Source: Candidatus Woesearchaeota archaeon B3_Woes
Lineage (GTDB): Archaea; Nanobdellota; Nanobdellia; Woesearchaeales; B3-WOES
Assembly (NCBI GenBank): GCA_005222965.1
Contig: NJBG01000001.1
Coordinates: 737,533-801,532 of the forward strand
Reading direction: 5' to 3'
DNA: 64,000 nt
Made by a program: the position numbers and the translations under genes. A model generated the notes under the pieces. That model did no database searches. It was not told the origin of the DNA and worked only from the letters and a program-made list of their open reading frames with translations. Shown here one piece after another: positions 1 to 64,000 of the stretch (positions within the stretch are counted from its first letter, which is position 1; every line of letters begins with the position of its first letter).

Positions 1-79
1 CTTTTAATTCTTCAGGACTCATATTCTTAATTTTTTCCTGCATCTCTTTTGCTTCTTCTTCAGACGGCATATTAACCAT
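1..79 (-). CDS. 5' part of a gene running off the window (MVNMPSEEEAKEMQEKIKNMSPEELK), possibly a HIT-family protein
   Basis: Open minus frame from ATG at 79 (or 70) with an upstream TATA-like element; family guess from recalled N-termini only. Confidence 0.4.
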   Translation of the reverse strand, partial: MVNMPSEEEAKEMQEKIKNMSPEELK

Positions 80-150
80 AAATTCGTGTATTTATTTAAA
101 TCTTTTCAAAAATCACAATATTTATAAACAATTAACCCAATATAAAAAGC

Positions 151-291
151 ATGGCAGAAGACATAAGAAAAATAAAATCCTGTCCAGAGTGTGGAAGCAC
201 AAACATTGCATACAAAGAGAATGAAAATCAGATAATATGCAAAGATTGTGGATTAATATACGAACCCTTGGCAGAAAAAACCAAAAAATGA
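151..291 (+). CDS. Small TFIIB-type zinc-ribbon protein (46 aa)
   Basis: Manual translation: CPECGS...IICKDCG; its stop overlaps the next ATG (ATGA). Confidence 0.8.
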   Translation: MAEDIRKIKSCPECGSTNIAYKENENQIICKDCGLIYEPLAEKTKK

Positions 292-764
292 AAAAATATA
301 TTGCTCTAATTTTAATCATAGCGTTGCTTATTTTAGTTGGATGTAAAAAATCAACCATTACACCAACAGGTACTGTAACACTTGATCCACTAGAAGAAGA
401 AATTATAGAAGAAGTTGAACCAGAAGAAACAACTATAGAAGAAAATACAACAGAAACAGAACCAAAAGCAACAATACCAGAAGGAACACACATTGTTGCA
501 ATGCAAATGGCTGGAACAAGCATGGTTTTCTTCCCAAAACAACTAACAATTTCTGTAGGGGATACAATAAGATGGGAAAACAGATTAGATTATCTTAACA
601 AAACAGCAGAACTAACTGTTTACTCTTATCAAAGTTTATTTAGAGGATCTAAATTAAAGTATGGTGAATATTTTGAACATACTTTCAGAGAAAAAGGAAC
701 ATTTAGGTATAATGCATTACCATACATAAAAATATTTAAACCTGGAGAAATAATTGTTAGATAG
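288..764 (+). CDS. Lipoprotein with cupredoxin-like domain
   Basis: Start refined to ATG 288; signal MKKYIALILIIALLILVGC with lipobox; F.PKQLTISVGDTIRWEN and FEHTFREKGTFRY plastocyanin-like strands; no Cys/His copper ligands. Confidence 0.7.
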   Translation: MKKYIALILIIALLILVGCKKSTITPTGTVTLDPLEEEIIEEVEPEETTIEENTTETEPKATIPEGTHIVAMQMAGTSMVFFPKQLTISVGDTIRWENRLDYLNKTAELTVYSYQSLFRGSKLKYGEYFEHTFREKGTFRYNALPYIKIFKPGEIIVR

Positions 765-775
765 AGGTGATATTA

Positions 776-976
776 ATGAAAAAATATAAAAAATCAACAA
801 AGAAAAAAACATATAGAAAACCTATTATGAAACAACAAGACAAAAAAACAGTAGGATCTTCTTTAAAGTATATTACATTAATATTCTTATTAGCAGGATT
901 CTTATTTGAAAACAGACCCCTGATGGGAGTAGGATTAATTGTTTTAGTAGTTTTCTTTATGATGGAAAAACACTAA
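776..976 (+). CDS. Small membrane protein with basic N-terminus
   Basis: GAGGTGA SD at 764-770, ATG 776; two hydrophobic segments. Confidence 0.6.
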   Translation: MKKYKKSTKKKTYRKPIMKQQDKKTVGSSLKYITLIFLLAGFLFENRPLMGVGLIVLVVFFMMEKH

Positions 977-979
977 AAT

Positions 980-1138
980 TTATTTTTTTAATTTTGGTAT
1001 TCCTTTGTAAGCAGCTAGGCCAACTAAGATCAATACCATCCAGAAAATCATAATATCTATTTTTCCTAAAACCATTAGAATCAGATTTAAAACAACAATT
1101 ATAACAAAGAATATCGACAGAATCTTAATTGATTTCAT
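980..1138 (-). CDS. Small two-TM membrane protein (52 aa)
   Basis: Manual translation MKSIKILSIFFVIIVVLNLILMVLGKIDIMIFWMVLILVGLAAYKGIPKLKK. Confidence 0.55.
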   Translation of the reverse strand: MKSIKILSIFFVIIVVLNLILMVLGKIDIMIFWMVLILVGLAAYKGIPKLKK

Positions 1139-1177
1139 TTATTTAAAAAAGAAAATAAAAAAATAAAAAGGTAAAGC

Positions 1178-1480
1178 TTATCGCTTTTTCTTCTTTTTAG
1201 CAGCCTTTTTCTTCTTAACAACTTTTTTCTTAACTGCCTTCTTTTTCTTTCTCTTTCCGCCTCTCACCATTTTTGCGCAAGAGATATCTCCTTGTTTATC
1301 AATGAAATACAAGAATCCAGATTCTTTTTTAACACCAACTTTTGCTACAACTTGGATTTTTGCTTTTCCTTTTTTCTTCCCTCTTGCCATTTTGGCTCTA
1401 GCTACGTTTCCTTTTTTATCAACAAAATATAGGTAGCCAGATTCTTTTTTAACACCAACCTTTTTTACTTTTTGTGCCAT
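1178..1480 (-). CDS. Highly basic protein with internal tandem repeat and Lys/Ala tail (putative nucleic-acid binding)
   Basis: Two copies of KVGVKKESG(Y/F)LYF(V/I)DKxG..AKMxRG; KKKKAVKKK tail; SD-like GAGGT upstream. Confidence 0.75.
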   Translation of the reverse strand: MAQKVKKVGVKKESGYLYFVDKKGNVARAKMARGKKKGKAKIQVVAKVGVKKESGFLYFIDKQGDISCAKMVRGGKRKKKKAVKKKVVKKKKAAKKKKKR

Positions 1481-1600
1481 TTTTTAAACCTCTCTATTTT
1501 TTTAAGACAAAAATTGTCCTATGTCGTCTAAACATAAACTAGTATTTAAAGGTTTCTATTTTTTATCGTCGGAAAAATGATTACTTCTCTGTGACAAAAA

Positions 1601-2845
1601 TCAAATAATAACAAAAACTCTGTCATTCTCCCTCACAACCATCTCAAGCTTTACACCAACAAATCCTTTTTTGATTCCATTTACCCTTTTATGATCTTTT
1701 TGCATTGACTTAATACTTTGCTCAACAACTCCTGTTTTATTCCCCTGAATCATTATATGATCTCCTATTTTTACACCATGAGATTCTATCTTAATTTCAG
1801 CTACCTTAACATTTTTATAAAAATTCTTCACAACCCCTACATAAATCTTCTTTTTTGTTGCTTTACTTCCATAAGTTTTAGACCATTCGTCTATTGGTTT
1901 GCCCATATAAAAACCAGAAGAAAAACCCCTATTGTAAACTGTCTTTAATTTTTCTAATAATTTTTTCTTATCTGCTTTAGGATTATCAATAGCCTCTCTA
2001 TAAATATCTGTAACAACCTTAACATATTCTGGACTTCTGTTTCTGCCTTCTATCTTAAAACAACTAATCCCTGATTTAACTAGTTTGTCTAAAAAAGGCA
2101 AAGCGCACAAATCTTTTGGGCTTAAAACATAATCTTCTCCTATTTCTAATTCATGCTTCTCCTCAACATCCCTCAGAAAAAACTTTTCTTTTTTCTGATG
2201 GTGCTCAGAAATCTTTGATTTCTGACATTTGATTAAATATTTTCTTCTGCAGGGCTGTAGACACTCCCCCCTATTAGCAGATTTTCCAAATACCTCCTGG
2301 CTTAAAAAACACCTTCCAGAAACAGAAACGCACATTGCACCATGCACAAAAGTTTCAATTTTAACATTTATTTTTTCTTTTTTTAATTTCTTTATGATAT
2401 TATTTATCTGCTCCAAAGATAACTCTCTTGCTAAAATAACCCTTTCAAAATTCTTAAACTTCTTTTTTAAAATTTTTATAGCTTCAAAATTAGAAATTGA
2501 TGCTTGTGTTGAAATGTGAATTGGCAGATTTAATTTATTAGCATCACTAATAACAGAGAAATCCCAAGCGATTATTGCATCTATCTTTACTTTTTTAGCT
2601 TTTTTAAGAATTTCTTTAATCTTATTTAGTTCATCATCATAAACAATTGTGTTAATTGCTAAATAAGCTTTAACATTATTCTTATGACATATTTTAACAA
2701 CCTTTTCTAACTCTTTTAGACTAAAATTCTTAGCACCAGCCCTCATATTCATTCCTTTAATCCCAAAATAAACAGCATCTGCTCTAGCTTGAATAGCTGC
2801 TTCTAAACTTACAAAATCCTGTATAGGGCTTAAGAGTTCAACCAT
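1601..2845 (-). CDS. U32 peptidase family protein (TrhP/YegQ-like Fe-S hydroxylase)
   Basis: ELLSP, ADAVYFG, HISTQ, LAREL, HGAMCVSVSGRC...NRGECLQPCR, SPKDLC, KIEGR motifs. Confidence 0.9.
   Translation of the reverse strand: MVELLSPIQDFVSLEAAIQARADAVYFGIKGMNMRAGAKNFSLKELEKVVKICHKNNVKAYLAINTIVYDDELNKIKEILKKAKKVKIDAIIAWDFSVISDANKLNLPIHISTQASISNFEAIKILKKKFKNFERVILARELSLEQINNIIKKLKKEKINVKIETFVHGAMCVSVSGRCFLSQEVFGKSANRGECLQPCRRKYLIKCQKSKISEHHQKKEKFFLRDVEEKHELEIGEDYVLSPKDLCALPFLDKLVKSGISCFKIEGRNRSPEYVKVVTDIYREAIDNPKADKKKLLEKLKTVYNRGFSSGFYMGKPIDEWSKTYGSKATKKKIYVGVVKNFYKNVKVAEIKIESHGVKIGDHIMIQGNKTGVVEQSIKSMQKDHKRVNGIKKGFVGVKLEMVVRENDRVFVII
2171..2227. repeat. Twin perfect hairpin element inserted in frame in the U32 gene
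   Basis: TCAGAAAAAA-6nt-TTTTTTCTGA (2173-2198) and TCAGAAATC-3nt-GATTTCTGA (2205-2225); 57 bp encodes CQKSKISEHHQKKEKFFLR. Confidence 0.75.
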
Positions 2846-3558
2846 TTTCTCACAAAACTTATCTCTTTTTCATACTCATCAATATCTTTTGCACCTATTT
2901 GCGATTCAAGAACAATAGGAAATTTTCCTTTCTTTATAATCTCTAATCCTTTTATATATTCTAATCTTAATGAATGAAGAGGTAAATGCAAATGATTAAA
3001 ATAACTAGCACTAAGATGAGAATAAATAATATCTTTTCTAAATCTCTTAAAAAGATTATTTATTGTGCCTTCTTCAGAAGAATGGGAAGTATCTAAAACA
3101 AGTTTGAAGGATTCATTATCTTTTAAGATTTTAGCATAATCCTTTATTTTAAAACCATGATACTTTTCCATATTCTCTATACTATGTTGATAATCTTTTA
3201 TATTAAACACTTTAAAATTAGTTATTTGTTGAGGGTGAATATTCAAATTAACAGCATCTATTTTATCATAAATATGATATAATTTATCTAGTATTTTTTT
3301 TGTTGCATTATTCTTTGAAAATAACATTTCCTTGCCACCTAAATCAAAAGGGGCATGAACCGTATTAAAATCAAGATCTTTTAGGATTTTTATCGAACTT
3401 TTTTTAATCTTGAACTTTAACAGATCTCTTGCATCTCCTACTAAAAATTCAAAACCATCTATATCTAATTTAGAAACTCGTTTTATTGATTTATTAAAAT
3501 CCTCTTTGAGATAAGGATTATACAAAAGCCCTTTTGACATACAAACTTTTCTTCTCAT
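2830..3558 (-). CDS. Xylose isomerase/AP-endonuclease-2-like TIM-barrel protein
   Basis: VHAPF, NIHP, IENM, LDTSH, HLS...HLHLP, VLES metal-binding pattern. Confidence 0.7.
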   Translation of the reverse strand: MRRKVCMSKGLLYNPYLKEDFNKSIKRVSKLDIDGFEFLVGDARDLLKFKIKKSSIKILKDLDFNTVHAPFDLGGKEMLFSKNNATKKILDKLYHIYDKIDAVNLNIHPQQITNFKVFNIKDYQHSIENMEKYHGFKIKDYAKILKDNESFKLVLDTSHSSEEGTINNLFKRFRKDIIYSHLSASYFNHLHLPLHSLRLEYIKGLEIIKKGKFPIVLESQIGAKDIDEYEKEISFVRKWLNS

Positions 3559-4190
3559 TTTAAATCTAAAATATTAACAAAACCAAAATCACCTTCTAAC
3601 CTAGGACATGCAGTGTTAATCCACGAATCAATAAAAGGAAAGTTTTCTAATTGACTAATATCAACATTATCTGTAATAAAGAAATAAAACTTTTTATCTT
3701 TGTACTTTTTCTCTAAAAATTCTAAGGTTTTCATAGAATATTTTTGTCCTATTTTAGTTGAAACCAAAACTCCAATATTTTCACTAGATAAAAACTTAAT
3801 CATAGCGCCTTTTCTTCTTTTATTATAACTTTCAATCTTTTTCTTATCTAATTCACTAATCTTTCCATCAAAAGGATTCAAAATATAAACATCTTTTCCT
3901 AATAAACCCAAAGCAATTGGATGAAACTGACCAGTTCCAATATACAAAAAAGCATCAACATCATCTTTAATCTTTTTAGCAGAAGAAACATCACATCCTA
4001 AAATCTGGGATTTATATTTTTGCTTTCCTTTACCTAAAAAAACCTTTTTTCCTTTCAACTGTTTTTTAACATCATCTAACTGATCAAGAAACTGTACTGT
4101 TGTAGCTAAACCTATTTTCTGAGGAAGTTTACTTATATTCTTAATCTTTATCTTCCCTCTGTATCTCGCTTCAATAAATAATTGTCTCAT
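3555..4190 (-). CDS. dph2: Diphthamide biosynthesis protein Dph2-like, short form
   Basis: TTVQF, QILGCD, GTGQFHP, STKIGQ, NTACPRL motifs. Confidence 0.8.
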   Translation of the reverse strand: MRQLFIEARYRGKIKIKNISKLPQKIGLATTVQFLDQLDDVKKQLKGKKVFLGKGKQKYKSQILGCDVSSAKKIKDDVDAFLYIGTGQFHPIALGLLGKDVYILNPFDGKISELDKKKIESYNKRRKGAMIKFLSSENIGVLVSTKIGQKYSMKTLEFLEKKYKDKKFYFFITDNVDISQLENFPFIDSWINTACPRLEGDFGFVNILDLK

Positions 4191-4283
4191 GTTAAATTAA
4201 AAGAAAATCTGTTTTTAAAAATCTGTTGGTTTTTATAATAAATAAGCACAAAATATATAAACAAAACAACCCAAGTAATCAAT

Positions 4284-5996
4284 ATGGCAAAAAAAGAAGA
4301 TATAACAACTTTAAGACATTCTACCTCGCATATTCTAGCTCATGCTGTAAAAAAACTATTTCCAAGAACAAAATTAGGAATAGGACCCGCTATAGAAGGT
4401 GGTTTTTATTATGATTTTGATGTTAAAAAATCATTCACTCCTGAAGATACAAAAAAAATAGAATATGAAATGAACAAACTCATAAGGCAAAATCTTGAAT
4501 TCAAAAAACAAATAATAACCAAACAAAAAGCAAAAACATTATTCAAAGATGAACCATATAAACTAGAATTAATAGATGAACTAGAAGGTTCTAAAGTTAC
4601 AATATATACTCAAGGAGATTTTACTGATTTATGCAAAGGTCCACACGTTGAAAATTCTAAAGTTTTAAAGGCATTTAAACTAACAAAAACATCAGGAGCC
4701 TATTGGAGAGGAGATTCTAAAAATAAAATGCTCCAAAGAGTCTATGGAATCGTTTTCCATGAAAAAGAAGAACTAAAAAAATACATTCAACAACTACAAG
4801 AAGCTGAAAAAAGAGATCATAGAAAAATTGGTCAAAAACTAGATCTTTTTTCAATGCATGATGAAGCACCAGGAATGCCTTTTTTCCATGATAAAGGAAC
4901 TTTTATTTTCAATACATTAATTGATTTTATGAGAAACGAGATGAATAGAAAAGGCTATGAAGAAAACAGAACACCTATAATTCTGAATAAAGAATTATGG
5001 TTAAAATCAGGTCATTGGGATCACTATAAAGAAAATATGTATTTTACAAAAATAGATACAACAGATTATGCAGTAAAACCAATGAACTGCCCTGGCAATC
5101 TATTAATATACAAAACAAAAGTACATTCTTATAGAGATTTGCCACTAAAAGCAGGAGAATTTGGTTTAGTCCATAGACACGAATTAAGTGGTGTCTTGGC
5201 AGGCTTATTCAGGGTTAGAGCATTTACACAAGATGATGCACACGTATTTTGTGAGGAAAACCAATTAAAAGATTCTATAATTGAATTAATTGAACTATGT
5301 GATTATACATACAAAACATTTGGATTTACATATGAAGTTGAACTAAGCACAAGACCTGAAAAAGCAATGGGATCAAAAGAAATTTGGGATAAAGCTGAAA
5401 AATTCCTAAAACAAGCTTTGAATGCTAAAAAAATAAAATACAAGATTAATGAGGGAGAGGGAGCTTTTTATGGACCCAAAATTGATTTCCATCTAAAAGA
5501 TTGCATTGGAAGAAAATGGCAGTGCGGAACAATTCAAGTTGATTTTTCCATGCCTGAAAAATTTGACTTAACATATGAAGGAAAAGACGGCAAATCTCAT
5601 CACCCAGTTATGGTACACAGGGCTATCTATGGATCATTAGAAAGATTCTTAGGAATTCTAATAGAACACTATGGAGGAAATTTTCCATTATGGTTAAGTC
5701 CTATCCAAGTAAGAATATTAACTGTTGCAGATAGGTTCAATAGTTATGCTGATAAAGTTTCTAAAGAAATGAAAGATTCCGGATTAAGAGTAGAAGTTGA
5801 TAAACGCGCTGAATCAATCTCAAAAAAAGTAAGAGAAGCTCAACTCTCTAAAATAAATTATATATTAGTAGTTGGGGAAAAAGAAGTAAAAGATAAAACA
5901 ATAACAGTTAGAACAAGAGATAATGTTGTTCATGGTGCTCAAAAAGTTGACTCTTTTATTAAAAAATTATTAGAAGAAAATAATAAAAAAAGGTGA
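4284..5996 (+). CDS. thrS: Threonyl-tRNA synthetase (bacterial-type, no N1/TGS domain)
   Basis: RHSTSH, DLCKGPH, RDHRKIG, KPMNCPG, FYGPKID, HRAIYGSLERF. Confidence 0.97.
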   Translation: MAKKEDITTLRHSTSHILAHAVKKLFPRTKLGIGPAIEGGFYYDFDVKKSFTPEDTKKIEYEMNKLIRQNLEFKKQIITKQKAKTLFKDEPYKLELIDELEGSKVTIYTQGDFTDLCKGPHVENSKVLKAFKLTKTSGAYWRGDSKNKMLQRVYGIVFHEKEELKKYIQQLQEAEKRDHRKIGQKLDLFSMHDEAPGMPFFHDKGTFIFNTLIDFMRNEMNRKGYEENRTPIILNKELWLKSGHWDHYKENMYFTKIDTTDYAVKPMNCPGNLLIYKTKVHSYRDLPLKAGEFGLVHRHELSGVLAGLFRVRAFTQDDAHVFCEENQLKDSIIELIELCDYTYKTFGFTYEVELSTRPEKAMGSKEIWDKAEKFLKQALNAKKIKYKINEGEGAFYGPKIDFHLKDCIGRKWQCGTIQVDFSMPEKFDLTYEGKDGKSHHPVMVHRAIYGSLERFLGILIEHYGGNFPLWLSPIQVRILTVADRFNSYADKVSKEMKDSGLRVEVDKRAESISKKVREAQLSKINYILVVGEKEVKDKTITVRTRDNVVHGAQKVDSFIKKLLEENNKKR

Positions 5997-6002
5997 TTTA
6001 AA

Positions 6003-7052
6003 ATAGATATAAATCAAATTACAGCTTATGTAACAGATTACAAATACCTACAATCATTATTAATATTTGTCTTCTTTTTTATTATATCAAAATTAGTAGT
6101 ATATATTTCAGAAAAACATATACTTAAAATAACTGCGAAAACAAAAACCGAAGTAGATGATCTAATAATCAAAAAAATAAATAAACCAATATCTTTCATA
6201 CTGTTGTTTGTAGGTATTAGGTTGGCTTTAGTCCCTTTACCAGTAGCTGAAAAAGCATTAGGGCATATTAATCATGCTGTTTCATCTCTTGTGATAATTG
6301 CAGTAGGATACATAGTCTTTGATATTCTAAACATACTACTTAATTCATGGAGTACAACCTTTGCTAAAAAAACAAAATCAGAAATTGATGATAACATTGT
6401 TTCATTGTTGAATAAAGTTTCTAGGATTGTTGTAGGTTTGTTAGTATTGCTATTTATTCTTGATGTATGGGGTGTTAAGGTTGGTCCTTTACTAGCTAGT
6501 CTAGGTATTGCAGGCCTTGCAGTTGCATTTGCTCTACAACCAACCCTGTCTAATATATTTGGGGGAATCTCCATGATACTTGATAAAACAATCAAGATTG
6601 GAGATGTAATAAAACTTGATGGAGGAGAGGGCGGAAAAGTTCATGACATTGGTATTAGAAGCACAAAAATTAAAACATGGGATAATGAAATAATCACAAT
6701 ACCAAATGGCAAGCTTGTCGATACTCAAATTAAAAACAAAACACTTCCAGACCCTTCCATAAGGATCAATATAGAATTTGGAGTTGAATATGGTTCTGAT
6801 GTTGATCAGGTAAAAAAATTAGCTTTGGAAACTGTTAAAAAGATTCCAGAAGTCTTAAAAGATCCAGAACCACAAATATGGTTTACACAAATGGGAGATT
6901 TTGCTTTAAACTTCAAAATAATGTTTTGGGTTGATGAATTAAGCAAAAAATGGCCCACTCATCAAAAAGCCATCACAGAACTTTATAATAATCTGAATAA
7001 AGCCCAAATTGGAATTCCATTTCCAACCCGTACAGTTTATTTGCACAAATAG
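6003..7052 (+). CDS. mscS: Small-conductance mechanosensitive channel (MscS family); true start uncertain
   Basis: LGIAGLAVAFALQ, IGIRST, IPNGKL, GIPFPTRTV; frame stays open and TM-coding for 67 codons upstream of the ORF-track TTG at 6204. Confidence 0.85.
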   Translation: MDINQITAYVTDYKYLQSLLIFVFFFIISKLVVYISEKHILKITAKTKTEVDDLIIKKINKPISFILLFVGIRLALVPLPVAEKALGHINHAVSSLVIIAVGYIVFDILNILLNSWSTTFAKKTKSEIDDNIVSLLNKVSRIVVGLLVLLFILDVWGVKVGPLLASLGIAGLAVAFALQPTLSNIFGGISMILDKTIKIGDVIKLDGGEGGKVHDIGIRSTKIKTWDNEIITIPNGKLVDTQIKNKTLPDPSIRINIEFGVEYGSDVDQVKKLALETVKKIPEVLKDPEPQIWFTQMGDFALNFKIMFWVDELSKKWPTHQKAITELYNNLNKAQIGIPFPTRTVYLHK

Positions 7053-7087
7053 AAACATATAAATAGTTTTATTTATAATAGCTTAAT

Positions 7088-7654
7088 ATGAAAAAGAGAC
7101 ACGATATTGCTTTAATTCTTATTGTATTATTAGGAATTGCTACTATTGGTTTTTCTTTATATGATTACTTAAATAAAGAAGAAGTTCAAGAAGTTGCTGT
7201 TGAAGAAGTTTCTGAAGAACCTGTTGTTGAAGAACCAAAACTACTAGGCCCTAACGAAGTTCTAATTCAAATCTTTAGAAACAAATTTGACAAAACAGAA
7301 ATTACAATTGAAACAGGAACAAAAGTTATATGGAAAAACATGGACACAAGACGCCATATGATTACTAATAAAAGATTAGGTTTGTTTAGAACAATGAGAA
7401 AATCTCTTGAATATGGAGATACTTTTGAGTATACTTTTAATGAACCTGGTATTTATGAAATTCTAGAAGCCAATTTCGGTATTAATGGATATGTTATTGT
7501 TGAAGAACCAAAACCAAATCTAATAACTGGTTATGTTGTTTCTAATCTAGAACTAAATGGCCTAAGTTTCCTTCTAATTTCTATAAATCTTTTTGTTATA
7601 ACCGCATTGGCCTTAGTAATCGGCTTTCACATCTCTAGAAAACAGCAGAAATAA
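7088..7654 (+). CDS. Membrane-anchored cupredoxin-like protein; its 3' end is the repeated unit of the cassette array
   Basis: N-terminal TM, ITIETGTKVIWKN...FEYTFNEPGIY, C-terminal TM ending ALVIGFHISRKQQK; similar to 288..764. Confidence 0.75.
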   Translation: MKKRHDIALILIVLLGIATIGFSLYDYLNKEEVQEVAVEEVSEEPVVEEPKLLGPNEVLIQIFRNKFDKTEITIETGTKVIWKNMDTRRHMITNKRLGLFRTMRKSLEYGDTFEYTFNEPGIYEILEANFGINGYVIVEEPKPNLITGYVVSNLELNGLSFLLISINLFVITALALVIGFHISRKQQK

Positions 7655-7660
7655 TTAATT
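7587..7660 (+). repeat. Gene-tail repeat copy 1 (inside the intact gene)
   Basis: ...gccttagtaatcggctttcacatctctagaaaacagcagaaataattaatt. Confidence 0.95.
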
Positions 7661-7738
7661 AATTACTTTGTTTTAATAACCTAACACAATCTTAAAAAAT
7701 CTCCTCTATTCATAATCTTTTATTGATAAGTGAGAAAA

Positions 7739-8788
7739 CTATTTACTGTAAATTTGTTCAAGAGTTGCTAAAGTTAAAGGTTTATTTCCTAAACCTAATT
7801 GTTCTGCATTTTGAAAAAAACCACCAATATACAATATTCTTCTTTTATCAGTTTCAAAAAATAAATTTTGTTTTTCAGCTTCTGTAATATTGTGGTCTAT
7901 TGCTTTTTGTGTTATACGTTGGGTAGATATTTTCTGTTTTAATTGCTCAAAACTATTTTTATCTCCATAAATTAATCTTCCTGCAAATAAAGGATCAGTA
8001 ACACCAATGTCTAAATTATCAGATAATTGAGCGAATTCTTCTCTATTAAGTTCATAAATATTAAGATAACCATTAAAAAAATTAGTTGAAGGATTAGAAG
8101 AAACAACAAATAAGTCAATGTCACTCTCGGGTTTTTGAGAGCCATAAAGAACAACAAAATCAACATTATCAAAAGCAGAATCATATAATTTTTTAACAAC
8201 ATCTATAACTTTGTTATCATCATAAAACTTTGGAAATCCAAGCTGAGACATAAAACCAAATCTTGTAAGTCTTAATTCAGCATCATGAAAAAATTCAAAC
8301 AAAGATACATAATCCTCTGGCAATCCATCTTTTTTCAATTGCCATATTCTTACATTATCAGTTTCTTCACAAAGCAACGCTTCAAGCCATACAGCAAACC
8401 CTTCATAATTATCAATATTTGTTTTACACAAACCCAGAGATTGTTCTTGTGAATTAACTTCATCAAACAAAAAAGATCCTTCATCGCCATTACTCTGAAT
8501 GATATCAACTAATTGTTTGCCAATTTGGGAATGTTCACAAAACAAACCATGACCAAAAAACTCATGAAAAACATTTGAAATTAAAACAGGGCTATCAGTT
8601 CTAACATAAGCAGAATAAGAAGCAGGAACATACAAACCAACACTATTCACATCAAAACCATTAACTTGACAAAAATGTTGCCAATTTTCTGGAGAATAAG
8701 GTTTAAGTTGAGATTGTTGTAATTGTAAGTCGAATTCAGACGAAATGAAAGAAGATGCTTCGAATAGTAGGGAATCTAATGATGACAT
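7739..8788 (-). CDS. Nucleotidyltransferase-domain protein with N-terminal HExxxH region
   Basis: FHEFFGH...EGFA; YGSQKPESDIDLFV (GS-x-DxD); start refined to ATG 8788. Confidence 0.7.
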   Translation of the reverse strand: MSSLDSLLFEASSFISSEFDLQLQQSQLKPYSPENWQHFCQVNGFDVNSVGLYVPASYSAYVRTDSPVLISNVFHEFFGHGLFCEHSQIGKQLVDIIQSNGDEGSFLFDEVNSQEQSLGLCKTNIDNYEGFAVWLEALLCEETDNVRIWQLKKDGLPEDYVSLFEFFHDAELRLTRFGFMSQLGFPKFYDDNKVIDVVKKLYDSAFDNVDFVVLYGSQKPESDIDLFVVSSNPSTNFFNGYLNIYELNREEFAQLSDNLDIGVTDPLFAGRLIYGDKNSFEQLKQKISTQRITQKAIDHNITEAEKQNLFFETDKRRILYIGGFFQNAEQLGLGNKPLTLATLEQIYSK

Positions 8789-8795
8789 TTTTAAT

Positions 8796-9161
8796 TTAGT
8801 CAAATCCCGAATAATCTGCTATTTTTTTTATTTCATCTATAAGTTCACTTCTGCTAGCTTCGTCGGTTCGAATAATTACTTCAATTGTTTCTGGCAAGAA
8901 GATTATGTCCACATCATACTGATTGTTTTCTGTATGTTCCACTCCTGAATATTTTTTATCAATTTTATGCTTCTCACTTCCTATAGACATAATTGGATGT
9001 GCTTCCTCATAGAAAAAAGATGTTTTTTGGAGATTTAGTTTTTCTAAAAAAATAGGAAAAATGTAGAAAAATTGTTCTATTTCATTTTTAGAGAACTTGA
9101 AATAATTTCTTCTATTTTCATTTCCAAGTCCAATAAGTTTAATTTTTTTTATTTCTCCCAT
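8796..9161 (-). CDS. Hypothetical protein
   Basis: 121-aa ORF overlapping its upstream neighbour. Confidence 0.6.
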   Translation of the reverse strand: MGEIKKIKLIGLGNENRRNYFKFSKNEIEQFFYIFPIFLEKLNLQKTSFFYEEAHPIMSIGSEKHKIDKKYSGVEHTENNQYDVDIIFLPETIEVIIRTDEASRSELIDEIKKIADYSGFD

Positions 9162-9511
9162 GGTACTCTAACTAGTTCTACTCCTGGAATTTTTATTGAA
9201 GTATGTCCTCCGTAAGGATTGTCATACCTATCTATTTTAAAGGTGTCATGGACATCACCACCCAACCCAGTTTGGTTTCCATAAGGAATAACAACAGGGT
9301 TTATAGGACTTGATGGTAAACCTGGAATCTGTCCAACGTTTCCAGCCATTTCACTTCCAGCAGGACAGTCACACATTGAGTTCCATATACAGTACAAAGC
9401 AGTTGTTCCTGCTGTATACACATCTATTGTTTCATACCTTTTTGCTTGTCCGGTTGTTGGAACAAGTTCCAACATTTGTTCTAAAACTTGACTTTCCATT
9501 TTGTTCCCCAA
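9149..9511 (-). CDS. Hypothetical protein
   Basis: 120-aa ORF (ATG at 9499 is an alternative start); first gene of the minus-strand trio. Confidence 0.6.
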   Translation of the reverse strand: MGNKMESQVLEQMLELVPTTGQAKRYETIDVYTAGTTALYCIWNSMCDCPAGSEMAGNVGQIPGLPSSPINPVVIPYGNQTGLGGDVHDTFKIDRYDNPYGGHTSIKIPGVELVRVPWEK

Positions 9512-9620
9512 AAGTTTTTCAGTCTATTGATTAATATTTAATGTAAAGCATAGTAACTATAAATAATTTGTGGTGATTCATCTGGAAGATTTAGAAAACA
9601 ATAATCACTTAACAAATTTT

Positions 9621-9689
9621 CTTTTTGTTATCACAACAGCCTTAGTAATCACATTTCACATCTCAAGAAAACAACAGAAATAATTAATT
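9621..9689 (+). repeat. Gene-tail repeat copy 2
   Basis: Reads LFVITTALVITFHISRKQQK* with no start codon. Confidence 0.95.
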
Positions 9690-9763
9690 CTTGAGAAAAA
9701 ATTTAACAATCTATTTTTCTAAATATTATTAAAAGAAAGGTTTTATAAAGGATAAGTAATTAA

Positions 9764-9781
9764 TTTTACCAAATGGTAAAA
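9764..9781. promoter_or_regulatory. Palindrome over the start codon, candidate autoregulatory operator
   Basis: TTTTACCA-AA-TGGTAAAA, downstream of GAAAGG-TTTTATAAA BRE/TATA. Confidence 0.55.
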
Positions 9782-10363
9782 AAAGTTACTAAAACTAAAA
9801 TTATAGCTCAATATAGTGATGATTACAATAAAAAATATTATTTAAGGGAATTAGCGGTTTTATTAAAAAAACCCCATCAAACAATAAAATCTTATATTAA
9901 AGAATTAGTAAAAGAAGGAATATTAACTAAGAACGAAAGAAAAAATATAATTGAGTATAGCCTTAATTTTAAAAATAAACAAATATATGATTATTTGGTT
10001 ATTGCTGAAAAGGAAATATTAATAGAAAGGTTAAAAGAAGAAACCCTTTTAAAGGTTTTATTTGAAAAACTTTCTTCTTTTTTTACAAATAATACTTTTC
10101 TTATTTTTGGATCATCAGTAGAAAAACTTCAGAAAGAATCAGATATTGATTTACTTATTATTGGAAAAGCAAATATTAATAAAAATATAAAAGAGTTTGA
10201 GGAAATCTATAATAAAAAAATACACAAAGTTCAAATTAACAATTTAAATAAATTAACTAGTACTTTAACTAAAGAAATATATAAAAAACACCTTATTATC
10301 AATAATACTGAGCAGATTATAAGATTTTTTGGAGGATTATATGAACAAAATAAAATGGTGTAA
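9773..10363 (+). CDS. wHTH + minimal nucleotidyltransferase (MNT antitoxin)
   Basis: YLRELAVLLKKPHQTI HTH; IFGSS...ESDIDLLIIG. Confidence 0.85.
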   Translation: MVKKVTKTKIIAQYSDDYNKKYYLRELAVLLKKPHQTIKSYIKELVKEGILTKNERKNIIEYSLNFKNKQIYDYLVIAEKEILIERLKEETLLKVLFEKLSSFFTNNTFLIFGSSVEKLQKESDIDLLIIGKANINKNIKEFEEIYNKKIHKVQINNLNKLTSTLTKEIYKKHLIINNTEQIIRFFGGLYEQNKMV

Positions 10364-10808
10364 AAAACAAGGAAGAGGGATTAAGCTTCAAGATCCTAAT
10401 AATAATCTTAGTGAAGAGTATTATGAAAATGCAGAAGAAAGTTTAAGGGTTTTAAGAAACATCACAGAAACAAAATCAAAGATGTGGCTTGCAACTACAA
10501 AATATTATATTGAGTATTTTGCTGTTTATTCTGTATTGATGAAAATAGGAATTAAGTGCGAGATTCATGATTGCACTATAGCTTTAGTGAAGTTTTTTGA
10601 AGATGAAGATATTATAGAAAAAGGAACAGCTAAAATTCTGGAAAACGATAAGGAATTAAGAATAGACAACCAGTATTACCTTAAAAATAAGCCTGTTAAT
10701 ATTGATTTTGGAAAGTTATCAGATTTTTTAATATCAATAAGAAGATCTTTAGATAAACTAGATAATGATAAGATAGCTAAACTAATAAAGAAAATTAAAG
10801 GATTTTAG
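10341..10808 (+). CDS. HEPN-domain protein (putative toxin)
   Basis: YYIEYFAVYSVL, CEIHDCT, RIDNQYY; overlaps the MNT gene; start refined to ATG 10341. Confidence 0.8.
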   Translation: MNKIKWCKKQGRGIKLQDPNNNLSEEYYENAEESLRVLRNITETKSKMWLATTKYYIEYFAVYSVLMKIGIKCEIHDCTIALVKFFEDEDIIEKGTAKILENDKELRIDNQYYLKNKPVNIDFGKLSDFLISIRRSLDKLDNDKIAKLIKKIKGF

Positions 10809-10827
10809 AAGTTTTTGAAAAACTTAA

Positions 10828-10890
10828 AATCTTTTTATTATAACAACAATAGCCTTCCACATCAGCCGAAAACAGCAGAAATAATTAATT
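10828..10890 (+). repeat. Gene-tail repeat copy 3
   Basis: Reads NLFIITTIAFHISRKQQK* using AGC-CGA in place of TCT-AGA. Confidence 0.9.
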
Positions 10891-11030
10891 CTTGAGAAAA
10901 ATATTCAACTATATATTTCTAGTTCCGACATCCTAAAAATATAGCTCATTTATATACTTTTCGCGCTACATTCAACTTTTTTATAAATAAAATAGAAAAA
11001 TTTATATACTAGATATATCTACATTTAACT

Positions 11031-11654
11031 ATGAAAAATGAAGAAATTCTCAAAAAACTTGAAGGAATTCAAACCATTGAAACAGTAATGGATTCGTTAA
11101 GCGTAAACAAAGAGAAAGCTATCTATTACATTCATAGGTTGCGCAAAATAGGTTATGTCAAAACTAAAAAATTAAGCAACAATAAGAGAGTATACAACAT
11201 ATCATTTGAAAATAGATTAAAAGGAATTAGTTATTATGAAATCATAAATAAGCATTCCCCTATAAAAATATCAACTCCTAAAACATACAGGATTTATGGA
11301 AAAGAACCAACCCTTGAAGAAACATTAGTTTATGCAATTAAAACACAAAGCTTTAGGATCATACTTGCAGCTTTAATATTATTTAAGAAAATTGACGACT
11401 GGGTTAGTCTATATCAACTAGCAAAGAAAAATCATATTGAGAGACAGGTAGGCGCTCTTTATGATGTTGCTAGAAGAATAATGCTAACAAGAAGAATGAC
11501 AAATAGATTTAGAAATAATGCCTTGCCAAAAAAAGATTATCAATGGAGATCTGTTATCCCAGAATTAAAATCTGATGATTTCAAAAATATTGAGAAAATG
11601 TGGAAAATATATCTCCCCTTTAATAAAAAAGATATGGAGGCTTACAAAAAATGA
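11031..11654 (+). CDS. HTH-containing AbiEi-like antitoxin/regulator
   Basis: N-terminal HTH-like segment; ATGA-coupled to a nucleotidyltransferase gene. Confidence 0.55.
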   Translation: MKNEEILKKLEGIQTIETVMDSLSVNKEKAIYYIHRLRKIGYVKTKKLSNNKRVYNISFENRLKGISYYEIINKHSPIKISTPKTYRIYGKEPTLEETLVYAIKTQSFRIILAALILFKKIDDWVSLYQLAKKNHIERQVGALYDVARRIMLTRRMTNRFRNNALPKKDYQWRSVIPELKSDDFKNIEKMWKIYLPFNKKDMEAYKK

Positions 11655-12313
11655 TTTCAATAGAAGCACAACAAAAATTACTTCTTAATATCTCACGAAG
11701 ATTAAAGAAACCAATAACAGCTTATGCTATTGGGGGAACTGCAATGATGTTCCTTGGATTTAAAGATTCCACTCTTGACATAGACCTTGTATTCGAAAAC
11801 AAGCAGGATCGTGAAATATTTGAGAAAGCTGTTAAAGAAATTGGCTACAGAGAGATGGATTCAGTAATAGTGTATGGAACAAAGCAAAATCAACCAAAAA
11901 TGTTTACATTAGGGGATGAAAGATTGGATCTTTTTGTAATGCATGTGATTGATTTTGATTTTTCTAAGAAAATGATGGAACGAGCAGAACAAACTCATCA
12001 ATTTAATAATAATCTTCTTTTAAAGATTGCGAATCCTCACGACCTTATTTTAATGAAATGTGCTACTGATAGAAAGAAAGATATTGATGATGCAAGAAGA
12101 ATGATCAATAGTACAAAAATAGATTGGAACATTCTAATTAATGAAGCGAAAACACAGATAAGACTTGGAAGACATACTGCTGCTTTTGATTTAGGAGAAT
12201 TTTTAGAGAAACTCAAATACAAAATGAAAATAAATATTCCAAAAGAAGTTCTAGATGATTTATTTGAAATAGTTAAAGAACAAGCAGAAGATAAACAAAA
12301 GAAACAAACTTAG
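11651..12313 (+). CDS. AbiEii/DUF6036-like nucleotidyltransferase
   Basis: IGGTAM...TLDIDL, DLILMK..DRKKDIDD. Confidence 0.8.
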   Translation: MISIEAQQKLLLNISRRLKKPITAYAIGGTAMMFLGFKDSTLDIDLVFENKQDREIFEKAVKEIGYREMDSVIVYGTKQNQPKMFTLGDERLDLFVMHVIDFDFSKKMMERAEQTHQFNNNLLLKIANPHDLILMKCATDRKKDIDDARRMINSTKIDWNILINEAKTQIRLGRHTAAFDLGEFLEKLKYKMKINIPKEVLDDLFEIVKEQAEDKQKKQT

Positions 12314-12362
12314 CCCAGAGTTAATTCAGAATATATAATCTTTACTTAATAATAAACCAAAT

Positions 12363-12419
12363 TTAACAGCAACAGCCTTAGTAATCGGCTTTCACATCTC
12401 TAGAAAACAATAGAAATAA
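12363..12419 (+). repeat. Gene-tail repeat copy 4
   Basis: Reads LTATALVIGFHISRKQ*K*. Confidence 0.95.
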
Positions 12420-12703
12420 CCAAGAGAAATATTTAACCACCTATCTTGTCTGAGCACTATGGAAAAGATGACGGTGTCCTCCTTTATTAACGTTTCTATT
12501 TTAAGACTGTGCCCAGACTGGATTCTCCTAACATTAACACATGGTCTAAAAAATGATACAAAAGCTATTGAAGAAAACGAATCTATCTAAAAAACAATTC
12601 AAAACTTAGAAGAAGAACCAGAACCAAACTTCATAATGTACACACTAACAATTCTTGCAATGTTTGTTTTTGGTTTATTTTGCTTTTAGTAAAAAGAAGT
12701 GGA

Positions 12704-14056
12704 TTATTTGACGATTCTTATATTTTTCACATTAGTAAATTGTATAAAACCCATCTTTGAAAAAATAAATCCTAATCCACTTTTTTTCCTTCCACCCCAT
12801 GGACATTGATCGGAGGAGCCCCCTATTTTATTTATTCCAACAGTAAAATAATCTAATCTTTTGGCAACATCTTTTCCTTTTTTAATATTTTTTGTCCAGA
12901 CAGATGCTGTTAGACCAGTTTCATAAGAATTAACAATTGATATGACATCATTTATATCATTAAATTCACTAATTGTTATTAAAGGTGCAAGATATTCTTC
13001 CCTTAGTGATATCACACGTTTCAAATTTACGGATAAGATAGTGGGTTCTAAAATATTTTTTTTAAACTCCCCACCATACACCAATTTGTAATTCTTATTA
13101 CTTATTAATTCTTTAACTTTTTTTATTTGTTTTTGGGTCTTTAAAGGACCTATTTTTATATTTGGATTAAGAGGATCACCCATTTCTAGTTTTTTTATTT
13201 CTTCTTTTAAGTCATTAATAAAATCATTCCTTATTTTTTTATGAATAAAAACTTTTCTTACATTATTACAGGCTTGTCCAGAATTTTTTGTGAAACCCAT
13301 GATTAAATTTTTAATCGCGTATTTAGCATCAGCATCTTGCAAAACTAACATCACATCATTACCACCTAATTCAAGAATGAGTTTTCTAATATTTGTTGAT
13401 GAAACTTGGTATATTTTTTTGCCAACATTATAACTTCCTGTAAATGATATCATATCTATATTACTTTTCGTTATATAATTTCCTTGTTCAGAACCACCCA
13501 TTACAAGAGAGAATATATTCTCATCGATCCCAGCAGATCTCATAATTTCTTTTATTTTCAGACCACACAAAGGAGATAATTCAGATGGTTTGAACATTAC
13601 AACATTTCCACAAATAAGAGCAGGTATAATACTCCATAAAGGGATATTTATAGGATAGTTCCAACCAGTTATAACACCAACAGCACCAATTGGTTCAAAA
13701 ATTATATGATTTGTTGTTTTTTCATCGATTTTTATTTTCTCTTCTTTGAAATATTTTTCAGAATTATTCAAAAAAAAATTTAACCTAGATACAATCATAT
13801 CTATAGATATTAACGATTCTTTTATCGGCCTACCTATTTCCAAACTAATTAATTTAGCAATTTCCTCTTTTTTTTCTAAAATCTTTCTTGGTACACTTCT
13901 AAGTAGTGAGATTCTTTTACTAAGTTCTAACTGTGACCAGTAAACAAATCCCTTTCTTAATTTTTTTATCTTTTTATCAATATCTATTTTAGAATCGCAA
14001 CCTAATTTCCCAATAATTTTATTATTAAAGGGATTATAACTTTTTATATATTTCAT
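12704..14056 (-). CDS. Aldehyde dehydrogenase
   Basis: GWNYP, KPSE, FTGS, LELGGN, GQAC, WGGRKKSG. Confidence 0.93.
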   Translation of the reverse strand: MKYIKSYNPFNNKIIGKLGCDSKIDIDKKIKKLRKGFVYWSQLELSKRISLLRSVPRKILEKKEEIAKLISLEIGRPIKESLISIDMIVSRLNFFLNNSEKYFKEEKIKIDEKTTNHIIFEPIGAVGVITGWNYPINIPLWSIIPALICGNVVMFKPSELSPLCGLKIKEIMRSAGIDENIFSLVMGGSEQGNYITKSNIDMISFTGSYNVGKKIYQVSSTNIRKLILELGGNDVMLVLQDADAKYAIKNLIMGFTKNSGQACNNVRKVFIHKKIRNDFINDLKEEIKKLEMGDPLNPNIKIGPLKTQKQIKKVKELISNKNYKLVYGGEFKKNILEPTILSVNLKRVISLREEYLAPLITISEFNDINDVISIVNSYETGLTASVWTKNIKKGKDVAKRLDYFTVGINKIGGSSDQCPWGGRKKSGLGFIFSKMGFIQFTNVKNIRIVK

Positions 14057-14060
14057 TTCA

Positions 14061-15320
14061 TCAATACACTTTTTTAATAAATTCGTTTATGTTCATACCT
14101 TTTTCAATCAATTTCATACCATCATCAACCATTATTATATTAGGTTTTAGATATACAAAATTTTCAGACATACTTAGAGTATATGAACCACAATTCAGTA
14201 TAACCATGCAATCATTTTCCTTTATTTTATAAGATTGAATATTTCTTGAAATAACTCCAGCAGTAGACCCAATCCCATCCCCTATATTTATAATTTCCTT
14301 TCCTTCTGTTTTTGTACATGAGATTGGATAGAATCTATTATGTCTTGTTGGTATAAGTATGTTGGTACCAATATCTACAATAACCCACTTTTTTCCAACA
14401 CTCTTCTTTTTTGTTATAACATTTGTTAAGGCAGCAAATGCATCATTTACAATGTATCTGCCGGGTTCTAATATCAACTCTCCATCAAAATTATATTTCT
14501 TCAATATCTTTGATATCCTAGCAGCAAAAAACTCCATAGAACAATTTTTATTTTTTATTAGGAAATTTGAATTAAACCCACCCCCTATATCAATAAATTT
14601 TATATCTATTTCTTTTGATTTAAGGAATTTATAGAATTTACAAAGTTCTTCAGCAACTCTACAGTGCATATTAGGGGAAACTTCGTTTGCTAAAACATGG
14701 CAATTTAAGCCAACCAAGTTTAAGTTTTTTAATTTTTTGATATCTTTTACTAATCTAAAGGCTTCTCCAGATTTGATATCTATCCCTAGTTTTTCTCCCC
14801 TATTAACAAAAAGACTGTTATCCTTAATGTCTGGATGAACTCTTAAACCAACATTAACAACCTTGTTCATTTTTTTGGCAAGGTAGTTTATTTTATTTAT
14901 CTCTGATAAAGAATCACAATTTATACACTTGATTTCCTCTTTTATAACTAACTTTAGTTCTTGCTCTGTTTTAGCACAGCCATTGAAAATAATATCTTTC
15001 TTATCAAAACCGATTTTTCTGCCATATATGTATTCTATATCTGAGAGGATCTCTATTTTTAATCCTTCCTTTTTTATTTTTTCACATATTTTTCTTAAAT
15101 AACACGCCTTTAATGCATAATGTATATTAGTATTCTTATAATATTTCCTAAAAGCCTTTTTAATTTCTTTGATATTTCTCAATAAAGTTTTTTCAGAATA
15201 TAGAATTATGGGGGTATCAAATTTAGATAAAATTCTTTTATAGTTGATGTTATTTATGTGTATCTGATTATCTATATATTTCATCTCTTTTAATGAATTA
15301 ATTATCTTTTCCATTTTCAA
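14061..15320 (-). CDS. PLP-dependent group IV (LysA/ODC-like) decarboxylase, divergent
   Basis: YALKA, FNGCAK, GLRVHP, DIGGG, EPGRY, GSYT; no GPxC motif. Confidence 0.85.
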   Translation of the reverse strand: MKMEKIINSLKEMKYIDNQIHINNINYKRILSKFDTPIILYSEKTLLRNIKEIKKAFRKYYKNTNIHYALKACYLRKICEKIKKEGLKIEILSDIEYIYGRKIGFDKKDIIFNGCAKTEQELKLVIKEEIKCINCDSLSEINKINYLAKKMNKVVNVGLRVHPDIKDNSLFVNRGEKLGIDIKSGEAFRLVKDIKKLKNLNLVGLNCHVLANEVSPNMHCRVAEELCKFYKFLKSKEIDIKFIDIGGGFNSNFLIKNKNCSMEFFAARISKILKKYNFDGELILEPGRYIVNDAFAALTNVITKKKSVGKKWVIVDIGTNILIPTRHNRFYPISCTKTEGKEIINIGDGIGSTAGVISRNIQSYKIKENDCMVILNCGSYTLSMSENFVYLKPNIIMVDDGMKLIEKGMNINEFIKKVY

Positions 15321-15957
15321 AGAGTTTAGTGGGATTTATTTTTAGCTTTGAAATAATTTTTCCTGAAAAAGTTGGTTTGAAAATAGCATCTTCTGGAATA
15401 GTTTCATTAGATTTTATAAAATTTCCATTATTGTTCAACTCAGAATAAGTTATACTTTCTTTATATAATATATCGAAATTATCTTTTTTAACGAATATGA
15501 TTCCAGGTATTTCATCAGAATGGAAGGGTTCTTTTTTTATCTCTCCAATAAAAATGAATAATAACAAACCCCACTTACCATCTTTATTAGGATCCCCCGG
15601 CATTCCTGGAGAGATAAACTCCACAACATAGGCAGGACCATCTTTTATTTTTAATATTCCTTTTTCATTGTTTTCTTTTATGTGTGTTGTGTCTTTTAAG
15701 GGCATAATTTTAATTTCTTGTAGGATTTCCTCTTTTACTTCTCTTAAAGCAGCACGCAAAGGGGATTCTTTTTGTTCTATCCTACCTCCCACACAACTAA
15801 AACCTATCTGAGTCATATTATTACGCTTTTTCCAGTATTTGGATTTATTTATAGCAAAAATAAAGAAATCTTGAAACTTTACAATAGTTGTAGACCCAGC
15901 TATAATAGGTATAGAAGAAAATCTTTTTTTGAAATTTATAAGCAGTTTATTATACAT
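15298..15957 (-). CDS. NUDIX hydrolase
   Basis: Nudix box GGRIEQKESPLRAALREVKEEI. Confidence 0.85.
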   Translation of the reverse strand: MYNKLLINFKKRFSSIPIIAGSTTIVKFQDFFIFAINKSKYWKKRNNMTQIGFSCVGGRIEQKESPLRAALREVKEEILQEIKIMPLKDTTHIKENNEKGILKIKDGPAYVVEFISPGMPGDPNKDGKWGLLLFIFIGEIKKEPFHSDEIPGIIFVKKDNFDILYKESITYSELNNNGNFIKSNETIPEDAIFKPTFSGKIISKLKINPTKLFENGKDN

Positions 15958-15974
15958 ATCACCTAATATCTTCT

Positions 15975-16050
15975 TTAGATTTATAAATGTTTTTATGTTT
16001 AATCATATTTACTACTGGTGAGTAAAATAAAACAAAAGATTTATAAATTC
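15975..16050. promoter_or_regulatory. Divergent archaeal TATA promoters
   Basis: TTTATAAA at 15980-15987 and 16040-16047, each ~22 nt from the flanking ATG, with A-rich BRE-like flanks. Confidence 0.6.
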
Positions 16051-16068
16051 TGATCTTATACTAAACAT

Positions 16069-17859
16069 ATGCACCATAAAGAAATTACCAATATTTTCTT
16101 GAATTATTTTATAGATAGAGATCATCATTTATTACCAAATCAATCTTTAATACCATCTGAATCTGATTCATCTGGTCTTTTTATAAACTCAGGTATGCAC
16201 ACAATAAAACCTTATTTTTATGGAATAGAAAAACCTCAAAAAAGTAAGCTATGTTCAATACAAAAATGTTTAAGAACAATAGACATTGATAATGTTGGAT
16301 ATAACAGAAGGACTTTAACACTCTTCTCTATGTTAGGCAGTTGGTCAATAAATGATTATTGGAAGGAAGATGCTATTCCACTTGCTTATGAATTATTAGT
16401 AGATAGTTTTGGTTTTGATCCAAATAAGTTAAGTGTTACTTATTTTGAAGGAGATGATAAAGTACCTGAAGATTTAGAAACAAAGGCAGAATGGGAAAAA
16501 GTTGGAGTCCCAGAAGAAAGGATTATAAAATTGGATGGAAAGAACAATTTTTGGTCTGCAGGACCTACAGGTTTATGTGGGCCTTGTACAGAAATTTATT
16601 TTGATAGAGGAGAAGAATATGGTTGCGGAGAAGAAACATGTAAACCTAGTTGTGATTGTGATAGGTATTTGGAAATATGGAATGCAGGGGTATTTATTCA
16701 ATATGACAGACAAAAAGATGGTAGCTTAAAGACTCTCCAACTTATAAGCGTGGATACGGGTGCAGGTCTTGAAAGAATAGCAACTATCTTACAAGGCAAG
16801 GATTCAGTATATGACACCACCATATTTAAACCAATCGTTTCCAATATAATCAGTTCTTGCAGTATAGAAAAAGAAGACTTATCATCAGAAAATAAATATG
16901 TTAGAATCATAGCAGACCATTTAAGAGCCTCAACATTCTTACTAGCCGAAAACATTATTCCAAGCAACATTGATAGAGGTTATGTTTTGAGGAGACTTTT
17001 GAGGAGATCAATAAATCATGCTTCAAGTTTAGGTATTGAGAAAGATGGTCTAGTTGGTGTTGTTGATAAAATAATCCTCAATGAGGGTGAAGAACATACA
17101 TATCTTCAAGAGAACAAGGATATAATATTACTTAATTTTGCTAGAGAATATGATGGATTCATCAAAACCCTAAATAAAGGTAAGAAAAAATTAATGCAAG
17201 CAATTGAAGGATTATTTCAAGGAAGTGAACTGGAATCACAGATAGCATTTAATCTTTTTGATACTTATGGATTCCCATTTGAATTGACAGAGGAAATTTG
17301 TAAACAGAAAGGAATAATAGTTAATCAAAACACATTTAAGGACTTATTACAAGAACACAAAGCCAAATCAAGAGCTGGTTTTCAAAAAAAGTTTAGTTCT
17401 GGTTTAATGACCAGTTCATATATCTGTGTGAAATATCATACTGCAACACATTTACTACATCAGGCTTTGAGGGATGTTTTAGGTGAAGAGGTTGAACAAA
17501 AAGGGAGCAATGTTACCCCAGAAAGATTAAGATTTGATTTTTCATTCCAAAGACCTTTAACACCTGAAGAAATTTCTAATGTAGAAGAGATAGTAAATCA
17601 AAAGATAAAATCTAATTTAAAAATCACAAAAAAAGTAACAAGTTTAGAAGAGGCAATTGCCTCAGGGGCGATAGCATTATTTCAAGATAAGTATGATAAA
17701 AAAATTAATGTCTACTCAATAGGGGATTATTCTAAAGAGGTTTGTAAGGGGCCACATATCCAAGAAACCTCTGAATTAGGGAATTTTAAAATTATTAAAG
17801 AAAAAAGTTCTTCATCAGGTATTAGGAGAATAAGAGCAGTACTAAAAGAGGAATTTTAA
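16069..17859 (+). CDS. alaS: Alanyl-tRNA synthetase-like protein (short form lacking C-Ala)
   Basis: NSGM, QKCLR, GPCTEI, DTGAGLER, RGYVLRR, DTYGFP; editing motifs HTATH and CKGPH. Confidence 0.85.
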   Translation: MHHKEITNIFLNYFIDRDHHLLPNQSLIPSESDSSGLFINSGMHTIKPYFYGIEKPQKSKLCSIQKCLRTIDIDNVGYNRRTLTLFSMLGSWSINDYWKEDAIPLAYELLVDSFGFDPNKLSVTYFEGDDKVPEDLETKAEWEKVGVPEERIIKLDGKNNFWSAGPTGLCGPCTEIYFDRGEEYGCGEETCKPSCDCDRYLEIWNAGVFIQYDRQKDGSLKTLQLISVDTGAGLERIATILQGKDSVYDTTIFKPIVSNIISSCSIEKEDLSSENKYVRIIADHLRASTFLLAENIIPSNIDRGYVLRRLLRRSINHASSLGIEKDGLVGVVDKIILNEGEEHTYLQENKDIILLNFAREYDGFIKTLNKGKKKLMQAIEGLFQGSELESQIAFNLFDTYGFPFELTEEICKQKGIIVNQNTFKDLLQEHKAKSRAGFQKKFSSGLMTSSYICVKYHTATHLLHQALRDVLGEEVEQKGSNVTPERLRFDFSFQRPLTPEEISNVEEIVNQKIKSNLKITKKVTSLEEAIASGAIALFQDKYDKKINVYSIGDYSKEVCKGPHIQETSELGNFKIIKEKSSSSGIRRIRAVLKEEF

Positions 17860-17882
17860 TATTAACTAGTTTTGAATACAAA

Positions 17883-19082
17883 ATGAGAATAAAACTTGAT
17901 AAAACCCCAATAAAAAAATTTCAAAAGGAAAATGGTTTTGTTCTATACAATCCACTGAACCACGAGATAGTGTTTAACAAATCAAATCTCCAACCAGCGG
18001 ATGATATATTCTTAGATTCTATTACACTAGAAAGACCTAAATTAAAAAAGGCAAGAGTTGAGCTAACTTTAGGGTGTAATGCTGCATGCAAATATTGTGT
18101 TGTTTTTAAAAATGATGTATCAAATATTGGAAAAACGATGAATCATGGAACAGCTAGAAATATTGCGGCCTTTTTTAATGAAAATATGATGGGTGGTACA
18201 CTCATGTTGATAGGGGGCGAACCCTTGGATGCGTGGGACATAACAAAATATCTCTTTGAGTCTTGTGAAGCAGGAGAGAAAGTACTTTTTACTAATGGTA
18301 CTTTGGTAACTAAAGAGTATGCTAAATTTTTATCTGACCAAAAAGTATTGGTTTTGGTTTCATTAGACGGTATGCATCAACATAACACTCAAAGAGTATA
18401 TTCAGATGGACGCGAGATTTTCGGTGATACAATAAGGGGTCTTCGAACTTTACAAGATGCAAATTCAAAAATCGCTATATCTGCTGTTGTTACAAACCAT
18501 AATGTTTATGATCTTGCAGATATAGTAGAGTTCTATCATAAAGAGCTTAGTGTGGATTCAGTGGGTTTAACAACCCCCCATCATATAAATAATTTTGACT
18601 TTGCACTAGATATAAAAGAATATACTAATCAAATGTTAAATATATTTTCATATTCACAAGAAAATAATATTTATATAGATCAGATAGCAAAGAGAATTAA
18701 AGCTATAGCTCACCAGGATTTTAAAGATAGGGCGTGTAAAATATCGGGAGATCAAATTACTTTTTATCCAGATGGTACAACTAGTCTATGCATAAAAATA
18801 GATAAAATACCTAAATTAAAAGACAAAAAGGCAGATTATTATTTCGAAAAATTGCCAATCTTTGACTCTAGTTGCGTGGAGTGTACTGCTATAGGTGTTT
18901 GCGGAGGAGGTTGTTATTTAGATGCTTTTTATGATCCTACTGGTAGGGATCAAAGGGATTGTTATTTTTACCCAAAATTAGTTGAGCATATTATATGGGA
19001 TATGAAAGACTTAGTTGATGAAAAAGGCAAAATATCCAAAGAAAAAAGGATCCTAAAATACAAGGGTATGTTACATGAATAA
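17883..19082 (+). CDS. Radical SAM/SPASM protein
   Basis: CNAACKYC, GGEP, SLDG; C-terminal C...C, CVECTAIGVCGGGC...C. Confidence 0.92.
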   Translation: MRIKLDKTPIKKFQKENGFVLYNPLNHEIVFNKSNLQPADDIFLDSITLERPKLKKARVELTLGCNAACKYCVVFKNDVSNIGKTMNHGTARNIAAFFNENMMGGTLMLIGGEPLDAWDITKYLFESCEAGEKVLFTNGTLVTKEYAKFLSDQKVLVLVSLDGMHQHNTQRVYSDGREIFGDTIRGLRTLQDANSKIAISAVVTNHNVYDLADIVEFYHKELSVDSVGLTTPHHINNFDFALDIKEYTNQMLNIFSYSQENNIYIDQIAKRIKAIAHQDFKDRACKISGDQITFYPDGTTSLCIKIDKIPKLKDKKADYYFEKLPIFDSSCVECTAIGVCGGGCYLDAFYDPTGRDQRDCYFYPKLVEHIIWDMKDLVDEKGKISKEKRILKYKGMLHE

Positions 19083-22000
19083 CGTATTAAAAGAGATAGA
19101 AAGGATAAAGAGTAGTGAGAAAATCCTATTTAAATTGGATAAAAATAAAAAATATAAAATCACTCTTTGTTATCCAGATACCTATACAACAGGTATGCCA
19201 AACTTAGGAATCCAATATTTCTTCAAAGAAATTAACACAAGGAATGATTTTTTTGCTGGCAGGTGTTATTTGCCTAATAAAAAGGTTTGGAAAAAAATAG
19301 TAGAGTGTAATCTACCTTTATATGATTGGGATTCTTTGGAAGAATTAAAAAATTCTGATATACTTTCTTTTACAGTTTCTTTTGAAGATGAATTTGTGAA
19401 TATCGTAAGAATGTTAAAATTTGCAGGAATTAATCCCATCGCTTCAGAAAGGAAAGAAAAAGGTCCTTTGATAATTGCAGGGGGTCCGTGTTCTAGTTAT
19501 AATCCTGAACCATTTTCAAAATTTATAGATGCTTTTGTTATAGGTGAAGGAGAAACAATGATACATAAATTGCTAGATATTTACAAGAATTCTGAGGATA
19601 AAAAAAGTTTTCTTAGAAATATAGATGTTTTAGAATCTGTCTATGTCCCTTCATTCTATGATTTCGAGTTTGAAGGCAAAAGAATAAAAAAAATTATCAT
19701 AAATGGAAAGGAAAATGTTTATAGAAACTATGTTAAAAATCTCGACAAATCCCCTATTTGTTCTACAATAATAAATAAAAAATCACAATATAAAGAAGAA
19801 GTTTTCTCAATAGAAGTTTCAAGAGGATGCAGGATGCATTGCAGGTTTTGTTATATAGGTAACCATTTTAGAAAACAAAGGGTGTTATCTCTCAACAAAA
19901 TAAAAGAACTCATTAATGAAGGGAAAAAATATACAAAAAACATAAAACTTTTTTACGAGGTTTTACCACCTAAGTATTATTCTGATTTATTCAAAGTTTT
20001 ATTGGACTTTGTTAAAAAAGATGACATAAAACTTAAATTAGGATCATTTAGAGTAGAATACCTAAACAGTAATATCGTTAATGTTGTTGCCATGGGTAAC
20101 CAAGACAAGATTATCATTGCTCCAGAAACAAGCGAAGGTAAACTGAGAAATTTCATAAATAAAGGTCAAATGAGCGACGAAAAAGTAAAAAATGCTGTTA
20201 AATTATGTCTCGAAAAAAGCATAAAAAATTTTGGTTTATATCTTATGGTTGGAATACCCACAGAAACCAAAAAAGATATAGACTCTTTGATAAATCTTAT
20301 TATAGATGTTTTTAATATAATAAAGGATAGAAACAAGAAGGGGATTTTAGAAGTCCATATAAATGCATACTTCCCTAAACCACTAACACCTTTGCAGCTG
20401 GAAAGAAACATATCTCAAAAAGAAGCAATAGGAAAAATAGAGTATATACAATCTAAGATTAAAATAAGATTAAATAGTGAGGATTTTAAAAGAGTGCATT
20501 TTAAAACAATAGTTTATGATGAGATATCTTACAGCCAACCCATCCTAACAAGGGGGGATAGACGTCTAGGGAATGTTTTACTTGATGTATGTAAACTAAC
20601 TTATCCTTACACAAACAAAACACCAACACCCGAAATATGGGACTATGCATTAAGAAAAAATAGACTAGAAGCAAAATATTACTATCGTGAAAGGGATTCT
20701 ACTGAAATTATGCCGTGGCATATAATAAAAAATAATACTAGCAAAACCTACTTTATGAGAGAAAGGGAGAGAGCATATAAAGGTCAGCTAACTGATCCTT
20801 GTCATCATTCATCATGTGATGTTTGTAAATCTTGTCTAGATGTAAACCAATTAATGAAGATTGTTATAGTTTGTCCACCATTAAAAGCACCTATAAAATC
20901 ATGGAGATACTGCCCCTATCATAATTGGAAATTTTCTTTTAGTACAGGCGATCATGGTTACTCGGGCGTAAATATGCCTATATGTTTAATTGCTTCTTTT
21001 TTGAGGAAAAAAGGCATTAATGTTGATATTCTTGACGCTTTTTTTGAAGATATTTCGATAGAAGATACTATAGAAAAGATATCTAAATATAGCATTATAG
21101 GGATAACTGTACATTCTAATGTCAATCTTACCGACATAAAAAAAATAATAAAGAAATTAAGAAGTCTAAGAAAAAATCATAAGATAGTACTTGGAGGTCA
21201 CTATCCTTCATATTTCCCTGAGAAATGTATAAATGAGCTAGATGCAGATTTTGTTATAAGGGGAGAAGGAGAAGAATCAATGTTTGAATTAATTCAATGT
21301 TTACAAGAAGGTTTTGATTTAACTAAAGTAAAAGGGTTGACATTTAAACAAAAGGGTAGAATCTTTAGTAACGAACCAAGGGAAAAAATAAATAACCTGG
21401 ATAGTTTACCTTTTATGGCGAGAGATTATATACAAAAAGAACTTGAACTTAAATTTGTCCCTGCTATATCTTCGAGTAGAGGTTGTGATTATTCAGGATG
21501 TTCTTTTTGTGATATTGCTTCTTTTCAAAAAACATCAATTGGTCCTGTTTGGAGAGGGAGATCTGCTAAGAATATAGTAGATGAGATAGAATACATAACC
21601 AAAAAGTGGAAATTTAATAAATTTAAATTTGTTGATCCAAATTTTGTAGGGGGGAAAAATGGGAGAAAAAGAGCTTATAAAATCGCAGACGAAATTATCA
21701 AAAGAGGATTAAAAGTTAGATATATGTTTGACACAAGAGTAGATGAGATTAATAAAAAATTGTTTAAAAAGTTATATAAATCTGGTTTAAGGATGGTTTA
21801 TCTCGGAGTCGAATCCTGTATCCAGAGGCAACTTGATTATTTTAATAAAAATACAACGCTTCAATCAAACAAAAAAGCTATAAAAACTTTAAGAGAGACA
21901 GGCATTATACCTCTTTTTGGAATCATAGTATTTGAACCAACAACAACCCTAGAAGAAATTAGAAAAAACTTTGACTACTTTATTTCGAAAGGTGGATTCA

Positions 22001-22416
22001 ATATTTATAGGTTTGTTAGAGGAATTATTCCTAGATTTGGTACACCTATGATGGATATGTTCGAAAAACAAGGCATACTCATAAAATCTTATCCTGACTA
22101 TAAATACAAATTCGAGAATAAAGAAGTAAGGGTACTTTTTAATAAATCAGATATATATGCACAAAATGTTTTTTTGATTGAAAAAAAGTATAAAGAAAAA
22201 ATATTGAAAAAAATATCAAAAGAAATTAACAGACCTTTCTTTTTACATTTAGAGAGATTCCTAAAACAAAAAACCATTGAACATTTTGAACTTTTATTAA
22301 AGGAGTTTGAAATAAACAAAGATGTTTCTCCTCAACTTATAGATAAAATGATCAAAAATTTTAGTAAAGAAATAGAAACAGAATTTAAAACTAAATTAGA
22401 AAATGCCAAGATTTAG
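19075..22416 (+). CDS. Fused double radical SAM protein (two B12-binding-like + radical SAM modules)
   Basis: SRGCRMHCRFC and SRGCDYSGCSFC, each preceded by AGGP/LGGH...GEGE; Cys-rich linker. Confidence 0.9.
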   Translation: MNNVLKEIERIKSSEKILFKLDKNKKYKITLCYPDTYTTGMPNLGIQYFFKEINTRNDFFAGRCYLPNKKVWKKIVECNLPLYDWDSLEELKNSDILSFTVSFEDEFVNIVRMLKFAGINPIASERKEKGPLIIAGGPCSSYNPEPFSKFIDAFVIGEGETMIHKLLDIYKNSEDKKSFLRNIDVLESVYVPSFYDFEFEGKRIKKIIINGKENVYRNYVKNLDKSPICSTIINKKSQYKEEVFSIEVSRGCRMHCRFCYIGNHFRKQRVLSLNKIKELINEGKKYTKNIKLFYEVLPPKYYSDLFKVLLDFVKKDDIKLKLGSFRVEYLNSNIVNVVAMGNQDKIIIAPETSEGKLRNFINKGQMSDEKVKNAVKLCLEKSIKNFGLYLMVGIPTETKKDIDSLINLIIDVFNIIKDRNKKGILEVHINAYFPKPLTPLQLERNISQKEAIGKIEYIQSKIKIRLNSEDFKRVHFKTIVYDEISYSQPILTRGDRRLGNVLLDVCKLTYPYTNKTPTPEIWDYALRKNRLEAKYYYRERDSTEIMPWHIIKNNTSKTYFMRERERAYKGQLTDPCHHSSCDVCKSCLDVNQLMKIVIVCPPLKAPIKSWRYCPYHNWKFSFSTGDHGYSGVNMPICLIASFLRKKGINVDILDAFFEDISIEDTIEKISKYSIIGITVHSNVNLTDIKKIIKKLRSLRKNHKIVLGGHYPSYFPEKCINELDADFVIRGEGEESMFELIQCLQEGFDLTKVKGLTFKQKGRIFSNEPREKINNLDSLPFMARDYIQKELELKFVPAISSSRGCDYSGCSFCDIASFQKTSIGPVWRGRSAKNIVDEIEYITKKWKFNKFKFVDPNFVGGKNGRKRAYKIADEIIKRGLKVRYMFDTRVDEINKKLFKKLYKSGLRMVYLGVESCIQRQLDYFNKNTTLQSNKKAIKTLRETGIIPLFGIIVFEPTTTLEEIRKNFDYFISKGGFNIYRFVRGIIPRFGTPMMDMFEKQGILIKSYPDYKYKFENKEVRVLFNKSDIYAQNVFLIEKKYKEKILKKISKEINRPFFLHLERFLKQKTIEHFELLLKEFEINKDVSPQLIDKMIKNFSKEIETEFKTKLENAKI

Positions 22417-23140
22417 TATGAGTGAATGGAAAAAAGAAGGATTTGATATTAGAATATTAGATAAACCCGTCCAATATGCGAATCTAGACAGGATGTGTTT
22501 GACACACCCCTGCTATTTTCATTTTAATAATTATCAAGCGAGCAATTTTTATTCATTAGAATCTGTTTTTGATGGAGGACTTAAATTTTTAGTTCTTGCT
22601 TTTCCAAAAAATAAAGATTTGAGTAGAAAATCAAAATTTGATGTAGATTCAATAGATGATTATATAGCCTTTTATAAGAGTATAAATGGTAATGATTATG
22701 AATTTAATTTTGTTGAACAGATAGAGGGTATAAAAAAAGGGTTTGTAGGGGTTGCTATTTCAGATGAAAAAGGCAATGTTTTGATAGAGTGTTATAAACA
22801 ACCTTATGAAACAAATGTATATAAATTTACTAGCGGATCATGCGATCCAGTTAACATTTCTTCTTTTTTATTTATGGATTATGGAGATTTAACTTTAGCA
22901 GATGTTGGTAAAGCAAAACCTTCTTTGAGAATACTCAAGGATATTGAGCAAAAAGTCGATCTTTTTTTTGGATACTTTGAATTCATTTATGGAAAAACAG
23001 AACATCTAGGAGAATGCATCTATTTTACAGATCATCAAACAGACAAGAATTTTTTAAGCAGTCTTTATTCTTCCATGGATGAACTAGGAAATGTAACAAA
23101 AAGATTAAATGCTAGTATAATAAAATCTTGTTTAGATTAA
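22403..23140 (+). CDS. Hypothetical protein, last gene of the biosynthetic operon
   Basis: 245-aa ORF overlapping the upstream gene. Confidence 0.7.
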   Translation: MPRFSMSEWKKEGFDIRILDKPVQYANLDRMCLTHPCYFHFNNYQASNFYSLESVFDGGLKFLVLAFPKNKDLSRKSKFDVDSIDDYIAFYKSINGNDYEFNFVEQIEGIKKGFVGVAISDEKGNVLIECYKQPYETNVYKFTSGSCDPVNISSFLFMDYGDLTLADVGKAKPSLRILKDIEQKVDLFFGYFEFIYGKTEHLGECIYFTDHQTDKNFLSSLYSSMDELGNVTKRLNASIIKSCLD

Positions 23141-23274
23141 TGAATCTTTCTTCGTTCTGCCACTAAAGTTTCCATTTTATGTATCTATTATAATTTTTGT
23201 TTTATTAAACTGAAAAAATTCTTTAAAACCCATTTAAGAATATTATATTTTGGTTTATATAAATGTATAGTACA

Positions 23275-23334
23275 ATCACAACAACAGCCTTAGTAATCGG
23301 CTTCCACATCTCTAGAAAACAACAGAAATAATTA
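23275..23334 (+). repeat. Gene-tail repeat copy 5
   Basis: Reads ITTTALVIGFHISRKQQK*. Confidence 0.95.
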
Positions 23335-23339
23335 TTTAT

Positions 23340-24188
23340 TTATCTTATACTAACTTGTTGTTGCTTTTGTACACATTCCTTTCTGTACATTTTTACTCTT
23401 TTTATCAACTGCTTTTCTTCTTTGTCTAATCTTCGCTTTTGTGAATAAAGCTCTAATCCTCTATCAAAAGCCCCTACTGCTTCATCATACTGTTCTAATA
23501 ACATAAGAGACCTTCCTATTCCAATGTCAAAAAAAGGAAAATTTGAGTCAATACACTTTCCTTTATTAAAATATAATAAAGCTAATTTAGGATTTTCTTT
23601 ACCTAAATATACATTACCAATACTTTGGTAATTTTCCTTCGCTTTTTTGTCTGAATTAAGAGTTTCTTTAAATGAGTCTAGTGCTTCATCCAATCTCCCT
23701 TGGAAATGATATGCAAGTCCAATATTATAGGTTGTTATAGGATGCCCACCACTTAATACATTAGCAGATTTAAAAGCCTCTAATGCTTCATCATATTTTC
23801 CTTGATTAAGTAACTTTTTACCTATTGCATTCATATTTCCACCAGCTCTTGATAAATCAGATAAAACAGACCTTCCTTTTAATCCATTATCAACAGCCAA
23901 ACCAAACTCAGATAAAGATGCATCATAATATTCATCAACATCTTCTTCATATAGTTGACTTAATTCAAAATGTAAATTAGGATCTTTAGGTTTTTCTTCT
24001 ATTCTTTGTTGTAATTGTGATATTCTTGATTCTAAAGAATTACCTATTTGTTCTTGTACAAAACTTCCATCTAAAGAACCACTTGCTTGTTCTTGTCCAA
24101 AAACTTTAGAAAGATAGGAAAAAGCAGAAGCTAATACAACTCCTTTTGCTACATCTTTTCCTAATCCTAAAAACTCTCTTCTATTCAT
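23340..24188 (-). CDS. TPR protein with twin-arginine-like N-terminus
   Basis: MNRREFL; repeated GKYDEAL / YNIGLAY / GNVY TPR patterns. Confidence 0.8.
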   Translation of the reverse strand: MNRREFLGLGKDVAKGVVLASAFSYLSKVFGQEQASGSLDGSFVQEQIGNSLESRISQLQQRIEEKPKDPNLHFELSQLYEEDVDEYYDASLSEFGLAVDNGLKGRSVLSDLSRAGGNMNAIGKKLLNQGKYDEALEAFKSANVLSGGHPITTYNIGLAYHFQGRLDEALDSFKETLNSDKKAKENYQSIGNVYLGKENPKLALLYFNKGKCIDSNFPFFDIGIGRSLMLLEQYDEAVGAFDRGLELYSQKRRLDKEEKQLIKRVKMYRKECVQKQQQVSIR

Positions 24189-24330
24189 ACTCTTCTATTG
24201 ACAAAACTACTATATAAATCTTTCGTTTTTGTAATAACTTACTAGTGAGGACAAAAACATATATAACAAATTACAGAATATGTAATCCATTACAGAAATC
24301 TTTAAAAACAAACAAATATAACACATTACA

Positions 24331-24609
24331 GTGGGTGGTATTTTGCAAAAAAAAGAGTTGACAGACTATAGTTTATTTCTTTATTCTTTTCCTAGAGATA
24401 TGGCCCCAAAAGACAAGGTTAAATTTCTAAGAGAATTCTTTGGTTATCACATTTCAAAAAACGGAAAAAGTTATTCTTATGGTGGTTTATTAAAAAAACT
24501 AGGAGGAAATAAACTTTCCAATACTTCCTTTCTAATTCCTCCAAGAAATAATAAAATAATTGAAGCTTATCTACAATCAAGAGGTGTTGATTTTGTTGTC
24601 AAAGAATAA
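24331..24609 (+). CDS. Small hypothetical protein heading the surface-protein operon (possible regulator)
   Basis: 92-aa ORF; resembles a small alpha/beta domain I recall from DPANN proteins. Confidence 0.55.
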   Translation: MGGILQKKELTDYSLFLYSFPRDMAPKDKVKFLREFFGYHISKNGKSYSYGGLLKKLGGNKLSNTSFLIPPRNNKIIEAYLQSRGVDFVVKE

Positions 24610-27600
24610 ACCATTCCATACACTAAAATCCCAAGTAACAGCATTTATCTTAGTAGGGATACTAATAATAGCTATTGTATGGGGATCATTATACATCTCT
24701 GAATATTTTGCAAAAAAAGACATGGAAAAATTCGCACCAGCAGGACATCAACTAACTCTGGAAAGCGATACAATAAAAGAAAACATAGATACTTGCGTCC
24801 AATCTCTAACAGATAAAGGAATGCAACTTATGTCTGACCAAGGTCTACATCTAGATATTCCTGAAAATCATACTTATAACAATTACTCTTATTGGCTTAA
24901 AAACACAATAAACATAATGCCAAGCAGTTTTGAAAAAATTGAACAGGACTTAGCATATTACATAAACACAAACCTATATAATTGTGCAAATCTTGACGAA
25001 TTCAAAGAAAATGGATGGGATATATCACCTTTTAATCCTTCTACAACAGCAAAAATACAAGAACAAGACATTGGAGTAGAAGTTAAATACGCAATAAATG
25101 TTAAAAAACAAGATTTTGAAAGAGAATTCTCAAACTCAATTTATAATCCTAAAATAAGATTCAGACAAATGTATAGTAAATCTGTTGATTTTATGAACAA
25201 TCAATTACTAAAACCAGACTTTGACTTTAACAATCCTCTTGAAGGTTATAATACTACAGGTTACACAATTAACCATGAAAAACTAGATAATCAAACACTA
25301 TTATTTTCTATAATAGATTCTCAAAGTAAGATTCTTGATGGAAAACCATTTACACTAACATTCGTAGCAGACTTTAGCACAAATAATGTTATAAGAAATT
25401 ATGATATAAGCAATTACCAAGATTATAGAGCAGTATTTTCACCAGACAGGTTGGCTGTTTTGATACTAGAACCAGAAACAATCCAGAGTAATGACACAAT
25501 AACAATAACACAATATAAAACAGATTCTGTAACAAGAGAAAATACTCCAGCAGAAAAGATTAAAACAACTATCACACAAACAAAGGATATTGTTTTTAAT
25601 ACAGCTTATCCAATATACAGATTTGGTTCTGCTGAAACAATGTTTAGCAATCCAGTAATTTTAAGGATTTATTTGAATAAAGACCAAAGACACGTCCCAG
25701 ATGATTTTAGCTTGCTTTATAATGGAAAAAACGGATGGTTACCTTATCCAAATGAGATTAATTCTTCAGCAGGTTATATTGATTCTCTAATATATGGTTT
25801 TAGTGAATACACTCCTATTGATTGTAGTGCAATGCCTGTTCAGGAATATCCTGGTCCTAAAGCAGAAGAAGATAGAGGTTTTTGGGGTGCATGGGGCCCT
25901 ATTATTATAGCAATAGCAGCAATCGTAGCAATAGCTTTAGCAATACACTTTCTACCAGGTCTTTTAAATCCTCTATCCAAGGGAGGAAATATCATCTTTC
26001 CTCATGCCGTTTACGAACCACCACAAGAAGAAAACTCTTCTAACTCACAATCTGGTTTAGCATCAACATCAAACATGCTATTAGGAAATAATTTAGCATA
26101 TGAGTTATTATCAAAATACCCTTCAATAGCAGACTTAAACTCATTAGCCTTAGCAGCATATGAATCATACACATTATGGGGCGAGGCAGCAAACGCAAAA
26201 AACACAATGCTCATAACAGCACTATGTGACAATCAAATTATAATAGATCCAAAAGAAAAAGACGGTGATTGTGATTGTTTTGTAACAGATATGGAAACAG
26301 GCGAATCAAAAAAATCAAAAAGTTATGATGTAAAAAAAGGAAAAGCATACACAATAACTGCAGCTGTAACCGATTTTGATGCATTTGAGGAAAAAGCTTC
26401 ATGCCAATGCAATATAAAAGGTTTAGTTGTAACTGTTTCAGATACATCTTATGAAGAAGAAATTCTTCCAGCTCCTGTTTCACCTATTAAAAACACAAAA
26501 CCATTTCTTAGTTGTTGCATAACAAAAGATAATTATTGCCTTGACAATTATCTCACAGATATATGTGATGGAAAAACAATAGAAAAAACCTGTAATGAAA
26601 TCAAAGAATGCGCAAAACCACTTCCATTATCTGGTGAGGGCATACTAAGAACAACCAACCAAAACACGAGGTCTAATTTTGGTGCAGAAGGAGAAAATTT
26701 CTTAATAACATATTATCTTCCAAGTGCAGACCAAAACACACAGGTAATAGTCCATATCAAAGCAGATAACCAACTAATAGAATCTATAAACTTATATGAT
26801 AATGGCATGCACAAAGATGGACTTAGAAATGATAAATACTATGCAAGCACATGGAATACTCTAAAAGTACTTCAAAACTCAAATACAAAAAAAGTTACAG
26901 CAGATATCGAAGTTATCTATACAGATTCACAAACAACACTTCCTAATGTAGGATCTTTAATGATACTTAATAAAAACATAGACTGTAATCCAATGGGTGT
27001 TCTTTCTTTTAATAATGACCTTGATATAAGATTTGCAGCTAATCATTATAATGATTTTAATAAATATTCACAAAATGCAGAAAGGACTGCTTCAAAAATA
27101 CTTTTGACAACTCCATTTACACAATATTACAGAAACAAAGGTATTAATTTTTACAAGTCTAACAAATTATTTGATACAACAGATACAACACAAATAAACA
27201 ATTATTTAGATAATCAATGTAGCTATTCTAACTCTCCTAAAAAACTAACAATAAGCCTTAATGATAATGCAGTAGAATGCAATCAAAAAGATTCAGTTGT
27301 AGAACTAAATCCATTAATTACATTCAAATCAGAAATATCAAATACAAATATCGATTTAGTATTATCAGATTTTTGCAGTTATGTAAATAATATTATTTTT
27401 TTAAACCCACCAAAACCAGAAATAATAACACAAAACACCACAACAATACCAGGAAATGTAGATGTTGAATTTAAAATAATAGACGAAGAATATCCAGTTA
27501 ATTATGAATTGTTGTGGAATCATATGCATCAAGTACAAGACCAAGTACACGACAACTCTCCAAAAACACACACACTAAACTTACCAAATGGAGAATGGAT

Positions 27601-27697
27601 ATTCCAAATAAAAGCAACAGATAAACAAGGCATGATTGGTTACTCAAACACAATCTCTATAACAATAGAAGATAATAATGGAGGAGAAATTGAATAA
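24596..27697 (+). CDS. Large surface protein with class III (pilin-like) signal peptide
   Basis: GAGGTG SD at 24581 with TTG at 24593/24596; KSQ-VTAFILVGILIIAIVW; LYDNG..D..NDKYY motif; Ig-like C-terminus. Confidence 0.8.
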   Translation: MSKNKPFHTLKSQVTAFILVGILIIAIVWGSLYISEYFAKKDMEKFAPAGHQLTLESDTIKENIDTCVQSLTDKGMQLMSDQGLHLDIPENHTYNNYSYWLKNTINIMPSSFEKIEQDLAYYINTNLYNCANLDEFKENGWDISPFNPSTTAKIQEQDIGVEVKYAINVKKQDFEREFSNSIYNPKIRFRQMYSKSVDFMNNQLLKPDFDFNNPLEGYNTTGYTINHEKLDNQTLLFSIIDSQSKILDGKPFTLTFVADFSTNNVIRNYDISNYQDYRAVFSPDRLAVLILEPETIQSNDTITITQYKTDSVTRENTPAEKIKTTITQTKDIVFNTAYPIYRFGSAETMFSNPVILRIYLNKDQRHVPDDFSLLYNGKNGWLPYPNEINSSAGYIDSLIYGFSEYTPIDCSAMPVQEYPGPKAEEDRGFWGAWGPIIIAIAAIVAIALAIHFLPGLLNPLSKGGNIIFPHAVYEPPQEENSSNSQSGLASTSNMLLGNNLAYELLSKYPSIADLNSLALAAYESYTLWGEAANAKNTMLITALCDNQIIIDPKEKDGDCDCFVTDMETGESKKSKSYDVKKGKAYTITAAVTDFDAFEEKASCQCNIKGLVVTVSDTSYEEEILPAPVSPIKNTKPFLSCCITKDNYCLDNYLTDICDGKTIEKTCNEIKECAKPLPLSGEGILRTTNQNTRSNFGAEGENFLITYYLPSADQNTQVIVHIKADNQLIESINLYDNGMHKDGLRNDKYYASTWNTLKVLQNSNTKKVTADIEVIYTDSQTTLPNVGSLMILNKNIDCNPMGVLSFNNDLDIRFAANHYNDFNKYSQNAERTASKILLTTPFTQYYRNKGINFYKSNKLFDTTDTTQINNYLDNQCSYSNSPKKLTISLNDNAVECNQKDSVVELNPLITFKSEISNTNIDLVLSDFCSYVNNIIFLNPPKPEIITQNTTTIPGNVDVEFKIIDEEYPVNYELLWNHMHQVQDQVHDNSPKTHTLNLPNGEWIFQIKATDKQGMIGYSNTISITIEDNNGGEIE

Positions 27698-30600
27698 AAA
27701 ATTATTCAATACAATAAAAGCACAGGTAACTGCATTTATTCTAGTTGGAATACTAATAATAGCTATTGTATGGGGAGCATTATACATATCTGAATATTTT
27801 GCAAAAAAAGATATGGAAAAATTTGCACCAATCGGCCATCAACTAACACTAGAAAGCGATACCATAAAAGAAAACATAGACAATTGTATTCAGTCTCTAA
27901 CAGATAAAGGAATGCAGCTTATGTCTGATCAAGGACTATACTTAGAGATCCCTGAAGATTACAATTATGATGAAAATTATGCTTATTGGCTCAAAAACAC
28001 AATCAACATAATGCCAAGCAGTTTTGAAAAGATTGATCAGGATTTAGCATATTACATAAACTCAAATCTTCCAACTTGTGCAAACCTAGATGAATTTAAA
28101 GAAAATGGATGGGATATTTCTCAATTTTTACCATTTACAACAATTCAAATAAACAAAGAAGATATGAGCATAGAAGTTAGATATACAATTGATGTTAAAA
28201 AACAAGACTTTGAGAGACAATTCTCAAACTCTATCTATAATCCTAAAATAAGGTTTAGACAAATCTATGGTAAATCTGTTGATTTTATAAATACTCAATT
28301 ACTAAGACCAGATTTTGACTTTAATAACCCTCTTGAAAATTATGATGCTTCTCTCTATAAATTTGAATATGAAAGATTAGATAATCAAACACTATTGTTT
28401 TCTATAATAGATTCTCAAAGCAAGATTCTAGACGGAAAACCATTTACTCTAAAATTTGCAGCAGACTTTAGCATAAACAACATCTCAAGAATGTATGATG
28501 TTAGTAATAGTCATAAAACCAGAATTTTACTCTCACCAGACAGATTAGCTGTTTTAATTTTACAGCCAGGTATAGTCTCCTCTTCCGATAAAATAACAAT
28601 TAGTCAGTATAAAAAAGATTTTGTTGTTAGAGAACAAACACCACATATTGTAGTGAATGACAAAGTAACAGAATATGTTGATGCTACTTTCCCAACAAGA
28701 TACCCCATATATCAATTTAATCCACCTGGTACAAATTTCAGCACACCAGCCATATTAACTATTTTCCTTAACAAAGATCAACAAGACATACCAACAGAAT
28801 ACAGCTTATTGTACAACGGTCAGGATGGTTGGATTCCTTACCCTTATACTTTAGATAGAGATACTGGTGCAATTGGCACCATGGTTTTTGGATTTAGTGA
28901 TTGGACAGTAATCGCTTGTGAAGATCAAAATTCTGAGTCACATAGTGCAATAGCAGAAGAAGAAAGAAGCACATGGGCTTTTTTGACACCAATCCTAGCT
29001 GTAGCAGCAATTATAGTTTTAGCTTTAGTTACATTTGGAGCAGGAGGTATTTTTGGTGCAGGATTATTCGCAGGTGCTCAAACTGCTGGAGCAACATTAA
29101 CTATTTTAGGTATTAACACAGGGATAGCAGCATCAAGCTTGGCTACTGTAGGATTAACAATTAATGCTGCACTTGCATATGAAGCATATGGTATGGGAAC
29201 AGAAGAATGGAATTTAGGCGACAACAGATCAATAACCATCAAAGCAAAATGTAACACCAACATCACAGTTTTGTTAGAAGAGGAGGATGGAGAATGTGAA
29301 TGCTCTGTGTTCGAAACACCTACCCAAACACCAGCATATTCACCTAGTGGAGATATATATACTCTTGAAGGAGGTAAAATGTACACAGTGGCTGCTGTTT
29401 TAACAAACTTCACATGGCCCAATACTGAAGCTACATGTAAATGTACTGCAGAAGGATTAATAACAACAAACATGGCTTATAAGCCACCAGAACCCCCACC
29501 ACCCCCTCCCCCACCACAGCTTGTTTGTTGTATAACTTATGATGGATATTGTCTTGATAACTATTTAGATGAAGAATGTAATGGAAATAAAACACAAAGA
29601 ACATGCTTAGAACTAACAGAATGTTCTGGTGAACATCCTTTATCAGGAGAAGGCAACCTAAACATACAATCATTAGAAGGAGACCCACAAGGATTTGGAA
29701 AAGAAGGAGATTCTTTCTTAATATCTTATTACATTCAAAGCGCATCAGAAAATACACTAGTTATAGCGCACATAAAAAAAGATGAAACAGTAATTGACTC
29801 AATAACATTATACGATGACGGAGCTCATGATGATGAAACTGCTAATGATAAATACTACGCCAACACATGGCGTAGTAGAAATACTCTAGGAAATCAAAAC
29901 TCAGCAGAACTTACATGGGATGTTGAAGTTAGATACGGAAATATAAGAACAGAAATAAACAAAGATGTAGATTCAATAACATTAATTGATGCCAATTCTG
30001 ATTGTGAATCAATGAATACTTTTTCACCTGAAAATTCATTAGATATAATTTTAGCAGGAAATTATTACAACAATATGGATGAATTTTCCCCAGATCTAGA
30101 ATCATCAGCATCAAAAATAATTAGAACAAGCGCATTCTCACAATATCATTCAGAACATGGAATAAATTTCTTTAAAATAAAAGAATTATTCTCTACATCT
30201 AGTCTATCACAAATAAAATCACAAGCAATTAGCAAATGTGATTATAGTGATTCACCTAAAAAATTAATAATATCATTAAATAATGATGCAACAATATGCA
30301 AACAAGAACCCAATATTGTTGAATTAAATCCTTTATTTGCATTTAAATCTGGAATACCAAATGTAAATTCAGTACTACAAGATTTCTGCGGTCAGGTAAA
30401 TGAATTAAATTTAATGAATCCACCAGAAGCAGAAATAATAACTGAAAATATTGTAACAATACCAGGAGATGTAGAGGTTGAGTTTAAAATAACAGATGAA
30501 GAATATCCAGTCAATTATGAATTATTGTGGAATTATATACCTAGAAAAAGTGGCCAAGTACACGACGATTCTCCAAAAACACACACGATATTAAATCTAC

Positions 30601-30971
30601 CAAATGGAGATTGGATAGTGCAAATAAAAGCAATAGATCAAAGAGGAAGTGTTGGTTATTCAGAAGTTTTATCTATAACAATAAATGATACAATGGTAAT
30701 GGATCTATCATCAATATCTCCTTTAGAAATTCCTTCAGGAGGCTTAGAACCACTAGATCTTAATGATGCTGTCTATGATCCAGCAAACGATCCAATAACA
30801 GCATGGACATATTCCCCAGCATTTTCAGAATGTGTTAGCATTAGTGAAAGTGGTGGCCAATTCACAATAACACACATAAAAGATTCAAGCTGTAGCCTGA
30901 CAGTTACATTTGAAGCAATAGGAACAAACAACAGGAGAGTATCAGACTCAATAGAGATAAGAGCAGGATAA
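27678..30971 (+). CDS. Tandem paralog large surface protein with class III signal peptide
   Basis: KAQ-VTAFILVGILIIAIVW; colinear with the previous gene; polyproline linker. Confidence 0.85.
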   Translation: MEEKLNKKLFNTIKAQVTAFILVGILIIAIVWGALYISEYFAKKDMEKFAPIGHQLTLESDTIKENIDNCIQSLTDKGMQLMSDQGLYLEIPEDYNYDENYAYWLKNTINIMPSSFEKIDQDLAYYINSNLPTCANLDEFKENGWDISQFLPFTTIQINKEDMSIEVRYTIDVKKQDFERQFSNSIYNPKIRFRQIYGKSVDFINTQLLRPDFDFNNPLENYDASLYKFEYERLDNQTLLFSIIDSQSKILDGKPFTLKFAADFSINNISRMYDVSNSHKTRILLSPDRLAVLILQPGIVSSSDKITISQYKKDFVVREQTPHIVVNDKVTEYVDATFPTRYPIYQFNPPGTNFSTPAILTIFLNKDQQDIPTEYSLLYNGQDGWIPYPYTLDRDTGAIGTMVFGFSDWTVIACEDQNSESHSAIAEEERSTWAFLTPILAVAAIIVLALVTFGAGGIFGAGLFAGAQTAGATLTILGINTGIAASSLATVGLTINAALAYEAYGMGTEEWNLGDNRSITIKAKCNTNITVLLEEEDGECECSVFETPTQTPAYSPSGDIYTLEGGKMYTVAAVLTNFTWPNTEATCKCTAEGLITTNMAYKPPEPPPPPPPPQLVCCITYDGYCLDNYLDEECNGNKTQRTCLELTECSGEHPLSGEGNLNIQSLEGDPQGFGKEGDSFLISYYIQSASENTLVIAHIKKDETVIDSITLYDDGAHDDETANDKYYANTWRSRNTLGNQNSAELTWDVEVRYGNIRTEINKDVDSITLIDANSDCESMNTFSPENSLDIILAGNYYNNMDEFSPDLESSASKIIRTSAFSQYHSEHGINFFKIKELFSTSSLSQIKSQAISKCDYSDSPKKLIISLNNDATICKQEPNIVELNPLFAFKSGIPNVNSVLQDFCGQVNELNLMNPPEAEIITENIVTIPGDVEVEFKITDEEYPVNYELLWNYIPRKSGQVHDDSPKTHTILNLPNGDWIVQIKAIDQRGSVGYSEVLSITINDTMVMDLSSISPLEIPSGGLEPLDLNDAVYDPANDPITAWTYSPAFSECVSISESGGQFTITHIKDSSCSLTVTFEAIGTNNRRVSDSIEIRAG

Positions 30972-30996
30972 AAAAGAGGTAATACCAAAATCCAAA

Positions 30997-32331
30997 ATGA
31001 ATAAAAAAGAGCTTGAATTTATTTTACAGGAAGGTGAAGGATATAATATAGAGTTTAAAGAATCTTATTCAGATTCAATAGCCAGGGAAATTTGTGCCTT
31101 TGTAAATGCCAATGGCGGCAAAATCTTGCTGGGTGTAAGTGATACAGGCGAAGTAAAGGGTATTCAGATAACGAATAAATTGAAATCACAAATTTATGAT
31201 TTAACAAGAAATTTTGATCCTAAACTTGACATCTTTTTAGAAGAGATAGACAATATTTTAATAATTAATGTTCCAGAAGGAATAAAAAAGCCTTATTCTA
31301 CAAAAGGAAAGTTCTTTATAAGATATGGAACAAATTCACAGCAGCTTACAAGAAATGAGATAAGAGAATTCTTCCAGAAAGAAGGGTTAATCTTGTGGGA
31401 CGAAAAGCTAAATCATGATTTTGATTTGGAAGAGGATTTTGACAAACATAAATTTAAAACTTTTTTGGAAAAATCAAAAATAAGCCAGATAATTGGCAAA
31501 AAAGAAATTTTAGAAAACTTATCTCTTGTAAAAGAAGAATATATCAAAAATGCTGGGGTTTTGTTGTTTTGCCATAGAATAACAAAATTCTTTACTAATG
31601 CTACAATAACCTGTGTTCTGTATCAGGGAAAAACAAAGTATAAAATCCTTGACAGAAAAGAGTTTAATGCAGATTTGTATTCTAATTTTCAAAATGGTTT
31701 TCTTTACCTGCAATCTCATCTGAATACAGAGTTTATAATAAAAGCAGGACCAAGGGAAGAGAGATTAGAATTGCCAGAAGAAGCACTTAGAGAGGCTTTA
31801 TTAAATGCAATAGCCCATAGGGATTATTTTATTGCTGGGGCTAATATTCTCGTTGAAATCTTTTCTGATAGGGTTGAAATAACCAATCCAGGAGGATTAG
31901 TGAAAGGAATCACAAAAAAAGATTTAGGTAAAAAGAGCTTGTCAAGAAATAATCTTTTGTTTGGCTTGCTTCAGAGAATGGGTTTGGTTGAAAAGGTTGG
32001 TTCTGGTATTAAAAGAATGGAAAATTCAATGAAAAATTATAAATTAGATTTGAGATTTGAAATTGATGAAAATTGGTTTACTCTTATTTTCAAAAGATTA
32101 GAAAAGGTGGGAGAAAAGGTGGGAGAAAAGGTGGGAGAAAAGCTTACAAAAAATCAGGAGATAATCCTAAGGCATATAAAAATTAATAAATATGTATCCA
32201 TTGCAAAATTATCTAAAAAAGTAGGCATAGCTACAAAGAATATTGAAACCAATATTAAAAAACTCAAAGAAAAAAATGTTCTTAAAAGAGTTGGTCCAGA
32301 CAAAGGAGGGTACTGGGAAATTATAAAATAA
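30997..32331 (+). CDS. Schlafen/AlbA_2 + HATPase_c_4 + wHTH protein
   Basis: GEGYNIEFKES, AFVNANGG, REALLNAIAHRDY, NPGG, RVGPDKGGYWEI. Confidence 0.9.
   Translation: MNKKELEFILQEGEGYNIEFKESYSDSIAREICAFVNANGGKILLGVSDTGEVKGIQITNKLKSQIYDLTRNFDPKLDIFLEEIDNILIINVPEGIKKPYSTKGKFFIRYGTNSQQLTRNEIREFFQKEGLILWDEKLNHDFDLEEDFDKHKFKTFLEKSKISQIIGKKEILENLSLVKEEYIKNAGVLLFCHRITKFFTNATITCVLYQGKTKYKILDRKEFNADLYSNFQNGFLYLQSHLNTEFIIKAGPREERLELPEEALREALLNAIAHRDYFIAGANILVEIFSDRVEITNPGGLVKGITKKDLGKKSLSRNNLLFGLLQRMGLVEKVGSGIKRMENSMKNYKLDLRFEIDENWFTLIFKRLEKVGEKVGEKVGEKLTKNQEIILRHIKINKYVSIAKLSKKVGIATKNIETNIKKLKEKNVLKRVGPDKGGYWEIIK
32101..32142 (+). repeat. 12-bp in-frame tandem repeat (EKVG)
   Basis: GAAAAGGTGGGA x3.5. 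Confidence 0.95.
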
Positions 32332-32393
32332 AAGAATATATTAGAGGAGAACCTGATAAAATAAAAGGTTAATGATAAAAAAAGAGGTGAAAT

Positions 32394-33569
32394 ATGGTTA
32401 ATCAACAACTGATTAATTACATAAAAAAACAAATCAAAGCAGGTTACGATGTAAACACCATAAAGTCTTATCTAACTAAACACGGCTATAAACCTCAAAA
32501 TGTTAATGATGCAATTAATTCAATATATTCTCCAGAAGTTAAGCATGTTGTCCATCATATTTCTAAAACTACAATCCTATCAATAGCAGCACTAAGTATA
32601 ATCATACTATTAATAGCATCAGGAATATACTTCTACCTAGCAAAACCAACTCAACAAGCACAACTTCTAGACCTAAGAACAAGCCTGCTAAAAGATAATC
32701 TAAATCAAGGAGACAAACTTGAATTTAATATTGAATTATCCAATCTAGGAAAAAGCAAAAGATACGACGTAATTCTAAAACACGAAATTGTAAACACAGA
32801 CATCTACAGCCAAGAAACAATAGCAGTTGAAACATCAACTTCAAAAACAAGCTATATTCAATTACCACCCGAATTAACTCCAAAAAGATACACTCTAAAA
32901 ACAATAGCTTCATACAGCAATAAAAAAGCATTTTCTACATTTACATTTAATGTTGTTAAAAAAGGAGAACAACCAAAAACAACAAAATGTATAGAAAACT
33001 GGGAATGTACACAATGGCAGCCAGAAGAATGCCCTAATAATGAACAACAAACAAGAACATGTAATGATCTAAACAACTGCCAAACAACATTATACAAACC
33101 AGAAACAACAAAATCATGTACAAAAATAATTGAACAAGAACCCAAACAACCAACAATAACTAAAAAACCATCAGATTTTTCTGGAAGAACAATATGGGAA
33201 AAACTGGATATAATAAAACAACTAGCTGGTTCAGATCCAAACCAGGCACTAAATGACTGCCCAACATTTGAAATAGACAGCCATAAAGACGAATGTTATT
33301 TTAACATAGCAGAAGTTACAAAATCAGATGTCATTTGTAAAAGAATAACAAGCGAAAGAACAAAAGATAAATGCTATAGCAATGTAGCAAAGCTAACTAG
33401 CGATAACACAATATGTGAAGAAATAATTAAACAAACAAGAAAAGATGCCTGTTATATGAATTTTGTAAATAAAGGAGATTACAGTATTTGTGACAAAATA
33501 GACAACTCATATCTAAAAGATGCTTGTGTAGCTCTAAGAGATACACCAGAGGGGATTCTAGTATCATAA
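32394..33569 (+). CDS. Single-pass membrane protein with Cys-rich extracellular repeats
   Basis: TM segment; CIENWECTQW...RTCNDLNNC; repeated C..I.....KD.CY. Confidence 0.8.
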   Translation: MVNQQLINYIKKQIKAGYDVNTIKSYLTKHGYKPQNVNDAINSIYSPEVKHVVHHISKTTILSIAALSIIILLIASGIYFYLAKPTQQAQLLDLRTSLLKDNLNQGDKLEFNIELSNLGKSKRYDVILKHEIVNTDIYSQETIAVETSTSKTSYIQLPPELTPKRYTLKTIASYSNKKAFSTFTFNVVKKGEQPKTTKCIENWECTQWQPEECPNNEQQTRTCNDLNNCQTTLYKPETTKSCTKIIEQEPKQPTITKKPSDFSGRTIWEKLDIIKQLAGSDPNQALNDCPTFEIDSHKDECYFNIAEVTKSDVICKRITSERTKDKCYSNVAKLTSDNTICEEIIKQTRKDACYMNFVNKGDYSICDKIDNSYLKDACVALRDTPEGILVS

Positions 33570-33592
33570 TTTATGCTAAAAATAGCATAAAT
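33569..33592. terminator. Perfect 10-bp inverted repeat at gene end (terminator or operator)
   Basis: ATTTATGCTA-AAAA-TAGCATAAAT. Confidence 0.45.
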
Positions 33593-33737
33593 AAAGACAT
33601 TTACATATAAAAAACACAATTTATTGAATATTTATACATTAAAGAGTATAAATAAAGCATACATAAAGTACAAAAATCTACAAAAACAATAGAAAACTTT
33701 ATATAATTGTACATTAATAAGTACAAATATAGTCAAA

Positions 33738-33902
33738 ATGAGTGTACAGATCAGAATTACAGTAAGTAAAGAGATGGACGAACTTCTTTCACAATTAGCT
33801 AAAAAACTCGGCAAGAAAAAATCAATGCTAGCTAGAGAACTAATGGAACAGAAGTTATACGACTTAGAAATTATTCAGAAAAAGCTTACAGAATTAAAAT
33901 GA
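33738..33902 (+). CDS. Ribbon-helix-helix (CopG-like) regulator, 54 aa
   Basis: Manual translation MSVQIRITVSKEMDELLSQLAKKLGKKKSMLARELME...; ATGA overlap with next gene. Confidence 0.8.
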   Translation: MSVQIRITVSKEMDELLSQLAKKLGKKKSMLARELMEQKLYDLEIIQKKLTELK

Positions 33903-36241
33903 AAAACAAAAAAGCTCAAATAACAATGTTTATCATTATTGGTATAGTCATTTTAATAGTGGCTGGAATTTTTATTTCTATTAGGTCTACGCAGCAACCA
34001 CCCCCTGAAAAAATAATGAAACAATTAGCAGAAATGCCTGTAGAATTTCAGCCACTTAATGATTTTGTTGAATCTTGCATATCCAAAACAGCAAAAGAAG
34101 GAATAAAAAAAATAGGTTTCCATGGAGGATATATTGATCCTGCTAAATATGGACTAAGAGCAAATGCAGTTAACCCAACAGAAAGCAATTCCTTCTTATT
34201 TAATCCAGAAGATCCGCAAAGCACTATTCCATATTGGTATTACTTTAAAAGTGATAATGAATGTGAAGAAGGGTGTAGTTGTGGTTCTGAACAACCAAGA
34301 CTCCATAAAAAACAAGGAGACCCTAATATTGAAAAACAATTAGAAGGTTATATTGATGATGCTCTTGATTTCTGTCTAAACAACTTCCAGGAATTCAAAT
34401 CACAAGGTTTTGAAATAACAACAGGAAAACCAAAAACAACAGTTACAATAAGAGACAACGATGTTTTAGTATATACTAAATATAAATTAGAAGCTCAAAA
34501 AGGCACTGCAAGATTTGAAATCAATGAATTTATTAAGATAATCCCACTTGAACTAAAAAAAATATATGAGTTAGCAGAGTCAATAAAAACCCTTGAAACA
34601 AATTTAACATATCTAGAAAAGTGGACAATAGAACAATTAGCTAGTTTTGGACTAGGGCTTAATAAAAACAGATTGCCCCCTATAGCAGATTCTGAATTAT
34701 CTCCAGCAAAAAAACCAGTTTACTGGATAAAACAAAAAGTAAAAGACGATATAACAAATAATATGCTGCCACTATATACCCCTTTTTTAAGCATATTTAA
34801 TACAAGAAACTATAATTACGATTTGATAGGAACATTTTATGAAAGAGCATCGCTGCCTATCATAAGCCCATCTGGCTATAGCTATAATAACCTAGATGTA
34901 ACTTTTAACTACTTTAATTGGTGGCCTATATACCTTGACATAACAGGAAGAGGTGTAAGTGGTCAAATTATAGGACCAGAACAAGCATCATCATCATTCT
35001 TCAGTTTTATAAACATAAAAAGATATAACTTTTATTATGACTTAAGTTACCCTGTTTTAGTTGATATTTATAGTCCAGAAGCATTTAATGGTGAAGGACT
35101 CCACTTTTACATAGGTTTCGAAGCAAATGTAAGAGACAATAATCCTTTAAAATGTGAAGGATCAGGATTAACAGAATATGCACCTGCTTTTGGTTCTCTA
35201 TTCTGCAATATTAATCAAAGATGCTCTAACATAACAATAGAAACAATAGATGGAAAAACAAATAAACCATTAAGCGATGTTTCTATTTATTATTCTACTG
35301 GAACAGAAAGTTGTGATCAAGGATTTACAGAAATTCAAAATAATAAAGCACTACTAAAAACCCAACTACCTCAATGTGTAGGCACCGCCTGTTCACTAAA
35401 TGCAGTAAAACAAAATTATTGGCACTATCCAAAAACCTATGCAGTTAGATGTGATAAGACAGGAGGAGTATGCCAAAATGAAGATGTTTTATGCAATGGA
35501 GAATCTCTAAAAATCAAAATGGAACCCTATAGAAACAATAACATAGTCATTGTGAAAAAGAGAATGATAAAACAAGGTAAAAAAGACTGGATTTTTGACA
35601 ACAATCCTCAAAAACTATTAGACAATGAATATGCTTTTATAAGTCTTGAAAAAATAAAAGATCATCCAACTGAAGAAGATTTAGTTCTTGCAGGTACTTT
35701 CTATGGTAATAAAACATCAATGAAACTATACCCTGGGTTAGTTCCTGGAAATTATAAATTAGACATTCATTTGTTTTATGGGCTTCCTGATTATAAAGGA
35801 AGAAAAGAAATACTATTCAGAGAAGTTGAAGAATGTGATGAAGCAACTGTTAGCGATCTTCTAGCAGCCGCAGCAACAGGCGCAGTAACAGGAGCAATAG
35901 CTACAGCACCAGCAGGAGGAATAGCAGCACCAGTTGGAGCAGGAATAGGAGCAGCAGTTTCAGTAGTTTCTACACTTGTACTATCAGAAAAAGGATGCGT
36001 TACAATACCTTCCTACACATTCAATGACACATTTGTTGAAGGGGGATTTTCAGCCAACATAACTCTGACAAAAGAAATGCTTGATAATGACAATTTAATA
36101 TTTTATACATTGAGTGTTCCAGATTTTGATTCATCATATAATATATTAGATATATATGATCTGGAAGAATTAGGTAAAATAGATGAATACTCAAAACAAT
36201 ATAAAGTTCCACTAAAACCAACAACAAGCGAAAATGAATAA
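33899..36241 (+). CDS. Large pilin-like surface protein (class III signal)
   Basis: MKNKKAQ-ITMFIIIGIVILIV; Cys-rich; late Gly/Ala-rich hydrophobic segment. Confidence 0.8.
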   Translation: MKNKKAQITMFIIIGIVILIVAGIFISIRSTQQPPPEKIMKQLAEMPVEFQPLNDFVESCISKTAKEGIKKIGFHGGYIDPAKYGLRANAVNPTESNSFLFNPEDPQSTIPYWYYFKSDNECEEGCSCGSEQPRLHKKQGDPNIEKQLEGYIDDALDFCLNNFQEFKSQGFEITTGKPKTTVTIRDNDVLVYTKYKLEAQKGTARFEINEFIKIIPLELKKIYELAESIKTLETNLTYLEKWTIEQLASFGLGLNKNRLPPIADSELSPAKKPVYWIKQKVKDDITNNMLPLYTPFLSIFNTRNYNYDLIGTFYERASLPIISPSGYSYNNLDVTFNYFNWWPIYLDITGRGVSGQIIGPEQASSSFFSFINIKRYNFYYDLSYPVLVDIYSPEAFNGEGLHFYIGFEANVRDNNPLKCEGSGLTEYAPAFGSLFCNINQRCSNITIETIDGKTNKPLSDVSIYYSTGTESCDQGFTEIQNNKALLKTQLPQCVGTACSLNAVKQNYWHYPKTYAVRCDKTGGVCQNEDVLCNGESLKIKMEPYRNNNIVIVKKRMIKQGKKDWIFDNNPQKLLDNEYAFISLEKIKDHPTEEDLVLAGTFYGNKTSMKLYPGLVPGNYKLDIHLFYGLPDYKGRKEILFREVEECDEATVSDLLAAAATGAVTGAIATAPAGGIAAPVGAGIGAAVSVVSTLVLSEKGCVTIPSYTFNDTFVEGGFSANITLTKEMLDNDNLIFYTLSVPDFDSSYNILDIYDLEELGKIDEYSKQYKVPLKPTTSENE

Positions 36242-39200
36242 TAAACAACTACAACCAATAGCAATGTTCATGATTTGTCTAATCATAACTCTGCCAATCT
36301 ATGTAAGTAGTGTTTACGCTGATATAAATAATGTAAGGGCCTATGGAGAAAATGGTATTGATAATTTTATAAAACAACAGTATGATCTAACAATTGAAGC
36401 GGGAATTACAGGAGATACAACATCAAATAAAATAAAATTAACACACTCTTCAGGATTAGCAACTAATTTTGATAGTTGTAGTGGAACTGGAAATGATAGT
36501 TCATTATGTAGTGTTAATCTTGTTTACGGTCAAAATAGCGCAGTAGAACTATGCCCTTCTTCAACATTCAGCATAGAACAATTTGAATCAGTTCCTGGAA
36601 ACCTAATTGATTCTAAAACTATCAAAATAAAATGTGATGCAAAACCACCTATCTCAACTATATCGGTCTCACCAGAATCATCAACAGGAGAAGATGTTAC
36701 ATTAACTTATAATATAATAGATCCAAGAGATGCTATAACAGAATGCTCTGGTATTGATAAAATAGAATTTTATCTTAACAACCTAAATAGTCCAGCAACA
36801 ATAGAAACCAATTCATCAACCTGTACCTATTCAGGTAGCACAACTATAAGTGCCTCTTCTTATAATGATGGAGAAGTTGTTGTTTTCCTAAAAGCATATG
36901 ACAAACTAGGCCAAAGCAGTGTTACTAATACATCATTCTATGTAGATAAATCAGGACCAGATGGAGAAGCAACAGTAGAATTAACAGATTTGCACGGAAC
37001 CCCTATAGAATATTTCCAACCTCAAACAGTACTGGCAAATGTTGTTTTAACTATATCTGATTTAACAGGAATATCTACTTATGAGCTGGATTATTCACAA
37101 TTAACATCAGCATCACCTCATTGCGGATATCAGGGTCGTGATATTGTATGCAGCTGGAGCAGCATCCAGATAAATATGAACGAACCTTCATTTACAAGAA
37201 CAATTAAACTAGATGCTGATGATGATTTAGGCAATACAGCTTCAAGAGATATACTTGTACAAGGCGTTCTTATTCAAGACTCAACCCCCCCTTTAATCAT
37301 TATGAGTGATATAACAATAGATACAATAGATGGAAGTACAATAGATTGGTTTAAGCCAGGACAAATGAAAATGAGTTTTAATGCTGAAGTATCAGAGGAT
37401 ATTTCAGGTATTAAATCTATATCACCAGATTTGTCAAACATAGATGTCATAAGAGGAAAAACACCAGTATGTGCAGGAAATGAAAAAAGATATACTTGTT
37501 CATGGTCTAGTGTAATATTTAATATGGATACAGCCAGCTTTAGCCAGGAAATAAAAATTATCGCTAAAGATTATGCAGGCAATGAAAAAATAGAATCAAA
37601 AACAGCTTCAGCTAATTATAGAGCAGATAATATTCCTCCTTCAATTAGTAATTTTGAGATTGTTGATTCTTATGGAACAGAAATAACAGATTGGATAGGA
37701 GATGAACAAGTTCCAGCAAAAATATATGTTGATGTGACTGAAAAAGGTTCAGGATTAAACACAATTAAAGGAAATTTCAGAAGCATAAATCCTGCATATC
37801 CAAGACCAATTGAAGGAGATTGTATACAATTATCTGGACCATCTCAACAACAAACCCTTTATCAGGAAGTTGGTGAAGATGGTTTACCTGAATATGAATA
37901 TCAATGTGAATGGGATGTTATTATGGACTTTGATACAAGCGGCAATCCTCTAACTGCTCAATTCAAATTTAATGCAACAGACAATTCACTAAATCCTTCA
38001 ACACCATCTTTCACTAAAGACTTTAAAGTTGATATAGATGGTCCTGTTGCAACAAATCTAAGAACAGATAATATATTTGGTGGTGTTTATTATGTCGGAA
38101 AAGATTCAAACAAATTCATAAGCAGAATAGCTGATTCTGGAATTGGTTTAGTTAAATCAAAAGTTTATCTGGATCTATCCAGCCTGGGTCTTAGGGGTCT
38201 TAAACAAGCTGATAATTGTTCTGGTGATTATTGTTACTGGGAAATTCCAGATACAATATCTACTAGTGAAGGAAGCCATGATATATCTATTAGCACAAAA
38301 ACAACAGATAATATAGGAAACAGCATAGAAGATAAATTTGAATTAGAAGTAGTAGTAGATACAACACCCCCTGTTGTAGATTATGTAGAAATAACCCCTG
38401 CTAAAGCATCAAAAGAAGTATTTAGAGATTTAATACAAATAGGAAATGCTCTTTCTATTGTTGCCAATATAACAGAAGCAAATTCTTTATTTAGTGCAAC
38501 AGCAGATTTATCAAGCTTTATATCAGATGAAACAGAGGATTTAGCAGATAACTGTGAAAGACAAATAAATGACCAAGGTAGAGAAACGGACAAGTGGATT
38601 TGTAAATGGGCAACTGATGAAATAGACATTACTGGATATAAAATAGATGATATATCTTTAACTTTTACAGATGTTGCTGGAAACACTGAAGTTTCCAGTC
38701 ATGAAATAGAAGTTTTAGAAGAAATAGAAGAAGAAGTTGATTACTGGAAAAATTCAGTTAGAGATGGTTCACCAAACGCAATTGACAAACAAATAATAAC
38801 TAGGTATCAACCTTCTATGGTATTCCCAGTAGATTTAAATAAAAAAAGAAGCAGTGATGTTATTTGGCCTATAGATGTTTTTGTTGATAATTGTTTAACT
38901 ACTGTAACAGACTCAGCTGGAACACCAACTATAACTTATTTATCCTCTGATGCTGGAAATTTACCTGTTCTTGTTGACCACAATACAGATTCATCAACAG
39001 GTCTCCCTTATAATATATATCTAAACTATATATTAGACCAAGCCTCTCCACCAGACAACTCAATTGACATAACATGCCAATTAAAAATAAGAACACTAGT
39101 TGATAAAACCAAAATAAGCCCTTATGAATATGAGAACATTACAGTAACAATTGATTATTATAACAATCCCCTTGGAGAAATGTCATCAGACATCCAAGAA

Positions 39201-40130
39201 GAGATAGACAGAGTTAAAAGTGGATGGTTAGTTCAACAAAAATATATAGATCCTATAAATAGTGTGATTGACATTTCAAGATCTATTTGCAGAACATTCC
39301 AATTAGGGCATAGGGTAGTAACCTTGATAGCTGTTGCAACAGGCAAACTCTCACTAGCTTGTGCTGTAGACCCAACTAGAGCAAGTTGTGAGGCACAACA
39401 AGCCGCAGCAAACACAGGAGAGGCAATAAAAAATACAGAAACTGGTTTTTGGGATAAATATGGAAAGAAATTTTGTGCACTTACAGGTTGCACTATGTGG
39501 AACACAAACTGGGCTGGTGGCGAAGGAATAATCAACGAGGTAGGAAAGAGTTTAACAAAACTACAAACAAAATCATGGATAGGTATACCATCAACAGTTG
39601 AAAACATAAATACTAAAAGAAGAATTGGAATGTGGAATATGGAAAACAGCTTAATTTTAAGCATAGCTTTTATATGTATTCCAGGAATAGCTCATAATCT
39701 CCAAAAAGCAAGGGTTATTGACTGCCAATATATAAGATGTTTAGAATCATCAAAAGACACCAGTAGTTTACAAAAATGCGTAAAAGAGAGAGATTATGGA
39801 TGGTGTAAATATGTATATGGAGAAATATTTAATTTGTTCCCATTTGCAAATATTCTAGGTCAGGTAGGGCAAAACATAAAAAAAGCCTTATCACATCCAT
39901 TAGAAGCACTAGGAGTTGTTTTCAGTCTTGGTTGTAAAGGCGTATGCAGAACTCCTGGTGCAGGAGGATTATGTCCTGGATGTATAGCCCTAGAAATGTT
40001 AGATTGGCTCTATGATCTTTTATGTGATTTCGGGGTTGGTCCTAATTGTGAACCAATCTGGGACGAACTAGCAGTAGAAGATAGTATTTGTAAAGAGGTT
40101 TTAAAAGAGGAAGAGCAAGAAGAAGAATAA
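36234..40130 (+). CDS. Large secreted protein with Ig-like repeats and Cys-rich helical C-terminus
   Basis: Signal peptide; repeated D.xPP/D.xGP linkers and A.D..GN strands. Confidence 0.8.
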   Translation: MNNKQLQPIAMFMICLIITLPIYVSSVYADINNVRAYGENGIDNFIKQQYDLTIEAGITGDTTSNKIKLTHSSGLATNFDSCSGTGNDSSLCSVNLVYGQNSAVELCPSSTFSIEQFESVPGNLIDSKTIKIKCDAKPPISTISVSPESSTGEDVTLTYNIIDPRDAITECSGIDKIEFYLNNLNSPATIETNSSTCTYSGSTTISASSYNDGEVVVFLKAYDKLGQSSVTNTSFYVDKSGPDGEATVELTDLHGTPIEYFQPQTVLANVVLTISDLTGISTYELDYSQLTSASPHCGYQGRDIVCSWSSIQINMNEPSFTRTIKLDADDDLGNTASRDILVQGVLIQDSTPPLIIMSDITIDTIDGSTIDWFKPGQMKMSFNAEVSEDISGIKSISPDLSNIDVIRGKTPVCAGNEKRYTCSWSSVIFNMDTASFSQEIKIIAKDYAGNEKIESKTASANYRADNIPPSISNFEIVDSYGTEITDWIGDEQVPAKIYVDVTEKGSGLNTIKGNFRSINPAYPRPIEGDCIQLSGPSQQQTLYQEVGEDGLPEYEYQCEWDVIMDFDTSGNPLTAQFKFNATDNSLNPSTPSFTKDFKVDIDGPVATNLRTDNIFGGVYYVGKDSNKFISRIADSGIGLVKSKVYLDLSSLGLRGLKQADNCSGDYCYWEIPDTISTSEGSHDISISTKTTDNIGNSIEDKFELEVVVDTTPPVVDYVEITPAKASKEVFRDLIQIGNALSIVANITEANSLFSATADLSSFISDETEDLADNCERQINDQGRETDKWICKWATDEIDITGYKIDDISLTFTDVAGNTEVSSHEIEVLEEIEEEVDYWKNSVRDGSPNAIDKQIITRYQPSMVFPVDLNKKRSSDVIWPIDVFVDNCLTTVTDSAGTPTITYLSSDAGNLPVLVDHNTDSSTGLPYNIYLNYILDQASPPDNSIDITCQLKIRTLVDKTKISPYEYENITVTIDYYNNPLGEMSSDIQEEIDRVKSGWLVQQKYIDPINSVIDISRSICRTFQLGHRVVTLIAVATGKLSLACAVDPTRASCEAQQAAANTGEAIKNTETGFWDKYGKKFCALTGCTMWNTNWAGGEGIINEVGKSLTKLQTKSWIGIPSTVENINTKRRIGMWNMENSLILSIAFICIPGIAHNLQKARVIDCQYIRCLESSKDTSSLQKCVKERDYGWCKYVYGEIFNLFPFANILGQVGQNIKKALSHPLEALGVVFSLGCKGVCRTPGAGGLCPGCIALEMLDWLYDLLCDFGVGPNCEPIWDELAVEDSICKEVLKEEEQEEE

Positions 40131-42736
40131 TGAAAACAAGAAAACAAGAACAACCTTCAACAAAAACAGGAATCATGATAGTTGTATTAACAATAGCTCT
40201 ATTTGCATCTGCCCTTTCATACAACACAGAAGACAAAATCACAGGAAGTATTGTTAAAGTTACAGGGATGGTTACTGGAGATTATACAAAACAGTATAAT
40301 CGTCTTAGTGGCGATAAAAATATAATGACTACTTTTAGGCTATACGAAGACAGATGGTATTATTTCCAAAAAGGAATGGGTGATTATATGTCGCTTCCTG
40401 ATCAAAACACCCCAAAGAATGACTTAAAAGCTATGTCTGAATGGGATCAAGGAACTAAATGGACTAGTGAAAAAAAATATGATTTTAGAAGATCCACAAT
40501 ACCTGGTGTCCTTATCTACCCTTTTCAAGGACCAATAAAAGAAGTATATAATTCTGATGGACTTCAATTATCTATAAATAGTCAAGGAAACATTAATGGA
40601 TATCTTGATGATAATGGTGAATATACTAAGAGTGCATCTGCAGCTCATAGAAGTTATAATGTCGACTCAATGCGAGAAGATAGAAAAAAAGGTGAACTTT
40701 CCCCTTACCCTACATTTATACTTTCTGGAGTTGATGAAAACAACCCTACTGGTTATAATATTGGCGAAACCCCTTCTAATGATCTTGTTAACCTTTGGAA
40801 AGTTGAAGATTCTACATATGAACCTCCACAAACACCAGAACAACCACCCAATGGTGATATAGATAAACAACCTAGTAACTCACCAACCAAAATACTAAAC
40901 TTTGAACACATAATAGGAGATAATGCTAATATTAATGATGCACCAGAAACATTATATTTAAATATAGGAAGCGATAGTCCTGTAAAACTTCATCTCACAA
41001 AGGATGGTAAGCAGAAAGGGCAGTATTATCAGATGGTTAATAATGAAAGGAGATATTTCCCACTTAATGAAATACATGCAGGTAATACAATACAAACCGG
41101 TGAAACATATCTGACATATAAAGTAGCAGAAGGGGACGGGGGAGCAACAACAATTAACCTTCAAACTTTTAATAAAGATTTACCTTATGAATATACTATG
41201 GTACAGTATCCTGAGAATGACCCAAGGAATGGTCAAATAGATATAATACAAACACAAGAGGGCAAAATAAAGAAAGATGGAAGAAAAATAACAATAATAA
41301 ATCTCCCAGAAGATATACTAACTTCAAATAGATGGAAAGGTGATGATGAACAACTTGATACAGGATGGGATAGTCTTATCAACGCATTCCTCCATGACAA
41401 TGTCCAAGAGTTGAATAATAATGATTATAAGGATGGTATATGGACAATAGGTAAACAACATTATAGAGTATACCCTGGTAATGCAGATACTAATACAGAC
41501 GGATATACACTAAAATATTCATCATCTGCAAAAACCTATACCAGATATACAAGCGATGGAAGACGAATTGTTTTTCGAGGAACAAAAATTATAGATCCTG
41601 AAACAGGAGTGATTAAACTTTCTCCAAAAGGTGAGGTAACAGAAATAGGATATGACCACAATAATAACATGATAAGTATGGCAAATAATGCTGAAGATGG
41701 AACCAGAATAACTACTAAATGGGTTCCTGGAGAATATAATTCTAGAATAATAACTATGACTAACAGTCGTGGAACTGTTCTAATAAAACTAGTAGAATCA
41801 CCAACTGACCCTGGTGTTTTTGAAAGTAATGGAAAACATTATAATAAATGGGGCAATGAAATTAAAGAAGATGAAAAGGGTATTTGGAAAAAAACAGGTA
41901 AAGAAAATAAAATGGCTAAAAAAGCAATAGAAGAATCAAATAACCAACAAGGAACAAGGGCCGGTTTTTGGATATCATTAGTAGGGGATCTCGAAAATTT
42001 AATAGACATTACATCAGGTTATTCTTTTTTCAGATGGTTATATGATGAATCTGATATAATAGAATATGATGAAAGGATTATTAATCTTCTAAGTGGAACA
42101 GAAGGTTTGGCTGCTGAAGCATGTAAGGGTCCTGTTTTAGATGATGGATATGGTTTAGAAGATGGATGGGCATTTTCACTATCAGTGGCAGGTGCTTCTG
42201 CGCATATTGAAGGCGAAAAAATACCTATAATGAATTATACAGATCCAAATCAAAAACAATTTTATTATTATAAAATAAGCTTTGAAGTCAATCCAGGTTC
42301 AAGAGTTACTGGATGTGATTTAAATTTTGAAACATACTTAAAAGATAATGGAAATTATATTCCTTTAATGATGGAAGATTCAGGATCTGTTTATACATGG
42401 GATTTAAAAAGAGGAGAGGGCAGTGTATCCTACAAAGGATCTAATATGCGCATTATACCAAGCAAAAAAGAATATACAAAAGCATGTATAAAATTTAATT
42501 CCATAATCCCCAGAACAGGAAGAACATGTTTAATAGGTATAAATGAAGGAGATTACCTATGTAATAAAATAACACTAGGTGCAGAACAGGAATTTAATCC
42601 TAAACTTCATGGACCTGGAAGGCATGTTGCATGGTTCTTTGGATTAGGAGGCGAAGGAGAAGAAGGTACTACCTCTACAACTGGAACAGGGACTACTTCT
42701 GACCAAGAAGAAGCCAAGGTAAACCCAAAAATCTAA
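40130..42736 (+). CDS. Large secreted/membrane-anchored hypothetical protein
   Basis: N-terminal TM followed by ITG..VTG motif; TAATG-coupled to upstream gene. Confidence 0.75.
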   Translation: MKTRKQEQPSTKTGIMIVVLTIALFASALSYNTEDKITGSIVKVTGMVTGDYTKQYNRLSGDKNIMTTFRLYEDRWYYFQKGMGDYMSLPDQNTPKNDLKAMSEWDQGTKWTSEKKYDFRRSTIPGVLIYPFQGPIKEVYNSDGLQLSINSQGNINGYLDDNGEYTKSASAAHRSYNVDSMREDRKKGELSPYPTFILSGVDENNPTGYNIGETPSNDLVNLWKVEDSTYEPPQTPEQPPNGDIDKQPSNSPTKILNFEHIIGDNANINDAPETLYLNIGSDSPVKLHLTKDGKQKGQYYQMVNNERRYFPLNEIHAGNTIQTGETYLTYKVAEGDGGATTINLQTFNKDLPYEYTMVQYPENDPRNGQIDIIQTQEGKIKKDGRKITIINLPEDILTSNRWKGDDEQLDTGWDSLINAFLHDNVQELNNNDYKDGIWTIGKQHYRVYPGNADTNTDGYTLKYSSSAKTYTRYTSDGRRIVFRGTKIIDPETGVIKLSPKGEVTEIGYDHNNNMISMANNAEDGTRITTKWVPGEYNSRIITMTNSRGTVLIKLVESPTDPGVFESNGKHYNKWGNEIKEDEKGIWKKTGKENKMAKKAIEESNNQQGTRAGFWISLVGDLENLIDITSGYSFFRWLYDESDIIEYDERIINLLSGTEGLAAEACKGPVLDDGYGLEDGWAFSLSVAGASAHIEGEKIPIMNYTDPNQKQFYYYKISFEVNPGSRVTGCDLNFETYLKDNGNYIPLMMEDSGSVYTWDLKRGEGSVSYKGSNMRIIPSKKEYTKACIKFNSIIPRTGRTCLIGINEGDYLCNKITLGAEQEFNPKLHGPGRHVAWFFGLGGEGEEGTTSTTGTGTTSDQEEAKVNPKI

Positions 42737-42737
42737 A

Positions 42738-43505
42738 ATGAAAAAACACAACTACTTTAAAAACAGCTGGAATTTATTAATTAAATCATTTAAAGAGTTT
42801 GACACAAAAGTAATCTTTATAGTTTTATACGATCTAATATTTCTCTCAATAATTTACCTCTCTTTCATTATATTTACTAAATACATCCAAAACAAATCTC
42901 TAAAAATAAATATGCCGCTCATGGAAGAAATGATGCAACTACAACAAACAGAAATATCTCAAATTTCATCACAACTAAGCAATTTTTTATGGTCTATTTT
43001 TGTAGGAATAGCAATAGTGGCATTAGTAACATTTATTGCAATGTGCATCTTTAAAGGATTGATATGGTTTAGAATAGCAAATAAAAAATTTAATTTTAAT
43101 TATTCTAAAAAATTCATACTGCTAAATTTATTATGGTTCTTGATTTGGATAACTCCAGCAATTCTTTTATTTTTTGTTCTAAAAAAAGAAATTATTGCTT
43201 ATCTTTTAGTTATTATAACAATATTACTTTTACATTTCACTAATTTACTGTATATTTCTTTCACAAAAAATCCAAAATTAAGTTCTATAAAAAAAGCATT
43301 TAAAATAGGAATAAAGAAAATCCATTTATTTATCTTACCATATCTAATAGCAATTATTATATTCCTAGTAATATCCCAATTATATTGGTTATACAACTTT
43401 ATGCCAGGAAACACATCAACAATAATAACAGTTTTAATTCTAATAATCTACCTAGCCTGGTTTAGGATATATCTTTACAATGTAGTAAAAGATATAAAAA
43501 TCTAA
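42738..43505 (+). CDS. Multi-pass membrane protein
   Basis: About six hydrophobic segments. Confidence 0.75.
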   Translation: MKKHNYFKNSWNLLIKSFKEFDTKVIFIVLYDLIFLSIIYLSFIIFTKYIQNKSLKINMPLMEEMMQLQQTEISQISSQLSNFLWSIFVGIAIVALVTFIAMCIFKGLIWFRIANKKFNFNYSKKFILLNLLWFLIWITPAILLFFVLKKEIIAYLLVIITILLLHFTNLLYISFTKNPKLSSIKKAFKIGIKKIHLFILPYLIAIIIFLVISQLYWLYNFMPGNTSTIITVLILIIYLAWFRIYLYNVVKDIKI

Positions 43506-44045
43506 TTATTCTTCTTTTTGTAATATTAAGCCAATTTTAGCTACAAAATCAGTTGCATTATTGAATATCTCATCTAGCCTTCTTTCAGTATACATTTTAA
43601 TTGCAGAGTATCTGGCAATCCGGCTTTCTGTTTTAGCATCTTCAAAGTAATGGACATATTCATCTTCAAATATCTTGTAAGATTGATTTAGTATCTCTAA
43701 GTCTTCTTTTTCAATCTCATCTGGAACCAATAAATTGCCCAATGCTATTTGAGCAGCACCATGGTCAGAAACTTCGTATCCTTTTGATAGAATTGCTGCC
43801 TTTGCTGCATATAACATTGAATAATAAGAAATCGTAATAGCCCAATAATCCCAAAAAAGCTTTTTAGGTTGATCTTTTGAAGGTTGAATTTCTTTTGTGT
43901 GCTTTGCAATCAATAAACTATTTTCTGCTTTTTCAAGAAATAACTTAATCTTAAAAGACTGTTGAGATTTCTTTATTCTCTTTTCTTTTACATATTCTTC
44001 AAATATTTGTTTATATTCTTCTTTGTCAAATTGCATTGAATACAC
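43506..44045 (-). CDS. HEPN-domain protein
   Basis: YYSMLYAAKAAIL, SDHGA; paired with MNT gene. Confidence 0.8.
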   Translation of the reverse strand: MYSMQFDKEEYKQIFEEYVKEKRIKKSQQSFKIKLFLEKAENSLLIAKHTKEIQPSKDQPKKLFWDYWAITISYYSMLYAAKAAILSKGYEVSDHGAAQIALGNLLVPDEIEKEDLEILNQSYKIFEDEYVHYFEDAKTESRIARYSAIKMYTERRLDEIFNNATDFVAKIGLILQKEE

Positions 44046-44598
44046 AATCCCAAAATCCCTCTGGGTTATTTAAAATGATATGATTCTTTAAAACCTGTTT
44101 TCCAACATTTTCTTCTTTATCTTTTATCATCTTTTTAAATTCTTTCTTCGTAACAAAGATTGGATTTATTTTCTTCTTATACAATAATTCATATTTAGAA
44201 AAAGATAAAGTTTTCCCCCCATCTTTACTTATAACAAGAATATCAATATCACTTTTCTGGGTTTGCTTCCTTTCTGCATAACTTCCAAAAAGAATAACAA
44301 CACCTTTGGTTTCTAATTCATTTGTAATTTTTCTGATAATTGGTTCTCTCATAAGGAATTCTTTTTTCTCCTCATCTGAAGATACAATAAGGTATGCTTT
44401 TACAATTGGATTCCTAATGTTAAGTTTTAACGTTTTAGATTTACCAACTATTTGAATATTTAGAACATCTTTCATCTTTTGTACTGTTCTATAAAAGCTG
44501 GCATATGGGATATTAAGTAGCTTACTTAACTCATTCATTGTATATCTTCTGCTTAAATTCTTTCCAAGATAGTTAATGATTTGATGCTTGTTATCCAT
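44026..44598 (-). CDS. wHTH + MNT antitoxin
   Basis: ELSKLLNIPYASFY; LFGSYA...SDIDIL. Confidence 0.85.
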   Translation of the reverse strand: MDNKHQIINYLGKNLSRRYTMNELSKLLNIPYASFYRTVQKMKDVLNIQIVGKSKTLKLNIRNPIVKAYLIVSSDEEKKEFLMREPIIRKITNELETKGVVILFGSYAERKQTQKSDIDILVISKDGGKTLSFSKYELLYKKKINPIFVTKKEFKKMIKDKEENVGKQVLKNHIILNNPEGFWDCVFNAI

Positions 44599-44813
44599 TT
44601 TTGAATAATATTATCCATATATGATATATAAACTTTTCGTTTTGAGAAGTTTATGAAAATCTTTTACCATAATTGCATAATGTATTCAAAATCAAATTAC
44701 ACATATTATGAAATCACATATAACCAAAAATAAAAATATTTATATATATCAAACATATTAACATTCTAAGGGTGGAACACACACTAATCAATCTAATCTT
44801 TTAACTTAAAACA

Positions 44814-44963
44814 ATGGAAACTTCATTAAATATTTTTAACTCAGTTGAATTCCTAGAACCAAGATGCCCTAAATGCAACGTTATTCTAAAGTATGGTACA
44901 AACACAAAGTTTGATAAAGAAGACAACCACATATGTGTTAATTGCGGCACAACAGTAGAGTGA
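44814..44963 (+). CDS. Small zinc-ribbon protein (49 aa)
   Basis: Manual translation: PRCPKC...HICVNCGTTVE*. Confidence 0.75.
   Translation: METSLNIFNSVEFLEPRCPKCNVILKYGTNTKFDKEDNHICVNCGTTVE
44939..44959 (+). repeat. 21-bp direct repeat copy 1 (gene tail)
   Basis: TAATTGCGGCACAACAGTAGA. Confidence 0.95.
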
Positions 44964-44991
44964 ACAAAAATTGAATAACTTATTGGATTTT

Positions 44992-45468
44992 TTATCTTTT
45001 TTTGATTTCTTCCTTCAATTTTCTAATATAAAGATTAAATTGAAATTCAACTTCTCTCCAGTCATCAAAACTCACAGGTGTACCATAATAATTAATCCCG
45101 TTTCTTTTTGTACGTACTTTTTCAAAAAAATCCCAGTTAAACTCTAATTCAGGGTGTTTTCCACAAAGATATGCAAATAAACATTGGTGGTTATCGATTT
45201 TAATCTTTTCAAATCTTAAGAATGACTCAACCAATTCATGTAATGCATCATAATATAATTTGTAAACACTATTCCATTGATTACTTTGTTTAGAAAGATT
45301 TTTTTTGAGAATATTTGCAGATTCCACATCACTTTCTGCAATAATAAGTGTGGCTTTAATTTTCTCTTTGTCAACTTCTTCTGTAACAATAAACATCCCA
45401 TTTTTTTTACATTTCAAAAATGCTTCTTTTTGATTTAAATATTCAGGCATTTGCACCAACTCCAACAA
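44992..45468 (-). CDS. HEPN-domain protein
   Basis: YYDALHEL, NHQCLFAYL, RNGINYYG; ATG 45450 is the probable start. Confidence 0.8.
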   Translation of the reverse strand: MLELVQMPEYLNQKEAFLKCKKNGMFIVTEEVDKEKIKATLIIAESDVESANILKKNLSKQSNQWNSVYKLYYDALHELVESFLRFEKIKIDNHQCLFAYLCGKHPELEFNWDFFEKVRTKRNGINYYGTPVSFDDWREVEFQFNLYIRKLKEEIKKR

Positions 45469-45991
45469 AATCTATATCTCCTTTAACAATATTACCTTTA
45501 ATAATATTTCTGATTAGACCCTCTCCAAATTTATTTAATTCTTTTTGATTATGGCAGACAAATACTTGTATATCTCTATGAAGTTTCATTTCATACTTTG
45601 CCAGTTTTAAATCTTCTAATCCTCCATAAATAAAAATATCTATATCGCTGTTTCTATACCAGTCAGAACGCGCAAAACTGCCAAAAATTATAACTGTTTT
45701 TGCCTTTGGTAAAGAGCTTAAATGATTTAAAAAGCCGCTATCATACATTTTATTTAATGCAAATAATTTTTTCTTATTTTTATATGAATAAGATTTATAA
45801 TTGCTTATATAATAAGGCATTTTACCTTTTTCTTTTATTCTTTTAATCAATTCTTCTTTAATAAATTGTTTAAGCCACTTATTAGCCTTACTTCTAGTAA
45901 TTTTTGCTTCTTTAAGTATTTCCTCAAAACGCCATTCCTTTGTAGGATTATTAAAAAATAATCCAATTACATTTTCTTCTTTGCTCTCCAT
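45443..45991 (-). CDS. wHTH + MNT antitoxin
   Basis: IFGSFARSDWYRNSDIDIF. Confidence 0.85.
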   Translation of the reverse strand: MESKEENVIGLFFNNPTKEWRFEEILKEAKITRSKANKWLKQFIKEELIKRIKEKGKMPYYISNYKSYSYKNKKKLFALNKMYDSGFLNHLSSLPKAKTVIIFGSFARSDWYRNSDIDIFIYGGLEDLKLAKYEMKLHRDIQVFVCHNQKELNKFGEGLIRNIIKGNIVKGDIDFVGVGANA

Positions 45992-46095
45992 AATAGTTTC
46001 TATAATGGGAACTAATTTATAAATCTTTCTCTTTTTAAAGGAAAATAATGAATTTAAACTTATTTTTAGAATTAAATTTGACGTATCTATTATCC

Positions 46096-46116
46096 TAATT
46101 GCGGCACAACAGTAGA
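46096..46116 (+). repeat. 21-bp direct repeat copy 2 (displaced gene tail)
   Basis: TAATTGCGGCACAACAGTAGA followed by ATAG; reads PNCGTTVE*. Confidence 0.95.
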
Positions 46117-46120
46117 ATAG

Positions 46121-48571
46121 TTATTTCATAAAAGCACCAAGCTTACTCTGCTTCTTATTTGAAAGCAAATCTTCTTTTGTATAACCAAGAACTTCTAAAA
46201 TACGATCTACAGCAGGAACAACCTGGTTATTTATATAATACTCAGAATCATACTTATTATCCTTAATCTCTTCAGGAACCTTAGCTCTATCGCCTATGCT
46301 GCCTTTACCTTCTGTTACAACAAATTCTATTATCATACCAGGAGCAATATCATGACCTTTACTCTTAAGCTTTTTAGCAACCACAACATGAGGTCCAACA
46401 GCAGCATAACTATCAATATCTTTTGTTAGTTGCGTACGAATAATAACTTTATCAAGATCAATCTTACGCTCCCTTAAATCCTGAACAACAGTCTTAACAT
46501 ATCTTAAAGCCTTATCAGGATTATTCTCTTTAAGAACTATATTCAAAATCTTTTTCTGGGTTTCTTTAGCAATTAAACTCCAATTCCTACGAACTGTCTC
46601 AAAACCAGTAATCTTGATATTATTATCAGAATCAAGCAAAGCATACTTTTTCTTAGCACCATAAGCACCAGCCTTAGCAGATACGAATATTGCAGCAGGA
46701 TAAAAACCCTCATACTCTAATTCCATTATCCCAGGCAAAGTTGGATTAATAGATTCTGCAAATTGCTTTGCCTCGGTCTTGCTTTTCCCATCCAAACTCA
46801 GAAATATAGAATCAGTATCAGAATATATTACTTTAAATCCCTCTTTTTCAGCAGATTCTATAACCTTATGAATATAATACCTTCCCCATGCAGTTATTGA
46901 TCTTGCACACTCCAAAGAATACCAACGAGCATTAAAAAAACCAAAATAACCATAAAAAGCATTTGCCAAAACCTTAAGATTTGTCTGACGAGCATCAAGC
47001 AAAACATTTTTACTCCTCTTCATCATATCTTTTATTCTCCTCCTCCTCTTAATTAAATCCTCAATCACAGTTGGTAAAAATCCTTTTTTTTGAGTACAAA
47101 ACCAATATTCATCCTTTTCAAGAGGAGCCTTTTCAGCCTTCTCCCTGCAACACCCGCAATTAAGCATTCCAGGAGATATATTATGAGAACTGATTATTGT
47201 TGGATACAAACTGCGAAAATCAAAAATAATAATATCCTTATACAAACCAGGAGTTGGCTCAAACACAAAAGCACCTTTGTATCTGTTCAACATCCTATCT
47301 TTTATATCACCATAATGTGGTTTGTTAGGACAAATTTCCTTAAAATTAAAAGCCTGTTTTATCAAATACCACTCAACTAATTGTGAAAAACCCATTCTAG
47401 TTATTTCATACATTGGTAAACCAACAATTTTTACCATCTCAATTATATTAGGCATTATCTTTTCAGCCAATTTATACGCCAACCTGGAATCTTGTAAATT
47501 ATATTCACAATACTTCTCAAGATCATCAGGTTTATTATCCCACACAGAAGATAACTCATCTAAATCAGCATCTGTTTTTTTCTCTCCAATCAGTTCCTCA
47601 GAAACAGAACTCAGATCATAATAATCAGTTTTAAGACTTAAACTAAACATCTTTTTAATAACATTCAAAACATCTAAATGAACAATTCCTGATATTTTCG
47701 CTTTTGAAACCTTTCTTTTAGACACATTCAAATCAGAAGAATCTAATCCAATATCCAGTTTTATTTTATATTTCTCAGCTCTTTTCTGTATATAAGGCAG
47801 ATCAAAACCATCTGAAAAATAACCAGCAATTATATCAGGAACATATGTTTCTAAAATCTCCTTGAATTTTTGAATTAAATCTGCTTCACTATCAACAAAC
47901 TCTATATATTTTTCTTTTGTCTTAAATCTCTTCCATGTAATAACCTTTCTAAAATGATTACCATAAAACGAAATCATTATTATAGGATTCTTTTCAAAAT
48001 TTATAGATTTTCCATCAGGATTATACGTTTCAATATCAAAAGCCAAGATTCTAGGAGAAGTTAAAGTTTCATCACCAACCTGTTTTATTGATTCAATCTT
48101 ATAAACAGGAACTTTAGCTTTTCTATTAACACTCTCACCTTCTATCTCATATAACATCATAGGGGTTATTCCTTTATCTATCAAATATCTCCTTATAAAA
48201 TGTATATCATACTCATTTATTGATTCAATTATCTCCCAATCTTTGATAATATCCCTTATAACCGGAACATCTTTTGGAAATCTTACAAATACTTTTATAG
48301 CATCAACATCTTTTCCTAAATAATTCTTTTTTACATTCTCAGTTCTTATAACTTCATGAACATCATCTTTTTGTTCAATCCTAAGCTTCTCTATTTTACT
48401 ATTCAAACTCTGACCTTTCTTAGGAATAACATAAAAATAAGGCTCAAAACTATCATCTAATATAATAAGGGGCTTACCTTCTGTAGTTCTTCCAAATAGA
48501 TAAACCTCTAATTTATCATTAACTACTTTATATTTTGCATCTAAAACAAAAAAAGGTATTTTCTCTGCCAT
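46121..48571 (-). CDS. polB: Family B DNA polymerase
   Basis: FDIET, DFRSLYP, KVLANAFYGY, YSDTDS, KKKY. Confidence 0.97.
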   Translation of the reverse strand: MAEKIPFFVLDAKYKVVNDKLEVYLFGRTTEGKPLIILDDSFEPYFYVIPKKGQSLNSKIEKLRIEQKDDVHEVIRTENVKKNYLGKDVDAIKVFVRFPKDVPVIRDIIKDWEIIESINEYDIHFIRRYLIDKGITPMMLYEIEGESVNRKAKVPVYKIESIKQVGDETLTSPRILAFDIETYNPDGKSINFEKNPIIMISFYGNHFRKVITWKRFKTKEKYIEFVDSEADLIQKFKEILETYVPDIIAGYFSDGFDLPYIQKRAEKYKIKLDIGLDSSDLNVSKRKVSKAKISGIVHLDVLNVIKKMFSLSLKTDYYDLSSVSEELIGEKKTDADLDELSSVWDNKPDDLEKYCEYNLQDSRLAYKLAEKIMPNIIEMVKIVGLPMYEITRMGFSQLVEWYLIKQAFNFKEICPNKPHYGDIKDRMLNRYKGAFVFEPTPGLYKDIIIFDFRSLYPTIISSHNISPGMLNCGCCREKAEKAPLEKDEYWFCTQKKGFLPTVIEDLIKRRRRIKDMMKRSKNVLLDARQTNLKVLANAFYGYFGFFNARWYSLECARSITAWGRYYIHKVIESAEKEGFKVIYSDTDSIFLSLDGKSKTEAKQFAESINPTLPGIMELEYEGFYPAAIFVSAKAGAYGAKKKYALLDSDNNIKITGFETVRRNWSLIAKETQKKILNIVLKENNPDKALRYVKTVVQDLRERKIDLDKVIIRTQLTKDIDSYAAVGPHVVVAKKLKSKGHDIAPGMIIEFVVTEGKGSIGDRAKVPEEIKDNKYDSEYYINNQVVPAVDRILEVLGYTKEDLLSNKKQSKLGAFMK

Positions 48572-48655
48572 ACTTACTTCTTATAGAGGAGAATATATAA
48601 ATTTTGCTATGATTTTATAACAATATTTATATACTACTAGTTTTAAATTAATCTT

Positions 48656-49555
48656 ATGTACGACCTAATAATTATAGGAGGAGGACCAGCAGGTTTAAGT
48701 GCAGCCGTCTATGCTGCTAGATTTAATCTAAAAGCAATTGTAATTTCCGAACTTATTGGAGGCTATATGATGGAAAGCCCTCAGATATGTAACTATCCTA
48801 GTTATACTATAATAAATGGCGTAGAACTAACAAATAATATGAAAGAACAAGTAAAATCACTAAACATAGAGATGATTGAAGAAGAAGTTGTAAAAGTAGA
48901 AAAAACAAAAGAAAAAGAATTTTTAGTAAAAACAAAATCAAATAAAGAATTTAAATCAAAAACAATCTTATTAGCTGTAGGAACAAAAAAAAGAAAACTA
49001 AATATCAAAGGCGAAGAGGATTTTGCTGGAAAAGGAATTAGCTATTGTGCAACATGTGATGGTCCTTTATTCAAAGATAAGATAGTTGCAGTTGTAGGAG
49101 GATCAAACTCAGCAGCAGTTTCTGCTTTACTACTATCACAATTTGCAAAAGAAGTACACATATTCTACAGAAAACAAAAATTAAGAGCAGATCCTTACTG
49201 GACAGAAAAAATAGACAAAGCCAAAAACATCAAAGTTCATTATAATATGGTTCTTGAAGAAATAAAAGGAGAAAAAATAGTAAAAAAAATAAAAACAGAT
49301 GATGGAAAAGAGATGGAAGTTGGAGGGGTCTTTATTGAAATAGGAAGTATACCTTCAACAGCCCTTCCAAAAAGCCTAGGAGTTAAACTAGACGATAAAG
49401 ATTGTATAATTGTAGATAAAACTCAAAAAACAAATATTGATGGAATATATGCTGCAGGAGATATAACAACAGGCAGCAATAAAATGAGACAAATAGTAAC
49501 AGCTTGCGCAGAAGGGGCTGTTGCTGCTGAAAGCACTTACAATAGTCTAAAATGA
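48656..49555 (+). CDS. trxB: Thioredoxin reductase
   Basis: GGGPAG, YCATCDG, GGSNSA, AAGD. Confidence 0.93.
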   Translation: MYDLIIIGGGPAGLSAAVYAARFNLKAIVISELIGGYMMESPQICNYPSYTIINGVELTNNMKEQVKSLNIEMIEEEVVKVEKTKEKEFLVKTKSNKEFKSKTILLAVGTKKRKLNIKGEEDFAGKGISYCATCDGPLFKDKIVAVVGGSNSAAVSALLLSQFAKEVHIFYRKQKLRADPYWTEKIDKAKNIKVHYNMVLEEIKGEKIVKKIKTDDGKEMEVGGVFIEIGSIPSTALPKSLGVKLDDKDCIIVDKTQKTNIDGIYAAGDITTGSNKMRQIVTACAEGAVAAESTYNSLK

Positions 49556-49731
49556 TAGAAGATTTTCAGAAAAAACTAGAAGAAAATCTAAAAAAAGGCT
49601 TGGAAATAGAAAAAATAGTTTCTATCATAAAAAGATGCCCTCAATGTCATAATCTAACTTTAGAATTTGATTCACAAAACAACAAAATCATATGCACCAA
49701 GTGCGGTTTTACACAAGATATAATGAGGTGA
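49552..49731 (+). CDS. Small TFIIB-type zinc-ribbon protein (59 aa)
   Basis: Manual translation: RCPQCHN...IICTKCGF; ATGA overlap with trxB. Confidence 0.75.
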   Translation: MIEDFQKKLEENLKKGLEIEKIVSIIKRCPQCHNLTLEFDSQNNKIICTKCGFTQDIMR

Positions 49732-49737
49732 TTATTT

Positions 49738-50268
49738 ATGCCAGTAATACATAAAAACCAGAGAGTTGGAGTTTTTGTAGATGTACAAAACCTCTACTAT
49801 TCTGCAAAAAACCTATACAAATCAAAAGTCAATTATAAAGAAATACTAAAAGAAGCAATTAATACAAGACAACTGATAAGAGCATTTGCATACGTTATAA
49901 AGGCAGATGTTAAAGATGAATCTAATTTTTTTGATGCATTATCAAATATAGGATATGAAGTAAGGGCAAAAGATTTACAAATCTTCTATGGAGGACATAA
50001 AAAAGGTGACTGGGATGTAGGTATTGCAATGGATATTGTAAAACTTGCACCAAAATTAGATGTAATCGTTATAGTTAGTGGAGATGGAGATTATGTTCCT
50101 TTGGTACATTATGCACAATCTGCGGGTTGTAGAGTTGAGGCAATGGCTTTTGGAAAAAGCTCTTCATCAATGCTAAGAGAAGCAGCTGATAATTTCGTTG
50201 ATCTGGAAAAACAATCAAAACGGTTTTTAATAACAACTAAAACCAAAAAACCAACAACCAAAAAGTAA
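49738..50268 (+). CDS. NYN domain (LabA/DUF88) protein
   Basis: VFVDVQNL, KKGDWDV, VSGDGDY. Confidence 0.92.
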   Translation: MPVIHKNQRVGVFVDVQNLYYSAKNLYKSKVNYKEILKEAINTRQLIRAFAYVIKADVKDESNFFDALSNIGYEVRAKDLQIFYGGHKKGDWDVGIAMDIVKLAPKLDVIVIVSGDGDYVPLVHYAQSAGCRVEAMAFGKSSSSMLREAADNFVDLEKQSKRFLITTKTKKPTTKK

Positions 50269-50308
50269 TCTTTATATACTTATTTTTGGTTAATTCACAC
50301 ACAAGGGG

Positions 50309-50587
50309 GTGATTATAATAAAAAAATCAACAATTATACTATTCATAATAACATTACTGGTTCTAATTGGATGTGATAATCAAGAAATACCTCAGGAATT
50401 AAGATGTACAACTAATGCTGAATGTGTACCTTCATCTTGTTGTCATTCAACATCATGCATCAATGAGAAATTTAAACAAGACTGTAACGGGATTAGATGC
50501 ACAATGGAATGTGCTCCTGGAACAATGGATTGCGGACAAGGAAGTTGTGCTTGTCAAAATAACAAGTGCGAGGCAGTTATTAATTAA
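50309..50587 (+). CDS. Small Cys-rich lipoprotein
   Basis: LIGC lipobox; multiple Cys. Confidence 0.7.
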   Translation: MIIIKKSTIILFIITLLVLIGCDNQEIPQELRCTTNAECVPSSCCHSTSCINEKFKQDCNGIRCTMECAPGTMDCGQGSCACQNNKCEAVIN

Positions 50588-50595
50588 AGAATAAA

Positions 50596-53500
50596 ATGAT
50601 AAAAAAGAGGGTTGTTTTTTTACTAATAATTTTTTTACTAATATCTTTAGTTATAGCTGTTAATGCAGCAAATAACAGAAATGTAAAAATAAGTTCAGAA
50701 GTTCAACAAACACTAGAAACTCAAAAAAATGTTAAGGTTTTTATTAAATTAAAAGAACAAAATAATAATTTAAGATCTATTAAAAACGAAATAGAAGACC
50801 AAATAGGGGAACAAAATGTTAAACATAAATTTAAAAATAAGATTTCTGCTGTTATCTCAGAAAAAGATCTAGAAAAATTACAAAATAATAACCAAATCGA
50901 AAGTATAAGATTAATAGGAACAAGAAATGTTGCTCTTGAAGATTCTCTTCCTTTAATAAAAGCAACAAATACACATTCTTTACAATTTAATAGCATAAAT
51001 CTTACTGGAAAAGGCCAAACAATCTGTATAATTGACAGCGGTGTTAATTATTCTCATTCAGATTTAGGAGGATGCTACGGCAACAATACAAATTTTTCAT
51101 GTAAAATCATTGGAGGGATTGATTATTGTTCAGATGATGTTACTTGTAATCCTGGTTTTGAAGATGATAATCCAATGGATGTAAATGGGCATGGAACCCA
51201 TGTATCTGGAATTGTTGCCGCAAACGGCTCAATAAAAGGCGTTGCCCCAGAAGCAAAAATAATTATGATTAAGGCAAGCAACTCAAGCGGAACTTTTTGG
51301 GATGATGATTTAATAGCAGCAATTGAATGGTGTACTGACAATTCATCAACCTTTAATATATCAGTTATAAGTATGAGTTTAGGTGGAGGAGCTGAATCTA
51401 GTTATTGTAATGGAGATTCTCTGGCACCTTATATAAATGCAGCTGTTGCAAAAAACATATCAGTTGTAGTAGCAACAGGAAATGAGTATAACACCACACA
51501 TATAAGTGGTCCTGCTTGTGTTCAAAATGCTACACCAGTTGGCTCAACAACAAAATCAGATACAATGTCATCTTTCTCAAACCGTAATAATATAACACAA
51601 CTAGTTGCACCAGGAGGAACTTTATCTAATTCTGGAGCATGTTCTCCAGGAACTATGGACTCAAATAGAATATGTTCAACATGGAAGGACGGAAGCTATT
51701 TAGCTATTTCAGGAACATCTATGGCAACACCCCATGTAGCAGGAGCAGTAGCTTTACTACAACAATTTTACAAACTACAAAATAAACCACCATTAACAAC
51801 AGAACAAATTGAAACCACCCTAAATAATACAGGCACAATTATTAATGATTCAGGAGGATCTGGACTTATTTTTAGAAGAATAAACACATATGCTGCAATA
51901 CAATCTCTTGACGAAACACCACCATCAATAACCTTTGTATCTCCTACACCTATAAACTATACAAACACAACAAACGGATCTATGGAAATAAATGTCTCAA
52001 TCATAGATCAAATCAATAATATTAGTTCTTGCTGGTTTGAATGGAACTACACAACTAACATAACTATGAATCAATCAAGTAGTGGAACATCTGTAACTTG
52101 TTATCTGAATAAATCATTTACAGAACAAGGTGTTTTTGATTATAGAGTATATGCAAACGATTCTCAAAACAATGTAAATGTTTCTGAAACAAGACAAATA
52201 AATGTTAGCAATGCTCAACCAAATGTAACCATCAATTCTCCTATTGACAATTATAACTCTTCTTCAAACACAATAATATTTAATTGTACAGCAAGTGATG
52301 CTCTTAATCTAACCAATATAACATTGTATCATAATTCAAGCGGATGGACAGCAAACACAACAAACACATCTGGAATAAATACAAACTACTTATTCACTCA
52401 AAATTTTACAGAAGGAATTTATATATGGAACTGTTATGCCTGCGATAATTATAATAGTTGCAGTTTTGCAACTTCTAACAGAACATTTACAATTGATACA
52501 ACTTTCCCTTATTTTAATCCATTACCAACAAACCAGGAAATTAATTACAGCCAACAATTCGGATACGATATAAATGCCACAGATAACAATGCCTTTACCT
52601 ATTCTGTTAATGATACTACAAACTTTGCAATTAATCAAAGCGGTTATATTACAAACAACACTTTATTAGATGTAATAACATACAGTTTAAATATAACAAT
52701 AAATGATACAGCAGGAAATGAAAACTCAACTATAATATCAATTACAGTTAAATTAAACAAAACATCTAATATAACAGCAAACACATCAACAGATATTGAT
52801 TTATCTCAGGCAGATTCAAACATAACATTATTCCTTTCAAATAATGTTACAACAACAATTACAGTATCTAAAAAAGCACCAAACGCTTCAGGAACAACAT
52901 CTAGCCTAAGTTCATTAAAAGGAATCAACATAACAGTAAACTCAGCCACAAGCGGAAACCTAACTTGGGCACTAATTAAAATTTATTATAATTCTACTGA
53001 AATAACCTCTGCAAATATTGACGAATCTACTCTAAAAATATATTATTATAACAGTACAGCAGGAGACTGGCAACTTGAATCAGATCAAGGAGTAGATACA
53101 ATAAATAATTATGTGTGGGCAAATGTAACTCATTTTAGTTTATTTGGAGCATTTGGAAGCGCACCATCCGACCCACCATGTAGTGGATGTGGTGGAAGTG
53201 GAGGAGGTGGTGGAGGAAGCTCTATCACTACTGAAACAATAGTTTTAACTAGATATGGAATAACGCATACAGAATTAAGAAGAAACACACAACTTATTTT
53301 TACTTCTAAAGACCAAGAATACACTCTAACTATCAAAAAAGTAGAGAGAGATAAAGTTGAATTTGTATTTACTATAGATCCAATTAAATTTACCTTGAAT
53401 ATAGAAGAAGAAAAAACAATTGATCTTAATTCAGATGAAAAAATCTATATTAAACTAGAAAACATAAAAAACAGAAAAGCAGATATTACACTAAGAAAGA

Positions 53501-53733
53501 TTGTTAAAATACAACTATTACCTATAATAAATCTCACAAAACCTAAAGAAGAAACAAAAACAGAAGAATCACTAATCACAACAGAAGAAATAACAGAACA
53601 AATTGTAGAACCAGAAAAATCAGTTAAAAAACAAATAATCGGCATGGCTATAACAACAATTATTGTAGTTATAGGCCTTGCGTCCTTCTTCTTTTTCAAG
53701 AAATCTAAGAAAAATAAATTCAGATTACCATAA
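50596..53733 (+). CDS. S8 subtilisin-like surface protease with Ig-like domains and C-terminal TM anchor
   Basis: IIDSG, HGTHVSG, GTSMATPHV triad; VTHFS; TM plus basic tail. Confidence 0.93.
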   Translation: MIKKRVVFLLIIFLLISLVIAVNAANNRNVKISSEVQQTLETQKNVKVFIKLKEQNNNLRSIKNEIEDQIGEQNVKHKFKNKISAVISEKDLEKLQNNNQIESIRLIGTRNVALEDSLPLIKATNTHSLQFNSINLTGKGQTICIIDSGVNYSHSDLGGCYGNNTNFSCKIIGGIDYCSDDVTCNPGFEDDNPMDVNGHGTHVSGIVAANGSIKGVAPEAKIIMIKASNSSGTFWDDDLIAAIEWCTDNSSTFNISVISMSLGGGAESSYCNGDSLAPYINAAVAKNISVVVATGNEYNTTHISGPACVQNATPVGSTTKSDTMSSFSNRNNITQLVAPGGTLSNSGACSPGTMDSNRICSTWKDGSYLAISGTSMATPHVAGAVALLQQFYKLQNKPPLTTEQIETTLNNTGTIINDSGGSGLIFRRINTYAAIQSLDETPPSITFVSPTPINYTNTTNGSMEINVSIIDQINNISSCWFEWNYTTNITMNQSSSGTSVTCYLNKSFTEQGVFDYRVYANDSQNNVNVSETRQINVSNAQPNVTINSPIDNYNSSSNTIIFNCTASDALNLTNITLYHNSSGWTANTTNTSGINTNYLFTQNFTEGIYIWNCYACDNYNSCSFATSNRTFTIDTTFPYFNPLPTNQEINYSQQFGYDINATDNNAFTYSVNDTTNFAINQSGYITNNTLLDVITYSLNITINDTAGNENSTIISITVKLNKTSNITANTSTDIDLSQADSNITLFLSNNVTTTITVSKKAPNASGTTSSLSSLKGINITVNSATSGNLTWALIKIYYNSTEITSANIDESTLKIYYYNSTAGDWQLESDQGVDTINNYVWANVTHFSLFGAFGSAPSDPPCSGCGGSGGGGGGSSITTETIVLTRYGITHTELRRNTQLIFTSKDQEYTLTIKKVERDKVEFVFTIDPIKFTLNIEEEKTIDLNSDEKIYIKLENIKNRKADITLRKIVKIQLLPIINLTKPKEETKTEESLITTEEITEQIVEPEKSVKKQIIGMAITTIIVVIGLASFFFFKKSKKNKFRLP

Positions 53734-53775
53734 AAATAAAAAAGCTTTTTAAAACAACTAATCTTCTCTAAAACT

Positions 53776-54435
53776 ATGCTACTTAAAGAAATAAAAAAAG
53801 ATATTTCTAAAGAAATTTATGAAGTCCTAAAAAAAGATATAAAAGAACTAAGACCTAGCCAATCTAAATCAATCAAAGCAGGCTTATTTCAAAATAAAAA
53901 CCTATTAGTCTGTACACCAACTGCTTCTGGAAAGACGCTTATAGCAGAATTAGCACTAACCAACAACATAAAAAAAGGAAAAGCAATCTATATTGTACCA
54001 CTAAAAGCACTGGCAAATGAAAAATTTAAGGATTTTAAAAAGAGATATGATCATTTGTTTAATATTGCTCTATCAATAGGAAACCTGGATTCAGCAGACC
54101 CCTACTTAGAAAATTATGATTTAATAATATGCACTGCTGAAAAACTCGATTCATTAATACGGCATCATTGCCCTTGGTTAAATAATGTTAAAACAGTTAT
54201 TGTTGATGAAGTTCATTTATTAAATGACATAGGAAGAGGACCAACTCTAGAAATCTTATTAACAATATTAAAAAAAATACTATCAGACATACAAATTATT
54301 GCACTATCCGCTACAATAGGAAACCCAAAAGAACTTGCAGAATGGCTAGACGCAGAATTAATAATAGATAATTGGAGACCTGTTAAACTAAAAAAAGGAG
54401 TATACCACAAAGGAAAAATAGAATTTAAAGAGTAA
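53776..54435 (+). CDS. Ski2/Hel308-like helicase, N-terminal RecA domain only
   Basis: PTASGKT, VPLKALA, DEVH, SAT, WRPV then stop. Confidence 0.85.
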   Translation: MLLKEIKKDISKEIYEVLKKDIKELRPSQSKSIKAGLFQNKNLLVCTPTASGKTLIAELALTNNIKKGKAIYIVPLKALANEKFKDFKKRYDHLFNIALSIGNLDSADPYLENYDLIICTAEKLDSLIRHHCPWLNNVKTVIVDEVHLLNDIGRGPTLEILLTILKKILSDIQIIALSATIGNPKELAEWLDAELIIDNWRPVKLKKGVYHKGKIEFKE

Positions 54436-54468
54436 ACTATAAATATATAAATAGCTTTTTAAAATGAA

Positions 54469-54855
54469 ATGGAAGCAGAAGATTACTTTAAAGGAACTAA
54501 AGTTTATGTATGGCGTAAGGATTTTGCTATAATTAAATCCAACAAAACTAATCCTAATGCTTTTGCAAATATTGTTGATAAAAAAGAAACAACAGTTATT
54601 ATTGAAGAAGGCAAATATAATAATGAAGATATTATAGAAATAGAAAAAGGTTGGAAAATACTAACATTTGATATCGAACTTCCATTTTCTCTAACTGATT
54701 TTCTAGCAAAAATTTCAAATACTTTAGCACAAGAAAAAATAAGTATATTCGTTGTTTCAACTTATTCTACTGATCATATTTTAATTAAAAAACAAGATTT
54801 ACAAAAGGCTGAAGAAAAACTTAAAAATCTTGGTTTTATAATAGAAGAAAAATAA
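54469..54855 (+). CDS. ACT-domain protein (CASTOR/ACT_7-like)
   Basis: ISIFVVSTYSTDHILIK. Confidence 0.8.
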   Translation: MEAEDYFKGTKVYVWRKDFAIIKSNKTNPNAFANIVDKKETTVIIEEGKYNNEDIIEIEKGWKILTFDIELPFSLTDFLAKISNTLAQEKISIFVVSTYSTDHILIKKQDLQKAEEKLKNLGFIIEEK

Positions 54856-54856
54856 G

Positions 54857-55132
54857 TTACAGTCCGAAACTATCAGAGAACTCTTTAATTCTTTCAAATT
54901 CTAATAAGAACTCATAACCTTTATCAGTTATTGCAAATACTTTTTTATCTTTTTTCATCTGCTCTTCAACCATCTCTTTTTCAATTAACTCAGTAAGATA
55001 AACTTTCATTTTAGAATGAGATAAATTGGATTTGTACAACAAATGAGTTGGCTTTATTTGGCCGCCTTTATTTTTTATTGAATTAAGCATGTCATTGATG
55101 ATTTCTAATTTTCCTCTTCTTTTTTCACTCAT
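54857..55132 (-). CDS. Archaeal winged-helix regulator
   Basis: RRGKLEII, THLLYKSNLS, ITDKG. Confidence 0.85.
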   Translation of the reverse strand: MSEKRRGKLEIINDMLNSIKNKGGQIKPTHLLYKSNLSHSKMKVYLTELIEKEMVEEQMKKDKKVFAITDKGYEFLLEFERIKEFSDSFGL

Positions 55133-55857
55133 TTTACAAGCTTAAAATTATTTGGTTTTTTTCTAAGTACAGATATAAAAGGCACAAGCAGAAATAAAAA
55201 CCCTAATAATTGAATCACCTCAGCTATTACATAAACTATTTCAAAATATATTACAAACACAAAAAAAGCATGGCTTATTAACAAAATAGCAAAAGCAATT
55301 GCAACCTTTTTTGCATTTTTAGATTTAACCTCTTTAACATTCTTAAAATAAGACAGAGTAATAAGACTAAGCATAGCAAATGTAGTAACATAAAATAATT
55401 GGTAATGAATAACACCCAACCAAGTAGCCACCAAAACAAAATACAGTAACATAGCAATAACTCTTTTATTATCCCATGTAAGCTTTGATACTATGAAAAA
55501 CAGTATCATAAATCCAAGAAGTGTCAAAAATATATACAATAAGAAAGCAACACCATTTATTTTACTTAAAGTTAAAGCACTAAATGTTGTTTGTACTGCC
55601 TGTCCTATTACAGATTCTCTAATTGGAGGAGTATATATAGCAAAAGTACCAGCTACTTTTGCAGCAAACGCCAAAGTTAATGAAAGAAAAGCAGTACTAA
55701 AATACAAATATCTATGCTCAGAAGTTAATTTATAACATTTATAGCTGTAATATACCAATAAACCACATACAACTATTCCAATTAACTCAATAATAGAATC
55801 AAACCCATAAAACCAGCTTGGGCTGAACACAAAAGATGGTAAACCATAAGGTAACAT
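55129..55857 (-). CDS. 7-TM membrane protein (possible sensor)
   Basis: About seven hydrophobic helices; ATGA-coupled to the wHTH gene. Confidence 0.75.
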   Translation of the reverse strand: MLPYGLPSFVFSPSWFYGFDSIIELIGIVVCGLLVYYSYKCYKLTSEHRYLYFSTAFLSLTLAFAAKVAGTFAIYTPPIRESVIGQAVQTTFSALTLSKINGVAFLLYIFLTLLGFMILFFIVSKLTWDNKRVIAMLLYFVLVATWLGVIHYQLFYVTTFAMLSLITLSYFKNVKEVKSKNAKKVAIAFAILLISHAFFVFVIYFEIVYVIAEVIQLLGFLFLLVPFISVLRKKPNNFKLVK

Positions 55858-55958
55858 GTGTAGAATATGTAAAAATCCCTTTATAAATTTTGTGTATTTT
55901 TGTTCTTTACTGACCCTTCATAATGGTTAATAAAGACCTATGTTATACTATACATAGA

Positions 55959-56049
55959 AAACACAACCCTCCGTGTGTTTGCTTTTAATTTTAGATAACA
56001 AAGAGCAAGTCAACCCAACACCTCCGGCTTGTTCTTTTAGTTCTTTTTT
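55959..56049 (+). ncRNA. Candidate small RNA with two CCUCC-loop hairpins
   Basis: Stems at 55959-55980 and 56000-56037, T-run after, TATA-like TTAATAAA at 55927. Confidence 0.35.
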
Positions 56050-56118
56050 AAGCTTCTTTTAATTCTAAACTTCTTTTATTTGAAAAAATTTATAAAGCAA
56101 TTAATATACTTTAAAATT

Positions 56119-56754
56119 ATGGTGGGGGATAATACAGAAAATTTAGAGCAAATTTTTAACTTACTAAATCAAGCTGGGAAATTAAAAACAACATTAAGAT
56201 TTAGTGAACTAGATGAGAATTCTTTAAGAGATTCTAGTGCTGAACATTCCTGGAGACTCGCTTTAATGGTTTTTGTTGTTGCAGATAAATTGAAATTAGC
56301 TATAAATGTTGAGCATGCATTAAAGCTTGCCATAATCCATGATATTGCAGAATCTATAACAGGAGATGTTGATTCAAGGCTTGTGTATGATGGTAAAATT
56401 ACAAAAGAGGAAAAAAAGAAAGCAGAAGAAAAAGCAATAAAAGAGATTAGTAAACTCTTCTATGGAAAAGAAATCTTTGATTTATGGAAAGAATATGAAG
56501 AAAGCTCTACAAAAGAATCAAGGTATATAAAAGCCCTTGATAAAATTGAAACATTAATCCATCTTATTGAAATGGGTATGAAAATAGGCCCAAAAGTTTA
56601 TGATATTCCTGAAATGATAACTCACTATGCTGATAAATCAGTTAATAACTTTCCAGAACTTACAAGCATGTTAAAAATAGTTAAAAATAAACTAAAGAAA
56701 GAATTTCAAAAAAACAACATCCCTTGGAAAGAAGAATATGATAAATTAATTTAA
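56119..56754 (+). CDS. HD-domain phosphohydrolase (YfbR/HDDC2-like)
   Basis: SAEHSW, IIHDIAESITGD, ALDKIE; start refined to ATG 56119. Confidence 0.9.
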   Translation: MVGDNTENLEQIFNLLNQAGKLKTTLRFSELDENSLRDSSAEHSWRLALMVFVVADKLKLAINVEHALKLAIIHDIAESITGDVDSRLVYDGKITKEEKKKAEEKAIKEISKLFYGKEIFDLWKEYEESSTKESRYIKALDKIETLIHLIEMGMKIGPKVYDIPEMITHYADKSVNNFPELTSMLKIVKNKLKKEFQKNNIPWKEEYDKLI

Positions 56755-56769
56755 GTCATCCTATATAAA

Positions 56770-58851
56770 CTAATTATCAATAATTTTACTAACCTGATCT
56801 TCTTTAACAACTCTTATTATATTATCAACAAACCCTTCTATTTTACTTTCATGACTTACAATAATTGTCTGATTTAGATTTAATTGATCTATTACATCCC
56901 TAACCCTGTCTAACTGTTCTGTTGAAAAACCATCAGTAGGCTCATCTAATATGATTAAATCCTTCATTTTAATATTCGTTATTAAGTCATTAATAACTTT
57001 ATTTAGTCCTAATCTATAAGCCAAAGCCAAGCTTGTTCTTTCCCCACCACTCAAACTATTAAAATCAACATCATGCCCATCCTGATCAATTAAAGGAGTA
57101 AAAGAATCATCTAATCTGGCATTTAATATCTCATCCTCAATAAGTAAATTAAACCAATCTTTAAACAATTCATTAAATTCCTGATGAATTATTATCATAA
57201 CATGCTTTTCTATTGTTGTAACTAAATTAACAAAATGTTTATTAAGCCAGTTATGTTTTTCTTTTAAATTCTTCATTCTATCTTTTACTTCCAATTTTTT
57301 ATTTATCTCTTCTTCTAAACTCAATAAGAAATTAGACATTGTCTCTTTCTCACTTGTTAACTTCTCTTTCTTCAGTTTAATATCCATCTCAACTCTATTT
57401 AACTCATCATACTCTTTTTTAATTATATTATAACTCTCCTCATTATCTTTCAAACCTTCAACTTTTCCCTTTAAATCCTTTATATCATTTTGTACTTCCA
57501 ATAATCCTTTCTCTATATTTTCATTATCTTTCTTTAATCTCTCAACTGTTTTTGTCTTTTCTTCAGCATGAACCAATTTTAATTTTATCAAAGAAATTTC
57601 TGATTCTTTTTTTCTTATCTTTTCCAAACCTTCTTTTAACATACTAATTTCCTTTTCTAATTCATCTTTCTTAGAATTATTATTCTTTATCTTTTGCTCA
57701 ATATAAATAACATTTTCATCCTCTCTTCCAGATATAAACATCTTATGATCATTACTAACCTCTTGTAAACAAGTAGGGCATTCACTTATTTTGTTTATCT
57801 TCTCCTTTAATTTATCAGAAGTTTGCTTTTCAACCTCTAAAGAAACAATATCTTTCTTTATTCCATCTAATCGATTTTCTATAACACTTATATTTTCCTG
57901 CCTTTTAGTAATATCCTTTTTCAAAATTTCTACATCTAAAACTTGCTTGTCCTTAACCTCCTCTTTTGTTTTTTTAATCTCTTCCTCTGTTTTAATTATT
58001 TCTTCTTTGTTTCTTTTCAACTGATCTTGATTATTGTTTAAATTTACTTCATTCACACTTAACTTTTCTTTTAGACTATTCAAATCCTTAATATTCTTTT
58101 CAATAGACTCTATCTCTGATTTTTTTAACTTTAGTTTTTCATTTGCATCATCTAAACTAGGCAGCAACTCTTTGATTTTTTCATCAATCTCTCTTATTTC
58201 CTGTTTTCTCTGTTTTCTACCATCTTGCTTTTCATCCAAATCTTCTATTTGACCTTGAAATACGTTTATTTTTTCCTTCAAACCCTTAGAAATTATTAAT
58301 GTATTTTCTCTTATCCTTTTGTACTTTTCAATCCCAAAAACACGTCTTAAAGTATCTAATCTTGATTCAACATCACTAGCCAATATTTGTTTCATCTGTT
58401 CTTGGGGAGTATATACAGTGTATCTATAAATCAAATCCTTGCTTTTAGAAACAAGATCACTTGGATAACCTAATAATTCCAAAATTTGTGTTTTTAATTC
58501 AACAGCAGTCGCCTCTTTTTTCACACCATCAACTATTATATAACCTGTATCCTGTTTTACATCATCTTTTCCTCTTTTAAGATTCCTTTTAATTATAACA
58601 TCTTTATTATCTATCATAAAATTTAATTCAACAGAACCTTGTTTTCTTCCATGTCTTAATAAAACACTTCCACTCAAATCTTTTCTTTTAAGACCAAACA
58701 AAGCAAATTCAATTGCAGATAAAACAGTTGACTTACCAGAACCAATATCTCCGCTTAATAAAACACTTTTTTCAGGAAATTCAATAGATTGATTAGTGTA
58801 ACTTCTTATATTGTCCAATTTTACTGATTTTATTAACATTTTGCCCCTCAA
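56770..58851 (-). CDS. rad50: Rad50/SbcC-like SMC ATPase
   Basis: GDIGSGKST, coiled coil with CPTC zinc hook, LSGGE, LDEPT. Confidence 0.9.
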   Translation of the reverse strand: MRGKMLIKSVKLDNIRSYTNQSIEFPEKSVLLSGDIGSGKSTVLSAIEFALFGLKRKDLSGSVLLRHGRKQGSVELNFMIDNKDVIIKRNLKRGKDDVKQDTGYIIVDGVKKEATAVELKTQILELLGYPSDLVSKSKDLIYRYTVYTPQEQMKQILASDVESRLDTLRRVFGIEKYKRIRENTLIISKGLKEKINVFQGQIEDLDEKQDGRKQRKQEIREIDEKIKELLPSLDDANEKLKLKKSEIESIEKNIKDLNSLKEKLSVNEVNLNNNQDQLKRNKEEIIKTEEEIKKTKEEVKDKQVLDVEILKKDITKRQENISVIENRLDGIKKDIVSLEVEKQTSDKLKEKINKISECPTCLQEVSNDHKMFISGREDENVIYIEQKIKNNNSKKDELEKEISMLKEGLEKIRKKESEISLIKLKLVHAEEKTKTVERLKKDNENIEKGLLEVQNDIKDLKGKVEGLKDNEESYNIIKKEYDELNRVEMDIKLKKEKLTSEKETMSNFLLSLEEEINKKLEVKDRMKNLKEKHNWLNKHFVNLVTTIEKHVMIIIHQEFNELFKDWFNLLIEDEILNARLDDSFTPLIDQDGHDVDFNSLSGGERTSLALAYRLGLNKVINDLITNIKMKDLIILDEPTDGFSTEQLDRVRDVIDQLNLNQTIIVSHESKIEGFVDNIIRVVKEDQVSKIIDN

Positions 58852-58986
58852 TTTAGATATAATTTATCAACATTTTTAAAGATTTATGTACTCTAAACAT
58901 AAAGTTGTTGTCCCTAACTCACGACGATAAAACCACAGAAAAATATATAAACGCAAATGAAATTGGGTTGTTTAAGGTGTTAATTA

Positions 58987-60495
58987 ATGGATGATAAACA
59001 ACCTTCAGGACTTTCTGCAGAAGAACTTTTTGAAAGAGGGATTGGTATAACCTATGATGATTTTACAATCCTAGACACTATTTTTACTGATATTGATAGA
59101 GAAGATATAACTCTAAAATCAGAACTAGGAAATGGTATATATCTACAAACACCAATAATCGCTTCTCCAATGGATACTGTTACAAATGCAGAATTGTGTA
59201 TTGCGATTGCATTAGAAGGAGGAATTGGGTGTATACATTATAATTATAAAAACCAAGATGGTTCATCTGATATTGATGAACAAATAAGAGAAATAGAAAG
59301 AGTAAAAAGATTCAAAAATGGATTTATAGAACATCCAATCACAGTATCATCTGATCAGACTATTGGTCAGGTAATAGAGCTAATAGCAGAAAACAGAATT
59401 GGAAAATCAGGATTTAAGATAGACACTTTTCCTGTTACATATGCTGGTGAACCACATGGGAGATTGGTTGGACTATTAAGAAAACAAGATTACTCTAGAA
59501 CACAGCATAGAAGTCTCAAAGTTAGAGAGAGAATGCTTCCATTAGAGAAATTAATAAAAGCAGAATGGCCAATAACACTTCAAGAAGCCAACAAAATACT
59601 TTGGGATTCACATATTTCCTCTCTTTGTGTTACAGAAGGTGAAAAATTAAAATACTTAGTTACTCGTAGCGATCTTGATAAACATGAAGAGTATCCTCTA
59701 GCAACAATTGATGATAACAAAAGATTAAGAGTATTGTTTGCAGTAGGAACAAGACCCGAACAAGGATATGAAATACTTGAAAGAGGTTTTGCAGCAGGAG
59801 CAGATGGTTGTATAGTTGATACCTCTCAAGGATTTACTAAACATTCAGCCGGCATGTTAAAATATATTATTAAAAACTATTCTGATAAATTAATAATTGG
59901 GGGGAATATATCAACAAAAGAAGCTTATGAATATCTAAACAAACTAGGAACACATGCTGATAGAGATGGTCAAGGGGGTGGTTCTATATGTACAACAGCA
60001 GGATCAATAGGTATAGCCAGAGCAGCAGCAGCAGCGGTTTACCATTGTGCAAAACAACAAGGGAATATGAGAACACTTGCAGATGGAGGGATAAAGCATG
60101 TTGGAGATATTGTAAAAGCACAATCTAATGGAGCAAGCATCGTAGTGCTTGGTAAAATGCTTGCTGGAACAGAAGAAAGCCCAGGGGAAACAATAGTTGA
60201 TCCTGAATCAGGATTACTTGTAAAAATTTATAGGGGGATGGGTTCACCAGAAGCAAATGTTGGAGGAATAAGAGGATATAAAAAACTTCCACAAGGCATT
60301 ACAGGACACGTTCAATATAGAGGATCTATTCATAAATGGATTCCTTTAATAAGAGATGGAATGATTTCAGCATATCACGTTCTTAATTGTAGAGATATAA
60401 ATGAATTACATAAAAAAGTGTATAATGGCGAAATAAGATTTGAAAGAAGAACAATTGGTTCTTCACAAGAAAGCAAAACTAATGTTTTAAAATAA
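58987..60495 (+). CDS. guaB: IMP dehydrogenase
   Basis: SPMDTVT, CBS region, GSICTT, ADGGI, YRGMGS. Confidence 0.93.
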   Translation: MDDKQPSGLSAEELFERGIGITYDDFTILDTIFTDIDREDITLKSELGNGIYLQTPIIASPMDTVTNAELCIAIALEGGIGCIHYNYKNQDGSSDIDEQIREIERVKRFKNGFIEHPITVSSDQTIGQVIELIAENRIGKSGFKIDTFPVTYAGEPHGRLVGLLRKQDYSRTQHRSLKVRERMLPLEKLIKAEWPITLQEANKILWDSHISSLCVTEGEKLKYLVTRSDLDKHEEYPLATIDDNKRLRVLFAVGTRPEQGYEILERGFAAGADGCIVDTSQGFTKHSAGMLKYIIKNYSDKLIIGGNISTKEAYEYLNKLGTHADRDGQGGGSICTTAGSIGIARAAAAAVYHCAKQQGNMRTLADGGIKHVGDIVKAQSNGASIVVLGKMLAGTEESPGETIVDPESGLLVKIYRGMGSPEANVGGIRGYKKLPQGITGHVQYRGSIHKWIPLIRDGMISAYHVLNCRDINELHKKVYNGEIRFERRTIGSSQESKTNVLK

Positions 60496-60512
60496 TAAAG
60501 AGGAAACAAAAA

Positions 60513-62276
60513 ATGTCAACATTTTTTCAACAAGAACAACAACTATTTGAAGCGTTAAAAAATACACTACCAGTAGAAGCCTTAAGACATCAAACAGGTT
60601 TAGATTTTATAGTTCTTTCTAGAGACAAAGTTCTACACCCTTTAGTTGCCAAAAACGATATTATTGTTGTAGCAGGAAGTTATTTTGGTGATGAAGGCAA
60701 AGGAAAGATAACAGATGCTGTAGCTCAAGACGAATTAGTCGAAATAATAACAAGAATGAATTCAGGAGAAAACGCAGGCCACACAGTTTGCCACAACGAT
60801 AAAAAATATGTATTCCATCTCACTCCTTCTGGAATTATGGTTCCTGACAAACAAGTTTTTATAGGTCCTGAATGTGTCATGGATCCTATTAGTTTTGTAG
60901 AGAAAGAAGTAAGTAGTTTAACTCAAATTGCTCCAGATTATAAAGAAAGATTCAAAATAGGTAATGTGCATATTGTAGGACCATACCATAAAATAATGGA
61001 TTTTGCACTAAGTAAATCAAACTCATCAACACTTATGGGTATGTCATATGTTCATGCATCAAAATCCAGAAAAAAATGTTTAAGATTAGATGATTTATTT
61101 AATTCTAGAGATTTCCAAGCAAAAACACTTAAAGGAGATTTAGCAACATACCATGCTTTAATCAAACACAGCAAACAATCAGAAGAACAAATTCTGGATA
61201 ATCTTCGAGAATTCTCAGAAATAAGAAAAATCCCAGATCATCTTTTTGAATTTTTAGAAGTAAGGGATAAAGTAGAATTTATAATAGATTTATACAGAAG
61301 AAACGTTGTTGAAAATCCTGATTTCCCAGAAAGAGCAGATGTAAATCATGCCATAAACCAAGGATTAGAACAAGGAAAAAAGGTTCTTATAGAATCTCCT
61401 CAATCATTCTGGCTGTCAAATGCTACTGAAAAACATTGGAGATCTGCAACTTCTGCACAAACACACGCTGCAGGAGTATTAGCAAGTACAGAAATAAACA
61501 CTAGCAAATACACTTATGTAGTCATAAACATTGCAAAAACACCAGGAGATTCAAGAGTAGGCATAGGCGCAAATCCTTCTTCATATGTTCCACAAAATTA
61601 TTTCTCATCTCACAAACCACCAATAAACAATCTAGATGATTTAGGAGATGCTTGTATTGATTTTGATACAATCCAAAAAAAGTATTTTACTTCAATTCAA
61701 AGTAACGGTACATTAAGACCAACAGAATATACAGATAAAACAGGAACATATTCAATATCAGAAGCAATAGCAATTTCATCATCCAGAAAATTTGGAGAAA
61801 AAGGAGCAACAACAAAAAAACCAAGAGTTTTAGGTGTTTTTGATTGTGTTGCAGCATATCAAGTAAACAAAGCACAAGGTCCACACCTATCCTTATCAGC
61901 AATGGACAGAGGAGATCATCAGGATTTTGTTGGACTAACAGTAGCATATATATATCATAATCCTTCTGAAGAATCAACTGATTCCAATGGAATAACATAT
62001 AATAATGGAGATATAATCAAAATTGGAGACCCTTTCCCTTTCGATAATGTACTAAAACACTGCTATCCTATTGTAAAAGTCATGCCAGGATGGAAAGATA
62101 CGCCAATAGCAGCAGATAAAAGAAATCCAGACGACAAATTACCAAGAAATATACAAAACTTTATTGGAACAATAGAATCTTTAACAGGATTTAGTGTATT
62201 AGGGATAGGCAATGGGCAAAACACCGATGATATGATATATATTAAAAGAAAAAACAATTCAGAAATAGTAATATAA
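60513..62276 (+). CDS. purA: Adenylosuccinate synthetase, long form
   Basis: FGDEGKGK, GENAGHT, FHLTPSG, GATTKKPR, MPGW. Confidence 0.9.
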   Translation: MSTFFQQEQQLFEALKNTLPVEALRHQTGLDFIVLSRDKVLHPLVAKNDIIVVAGSYFGDEGKGKITDAVAQDELVEIITRMNSGENAGHTVCHNDKKYVFHLTPSGIMVPDKQVFIGPECVMDPISFVEKEVSSLTQIAPDYKERFKIGNVHIVGPYHKIMDFALSKSNSSTLMGMSYVHASKSRKKCLRLDDLFNSRDFQAKTLKGDLATYHALIKHSKQSEEQILDNLREFSEIRKIPDHLFEFLEVRDKVEFIIDLYRRNVVENPDFPERADVNHAINQGLEQGKKVLIESPQSFWLSNATEKHWRSATSAQTHAAGVLASTEINTSKYTYVVINIAKTPGDSRVGIGANPSSYVPQNYFSSHKPPINNLDDLGDACIDFDTIQKKYFTSIQSNGTLRPTEYTDKTGTYSISEAIAISSSRKFGEKGATTKKPRVLGVFDCVAAYQVNKAQGPHLSLSAMDRGDHQDFVGLTVAYIYHNPSEESTDSNGITYNNGDIIKIGDPFPFDNVLKHCYPIVKVMPGWKDTPIAADKRNPDDKLPRNIQNFIGTIESLTGFSVLGIGNGQNTDDMIYIKRKNNSEIVI

Positions 62277-62328
62277 TCCATATATTATTCAGAAACTTTA
62301 TAAATAACAATCCAATTATTCTTATGGC

Positions 62329-63621
62329 ATGGTTGAAGCAAATCCACAATCTATTGAATTAAACAACACAATAAAGAATAATAGTTCTATCTACGATTTA
62401 ATATCTAACAGAGGTAAATTAATATTCTTTCCTAGAAAAGAAGTTATGGCCCAATCAGCAGATGCAAAAGGTAAAAAAATAAACGCTACAATGGGCATAG
62501 CTTTAGAAGAAGATCTATCTCTAATGCGTCTAAAATCAATAGCTAAATTAATAAAAAAGCTTGATCCAAAAGAAATTTTTACTTATACATCTAGTTTTGG
62601 AAAACCAGAACTAAGAGAAAAATGGAAAGAAAAAATATATGAAAAAAATCCATCTTTAGAATTAGAAACAAGTCTGCCTATAACAACAAACGGTATAACT
62701 CATGGATTAAGTCTTGCAGGATACCTTTTCATAAACCCCGGAGATAAAATAATCATCCCAGATAAACTTTGGGAAAACTATGAACTTATTTTTACTAATA
62801 CATATGGTGCAGAACTAGACAAATTTAATACATTTAAAGATAAAAAATTTGATCTAGAAAGTTTCAAAAACAAATTAAATAAAGGAGAAATCGGAAAAAA
62901 AATAATTCTCTTAAATTTTCCAAACAACCCAACAGGATATACTTTAACAGCAGGAGAAGCAGAAAAAATAGCTGAAATAGTAAAAGAATCAGCTGAAAAA
63001 GGAAATAAAATTCTTGTTATAACAGATGATGCTTATTTTGGTCTAGTCTATAGACAAGGAGTTTACAAAGAATCAATCTTTACAAAACTAGCAAACCTCC
63101 ATCAAAATATCTTGGCAGTTAAAATCGACGGTGCAACAAAAGAAGATTATGTATGGGGATTTAGGGTTGGATTCATCACCTTTGGAATAAAAGACGCTAA
63201 CAAAGACCTTTACAAAGCCTTAGAAAACAAAACAGCAGGTGCTGTTCGTTCAACAATATCAACCGCACCACATCTATCACAATCACTAGTATTAAAGGCA
63301 TTTAACTCTAAAAAATATCAAAAAGAAAAGCAAGAAAAATATGAATTATTGAAATCAAGATATCAAGAAGTTAAAAGAGTTTTACAAGACGAAAAATATT
63401 CTGAATTCTTTAAACCACTACCTTTTAATTCAGGATATTTCATGTGCATAGAATTAAACACAGATGCAGAAAAAGTAAGACAAACACTACTGGAAAAATA
63501 TTCAACAGGAGTAATTGCAATGGGAAATCTCTTAAGAATAGCTTTCTCAGCACTATCAAAAAATCAAATACAAGAATTATTTGATAATATTTATAAAGCT
63601 TGTAAAGAACAAGGAAATTAA
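62329..63621 (+). CDS. Class I/II PLP aminotransferase
   Basis: NFPNNPTGY, DDAYFG, GATKE..WGFRVG. Confidence 0.9.
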   Translation: MVEANPQSIELNNTIKNNSSIYDLISNRGKLIFFPRKEVMAQSADAKGKKINATMGIALEEDLSLMRLKSIAKLIKKLDPKEIFTYTSSFGKPELREKWKEKIYEKNPSLELETSLPITTNGITHGLSLAGYLFINPGDKIIIPDKLWENYELIFTNTYGAELDKFNTFKDKKFDLESFKNKLNKGEIGKKIILLNFPNNPTGYTLTAGEAEKIAEIVKESAEKGNKILVITDDAYFGLVYRQGVYKESIFTKLANLHQNILAVKIDGATKEDYVWGFRVGFITFGIKDANKDLYKALENKTAGAVRSTISTAPHLSQSLVLKAFNSKKYQKEKQEKYELLKSRYQEVKRVLQDEKYSEFFKPLPFNSGYFMCIELNTDAEKVRQTLLEKYSTGVIAMGNLLRIAFSALSKNQIQELFDNIYKACKEQGN

Positions 63622-63622
63622 G

Positions 63623-64000
63623 ATGGAACCCAATAAAACAAACTTTTCTTTTTACAATAAACAAGTAATAATCAAAAGTAATGGCGAAATTTGTAAAAAT
63701 TCAAGGGATTTAACTAAAACAGAATTATTCAAAAATATAATTCATAGATTTCTAGAGGATCTTAGAGAAAGAGACTCCCCTTTTCTAAATGTGTTTCCAG
63801 AAAAAATGTCTAAAAGTGAACAAGAAAAAACCATGATAAATCTTTTACAAAAACTTTCAGAATCACCTAAGGAAAAAATAATTAAAACAGCACCAGAATT
63901 TACTGATTTTTTCAAAGATAATTACTTGCTTCACCAGTTTGTTGAAGAGCTATATGACTACTGGCGTAACTTTGAGAGGTTTTTTGTATGTTATTCAACA
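63623..64000 (+). CDS. Partial gene, probably an atypical PEP carboxykinase-like protein
   Basis: Open frame to the window end; FVEELYDYWRNFERF resembles an N-terminal motif I recall from this family. Confidence 0.5.
   Translation, partial: MEPNKTNFSFYNKQVIIKSNGEICKNSRDLTKTELFKNIIHRFLEDLRERDSPFLNVFPEKMSKSEQEKTMINLLQKLSESPKEKIIKTAPEFTDFFKDNYLLHQFVEELYDYWRNFERFFVCYST

Follow-up and report, generated by a model that had tools for sequence, protein, structure and literature searches.

The 3' end of a single protein-coding gene appears to have served, in this DPANN archaeon, as a landing place for small units of cargo. In the 64-kb stretch of DNA that was analyzed as a whole (hereafter, the window), we propose that the end of this gene, called gene X herein, is a site of attachment where small cassettes lacking an integrase have accumulated in tandem, and that site-specific recombination acting in trans put them there, a proposal to which we give about an even chance. 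Several features of the locus are matters of observation: the direct repeats, an intact target gene, an empty site in relatives, gains, losses and changes of order that fall at the repeat cores, and cassettes that outlast their flanks in conservation.

The window contains the gene X 3' end five times, always in one orientation; these copies end at positions 7654, 9683, 10884, 12419 and 23331. A repeat search of the window returned a 76-nt repeat at 7585-7660, 9614-9689 (80%), 12350-12425 (74%) and 23262-23337 (76%), and a further copy at 10848-10901 by way of a 54-nt repeat family; individual copies of the repeat are about 55 to 76 nt long. Its 30-nt core, written as an IUPAC pattern, matched the window at 7625, 9654, 10855, 12390 and 23302, with 5/5 matches on the forward strand. 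One hundred shuffled controls gave a mean of 0.00 matches and a maximum of 0, and thus none of the five copies is expected by chance. In the whole genome (4 contigs, 1,021,708 bases), the core is found in these five places only, all at the array. It was absent from 400 of 400 other genomes of the order and from the viral contigs searched. The original prediction had described five direct copies of this tail; the repeat search, the core pattern and the 100 shuffles confirm them, at coordinates that were right to within a few bases. Read in frame, the tail copies end in ALVIGFHISRKQQK, or variants of it, followed by a stop codon. Every cassette is closed by a copy of the last 30-70 bases of gene X, such that the five tails bound four cargo units, three of 1.2-2 kb and one of 10.8 kb (Table 1). 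A genome-wide scan for duplicated gene ends returned the gene X array and an RSH island only; the latter lacks an integrase and carries a 78-nt duplicate of a different gene's end. No duplicated tail was found downstream of PolB (window positions 43506-45991).

Table 1. Features of the gene X array, in window coordinates
Feature	Position	Strand	Content or basis
Target gene X	7088..7654	+	188-aa protein, translated; core copy 1 is the last 30 nt (7625-7654)
TPR cassette relic	7655..7730	-	~37 nt like the TPR gene 3' end and ~42 nt like the TPR 5' end with start codon
Cassette 1 cargo	7739..9511	-	354-aa protein, 121-aa and 120-aa proteins
Tail copy 2	9614..9689	+	gene-X-like arm and core, then right arm type 1 (9684-9730)
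Cassette 2 cargo	9773..10808	+	wHTH-MNT (196 aa) and HEPN (159 aa)
Tail copy 3	10827..10890	+	12-nt deletion, AGCC core variant, then right arm type 1 (10885-10934)
Cassette 3	10932..12339	+	207-aa putative wHTH protein and 220-aa DUF6036 NTase
Tail copy 4	12340..12425	+	left arm "type A" and core; internal stop in frame
Cassette 4 (10.8 kb)	12426..23276	both	genes given in the text
Tail copy 5, distal boundary	23277..23337	+	repeat search, core pattern
TPR gene, convergent right-hand neighbor of the site	23340..24188	-	282 aa; profile search, locus comparison

The gene X protein has an N-terminal and a C-terminal membrane helix with a cupredoxin-like middle; its matches to Cupredoxin_1 and halocyanin are weak and lie under the cut-off. 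Orthologs with the same tail are present at three metagenome loci (L035, L042 and L047). The TPR gene beyond the last tail is cassette-like in relatives, and it accompanies the core in bacterial genomes. The TPR relic beside gene X was recognized through repeat family D4, which pairs 7688-7729 with 24163-24204 at 86%; further, L035 and L042 have, in their TPR-side flank, a sequence that aligns with 7655-7693. The arms around the cores are shared as well. Right arm type 1 follows two of the tails, and the type A left arm of tail copy 4 recurs in L031, L034, L036, L039 and L048. The same start arm is joined to different cargo in cassettes 2, 3 and 4 and in L048; likewise, different cargo in cassette 4, L048 and the L031/L034/L036/L039 group has the type A end arm in common. 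A common start arm and a type A end arm would look much as attP arms are expected to look.

The cargo names of the original prediction hold in part. Cassette 1 had been described as a trio of nucleotidyltransferases (NTases), an overstatement: one of the three proteins, that of 354 residues, has a C-terminal minimal NTase motif and weak NTase matches under the cut-off, and its two small companions matched no family in the profile search. The MNT-HEPN label given to cassette 2 holds for the former half, whose Polbeta match (32.4 bits) is over the cut-off, and is weaker for the HEPN half (18.6 bits, under it); the two proteins resemble a type VII toxin-antitoxin pair. As for the AbiE-like pair assigned to cassette 3, the DUF6036 NTase stands, but the profile search found no family for its 207-aa partner. 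Cassette 4 carries an aldehyde dehydrogenase (ALDH), a PLP decarboxylase and a Nudix protein on the reverse strand. On its forward strand are a second AlaRS, which shares 45% identity with the one at C1:268 kb, an rSAM/SPASM enzyme, a double radical-SAM protein of 1113 aa (full-length in 0/40 relatives), and a 245-aa protein of no assigned family.

Because the locus functions as a cassette array, a classical integron or an Xer/dif-type (IMEX-like) array comes to mind; we regard both as highly improbable. Integron cassettes are co-oriented and mostly promoterless, and attC folds as an imperfect hairpin in single-stranded DNA. Here, gene strands are mixed: all of cassette 1 is reversed, as are three of the cassette 4 genes. 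No IntI was found in the genome, in which a 217-aa protein reaches 65.4 bits against the TIGR02249 cut-off of 265. Nor is a hairpin conserved among the five tails, which, folded as DNA, have + strand z-scores of 0.67, -1.14, 0.70, 0.39 and -2.58. The Xer/dif alternative was rejected in turn: the core holds no dyad of the 11-6-11 kind, six sites have no consistent dyad, and the candidate dif half-site beside xerA, itself 640 kb from the array, is absent from the five tails. That half-site has no exact copy in the array and two one-mismatch copies, both inside cassette 4; GC skew revealed no terminus. Thus, where the original prediction spoke of an integron-like or tandem-island capture locus, the accretion of tandem islands of varying content is upheld, but membership among the integrons is not.

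Metagenome relatives carry different alleles of the locus. In two contigs (L035 and L042, ~83% identical), the site is empty: MscS is followed by gene X with the same tail, and the TPR gene adjoins it. In one contig, found in both X3 and X4 among the runs, position 7654 is connected to 23874 through 503 letters of other sequence. In L034, L036 and L039, the type A arm and core adjoin the TPR gene, and the 10.8-kb unit is absent. In L047/L048, gene X and its core lead to MBL and DUF4440 cargo, another core and LigT, and in L041 cassette 3 is followed by a different MNT/HEPN unit and the TPR gene. The cassette 3 block common to the window and L041 is 94.5% identical with the same ends, and the TPR block 86.8%. 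The order of units varies among genomes, and nearly all breaks coincide with repeats, the exceptions being cassette 3 of L041, which begins without a core, and a HEPN fragment in L033 that is joined illegitimately to bacterial-like DNA. Hence, cassettes do come, go and change order at repeat boundaries among relatives, and the interpretation of the array as a capture locus is supported.

Against environmental contigs, cassette 2 is 96-98% and cassette 3 93-96% identical; among the contig pieces listed, cassettes 2-3 are 93-98% identical, versus 84-89% for gene X/MscS and the TPR gene. The cassettes are better conserved than the genes that flank them. The run comparison comprises the contigs of four sequencing runs, each with 5-7% of the sampled words, and the parts of cassette 4 that have no long pieces there are uninformative. 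No circle junctions occurred among these contigs, which represent small shares; joints that "go back" are accounted for by other array arrangements.

These alleles bear on the idea of a static relic, i.e., an array put together in the distant past, either by ordinary elements with their own integrase or through local duplication of tail-TPR units, that has only decayed since, with present differences reflecting deletions. The damage to tail copies 3 and 4, the TPR relic, the truncated cores present in L063 and the absence of an integrase would all suit such a history. Nonetheless, we consider it unlikely: the gene-proximal cargo differs (cassette 1 in the window, MBL/DUF4440 in L047), environmental contigs are closer to the cassettes than to the flanks, and the ends of cassette 3 are identical in the window and L041.

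The fine structure of the repeat is informative about how cassettes might be joined. Its right edge is sharp: among 28 sites, pairwise identity averages 0.93 in the core (in part forced by the search pattern used to collect the sites), 0.71 at +1..+6 and 0.38 at +7..+36. A bare core of about 33 nt suffices as a boundary, as seen at position 918 of L039. Core position 21 is G in 4/4 gene-attached tails, in 1/12 displaced AT-rich tails and in 0/13 tails with GC-rich flanks, counts that are not independent given that the compared sites are mutually related. This G/A split places the exchange to the right of position 21, a line of reasoning also applied to the ssrA islands of Dehalococcoides (PMC3146451).

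From these features, we infer circular intermediates, a crossover position and an enzyme. A cassette would begin with an optional common start arm, continue with its cargo and a left arm, in many cases a decayed gene X end, and close with the 30-nt core. In circular form, its core would recombine with that of the gene end; the exchange would occur within the last ~15 nt, between core position 22 and the sixth nucleotide beyond the stop codon. A crossover so placed would keep the gene end intact and deposit the cassette's core distally; recombination between two cores would free the cassette again. The recombinase would be supplied in trans, either as the integrase of a helper element or as an unrecognized enzyme.

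Homologous recombination offers another route, one that is possible but to which we give distinctly less credence. In this scheme, cassettes bearing tails enter by Campbell-type recombination, are lost or reshuffled between tails, and travel as whole arrays exchanged through conserved flanks, with no dedicated recombinase. It is consistent with the lack of a fitting recombinase in the genome, with the 55-100 nt of gene-X-like sequence on many tails, and with deletion variants (L037 versus L049) and the L041 junction, which resemble repeat recombination or illegitimate events. The second island of the same genome also favors it: this island duplicates another gene's end, and a recombinase in trans would therefore need a second specificity. 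On the other hand, the sharp right edge is common to all cassettes, and some boundaries, such as that in L039, share only ~33 nt. Further, if crossovers could fall at any point of the homology, position 21 would not be expected to separate gene-attached from displaced tails, and the first acquisition of a tail by unrelated cargo is left unexplained. We thus favor site-specific recombination in trans.

The enzyme that the trans-acting model calls for was not found. In agreement with the original prediction, a scan of 50 window ORFs (20 + 30) detected no family of recombinases or transposases, and no recombinase was found in the 42 of 67 ORFs (at least 80 aa) scanned from the metagenome loci. 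The tyrosine recombinases of the genome (96% complete) are XerA and the 217-aa protein only; its two PF00589 matches, at C1:103 kb and C1:856 kb, are outside the window. Serine recombinases (PF00239) and Cas1 (PF01867) had no match in the genome, and the viral contigs contained neither a cognate integrase nor a relative of the 217-aa recombinase. As far as candidate sites show, the two resident tyrosine recombinases would be excluded as the enzyme, since the candidate dyad sites beside both genes are not at the tails. The 217-aa protein was rejected on the grounds that its conserved upstream dyad occurs just once in the genome, away from the array. Its close relatives (79-85% identity), syntenic and with the conserved upstream dyad, are found in 3/40 relatives, and bacteria that hold the core have Xer-like matches to it only, at ~30% identity. 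Casposon- or CRISPR-like integration employs a Cas1-family integrase and duplicates its target at a fixed length; it was dismissed because no Cas1 was found in the genome and the repeats are unequal in length.

The 30-nt core and the AT-rich TPR gene are also found inside GC-rich, Marinimicrobia-like bacterial genomes. The bacterial fragments contain the core and the TPR gene and, once, a HEPN piece and a gene-X-derived arm as well. GC-rich hairpins to the left of many metagenome cores were rejected as a component of the site because the same hairpin is dispersed through the bacterial genomes, with 3 sites in G401, 17 in G402 and 16 in G403, and 0 in G000. Its Rfam match to whalefall-1 scored 24.3 bits, short of the gathering score of 37. 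We read this hairpin as a bacterial REP-like element. We also offer, as a tentative suggestion, a broader view: that the locus works in DPANN archaea as an active platform for gene capture, using the coding end of a host gene as its landing site, mini-cassettes that carry the tail, and an unrecognized or helper-supplied recombinase, and that fragments of the array have recently passed to co-occurring Marinimicrobia-like bacteria. If true, the core and its neighboring gene in bacterial chromosomes make a recent flow of DNA from archaeon to bacterium traceable.

DPANN archaea have tiny genomes and few recognized mobile elements; thus, how they acquire defense and accessory genes is largely obscure. 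The locus described here represents a concrete, testable route: a single site with toxin-antitoxin-type and biosynthetic cassettes that differ between close relatives. Given the sharp 30-nt core, the empty-site alleles and the defined cassette ends, primers and recombination substrates can be designed directly.

Among known systems, the closest kind is the stacking, one behind another at the 3' end of a gene, of islands that lack an integrase, as in CIMEs, the ssrA islands of Dehalococcoides and tycheposons. Here, the target gene is intact and its 3' end recurs as a direct repeat at every boundary, the site is empty in relatives and content varies at the repeats; a cognate integrase was found in neither the window ORFs, the scanned metagenome-locus ORFs nor the viral contigs. 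CIMEs and their tandem accretion were reportedly described by Pavlovic in 2004 for the ICESt1 family at fda. According to a review, CIMEs retain attL and attR, have lost their integration genes and lie in tandem at the end of an intact target gene, with mobilization in trans or in cis proposed; they are decayed ICEs/IMEs of many kb, bacterial, and usually have an integrase-bearing partner in the array (PMC5704250). Integrase-less units in tandem at an intact gene end are thus common to both, whereas here every unit lacks an integrase, most are of 1.2-2 kb (one of 10.8 kb), the ends are the same across genomes and the host is archaeal.

Integrons, archaeal ones included, form a further comparison. 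Ghaly et al. (2022) describe integrase-less clusters (CALINs) and cross-domain sharing of sites (PMC9668308). The likeness extends to the ordered arrangement of small cassettes with a recombination site at the end of each, and to toxin-antitoxin cargo. In contrast to integrons so described, our locus lacks an IntI, a folded attC and an attI next to an integrase gene; its site is linear, asymmetric and derived from the end of a coding gene, and its cassettes lie in either orientation, probably with their own promoters.

The Dehalococcoides islands target the tmRNA gene with a 20 bp repeat, sixteen of them have a serine-recombinase integration module, and one base separates the gene copy from the displaced copies, marking the insertion point (PMC3146451). 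They share with our array the tandem islands with directly repeated copies of the target's 3' end between them, the strain-specific content and the one-base marker of the gene copy, but they possess recombinase modules, which our units do not. Tycheposons of Prochlorococcus target tRNA genes, bear a tyrosine recombinase in 910/937 cases and often carry replication genes (bioRxiv 10.1101/2020.12.28.424599). In both systems, newcomers push older elements deeper, partial target copies lie between them, the cargo includes genes for defense and niche, and the genome is streamlined and without other transfer routes; tycheposons differ in their tRNA targets and their integrases, whereas the target here is a protein gene and there is no integrase. 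The array at gene X is thus set apart from CIMEs, ssrA islands and tycheposons by its archaeal host, its protein-gene target and its miniature cassettes.

The last 30 nt of gene X (the core) and the left arm before them form a tail that is present five times in the window, and the four intervals between copies hold separate cargo (units 1-4; see the table). The original observation that this tail recurs in direct orientation as four additional copies was borne out in two ways. A repeat search of the window returned 76-nt copies, with a further copy contributed by a 54-nt repeat family, and a degenerate pattern of the core matched five times, always on the plus strand, against a mean of 0.00 and a maximum of 0 in 100 shuffles. 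The copies translate in frame to variants of a peptide ending in ALVIGFHISRKQQK and a stop; 12 nt are missing from copy 3, and an internal stop interrupts copy 4. No core was found outside the array in the rest of the genome (1,021,708 bases on 4 contigs, 96% complete). The genome is small and archaeal; the archaeal SSU model matches along its full length (1404.7 bits), a result that is not proof alone, as this model also matches bacteria. A genome-wide scan for duplicated gene ends yielded one other case, a second integrase-less island, in which the end of a 649-aa gene is present twice as a 78-nt repeat (98.7% identity) that extends to 3 nt past the stop codon.

Features of the array, of related loci and of the candidate enzymes (window positions unless a contig or locus is named)
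Feature	Position	Strand	Content
Gene X	7088..7654	+	188 aa; terminal membrane helices; weak cupredoxin/halocyanin-like middle
Tail copy 1	7585-7660 (core 7625)	+	
Tail copy 2	9614-9689 (core 9654)	+	
Tail copy 3	10848-10901 (core 10855)	+	
Tail copy 4	12350-12425 (core 12390)	+	left arm is "type A"
Tail copy 5	23262-23337 (core 23302)	+	
Unit 1		-	354-aa protein with minimal NTase motif; two small family-less proteins
Unit 2			wHTH-MNT + HEPN pair
Unit 3			207-aa protein + DUF6036 NTase
Unit 4 (10.8 kb)	12426..23276		aldehyde dehydrogenase, PLP decarboxylase, Nudix protein, alanyl-tRNA synthetase (AlaRS; 16069-17859), rSAM/SPASM enzyme, 1113-aa double radical-SAM protein, 245-aa unknown
TPR gene	23340..24188	-	right-hand neighbour of array
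92-aa then 1045-aa gene	24331-30971; 50309-53733		
Second island, repeats	C1:919581-919658; C1:923465-923542		
Palindrome at xerA	C1:104114-104143		11-8-11, perfect
217-aa recombinase (L076)	C1:856107-856920		
Relatives	L035, L042		~83% identical; MscS, gene X with same tail, abutting TPR gene, then conserved downstream genes
Relatives	L034, L036, L039		type A arm + core of copy 4, TPR gene directly after; no 10.8-kb unit; L039 also two TPR genes with bare core between
Relative	L047/L048 (single contig)		gene X + core, MBL-fold + DUF4440 genes, type A arm + core, LigT-like gene
Relative	L041		unit 3 (94.5% identical), longer gene-X-like tail, different MNT/HEPN unit, core, TPR gene
Relative	L031		same type A arm + core, then TPR-like gene
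AT-rich (~30% GC) TPR gene + core in GC-rich (52-58%) DNA	L063 8800-11020 (G401:C3); L064, L065, L030, L032, L037, L043-L045, L049, L051		

The predicted MNT-HEPN unit is present as unit 2, and the stated lack of a recombinase or transposase in the window agrees with a scan of 50 window ORFs, in which no such family was found. "NTase trio" is too strong a name for unit 1, since the NTase part holds for one protein and the two small ones have no family. Unit 4 carries the second AlaRS of the genome (45% identity to the copy at C1:268 kb), which may have a role in aminoacyl-tRNA-dependent biosynthesis or self-resistance; its gene adjoins those of radical-SAM enzymes. The 1113-aa protein has a full-length match in 0 of 40 relatives, and unit 4 therefore looks accessory too. 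Directly after the first core, 7655-7730 is a relic of a TPR gene, its 3' end fused to its 5' end. Elsewhere in the window, the family-B DNA polymerase gene is closely followed by two more small gene pairs that contain an NTase (43506-45991), with no duplicated gene tail. The window has two instances of a 92-aa gene with a 1045-aa gene after it, and the 1045-aa protein of the second instance contains a subtilase domain. At the DNA level, the neighbouring 1097-aa gene begins in a similar way to the first 1045-aa gene, given that metagenome query stretches matching one also match the other.

Beyond the window, a single same-family genome was among those compared; its gene X orthologue is 61% identical, has a different tail and lies on a short contig. 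Searches of 400 more genomes from the order gave 0 matches to the core pattern; it matched 20 metagenome contigs, 18 of them true after L046 and L050, with no likeness outside the pattern, were excluded as chance. Eight AT-rich metagenome contigs are related to the window locus, and they display the variation in cassette presence, absence and order that had been anticipated: empty sites, a missing unit 4, other cargo and, in L041, a unit order unlike that of the window. The arrangement in L035 and L042 is, by its gene order, an empty site. A purely decaying relic is an improbable account of the array, contradicted by relatives in which the gene-proximal cargo is different. Four public metagenome runs, marine and marine-sediment (just 5-7% of sampled words), contributed contigs consistent with these relatives; in one, from runs X3/X4, 7654 is linked to 23874 across 503 other letters, again an empty site. 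Among the longest pieces listed, which are indicative and not exhaustive, identity between window and run contigs is 93-98% for units 2 and 3 (differences of, e.g., 10/303, 4/202, 13/334 and 34/868 letters) and 84-89% for MscS/gene X and the TPR gene (e.g., 156/990, 146/907, 37/348 and 93/615). Exceptions occur: the start of unit 3 is fused directly to a truncated type A arm, with no core, in L041 (1-135) and at an X3/X4 joint (12358+C+10935), and in L033 the last 355 nt of the HEPN gene (92% identical), the tail and a TPR gene meet GC-rich DNA at an arbitrary point. Such junctions have the look of deletions or illegitimate joining and are not the rule.

Alignment of 28 distinct sites, many related to one another, gave mean pairwise identities of 0.29-0.41 in the left 60 nt, 0.93 in the core (inflated, as sites were selected by pattern), 0.71 over the 6 nt that follow and 0.34-0.38 farther right. 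The right edge is sharp, lies 6 nt beyond the stop codon and was not imposed by the search pattern. Left arms are true gene ends, decayed gene-X-like sequence, the shared type A arm or the 5' end of a TPR gene. One start arm is common to the different cargo of units 2, 3 and 4 and L048, and a second to L041 and L047; we infer that start arms also contain promoters. Neither a consistent dyad nor a shared hairpin was found among the cores. The base at core position 21 is G in 4/4 gene-attached tails; it is A in 11/12 displaced AT-rich tails and 13/13 tails with GC-rich left flanks, many of these sites being related. Provided that the gene-attached core is where cassettes enter, exchange has to fall to the right of position 21; a study of Dehalococcoides ssrA islands argues their insertion point in the same way (PMC3146451).

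We favour, at roughly even chances, a site-specific reaction in which a putative recombinase, supplied in trans, would act on the core. Five features speak for it: the right edge is fixed, a bare core suffices, position 21 divides gene-attached from displaced tails, arms are shared, and cassettes are better conserved than their flanks. Homologous recombination between tails fits these five features more poorly and leaves the first acquisition of tails unexplained; it accounts for losses and shuffling and requires no enzyme, and we regard it as possible but doubtful. As for the putative trans-acting enzyme, the genome encodes two tyrosine recombinases, XerA and a 217-aa protein; no serine recombinase and no Cas1 were found in it. 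The palindrome directly upstream of xerA is a candidate dif site, and its half-site is absent from all five tails. An integron or Xer/dif array is highly improbable, as the locus does not show the features that define them. The 217-aa protein consists of a catalytic domain only and is 79-85% identical, and syntenic, in 3 of 40 relatives, three genomes from other families. A conserved 8-6-8 dyad, unique in the genome, lies just upstream of its gene. The DNA from this gene to the next conserved gene is ~4.8 kb longer in B3_Woes.

The core also occurs in other company. GC-rich DNA adjoins it in 10 of the 18 true metagenome contigs and in 3 of 8 pattern-matching genome contigs, the other 5 being chance matches. 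One GC-rich core-bearing record is labelled Candidatus Neomarinimicrobiota, and the TrxB of L033 shares 94, 75 and 73% identity with the TrxB proteins of three core-bearing MAGs; the GC-rich carriers are Marinimicrobia-like bacteria. On a 105-kb contig, housekeeping genes (dxs ... CobO / nuoN ...) flank a 2-kb island of 30% GC that holds two TPR genes (81-82% DNA identity to window 23293-24042), a core between them and truncated cores at the sides. The AT-rich TPR gene in bacterial DNA has a GC-rich 5' signal-peptide part. The unit of TPR gene and core occupies at least four bacterial contexts (CobO-nuoN, YebC-RuvCA, purC and TrxB), and two cores occur with the TPR gene between them (L049) or without it (L037). 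Given the AT-rich island, the gene-X-derived arm remnants in L059 and the complete tail in L033, we infer that transfer probably ran from the AT-rich archaeal array to bacteria. GC-rich hairpin repeats (CCCTCTCC stem) lie left of cores in L030, L032, L037, L040, L043 and L049. Their likeness to the orphan Rfam motif whalefall-1 scores 24.3 bits, under the gathering score, and they occur 3, 17 and 16 times in the core-bearing bacterial genomes G401, G402 and G403; this dispersed bacterial repeat was rejected as part of the site and looks like REP-type extragenic palindromes.

The integron likeness that was proposed stands as a functional resemblance; compared with integrons (Ghaly 2022, PMC9668308), the locus is alike in function only and is not a member. 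Titles and abstracts yielded no description of such an array in DPANN archaea, which does not prove absence. The locus belongs with tandem accretion at gene 3' ends, as described for CIMEs (PMC5704250), ssrA islands (PMC3146451) and tycheposons (bioRxiv 10.1101/2020.12.28.424599). Unlike these, it has no integrase in any unit seen, its host is an archaeon, its target is protein-coding, and its cassettes, of 1.2-2 kb, move as such.

Follow-up and report, generated by a model that had tools for sequence, protein, structure and literature searches.

Introduction

In bacteria, integrated elements decay to att-flanked elements that have lost their integrase, and tandem accretion follows, according to the part of the streptococcal account drawn on here (PMC5704250). 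Integrase-less clusters of attC sites are the commonest form in archaeal genomes, as stated in the sections used of PMC9668308. Elements integrated in tandem at gene 3' ends are well known, and the array described here, from Candidatus Woesearchaeota archaeon B3_Woes, adds a case from a DPANN archaeon. With the accretion of streptococcal CIMEs, as covered in the same part of PMC5704250, it shares a gene restored by an element-borne copy, unrelated elements in tandem, and some elements without integration genes. It differs in that neither the B3_Woes array nor the element at a related locus (L021) carries any recombinase, that no conjugation or replication genes were seen, that the host is a DPANN archaeon, and that the repeats are ~55–110 nt long and diverged rather than near-identical.

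The integrated elements of thaumarchaea, to the extent of the excerpts consulted on them, resemble this array in having an archaeal host, in targeting the 3' end of a protein-coding gene, in supplying its stop codon, and in having the site verified against an empty counterpart in a relative. Their att sites are generally short (13 bp in one example), whereas the site in B3_Woes takes in the ends of both members of a convergent gene pair, and they comprise proviruses, casposons, and conjugative or cryptic elements, whereas the B3_Woes cargo consists of toxin-antitoxin-like pairs and a metabolic island. Integron arrays, in the sections used of PMC9668308, likewise hold small cassettes between copies of a recurring site, without an adjoining integrase and with toxin-antitoxin-like cargo; the B3_Woes site, however, is the tail of a coding gene instead of a folded attC, and its cassettes hold several genes in mixed orientation. 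In Dehalococcoides, a genomic island at a single-copy gene (the tmRNA gene ssrA), mobilised site-specifically, offers a further likeness within the part of PMC3146451 considered, although the target there is an RNA gene and that of B3_Woes encodes a protein. The near-complete genome of this little-studied DPANN archaeon provides a cleanly resolved hotspot, at which empty, differently filled and four-deep states can be compared.

Five Copies of a Gene Tail

The window, that is, the whole stretch of DNA analysed, comprises 64,000 nt of contig NJBG01000001.1 (assembly GCA_005222965.1). Within it, the last 18–22 codons of a cupredoxin-like gene occur in five copies, all on the plus strand. One belongs to the gene itself; the other four are orphans, with their ends at 9683, 10884, 12419, and 23331. 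The copies and the genes around them are as follows.

7088..7654, plus strand: target gene, encoding a 188-aa cupredoxin-like protein with N-terminal and C-terminal membrane segments
7586-7651 and stop codon, plus strand: tail copy 1, the last 22 codons of the target gene
7655..7699: flank after tail copy 1, a decayed 3' remnant, on the reverse strand, of a TPR gene of the type found at related loci L020 and L019
9621..9683, plus strand: orphan tail copy 2, 21 codons and stop, carrying an insertion and a deletion (one each, both in frame)
10828..10884, plus strand: orphan tail copy 3, 18 codons and stop, with a 12-nt in-frame deletion and Ser AGC and Arg CGA codons; the most diverged copy
12363..12419, plus strand: orphan tail copy 4, which contains a TAG codon (12411-12413) and is flanked on both sides by DNA resembling that beside the L021 orphan tail
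23275..23331, plus strand: orphan tail copy 5, which lies outermost and is identical to the intact allele L020/P0006 over its last 18 residues
23340..24188, minus strand: convergent TPR gene, which abuts the target gene in relatives
7625-7654, 9654-9683, 10855-10884, 12390-12419, and 23302-23331, plus strand: matches to a degenerate 30-nt pattern (last nine codons and stop)

The degenerate pattern had these five matches in the window, all on the plus strand, none in 100 shuffles, and none besides in the whole genome of 1,021,708 bases. A profile of nine tails, searched with nhmmer, returned the same five places (E ≤ 1.4e-9), the next best match having an E of 1.9. Among 401 genomes of the class, only the window's own contained the pattern, and viral contigs yielded no match. 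A tblastn search with the last 80 residues of the gene placed the orphans at 9621-9680, 10828-10881, 12363-12416, and 23275-23328 (18–22 codons, E 1.6e-6 to 5e-5) and found no significant extension upstream into more of the gene; a longer copy 2, suspected by eye, was supported by neither tblastn nor blastn. The left ends of homology vary among the copies by up to ~18 nt, and identity to the gene copy ranges from 71 to 89% (BLAST).

The target protein has a weak match to Cupredoxin_1 (16.4 bits, below the cut-off of 27), and its homologs are called 'plastocyanin' in some sources. Orphan modules of CDI/Rhs polymorphic toxins consist of variable C-terminal toxin domains with cognate immunity genes, placed after a conserved pre-toxin stretch. 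A relation to modules of this type was rejected, the B3_Woes orphans being the conserved extreme C-terminus itself, with no variable domain.

The Cassettes and Their Cargo

The five direct copies bound four cassettes, and every copy stands at a border between unrelated sets of genes.

7700..9620, minus strand: cassette 1, three ORFs
7739..8803, minus strand: cassette 1 ORF, 354 aa, with a nucleotidyltransferase-like region (Polbeta and NTP_transf_2 matches both below cut-off)
8796..9161, minus strand: cassette 1 ORF, 121 aa
9149..9511, minus strand: cassette 1 ORF, 120 aa
9684..10827, plus strand: cassette 2, two ORFs
9773..10363, plus strand: cassette 2 ORF, 196 aa, HTH and nucleotidyltransferase (Polbeta 32.4 bits, cut-off 26.9; NTP_transf_2 24.5, cut-off 21)
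10329..10808, plus strand: cassette 2 ORF, 159 aa, HEPN-like (HEPN 18.6 bits, below the cut-off of 22)
10885..12362, plus strand: cassette 3, two ORFs
11031..11654, plus strand: cassette 3 ORF, 207 aa, no family found
11651..12313, plus strand: cassette 3 ORF, 220 aa, DUF6036 nucleotidyltransferase (31.5 bits, cut-off 23.6)
12420..23274: cassette 4, an island of 10.9 kb, with families assigned by Pfam
12704..14056, minus strand: cassette 4, aldehyde dehydrogenase
14061..15320, minus strand: cassette 4, PLP decarboxylase
15298..15957, minus strand: cassette 4, NUDIX protein
16069..17859, plus strand: cassette 4, second AlaRS
17883..19082, plus strand: cassette 4, radical SAM protein
19075..22416, plus strand: cassette 4, B12-binding radical SAM protein
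22403..23140, plus strand: cassette 4, 245-aa ORF

Cassettes 1–3 are small modules built around proteins of the nucleotidyltransferase fold. Cassette 2 was returned by PADLOC as candidate PDC-M05A (E 5e-11), and its protein families suggest a possible toxin-antitoxin or defence pair of the MNT/HEPN type. The other AlaRS gene of the genome, at C1:268260-269615, is 45% identical to the one in cassette 4.

The cargo is accessory and patchily distributed. Of 150 other genomes of the order, 12 contain the 354-aa protein of cassette 1, with up to 68% identity, and the one genome of the same family lacks it; the genes for this protein and for the 120-aa protein occur together at four loci (L039, L040, L041, and L043). 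The 245-aa protein of cassette 4 was found in none of the 150. The cassettes do not stand out in base composition, with GC at 0.22–0.34 throughout. A search of 6000-25000 detected no Rfam families, and the window contains no tRNA genes.

Coding Character of the Orphan Tails

The original prediction, made from the letters of the window, held that differences between copies are mostly synonymous, that indels keep the frame, and that copy 4 has gained a TAG. All of this was borne out: the variants named are present (Ser TCT/TCA/AGC, Arg AGA/CGA, Gln CAG/CAA, Phe TTT/TTC, and Ile ATA/ATC), codon alignment gives +3 and -3 nt for copy 2 and -12 nt for copy 3, and the TAG at 12411-12413 replaces a CAG. 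Comparison with a neutral expectation, by codon, randomisation, and pN/pS tests that are mutually dependent in that some variants are common to several copies, found an excess of synonymous change. In the ungapped last nine codons, where 13 of the 81 possible single-letter changes are synonymous, four of five distinct single-letter variants are synonymous and the fifth is the TAG (P = 0.003); the three-letter switch TCT to AGC also preserves Ser. For the randomisation, the observed number of differences was placed at random and runs with as few amino-acid-changing codons were counted; on just 16–22 codons per copy, with the gapped part of the alignment chosen by hand, P was 0.0001–0.007 for copy 2, 0–0.007 for copy 3, and 0.0001–0.007 for copy 5, but only 0.03–0.35 for copy 4 because it has few differences. 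Over the same short stretches, pN/pS of orphans against the gene (0.06/0.35, 0.12/0.46, 0.06/0.25, and 0.12/0.44) was similar to that among intact alleles (0.06/0.27, 0.06/0.39, and 0.04/0.21).

These comparisons support the view that the orphan tails have evolved as coding sequence. The prediction had gone further, taking each copy for a once translated C-terminus. For copies 2–4 translation is a step that we infer; it would have taken place in the B3_Woes lineage or else solely in organisms that hosted the elements before.

Origin of the Tails and State of the Site in Relatives

Copies 4 and 5 are 2 sites apart, 3–6 sites from the L020 allele, and 5–11 sites from the resident tail. The last 18 residues of copy 5 are identical (18/18) to those of the intact natural allele L020 (P0006), copy 4 agrees with a known intact allele in 15 of 17 positions, and copies 4, 5, and the L021 orphan differ among themselves at only 2 sites. 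Copy 3 differs from the other copies at 9–14 of ~50 sites. The indels of copies 2 and 3 were encountered in no allele among 28 aligned homologs or three close loci, so that the expectation of an intact counterpart for each orphan tail holds exactly for copy 5 and nearly so for copy 4, but not for copies 2 and 3. The orphans are nearer to alleles of other lineages than to the resident tail and are therefore not local duplicates.

At L019 and L020, which have ~83% nucleotide identity to this locus, the site is empty: the TPR gene comes immediately after the target gene, with homologs of 24331..24609 and 24560..27697 next in line. The denial of local duplication in the original prediction thus fits both the affinity of copies 4 and 5 to the L020 allele and the lack of the array in these two close relatives. 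L021, whose target protein is 91% identical, carries a single cassette of 2 kb, which encodes an MBL-fold hydrolase and a SnoaL-like protein, then an orphan tail, and then a further unrelated gene; positions 2404-2494 of L021 match 12330-12419 of the window at 91%. No second tail copy was found in the available DNA of the more distant loci L022, L023, L024, L016, and L026.

Further arrangements came from three metagenome runs (X2–X4), in single, error-prone contigs of relatives with 85% likeness, from which neither abundance nor absence follows: in X3/X4, 7654 is joined to 23874 with 503 other letters between and, in single contigs, 12358 is joined back to 10935; in X2, the end of cassette 2 (10841) is joined to a copy-5-type tail (23280), with 52 letters on the shorter side; and joints at 23872-23875 occur in contigs of X2–X4. 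The population of the window itself was not found in these runs, which contain just 6–7% of the sampled words of 7000-13000.

Upstream of its tail, the body of the target gene is collinear with those of relatives at ~83% nucleotide identity. The original prediction that the array records successive allele replacements is upheld as regards the foreign-like tails, but only the last ~20 codons have been swapped. Each cassette has a tail copy at its border, and the swapping of tails is a side effect of cassette insertion.

Beyond the stop codon of the target gene, the BLAST alignments with L019 and L020 continue for 39–45 nt. The flank at 7655..7699 matches that of L020 over 22 nt (91%, E 1.5e-5), and its reverse-frame peptide resembles the C-terminus of the L020 TPR protein, so it is copy 1, and not the outermost copy 5, that has the native-looking downstream flank. 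The 3' part of the convergent TPR gene (23340-23873) cannot be aligned with relatives as DNA and has itself been replaced; similarity is back from ~23874. Since the flank follows copy 1 and the 3' part of the TPR gene has been replaced, one-at-a-time insertion into an unchanged host is too simple, and homologous recombination with other strains probably brought in or rearranged at least some of the array.

Recombinase Genes and Structure of the Site

As in other att-flanked tandem elements, the direct repeats derive from the target and an empty site exists; a recombinase within the element was not found, Pfam detecting none in the four cassettes or the L021 cassette (5/5). Only two tyrosine-recombinase genes occur in the genome, both far from the array, at C1:103163-104017 and at C1:856270-856923, the latter encoding 217 aa. 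The full-length one is an archaeal XerA by score (221.8 bits against a cut-off of 220), and the highest integron-integrase subfamily score of the genome, also its own, is sub-threshold (165 bits, cut-off 265). Viral contigs held no relatives of three cassette proteins. With all cassettes recombinase-less and three of four carrying nucleotidyltransferase-fold toxin-antitoxin-like genes, how minimal cassettes move in very small genomes becomes a testable question.

When the five tails were folded as DNA on both strands, no conserved hairpin was shared (z -1.6 to +1.0), and no core-site architecture was recognisable in them. None of nine inverted-repeat pairs brackets a cassette, so that terminal inverted repeats are lacking at the cassette ends; insertion by a transposon or casposon was rejected on this ground and for the length (55 nt or more) and divergence of the direct repeats.

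Repeats bracketing islands occur at other gene ends. In the B3_Woes genome, an island of 8.2 kb with a XerA-like tyrosine recombinase lies between perfect 42-nt repeats of the coding 3' end of the L31e gene, and a 78-nt repeat of the 3' end of another gene brackets an island of 3.9 kb. The recombinase of the L31e-tail island was considered as an element integrase and set aside, as its XerA score is just above the cut-off, so that it may be the host's own. In genome G420 (L043), a nucleotidyltransferase/HEPN-like pair, 30–31% identical to cassette 2 and with no adjoining recombinase gene, is placed between tRNA-Glu and a 71-nt orphan copy of the 3' part of that tRNA.

Probable Assembly of the Array

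The region 7655-23331 was probably built up by tandem accretion, one after another, of four att-flanked cassettes, acquired horizontally, at the place where the cupredoxin-like gene and the convergent TPR gene meet. An incoming element would have carried its own copy of this junction, made up of the ~20 final codons of the cupredoxin-like gene plus, in some elements at least, some 40 nt beyond it. Recombination within the shared stretch would place the element's tail in frame at the end of the gene and leave the former tail orphaned on the far side of the element, an arrangement that would correspond to the attL and attR of an integrated element. The element-borne tail, drawn from the coding sequence of earlier hosts, would become the working C-terminus; being a working end with such an origin, it would stay under protein-level constraint until displaced, after which it would drift, as exemplified by the TAG in copy 4. 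Displaced tails could then be read as a record of protein-level selection on element-borne att sequences inside genes. Because the array contains no recombinase, we infer the enzyme, as we do the order of cassette insertions: a tyrosine recombinase may have acted on the tails, possibly aided by homologous recombination between them. The small cassettes, which may have a toxin-antitoxin role, could be larger elements shrunk to addictive or defence modules, or could have been moved by a recombinase in trans. Weighing against accretion of this kind are the lack of a recombinase gene in every cassette, tails with neither core-site architecture nor a conserved hairpin, the unequal left ends of homology, the position of the native-looking flank, the origin of the contig joints in single metagenome contigs, and the failure of the searches, viral contigs included, to turn up a free or viral form.

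The 55–110 nt junction copies might instead be homology anchors, with no dedicated recombinase at all, circular or linear cassette DNA being integrated, deleted, and swapped between related strains by host homologous recombination to give a strain-variable island. We consider this unlikely as the whole explanation, although much agrees with it: the want of a recombinase in all five cassettes; the right end of the variable block, which lies inside the TPR gene at ~23874 and recurs in contigs of three runs, as double crossovers in flanking conserved DNA predict; the flank after copy 1, which is of another lineage's type; and the mere 2 sites that separate copies 4, 5, and the L021 orphan. It leaves unexplained, however, how a cassette first captured a junction copy; copy 3, with its divergence and 12-nt deletion, would be a poor substrate, and the classic att pattern recurs at a tRNA gene in a related genome and at other gene ends in B3_Woes.

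Two readings are far less probable. On an integron-like platform, the repeats would be attC-type sites that fold as single strands and at which an integron integrase captures cassettes. Small cassettes, some toxin-antitoxin-like, in an array without an integrase do recall the integrase-less attC clusters described in the sections used of PMC9668308, and the full-length recombinase has its sub-threshold score in the integron-integrase subfamily. Yet neither strand of the five copies has a conserved hairpin, the repeat is a coding gene end that varies at synonymous sites and not in a paired-arm pattern, the cassettes hold 2–7 genes with cassette 1 inverted, and no integrase gene adjoins; this reading is disfavoured and very improbable. 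Copying of the tail in place, by slippage or unequal crossing-over, followed by drift with a synonymous bias due to chance or to constraint on the DNA, would suit direct repeats that lie near one another and are restricted to one locus. It is largely refuted, and the least probable explanation of all, by a synonymous bias equal to that of intact alleles and including the three-letter Ser codon switch, by the closeness of orphans to another lineage's allele, by intervening DNA that is unrelated and patchily distributed, and by a site that is empty or differently filled in relatives.

The accretion reading can be extended, speculatively and with a doubtful prospect of holding in full, to recombinase-less DPANN cassettes that move as a class. 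Each would use a coding-competent copy of the junction between two convergent host genes as its recombination site, forming an integron-like platform with a gene tail in place of a folded attC; a XerA-like recombinase in trans or the cell's own recombination would drive it, and toxin-antitoxin-like modules would hold the array. If such a class exists, every insertion would repair both convergent genes, and the logic would extend to the nucleotidyltransferase/HEPN-like cassette, likewise recombinase-less, that sits at tRNA-Glu in a different family of this order.

Two weak similarities were observed in and near the array: 7660-7698 resembles 23191-23228 (E 0.011), and 7502-7526 resembles 12612-12636 (E 0.029).

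The Target Gene and Its Orphan Tails

The genome containing the window, which is 1.02 Mb in four contigs and 96% complete, has its named relatives, for both proteins and loci, in the Nanoarchaeota, a DPANN lineage. The cupredoxin-like part of the target protein scores 16.4 bits in Pfam (cut-off 27), and plastocyanin is the name given to homologs in some sources; at its C-terminal end the protein has a hydrophobic segment and, after this, a basic tail. The last 18–22 codons of the gene and its stop recur in four further copies downstream, on the same strand, and the five copies bound four unrelated gene sets, termed cassettes:

7088..7654, plus strand: target gene, 188 aa, weak cupredoxin-like middle part; its own end is tail copy 1
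To 9620: cassette 1, three minus-strand genes, including that of a 354-aa protein with a sub-threshold nucleotidyltransferase region
Ending at 9683, plus strand: orphan tail copy 2
9684–10827: cassette 2, HTH-nucleotidyltransferase and HEPN-like protein
Ending at 10884, plus strand: orphan tail copy 3
10885–12362: cassette 3, 207-aa protein without assigned family and DUF6036 nucleotidyltransferase
Ending at 12419, plus strand: orphan tail copy 4
12420–23274: cassette 4, 10.9 kb island
Ending at 23331, plus strand: orphan tail copy 5
23340..24188, minus strand: TPR gene, convergent with the target gene

These five are the only tail copies in the genome. A degenerate pattern gave five matches and a control pattern none, and a profile search of the genome recovered five tails with E ≤ 1.4e-9, the next-best match having E = 1.9. 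The pattern had no match in any other genome among 401 searched of the class. Distant cupredoxin-like paralogs (29–33% identity) lie at window positions 327–707 and, on contig 1 of the same genome (C1), at 898898–899389, where the match is interrupted by three internal stop codons, and 908185–908466.

Cassette Contents

Cassette 2 matches the PADLOC candidate PDC-M05A (E 5e-11). Cassette 4 encodes an aldehyde dehydrogenase, a PLP-dependent decarboxylase, a NUDIX protein, an AlaRS, two radical-SAM enzymes, one of them B12-binding and 1113 aa long, and a 245-aa orphan protein. This AlaRS is a second copy, 45% identical to the one at C1:268260–269615. At 16069–22416 it is adjoined by the two radical-SAM enzymes, with the dehydrogenase, decarboxylase and NUDIX genes close by, and cassette 4 may be an aminoacyl-tRNA-dependent biosynthetic cluster. 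The cargo is patchily distributed: the 354-aa protein of cassette 1 was found in 12 of 150 further genomes from the order (up to 68% identity) and was not found in the family's one other genome (78% complete), and the 245-aa protein, encoded by the last gene of cassette 4, occurs in none of the 150. No recombinase family is represented among the proteins of the four cassettes, and the genome has only two tyrosine-recombinase genes, at C1:103 kb and C1:856 kb.

In another genome (G422, contig 37; L040:5528–7337), direct repeats of 85–140 nt, 440–860 nt apart, lie upstream of a cassette-1-like 354-aa gene and between three small paralogous ORFs of ~80–94 aa.

Empty and Differently Filled Sites in Relatives

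Two metagenome contigs, L019 and L020, share ~83% nucleotide identity with the window over the upstream MscS gene and the target gene. In both, the target gene is followed immediately by the convergent homolog of the TPR gene and then by homologs of 24331..24609 and 24560..27697, so that the whole block 7655–23331 is absent there. A contig of metagenome runs X3 and X4 likewise connects 7654 with 23874, the two being separated by 503 other letters. The gene at 24560..27697 encodes a large secreted-looking protein and is followed by a paralog beginning near 27669; in L019 and L020 the matches to this pair fall in single genes.

Other relatives carry the site filled differently. The locus with the closest target gene, L021 (91% protein identity), has a single 2 kb cassette that encodes other products (an MBL-fold hydrolase and a SnoaL-like protein) and is followed by a second tail copy and another unrelated gene; both flanks of this orphan tail resemble those of window copy 4. 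A contig from metagenome run X2 resembles the end of cassette 2 at 96% (13 differences in 334 bases) and continues into a copy-5-type tail, skipping cassettes 3 and 4. The available DNA of five distant loci (L022, L023, L024, L016, and L026) contains no second tail copy; in L016 and L026, the two in which synteny was examined, the downstream genes begin ~0.5–1.3 kb after the target gene.

Contigs of X3 and X4, which derive from one sample, also include cassette-3-like sequence (~93%, 37 differences in 531 bases) in which position 12358 is joined to 10935 through a single letter, without any tail copy; the joint may reflect a tandem or circular cassette 3, or an assembly effect.

Coding-Type Divergence of the Tails

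The original prediction held that the orphan tails are conserved as protein. The synonymous pairs that it listed were all found among the copies, the indels that it described as frame-keeping have lengths that are all multiples of three in a codon alignment made here, and the TAG that it reported in copy 4 is a CAG to TAG change at 12411–12413. Within the last nine codons, which align without gaps, only 13 of the 81 possible single-letter changes are synonymous, yet the copies show five distinct single-letter variants of which four are synonymous and the fifth is the TAG (P = 0.003). In copy 3, a serine codon differs by three letters changed together (TCT to AGC). When the observed differences were placed randomly over the whole aligned tails, so few amino acid changes were rarely obtained for copies 2, 3, and 5 (P 0–0.007, a range that varies with reference allele and transition bias), a synonymous bias relative to the neutral expectation; copy 4 has too few differences to tell (P 0.03–0.35). 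As Nei-Gojobori proportions, pN is 0.06–0.12 and pS 0.25–0.46 between orphan and gene, values no different from those of intact alleles compared across genomes (pN 0.04–0.06, pS 0.21–0.39). Because each copy offers only 16–22 codons, the gapped part of the alignment was set by hand and variants are common to several copies, these results are indications rather than independent tests; they agree in direction, and the synonymous bias is confirmed.

Among 28 aligned homologs (the 143-aa fragment P0029 being excluded), three besides the window's own protein have the same last ten residues. The last 18 residues of copy 5 are identical to those of the L020 allele (P0006), with which copy 4 agrees at 15 of 17 positions, its stop accounting for one of the mismatches. 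The indels of copies 2 and 3 were not found in any sampled allele. At the DNA level, copies 4 and 5 and the L021 orphan differ mutually at 2 sites, from L020 at 3–6, and from the resident tail at 5–11, and the resident tail is nearest to the intact L021 and L019 genes. The orphans lie nearer to L020 than to the resident tail and thus were not copied from the latter.

The Repeated Unit and the TPR Gene

The 39–45 nt after copy 1 align with the post-stop DNA of L019 and L020, where the TPR gene, read from the opposite strand, has its 3′ end (91% over 22 nt, E 1.5e-5; the reverse-frame peptide is also similar). The travelling unit is thus, at least for cassette 1, the junction of two convergent genes. 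Copies 2 and 3 agree at 17 of 17 nt after the stop, and further short stretches are common to copies 2, 3, and 4 and the L021 orphan; that these also descend from a TPR gene end is only suggested.

The window TPR protein is ~70% identical to that of L020 over its first ~105 residues (counted by hand from the alignment) and visibly much less so beyond. The 3′ two-thirds of the gene, 23340–23873, are far more diverged from relatives than the 5′ third, DNA similarity starts again at 23874, and the X2–X4 contigs break at the same place, 23872–23875. This pattern points to a recombination breakpoint inside the TPR gene, and the variable block therefore extends into it.

Parallel Repeats in This Genome and the Order

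The window's genome contains further instances of the same pattern:

C1:98148–98189 and 106358–106399 (L029:1649–1690 and 9859–9900): 42-nt direct repeat, 100% identical, of the L31e gene's 3′ coding end, bracketing 8.2 kb
C1:919581–919658 and 923465–923542 (L030:1582–1659 and 5466–5543): 78-nt repeat, 98.7% identical, bracketing 3.9 kb
C1:979–983 kb (L031:2164–2227, 3565–3628, and 6021–6078): small array of three diverged direct repeats of part of a tRNA-Ser gene

The L31e island carries sugar-metabolism genes (ROK kinase, PIG-L, glycosyltransferase, glycoside-hydrolase) and a 276-aa XerA-like tyrosine recombinase, which may be the host's own enzyme since its XerA score, 221.8 bits, lies just above the cut-off of 220. 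Beside the L31e orphan copy lies a 123-nt sequence that has a second, 81%-identical occurrence immediately upstream of the recombinase gene. The 78-nt repeat is the 3′ end of a 384-aa-plus ORF, i.e., another orphan gene tail, and its segment contains two paralogous genes of ~410–445 aa. The L031 repeats are spaced 1.4 and 2.5 kb apart, the last overlapping the tRNA-Ser(gga) gene, an arrangement that resembles a stack of insertions at a tRNA gene.

In another family of the order (G420, contig 20; L043:10851–12096), a 1.1 kb nucleotidyltransferase/HEPN-like pair, 30–31% identical to cassette 2, is flanked on one side by tRNA-Glu(ctc) and on the other by an orphan copy of that tRNA's 3′ part (71 nt, 90% identical), with no recombinase gene adjoining the pair. 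A cassette-1-like module (homologs of 120 and 354 aa) lies 3 kb upstream.

Two further direct-repeat pairs (C1:681761–681824/682940–683003 and C1:599250–599328/600295–600373; 64–79 nt, 95% and 87% identical) are ~1.1 kb apart and overlap minus-strand genes at the 5′ end, a position suggesting that insertions duplicated the starts of genes, not their ends.

Origin of the Array

Anatomically, the array corresponds to a stack of integrated elements that share a single attachment site overlapping a gene 3′ end. An incoming element would supply a replacement for the gene's end, and the old end would remain on the element's far side. Parts of PMC6563490 and PMC5704250 describe integration into 3′-distal parts of protein-coding genes, arrays formed through site re-use, and decay to att-flanked elements without integrase, followed by accretion. 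Given the L31e, 78-nt, tRNA-Ser, and tRNA-Glu parallels, site-specific integration is the most economical origin of the tail duplications. A serious rival is a purely homologous mechanism of spread between strains, since a recombinase gene is absent from all five cassettes (the window's four and that of L021), the tails have no hairpin in common, terminal inverted repeats are missing at the cassettes, and no free or viral form of them was found. It covers all except the first creation of each duplicated junction; whole-block exchange between strains through homologous recombination in the conserved flanks probably also happened.

The original prediction read the array as successive allele replacements from different donor lineages. 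It was right in that the copies took their shape as protein-coding sequence and that they stem from different lineages, not from duplication in place; what the array records is cassette insertions, each bringing a replacement tail, not replaced alleles of the target gene. In the portions consulted of the literature on DPANN integrated elements, archaeal protein-gene integration, cis-mobilizable elements and accretion, and archaeal integrons, this arrangement was not found described for DPANN. The DPANN host and a site across two convergent gene ends are unusual, as are the long, diverged, still coding-competent tail copies and cassettes that all lack a recombinase gene. The parallel cases also suggest that nucleotidyltransferase/HEPN-type modules are what remains, or what moves, at such sites.

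Follow-up and report, generated by a model that had tools for sequence, protein, structure and literature searches.

A repeat-bounded gene island in a reduced archaeon that may encode a specialised pathway with its own alanyl-tRNA synthetase

The window analysed here, 64,000 nucleotides of DNA from Candidatus Woesearchaeota archaeon B3_Woes, contains a 10.8-kb (~11 kb) block between two direct-repeat copies. We tentatively read this block as a laterally acquired, integrase-less island that encodes a specialised pathway with a dedicated alanyl-tRNA synthetase (AlaRS), and put the probability of this joint reading at about 0.4. The host is a tiny symbiotic-type archaeon: the reduced archaeal genome of the original prediction is confirmed by its size (1.02 Mb, 96% complete) and by SSU rRNA model scores of 1405 bits (archaeal) versus 1062 bits (bacterial).

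Five direct repeats, all copying the 3′ end of one gene, are limited to five local sites across the genome. Their core spans ~50 nt, and copies 1, 4 and 5 are 95–96% identical to each other. Copies 4 and 5 flank the block, as had been claimed, and its status as a discrete inserted unit is supported; insertion would have occurred at the 3′ end of the gene for the membrane-anchored protein (Table 1). Island composition is ordinary, with a GC content of 29.2% versus 30.2% and with 23% of genome windows deviating in tetranucleotide usage as much as the island or more. Seven ORFs (12704–23140) form two divergent operons with overlapping genes, and measured spacings bear out the predicted tight coupling: a 23-nt gap followed by overlaps of 8 and 14 nt on the plus strand, and a 23-nt overlap plus a 4-nt gap on the minus strand. 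The 12-mer AGATTTATAAAT occurs twice, identically, between the operons (15977–15988 and 16037–16048), and a TATA-like core lies ~21–22 nt from the start codon of each operon. The ALDH, decarboxylase, NUDIX, SPASM and U245 genes are each present once in the genome. The sole small ORF (12459–12590) encodes 43 aa. As first noted from the sequence, no transporter or convincing precursor peptide is seen in the block, for which no product or carrier protein was found either.

Table 1. Coordinates of the island, its borders and its presumed target within the window
Feature	Position	Strand	Remarks
188-aa membrane-anchored protein	7088..7654	+	3′ end (7585-7671) is repeat copy 1; presumed insertion target
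Repeat copy 4	12350..12436		Left island border; duplicates the 3′ end of gene 7088-7654 in decayed form
NAD(P) aldehyde dehydrogenase (ALDH)	12704..14056	-	PF00171, 403 bits
Fold-type III PLP decarboxylase-like protein	14061..15320	-	PF02784 + PF00278; LysA-related, non-canonical
NUDIX hydrolase, 219 aa	15298..15957	-	First gene of minus operon; Pfam 26 bits
Divergent promoter region	15958..16068		111 nt, common to both operons; two identical 12-mers
AlaRS2	16069..17859	+	NF002436, 675 bits (cut-off 529)
Radical SAM/SPASM enzyme	17883..19082	+	CX3CX2C at 65; CX2CX5CX3C at 331 (true SPASM motif)
Double radical SAM fusion, 1113 aa	19075..22416	+	TIGR03960-like module + B12-binding radical SAM module
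U245, stand-alone ATP-grasp-fold protein, 245 aa	22403..23140	+	No Pfam or sequence family; fold match
Repeat copy 5	23262..23348		Right island border

A second alanyl-tRNA synthetase

AlaRS2 is a full-length, short bacterial-type AlaRS with aminoacylation and editing domains and no C-Ala, and scores above the cut-off of NF002436, the alanine--tRNA ligase equivalog model. It is a genuine extra copy, as predicted: the genome encodes two complete AlaRS genes, 45% identical, with separate positions in a tree of 62 rows. The native AlaRS1 belongs to a 22-row clade (support 99) with the AlaRS of the 19 same-order relatives included in the tree plus proteins P0167 and P0175, and shares 74% identity with the AlaRS of one relative (G018). 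AlaRS2 falls in a 4-row clade (support 97) with P0123, P0122 and an extra copy from genome G009, and its ancestry is separate from that of AlaRS1. Arg, Trp, Asn, Asp and Gly occupy the pocket positions, and both editing motifs, HxxxH and CxxxH, are preserved, the residue roles being those usually assigned; mean column identity among ten AlaRS2-clade members is 76%. Judged from these features, AlaRS2 looks like a functional synthetase.

Its motif 2 places AlaRS2 in what is, by sequence, a rare variant lineage. Of 401 phylum genomes, 4 carry the EIWNAGVF pattern, with no hits among controls, and the His and Glu of HxTFFEMLG, otherwise invariant, are replaced in this genome and also in G009 and G257. 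The variant gene is a second AlaRS in all three. In G179 the NAGVF form retains both His and Glu and the gene is the sole AlaRS; because a relative of the AlaRS2 lineage is the only AlaRS there and in CPR bacteria, the NAGVF form fits an ordinary housekeeping role as well.

Partner enzymes of the two operons

The predicted three radical SAM modules are accounted for by one in the SPASM enzyme and two in the 1113-aa fusion. The SPASM enzyme is a member of a small DPANN family, and its predicted model (pLDDT 88.9) best matches anSME (Foldseek E 1e-16, TM 0.61–0.72) and CteB (TM 0.70), with nucleoside-acting BlsE and viperins ranking below them, a ranking biased by solved SPASM structures being mostly peptide enzymes. 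The TIGR03960-like module of the fusion (residues about 19–584, C252X3CX2C) combines a PF19864 N-domain (156 bits) with a radical SAM core and is 31–32% identical to Clostridia members of the TIGR03960 family; the module scores 369 bits against that model, under the 462 cut-off, and its branch in a tree is long and joins a trichotomy that is not resolved. For the B12-binding module (residues about 629–1000, C804X4CX2C), the best solved sequence relative is OxsB (PDB 5ul2, E 6.9e-20, residues 633–969, 74 bits). A search of 5.8 billion proteins (lengths 612–1948 aa) found no protein of the same architecture, so the whole cluster is not conserved as such. In 60 same-order genomes, all matches to the fusion lie within query residues 585–1103 and none involve the N-half.

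The predicted model of U245 (pLDDT 92.6) has an ATP-grasp fold, as indicated by the ATP-grasp enzymes that it matches in Foldseek and VIA; the original prediction did not mention this identity of the seventh ORF. U245-family genes occur in 10 of 401 phylum genomes, a count that takes in the unpublished G351.

On the minus strand, the closest solved relatives of the ALDH are aminoaldehyde and betaine-aldehyde dehydrogenases (3iwk, 227 bits). The decarboxylase-like protein scores 230 bits against TIGR01048, under the 298 cut-off, and its best PDB match is the DAP decarboxylase 2p3e (167 bits). It retains the PLP-Lys, GGG and EPGR motifs, and the stretch corresponding to Cys-Glu-Ser-x-Asp, which we take to be the usual catalytic motif of LysA-type decarboxylases, reads GSTAG. 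Identities among 60 same-order relatives reach at most 34% for the ALDH and 30% for the decarboxylase. The genome has no DapA or DapF, and this LysA-like gene therefore has no lysine pathway to serve. A Nudix box (G58-x5-E-x7-REVKEE) is visible in the 219-aa protein, which matches NUDIX clusters in the Atlas (0.97; TM 0.75–0.79).

Recurrence and alternative readings

A search of same-order relatives covered five genes, the SPASM family being sought in the phylum sample only; no close orthologue of the fusion, AlaRS2, decarboxylase, ALDH or ATP-grasp gene was found in the relatives examined. Elsewhere, parts of the set recur. The homologues P0122 (AlaRS2, 60% identity), P0283 (SPASM, 59%) and P0246 (U245, 41%) each come with a longest-contig value of 62,992 bp, and P0244 (in the cluster of P0123, 77%) and P0370 (in that of P0245, 67%) both with one of 14,294 bp; these equal values, taken alone and with adjacency not seen, suggest that members of the set reside together on two metagenome contigs. 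In G257, a U245 homologue (29% identity) and an AlaRS2-type gene are divergent and 97 nt apart, and the pair is neighboured by genes for a CYTH-domain protein, a 502-aa B12 radical SAM protein and a 430-aa HemW/HutW-like radical SAM protein. The radical SAM families there differ from those of the window (HemW-like versus SPASM/TIGR03960-like), and the recurrence may reflect analogy or chance, given how many B12 radical SAM paralogues such genomes carry. The G009 genome has no SPASM-family or U245-family partner for its AlaRS2-type copy, whose contig is just 2.2 kb. The refuting case named with the original prediction, in which these genes never co-occur elsewhere and are all housekeeping, fails for the plus operon, since AlaRS2-type, ATP-grasp, B12 and other radical SAM genes recur; for the minus-strand ALDH, decarboxylase and NUDIX genes, co-occurrence with the rest was demonstrated nowhere.

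A doubtful reading that retains some weight is that the island accreted unrelated genes and holds no single pathway: an AlaRS of xenologous origin whose ATP-grasp partner is tied to translation (a synthetase replacement under way), radical SAM enzymes that tailor glycans, lipids or cofactors, and three genes for amine or aminoaldehyde catabolism. Patchy AlaRS types suggest repeated displacement within the order, the short bacterial type occurring in 18 of 60 relatives (E<=1e-30), and the G257 AlaRS2-type gene lies ~1.6 kb, with one gene in between, from a bacterial-type TyrRS. Most U245 homologues (G087, G216, G191, G354, G219, G238) occupy unrelated, often translation-related neighbourhoods (ArgRS, S7/S12, Dus, pseudouridine synthase, pyrophosphatase) with no adjoining AlaRS. 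Segments between the neighbouring repeats hold unrelated nucleotidyltransferase-type pairs, and the abundance of B12 radical SAM paralogues also fits accretion. Translational coupling of the four plus-strand genes argues the other way, as do the apparent joint travel of AlaRS2, SPASM and U245 homologues and the status of the motif-2 variant as an extra copy, not a replacement, in all three genomes that carry it.

It is unlikely that the operon instead targets tRNA-Ala, Ala-tRNA or a protein of translation, for example by converting an alanyl moiety in a tRNA-dependent way or by modifying a tRNA or protein through radical SAM chemistry; AlaRS2 would then charge a dedicated substrate, which the ATP-grasp protein would ligate or phosphorylate. 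The tRNA-editing domain of AlaRS2 and the U245-family neighbourhoods fit such a role, and known synthetase paralogues modify proteins and feed tRNA-dependent pathways (PMC9437257). The resemblance of the SPASM model to protein- and peptide-modifying maturases also fits, but is weakened by the structural bias noted above; moreover, the window contains no extra tRNA and no match to Rfam RNA models, and nothing links the NUDIX, decarboxylase and ALDH genes to this role. Improbable is a resistance gene alone, with AlaRS2 protecting against an AlaRS inhibitor from the host or its neighbours beside unrelated or detoxifying enzymes: insensitive acquired synthetases such as plasmid IleRS2 are known (PMC9437257) and the second-copy lineage carries replacements at two otherwise invariant motif-2 positions, but AlaRS2 shares a tightly coupled operon with three radical SAM modules and recurs with radical SAM and ATP-grasp genes.

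Proposed pathway and comparison with known systems

In the specialised-pathway reading, we infer that both divergent operons serve one pathway, whose conserved core would be AlaRS2 co-transcribed with the SPASM enzyme, the double radical SAM fusion and the stand-alone ATP-grasp protein, and that the combination probably makes or tailors an alanine-linked product. AlaRS2 would most likely be the pathway's own alanine activator, either as a source of Ala-tRNA or as a synthetase that keeps working while a product or intermediate inhibits the native one. Assembly and tailoring of the product would fall to the radical SAM modules and the ATP-grasp protein, and the NUDIX, decarboxylase-like and aminoaldehyde-type ALDH proteins would prepare a nucleotide- or amine-derived precursor. 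Candidate substrates are a peptide or protein, or a nucleotide or small molecule; any B12-dependent methylation, like the identity of the product, is conjectural.

The insertion footprint resembles CIME-like integrase-less islands, in which direct repeats copying a host gene 3′ end likewise bracket a recombinase-free block in the same genome; here, four blocks stand in tandem at one target, as in a cassette array. The fusion N-half shares its N-domain and radical SAM core with TIGR03960 proteins (bacterial, uncharacterised, often fused to DUF2344), but its fusion partner is a class-B radical SAM module and not DUF2344. A DPANN operon in G384, G219 and G212 (SPASM, amidohydrolase, TIGR03960-like radical SAM, thymidylate-kinase-like and NUDIX genes) also has its SPASM gene directly upstream of the TIGR03960-like gene and a NUDIX gene within the operon or next to it. 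However, its SPASM proteins are only 19–20% identical to that of the window, the window block has no amidohydrolase or kinase, and the tree does not join the window N-half to the TIGR03960-like clade of that operon. OxsB, the B12-dependent radical SAM enzyme of oxetanocin A biosynthesis, is the closest solved relative of the fusion C-half among few class-B structures. Its substrate is a nucleotide and its partner a phosphohydrolase, a loose parallel to the NUDIX gene here, although the block has no HD-domain partner.

Extra synthetase copies in producer clusters are described as providing immunity or aminoacyl-tRNA supply (PMC12945691, PMC9437257), and by analogy either role is plausible for AlaRS2. 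An analogy with the ascamycin aminoacyl transferase AcmF is not supported: AcmF is truncated, lacks the editing domain and carries N219Q and D232E, whereas AlaRS2 retains the domain, the Asn and the Asp (PMC12945691). AcmD, in the same account, groups with canonical AlaRS and charges tRNA-Ala for the ascamycin pathway, and AlaRS2 likewise looks like an intact synthetase. The Streptomyces acm cluster thus has, as here, its own AlaRS-family gene beside a housekeeping AlaRS; unlike that cluster, the window block has an archaeal host and is dominated by radical SAM enzymes, with no acm-type sulfamate or nucleoside genes seen. Table 1 of a 2022 review (PMC9437257) includes no full-length AlaRS duplicate of this kind, only amino acid:carrier-protein ligases. 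Unlike the self-resistance synthetases of antibiotic clusters, AlaRS2 has no known inhibitor, and its resistance role is putative. A role for AlaRS2 like that of AcmD or SbzA-type extra synthetases would match the arrangement described for SbzA IleRS, albomycin SerRS2, mupirocin IleRS2 and indolmycin TrpRS2 (PMC12945691, PMC9437257), in which, as here, a divergent second synthetase lies in the cluster and the housekeeping copy elsewhere.

Layout and borders of the island

The seven ORFs of the cluster are read here as a laterally inserted island that encodes one specialised pathway, whose conserved core would comprise a dedicated variant alanyl-tRNA synthetase (AlaRS), an ATP-grasp protein and radical SAM enzymes; we place the probability of this reading at roughly 0.4. 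The host genome is 1.02 Mb in length and 96% complete, and its SSU scores 1405 bits with the archaeal model versus 1062 bits with the bacterial one. The ORF content claimed in the original prediction was found again in this analysis. Genes of the plus operon are joined by a 23-nt gap and overlaps of 8 and 14 nt, and those of the minus operon by a 23-nt overlap and a 4-nt gap. The 111-nt spacer between the operons contains the 12-mer AGATTTATAAAT twice, each copy ~21-22 nt from a start codon, an arrangement compatible with two archaeal promoters whose transcripts have short leaders or none.

Features discussed in the text (window coordinates unless prefixed by a genome and contig)
Feature	Position	Strand	Content
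Gene cluster	12704-23140		Seven ORFs in two divergent operons
Minus operon, transcription order		-	NUDIX hydrolase (219 aa), fold-III PLP decarboxylase-like protein (419 aa), aldehyde dehydrogenase (ALDH, 450 aa)
Plus operon, gene order		+	AlaRS2 (596 aa), radical SAM/SPASM protein (399 aa), double radical SAM fusion (1113 aa), U245 (245 aa, without family)
AlaRS2 gene	16069-17859	+	Island AlaRS
Small ORF	12459-12590		43 aa
ORF ending in repeat copy 1	7088-7654		188-aa membrane-anchored protein
Direct repeats 1-5	7585-23348		Four tandem blocks
Last repeat-bounded block	12437-23261		The cluster
Dph2-like ORF pair	2830-4190		211-aa ORF overlapping 242-aa ORF
Giant ORFs	24560-30971		1045 and 1097 aa
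Nucleotidyltransferase pairs	43506-44598; 44992-45991		PF01909/PF18765 plus small partner
DNA polymerase gene	46121-48571		Family B
L189, second AlaRS2-type locus	G257:C39:14500-34499		Genes at ~4100-15970
L056, DPANN operon	G384:C1:40000-59999
L196, DPANN operon	G219:C1:456000-475999
L057, DPANN operon	G212:C7:92000-111999
Unassigned tRNA	C1:197810-197905 (host genome)		Four-base 'tgcg' anticodon call

Five direct repeats with a core of ~50 nt mark off blocks of 1.9, 1.1, 1.4 and 10.8 kb, and a genome search finds no copy outside the window. Copy 1 is the genuine 3' end of the gene for a membrane-anchored protein. The other four (copies 2-5) duplicate this end in non-coding or vestigial form, and identity among copies 1, 4 and 5 is 95-96%. 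The last block is the cluster and the other three hold unrelated small gene sets. The pattern looks like serial insertions at the 3' end of one gene, which would make it a cassette-like array. No integrase, recombinase or transposase family was found among 47 window ORFs (13 + 34), a scan that left out eight overlapping ORFs of at least 100 aa, and an integron-like or site-specific integrative element was rejected because the scanned ORFs place no recombinase gene beside the repeats. In composition the island is unremarkable (GC 29.2% versus 30.2%, with a tetranucleotide distance inside the genome's spread) and shows no sign of foreign origin; the transfer would therefore be old, or the donors would be similar genomes.

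Several other features of the window were recorded. The small repeat-bounded blocks contain nucleotidyltransferase/HEPN-like or DUF6036-type pairs, and two pairs that resemble them, each with a minimal nucleotidyltransferase, adjoin the family-B DNA polymerase gene. The two adjacent giant ORFs match no Pfam family and are tandem paralogues with stretches that are 77-84% identical (repeat families D1-D3 and D6). The 211-aa ORF near the start of the window covers only positions 86-271 of PF01866 (diphthamide synthesis); with the overlapping ORF, which has no family, it may represent a split or unusual Dph2.

Predicted enzymes and candidate substrates

The SPASM protein contains a radical SAM CX3CX2C motif (C65/69/72) and a C-terminal CX2CX5CX3C motif (C331/334/340/344). 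All of these cysteines are invariant in a family of 16 members with 29-59% identity, two of which carry the source names Nanoarchaeota or Aenigmatarchaeota; the Pfam SPASM model does not match the protein despite its seven-Cys motif. The structural model (pLDDT 88.9) is nearest to anSME (E 1e-16, TM 0.61-0.72) and CteB (TM 0.70-0.71), with the nucleoside-acting BlsE and viperins ranked below them. This resemblance to peptide- or protein-modifying maturases is a weak pointer because most SPASM enzymes with solved structures act on peptides. For a RiPP gene cluster, the one candidate precursor peptide gene is the apparently unconserved 43-aa ORF.

The N-terminal half of the fusion scores 368.8 bits against TIGR03960, below the cut-off of 462.3 bits, which is exceeded in 0 of 401 phylum genomes. 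Within the TIGR03960 superfamily it sits on a long branch, which the tree leaves unresolved between a bacterial and a DPANN clade. A literature search for TIGR03960, DUF2344 and TIGR03936 found no functional study. In the C-terminal half, a B12-binding domain (PF02310, 87 bits, residues 629-738) precedes a second PF04055 stretch, a domain order that predicts a class B (B12-binding) radical SAM enzyme; its Cys motif is CX4CX2C, and among proteins of solved structure OxsB is its nearest sequence relative (E 6.9e-20). A defence-system reading was discarded, with PADLOC hits that are weak and generic (SPASM protein, pVip-like, 45 bits; B12 half, PDC-M51A, 78 bits).

An operon common to three DPANN genomes (G384, G219 and G212) encodes a SPASM radical SAM protein, an amidohydrolase, a TIGR03960-like radical SAM protein, a thymidylate-kinase-like protein and a NUDIX protein. 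A gene for an Hsp70/MreB-like ATPase lies nearby, and G212 has the amidohydrolase and the radical SAM protein as a fusion. Like the island, it has SPASM followed by TIGR03960-like genes with NUDIX close by, but its SPASM protein is only 19-20% identical to that of the island, so we regard it as a parallel rather than as the same system. It is a candidate module for nucleotide modification or for salvage of radical SAM by-products, and it supplies context for the uncharacterised TIGR03960 family.

A search of 1.84 billion representatives gives 37 relatives of U245, and none of 30 members has a Pfam family. An AlphaFold model built with 30 sequences (pLDDT 92.6) matches D-Ala-D-Ala ligases, succinyl-CoA synthetase beta and RimK in Foldseek (probability 1.0, E ~1e-5, TM 0.4-0.5). 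The top VIA-align match is the ATP-grasp domain of rifampin phosphotransferase (Z 12.0, rmsd 3.6, 180 residues), followed by HpeI (10.6), ACD1 (9.9) and DdlA (9.8), and the Atlas's own model concurs with this fold. U245 is thus modelled as a stand-alone ATP-grasp domain and therefore as a putative ligase or kinase module, which assigns a predicted fold to a small, hitherto unannotated protein family.

Among the minus-operon enzymes, the decarboxylase-like protein is nearest to diaminopimelate decarboxylases, yet it scores 230 bits against a TIGR01048 (LysA) cut-off of 298 and has GSTAG in place of the Cys-Glu-Ser-x-Asp stretch that we take to be the usual catalytic stretch of these enzymes. 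Neither DapA nor DapF was found in the genome. Diaminopimelate decarboxylase identity was rejected on these three grounds, and the protein is predicted to have a role other than lysine synthesis. The ALDH is closest to aminoaldehyde and betaine-aldehyde dehydrogenases, and the NUDIX catalytic box is intact.

Two substrate classes are candidates for the pathway. The SPASM fold and the ATP-grasp protein would suit a peptide or protein, while the NUDIX hydrolase, the OxsB-like half of the fusion and a CYTH-domain protein encoded at a related locus in genome G257 would suit a nucleotide or other small molecule.

Partial recurrence of the gene set

Parts of the plus operon are found again in other genomes. 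The architecture of the fusion has no counterpart among proteins of 612-1948 aa in a search of 5.8 billion proteins. Top matches there were TIGR03960 proteins of Clostridia, 31-32% identical over about half of the query. Within the order, the fusion query matched 36 of 61 genomes including its own; in relatives every match is confined to the generic B12 half (residues 585-1103) and is 23-37% identical. The decarboxylase matched 18 of 61 genomes at no more than 30% identity and the ALDH 17 of 61 at no more than 34%, so by sequence identity close orthologues of these three proteins appear to be missing in the relatives examined.

One recurrence is in G257, where a U245 homologue (hmmsearch 255 bits) lies 97 nt from a divergent AlaRS2-type gene. 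Its product shares 47% identity with AlaRS2 and 58% with an extra AlaRS copy in genome G009, and has the motif-2 variant described below. Their neighbours encode the CYTH-domain protein (480 aa), a B12 radical SAM protein (502 aa) and a HemW/HutW-like radical SAM protein (430 aa); a long AlaRS is present elsewhere in the genome. The same locus also has genes for a HisC-like aminotransferase, a bacterial-type TyrRS, a Vut_1 transporter, a kinase-like protein and a small methyltransferase, and may be a second island that gathers bacterial-type synthetases. Records of P0122 (AlaRS2, 60%), P0283 (SPASM, 59%) and P0246 (U245, 41%) have a longest contig of 62,992 bp, and those of P0244 (AlaRS2 cluster, 77%) and P0370 (U245 cluster, 67%) one of 14,294 bp; each set is taken to share a contig because the values are identical.

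Speaking against a conserved set, G009 shows no SPASM-family or U245-family gene. A metagenome scan with AlaRS2 gave 11 loci, all 36-40% identical, without the 60-77% relatives; among the best 80 of at least 599 matches to an AlaRS2-clade alignment in genome contigs, none exceeded 45% identity. The SPASM family matched 7 of 401 phylum genomes, the six besides the host having 22-28% paralogues without cluster genes nearby, and viral contigs gave three SPASM loci at 25-28% identity. Mosaic cargo, in which the genes would share a block rather than a pathway, sits less well with the recurring parts of the plus operon; we consider it unlikely, though it is the most probable of the alternatives.

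Members of the U245 family are present in 10 of the 401 phylum genomes, a count that takes in the unpublished G351, which is otherwise left out. Against recurrence of the set, six homologues outside G257 have unrelated, often translation-related neighbours (pyrophosphatase twice, S7/S12, Dus, pseudouridine synthase, ArgRS). Such neighbours, and the editing domain that AlaRS2 keeps, would suit a translation-linked modification system; the NUDIX hydrolase, the ALDH and the decarboxylase-like protein would suit it less, and we judge it rather improbable.

The second AlaRS and known extra synthetases

The genome contains two full AlaRS genes that are 45% identical to each other. Both belong to the short bacterial type, with NF002436 scores of 878 and 675 bits. 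AlaRS2 scores 674.8 bits against a cut-off of 529 over residues 1-594 of 596. In a 62-row tree, the native AlaRS1 falls in a 22-row clade (support 99) with the 19 AlaRS rows of same-order relatives in the tree, P0167 and P0175, and is 74% identical to the AlaRS of G018. AlaRS2 falls in a separate 17-row clade (support 93), where it groups with P0123 (75-77%), P0122 (60%) and the extra AlaRS of G009 in a four-row clade (support 97). AlaRS type is patchy in the order: the short bacterial type was matched at E<=1e-30 in 18 of 60 relatives, the others matching only under that threshold, and G009 and G257 each have two AlaRS genes of different lineages.

AlaRS2 retains the Ala/ATP pocket residues (Arg, Trp, Asn, Asp and Gly equivalents) and intact HxxxH and CxxxH editing motifs, with residue roles presumed from E. 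coli AlaRS work, and mean column identity in its clade is 76%; because of this conservation it is read as a probably active synthetase. Where HxTFFEMLG has an otherwise invariant His and Glu, AlaRS2 has other residues (TLTLFSMLG). This motif-2 replacement was seen in the host, G009 and G257, and in all three the protein concerned is the extra AlaRS. A one-residue insertion that gives EIWNAGVF was found in 4 of the 401 phylum genomes, against no control hits; because G179 and CPR bacteria have it in an AlaRS that is their only copy, it was rejected as a mark of neofunctionalisation. ARAGORN called 22 or 32 tRNAs in the genome, depending on intron settings, with one left unassigned and none called as tRNA-Ala; the missing call is uninformative because tRNAs of this group are intron-rich, and introns probably hide the tRNA-Ala.

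DPANN archaea are thought to depend on hosts and have almost no specialised metabolism. If the specialised-pathway reading is correct, a mobile cassette in which a dedicated, variant AlaRS is joined by an ATP-grasp protein and three radical SAM modules would count as rare secondary-type chemistry in this group and could bear on its interactions with competitors or hosts. A concrete, testable handle is the lineage of second-copy AlaRS whose motif-2 residues are replaced. As a long shot, the island could be the first biosynthetic cluster of antibiotic type in a DPANN archaeon. Its radical SAM enzymes would then make an inhibitor of the alanine-activating enzyme (alanyl-adenylate-like, or an alanylated nucleotide or peptide), immunity would come from AlaRS2, whose motif 2 is altered, and the cluster family would travel among Woesearchaeota as a cassette without an integrase. 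Bolder still would be a variant in which the radical SAM enzymes turn a tRNA-bound alanyl group into another amino acid, a tRNA-dependent synthesis where normal biosynthesis is lacking. We know of no application of resistance-gene-guided mining to archaea; the literature searches were not directed at that point.

As with self-resistance synthetases, AlaRS2 is an extra copy beside a housekeeping one and lies among biosynthetic-type genes; acquired resistance alone would explain the extra copy and leave these neighbours aside, and is the least probable alternative. The original prediction also named aminoacyl transferases, with AlaRS-like enzymes of ascamycin biosynthesis as an example. The AcmF type is described as truncated without an editing domain and with Asn-to-Gln and Asp-to-Glu changes in its active site (PMC12945691), whereas AlaRS2 has the editing domain (PF07973) and keeps N205 and D229; an AcmF-type role is not supported because neither the truncation nor the active-site changes are present. 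In bacterial clusters, an extra synthetase feeds aminoacyl-tRNA to the pathway or stays active despite the product (AcmD, SbzA, SerRS2 and others; PMC12945691, PMC9437257), and by analogy AlaRS2 would supply aminoacyl-tRNA to the island's pathway or keep working in the presence of its product.
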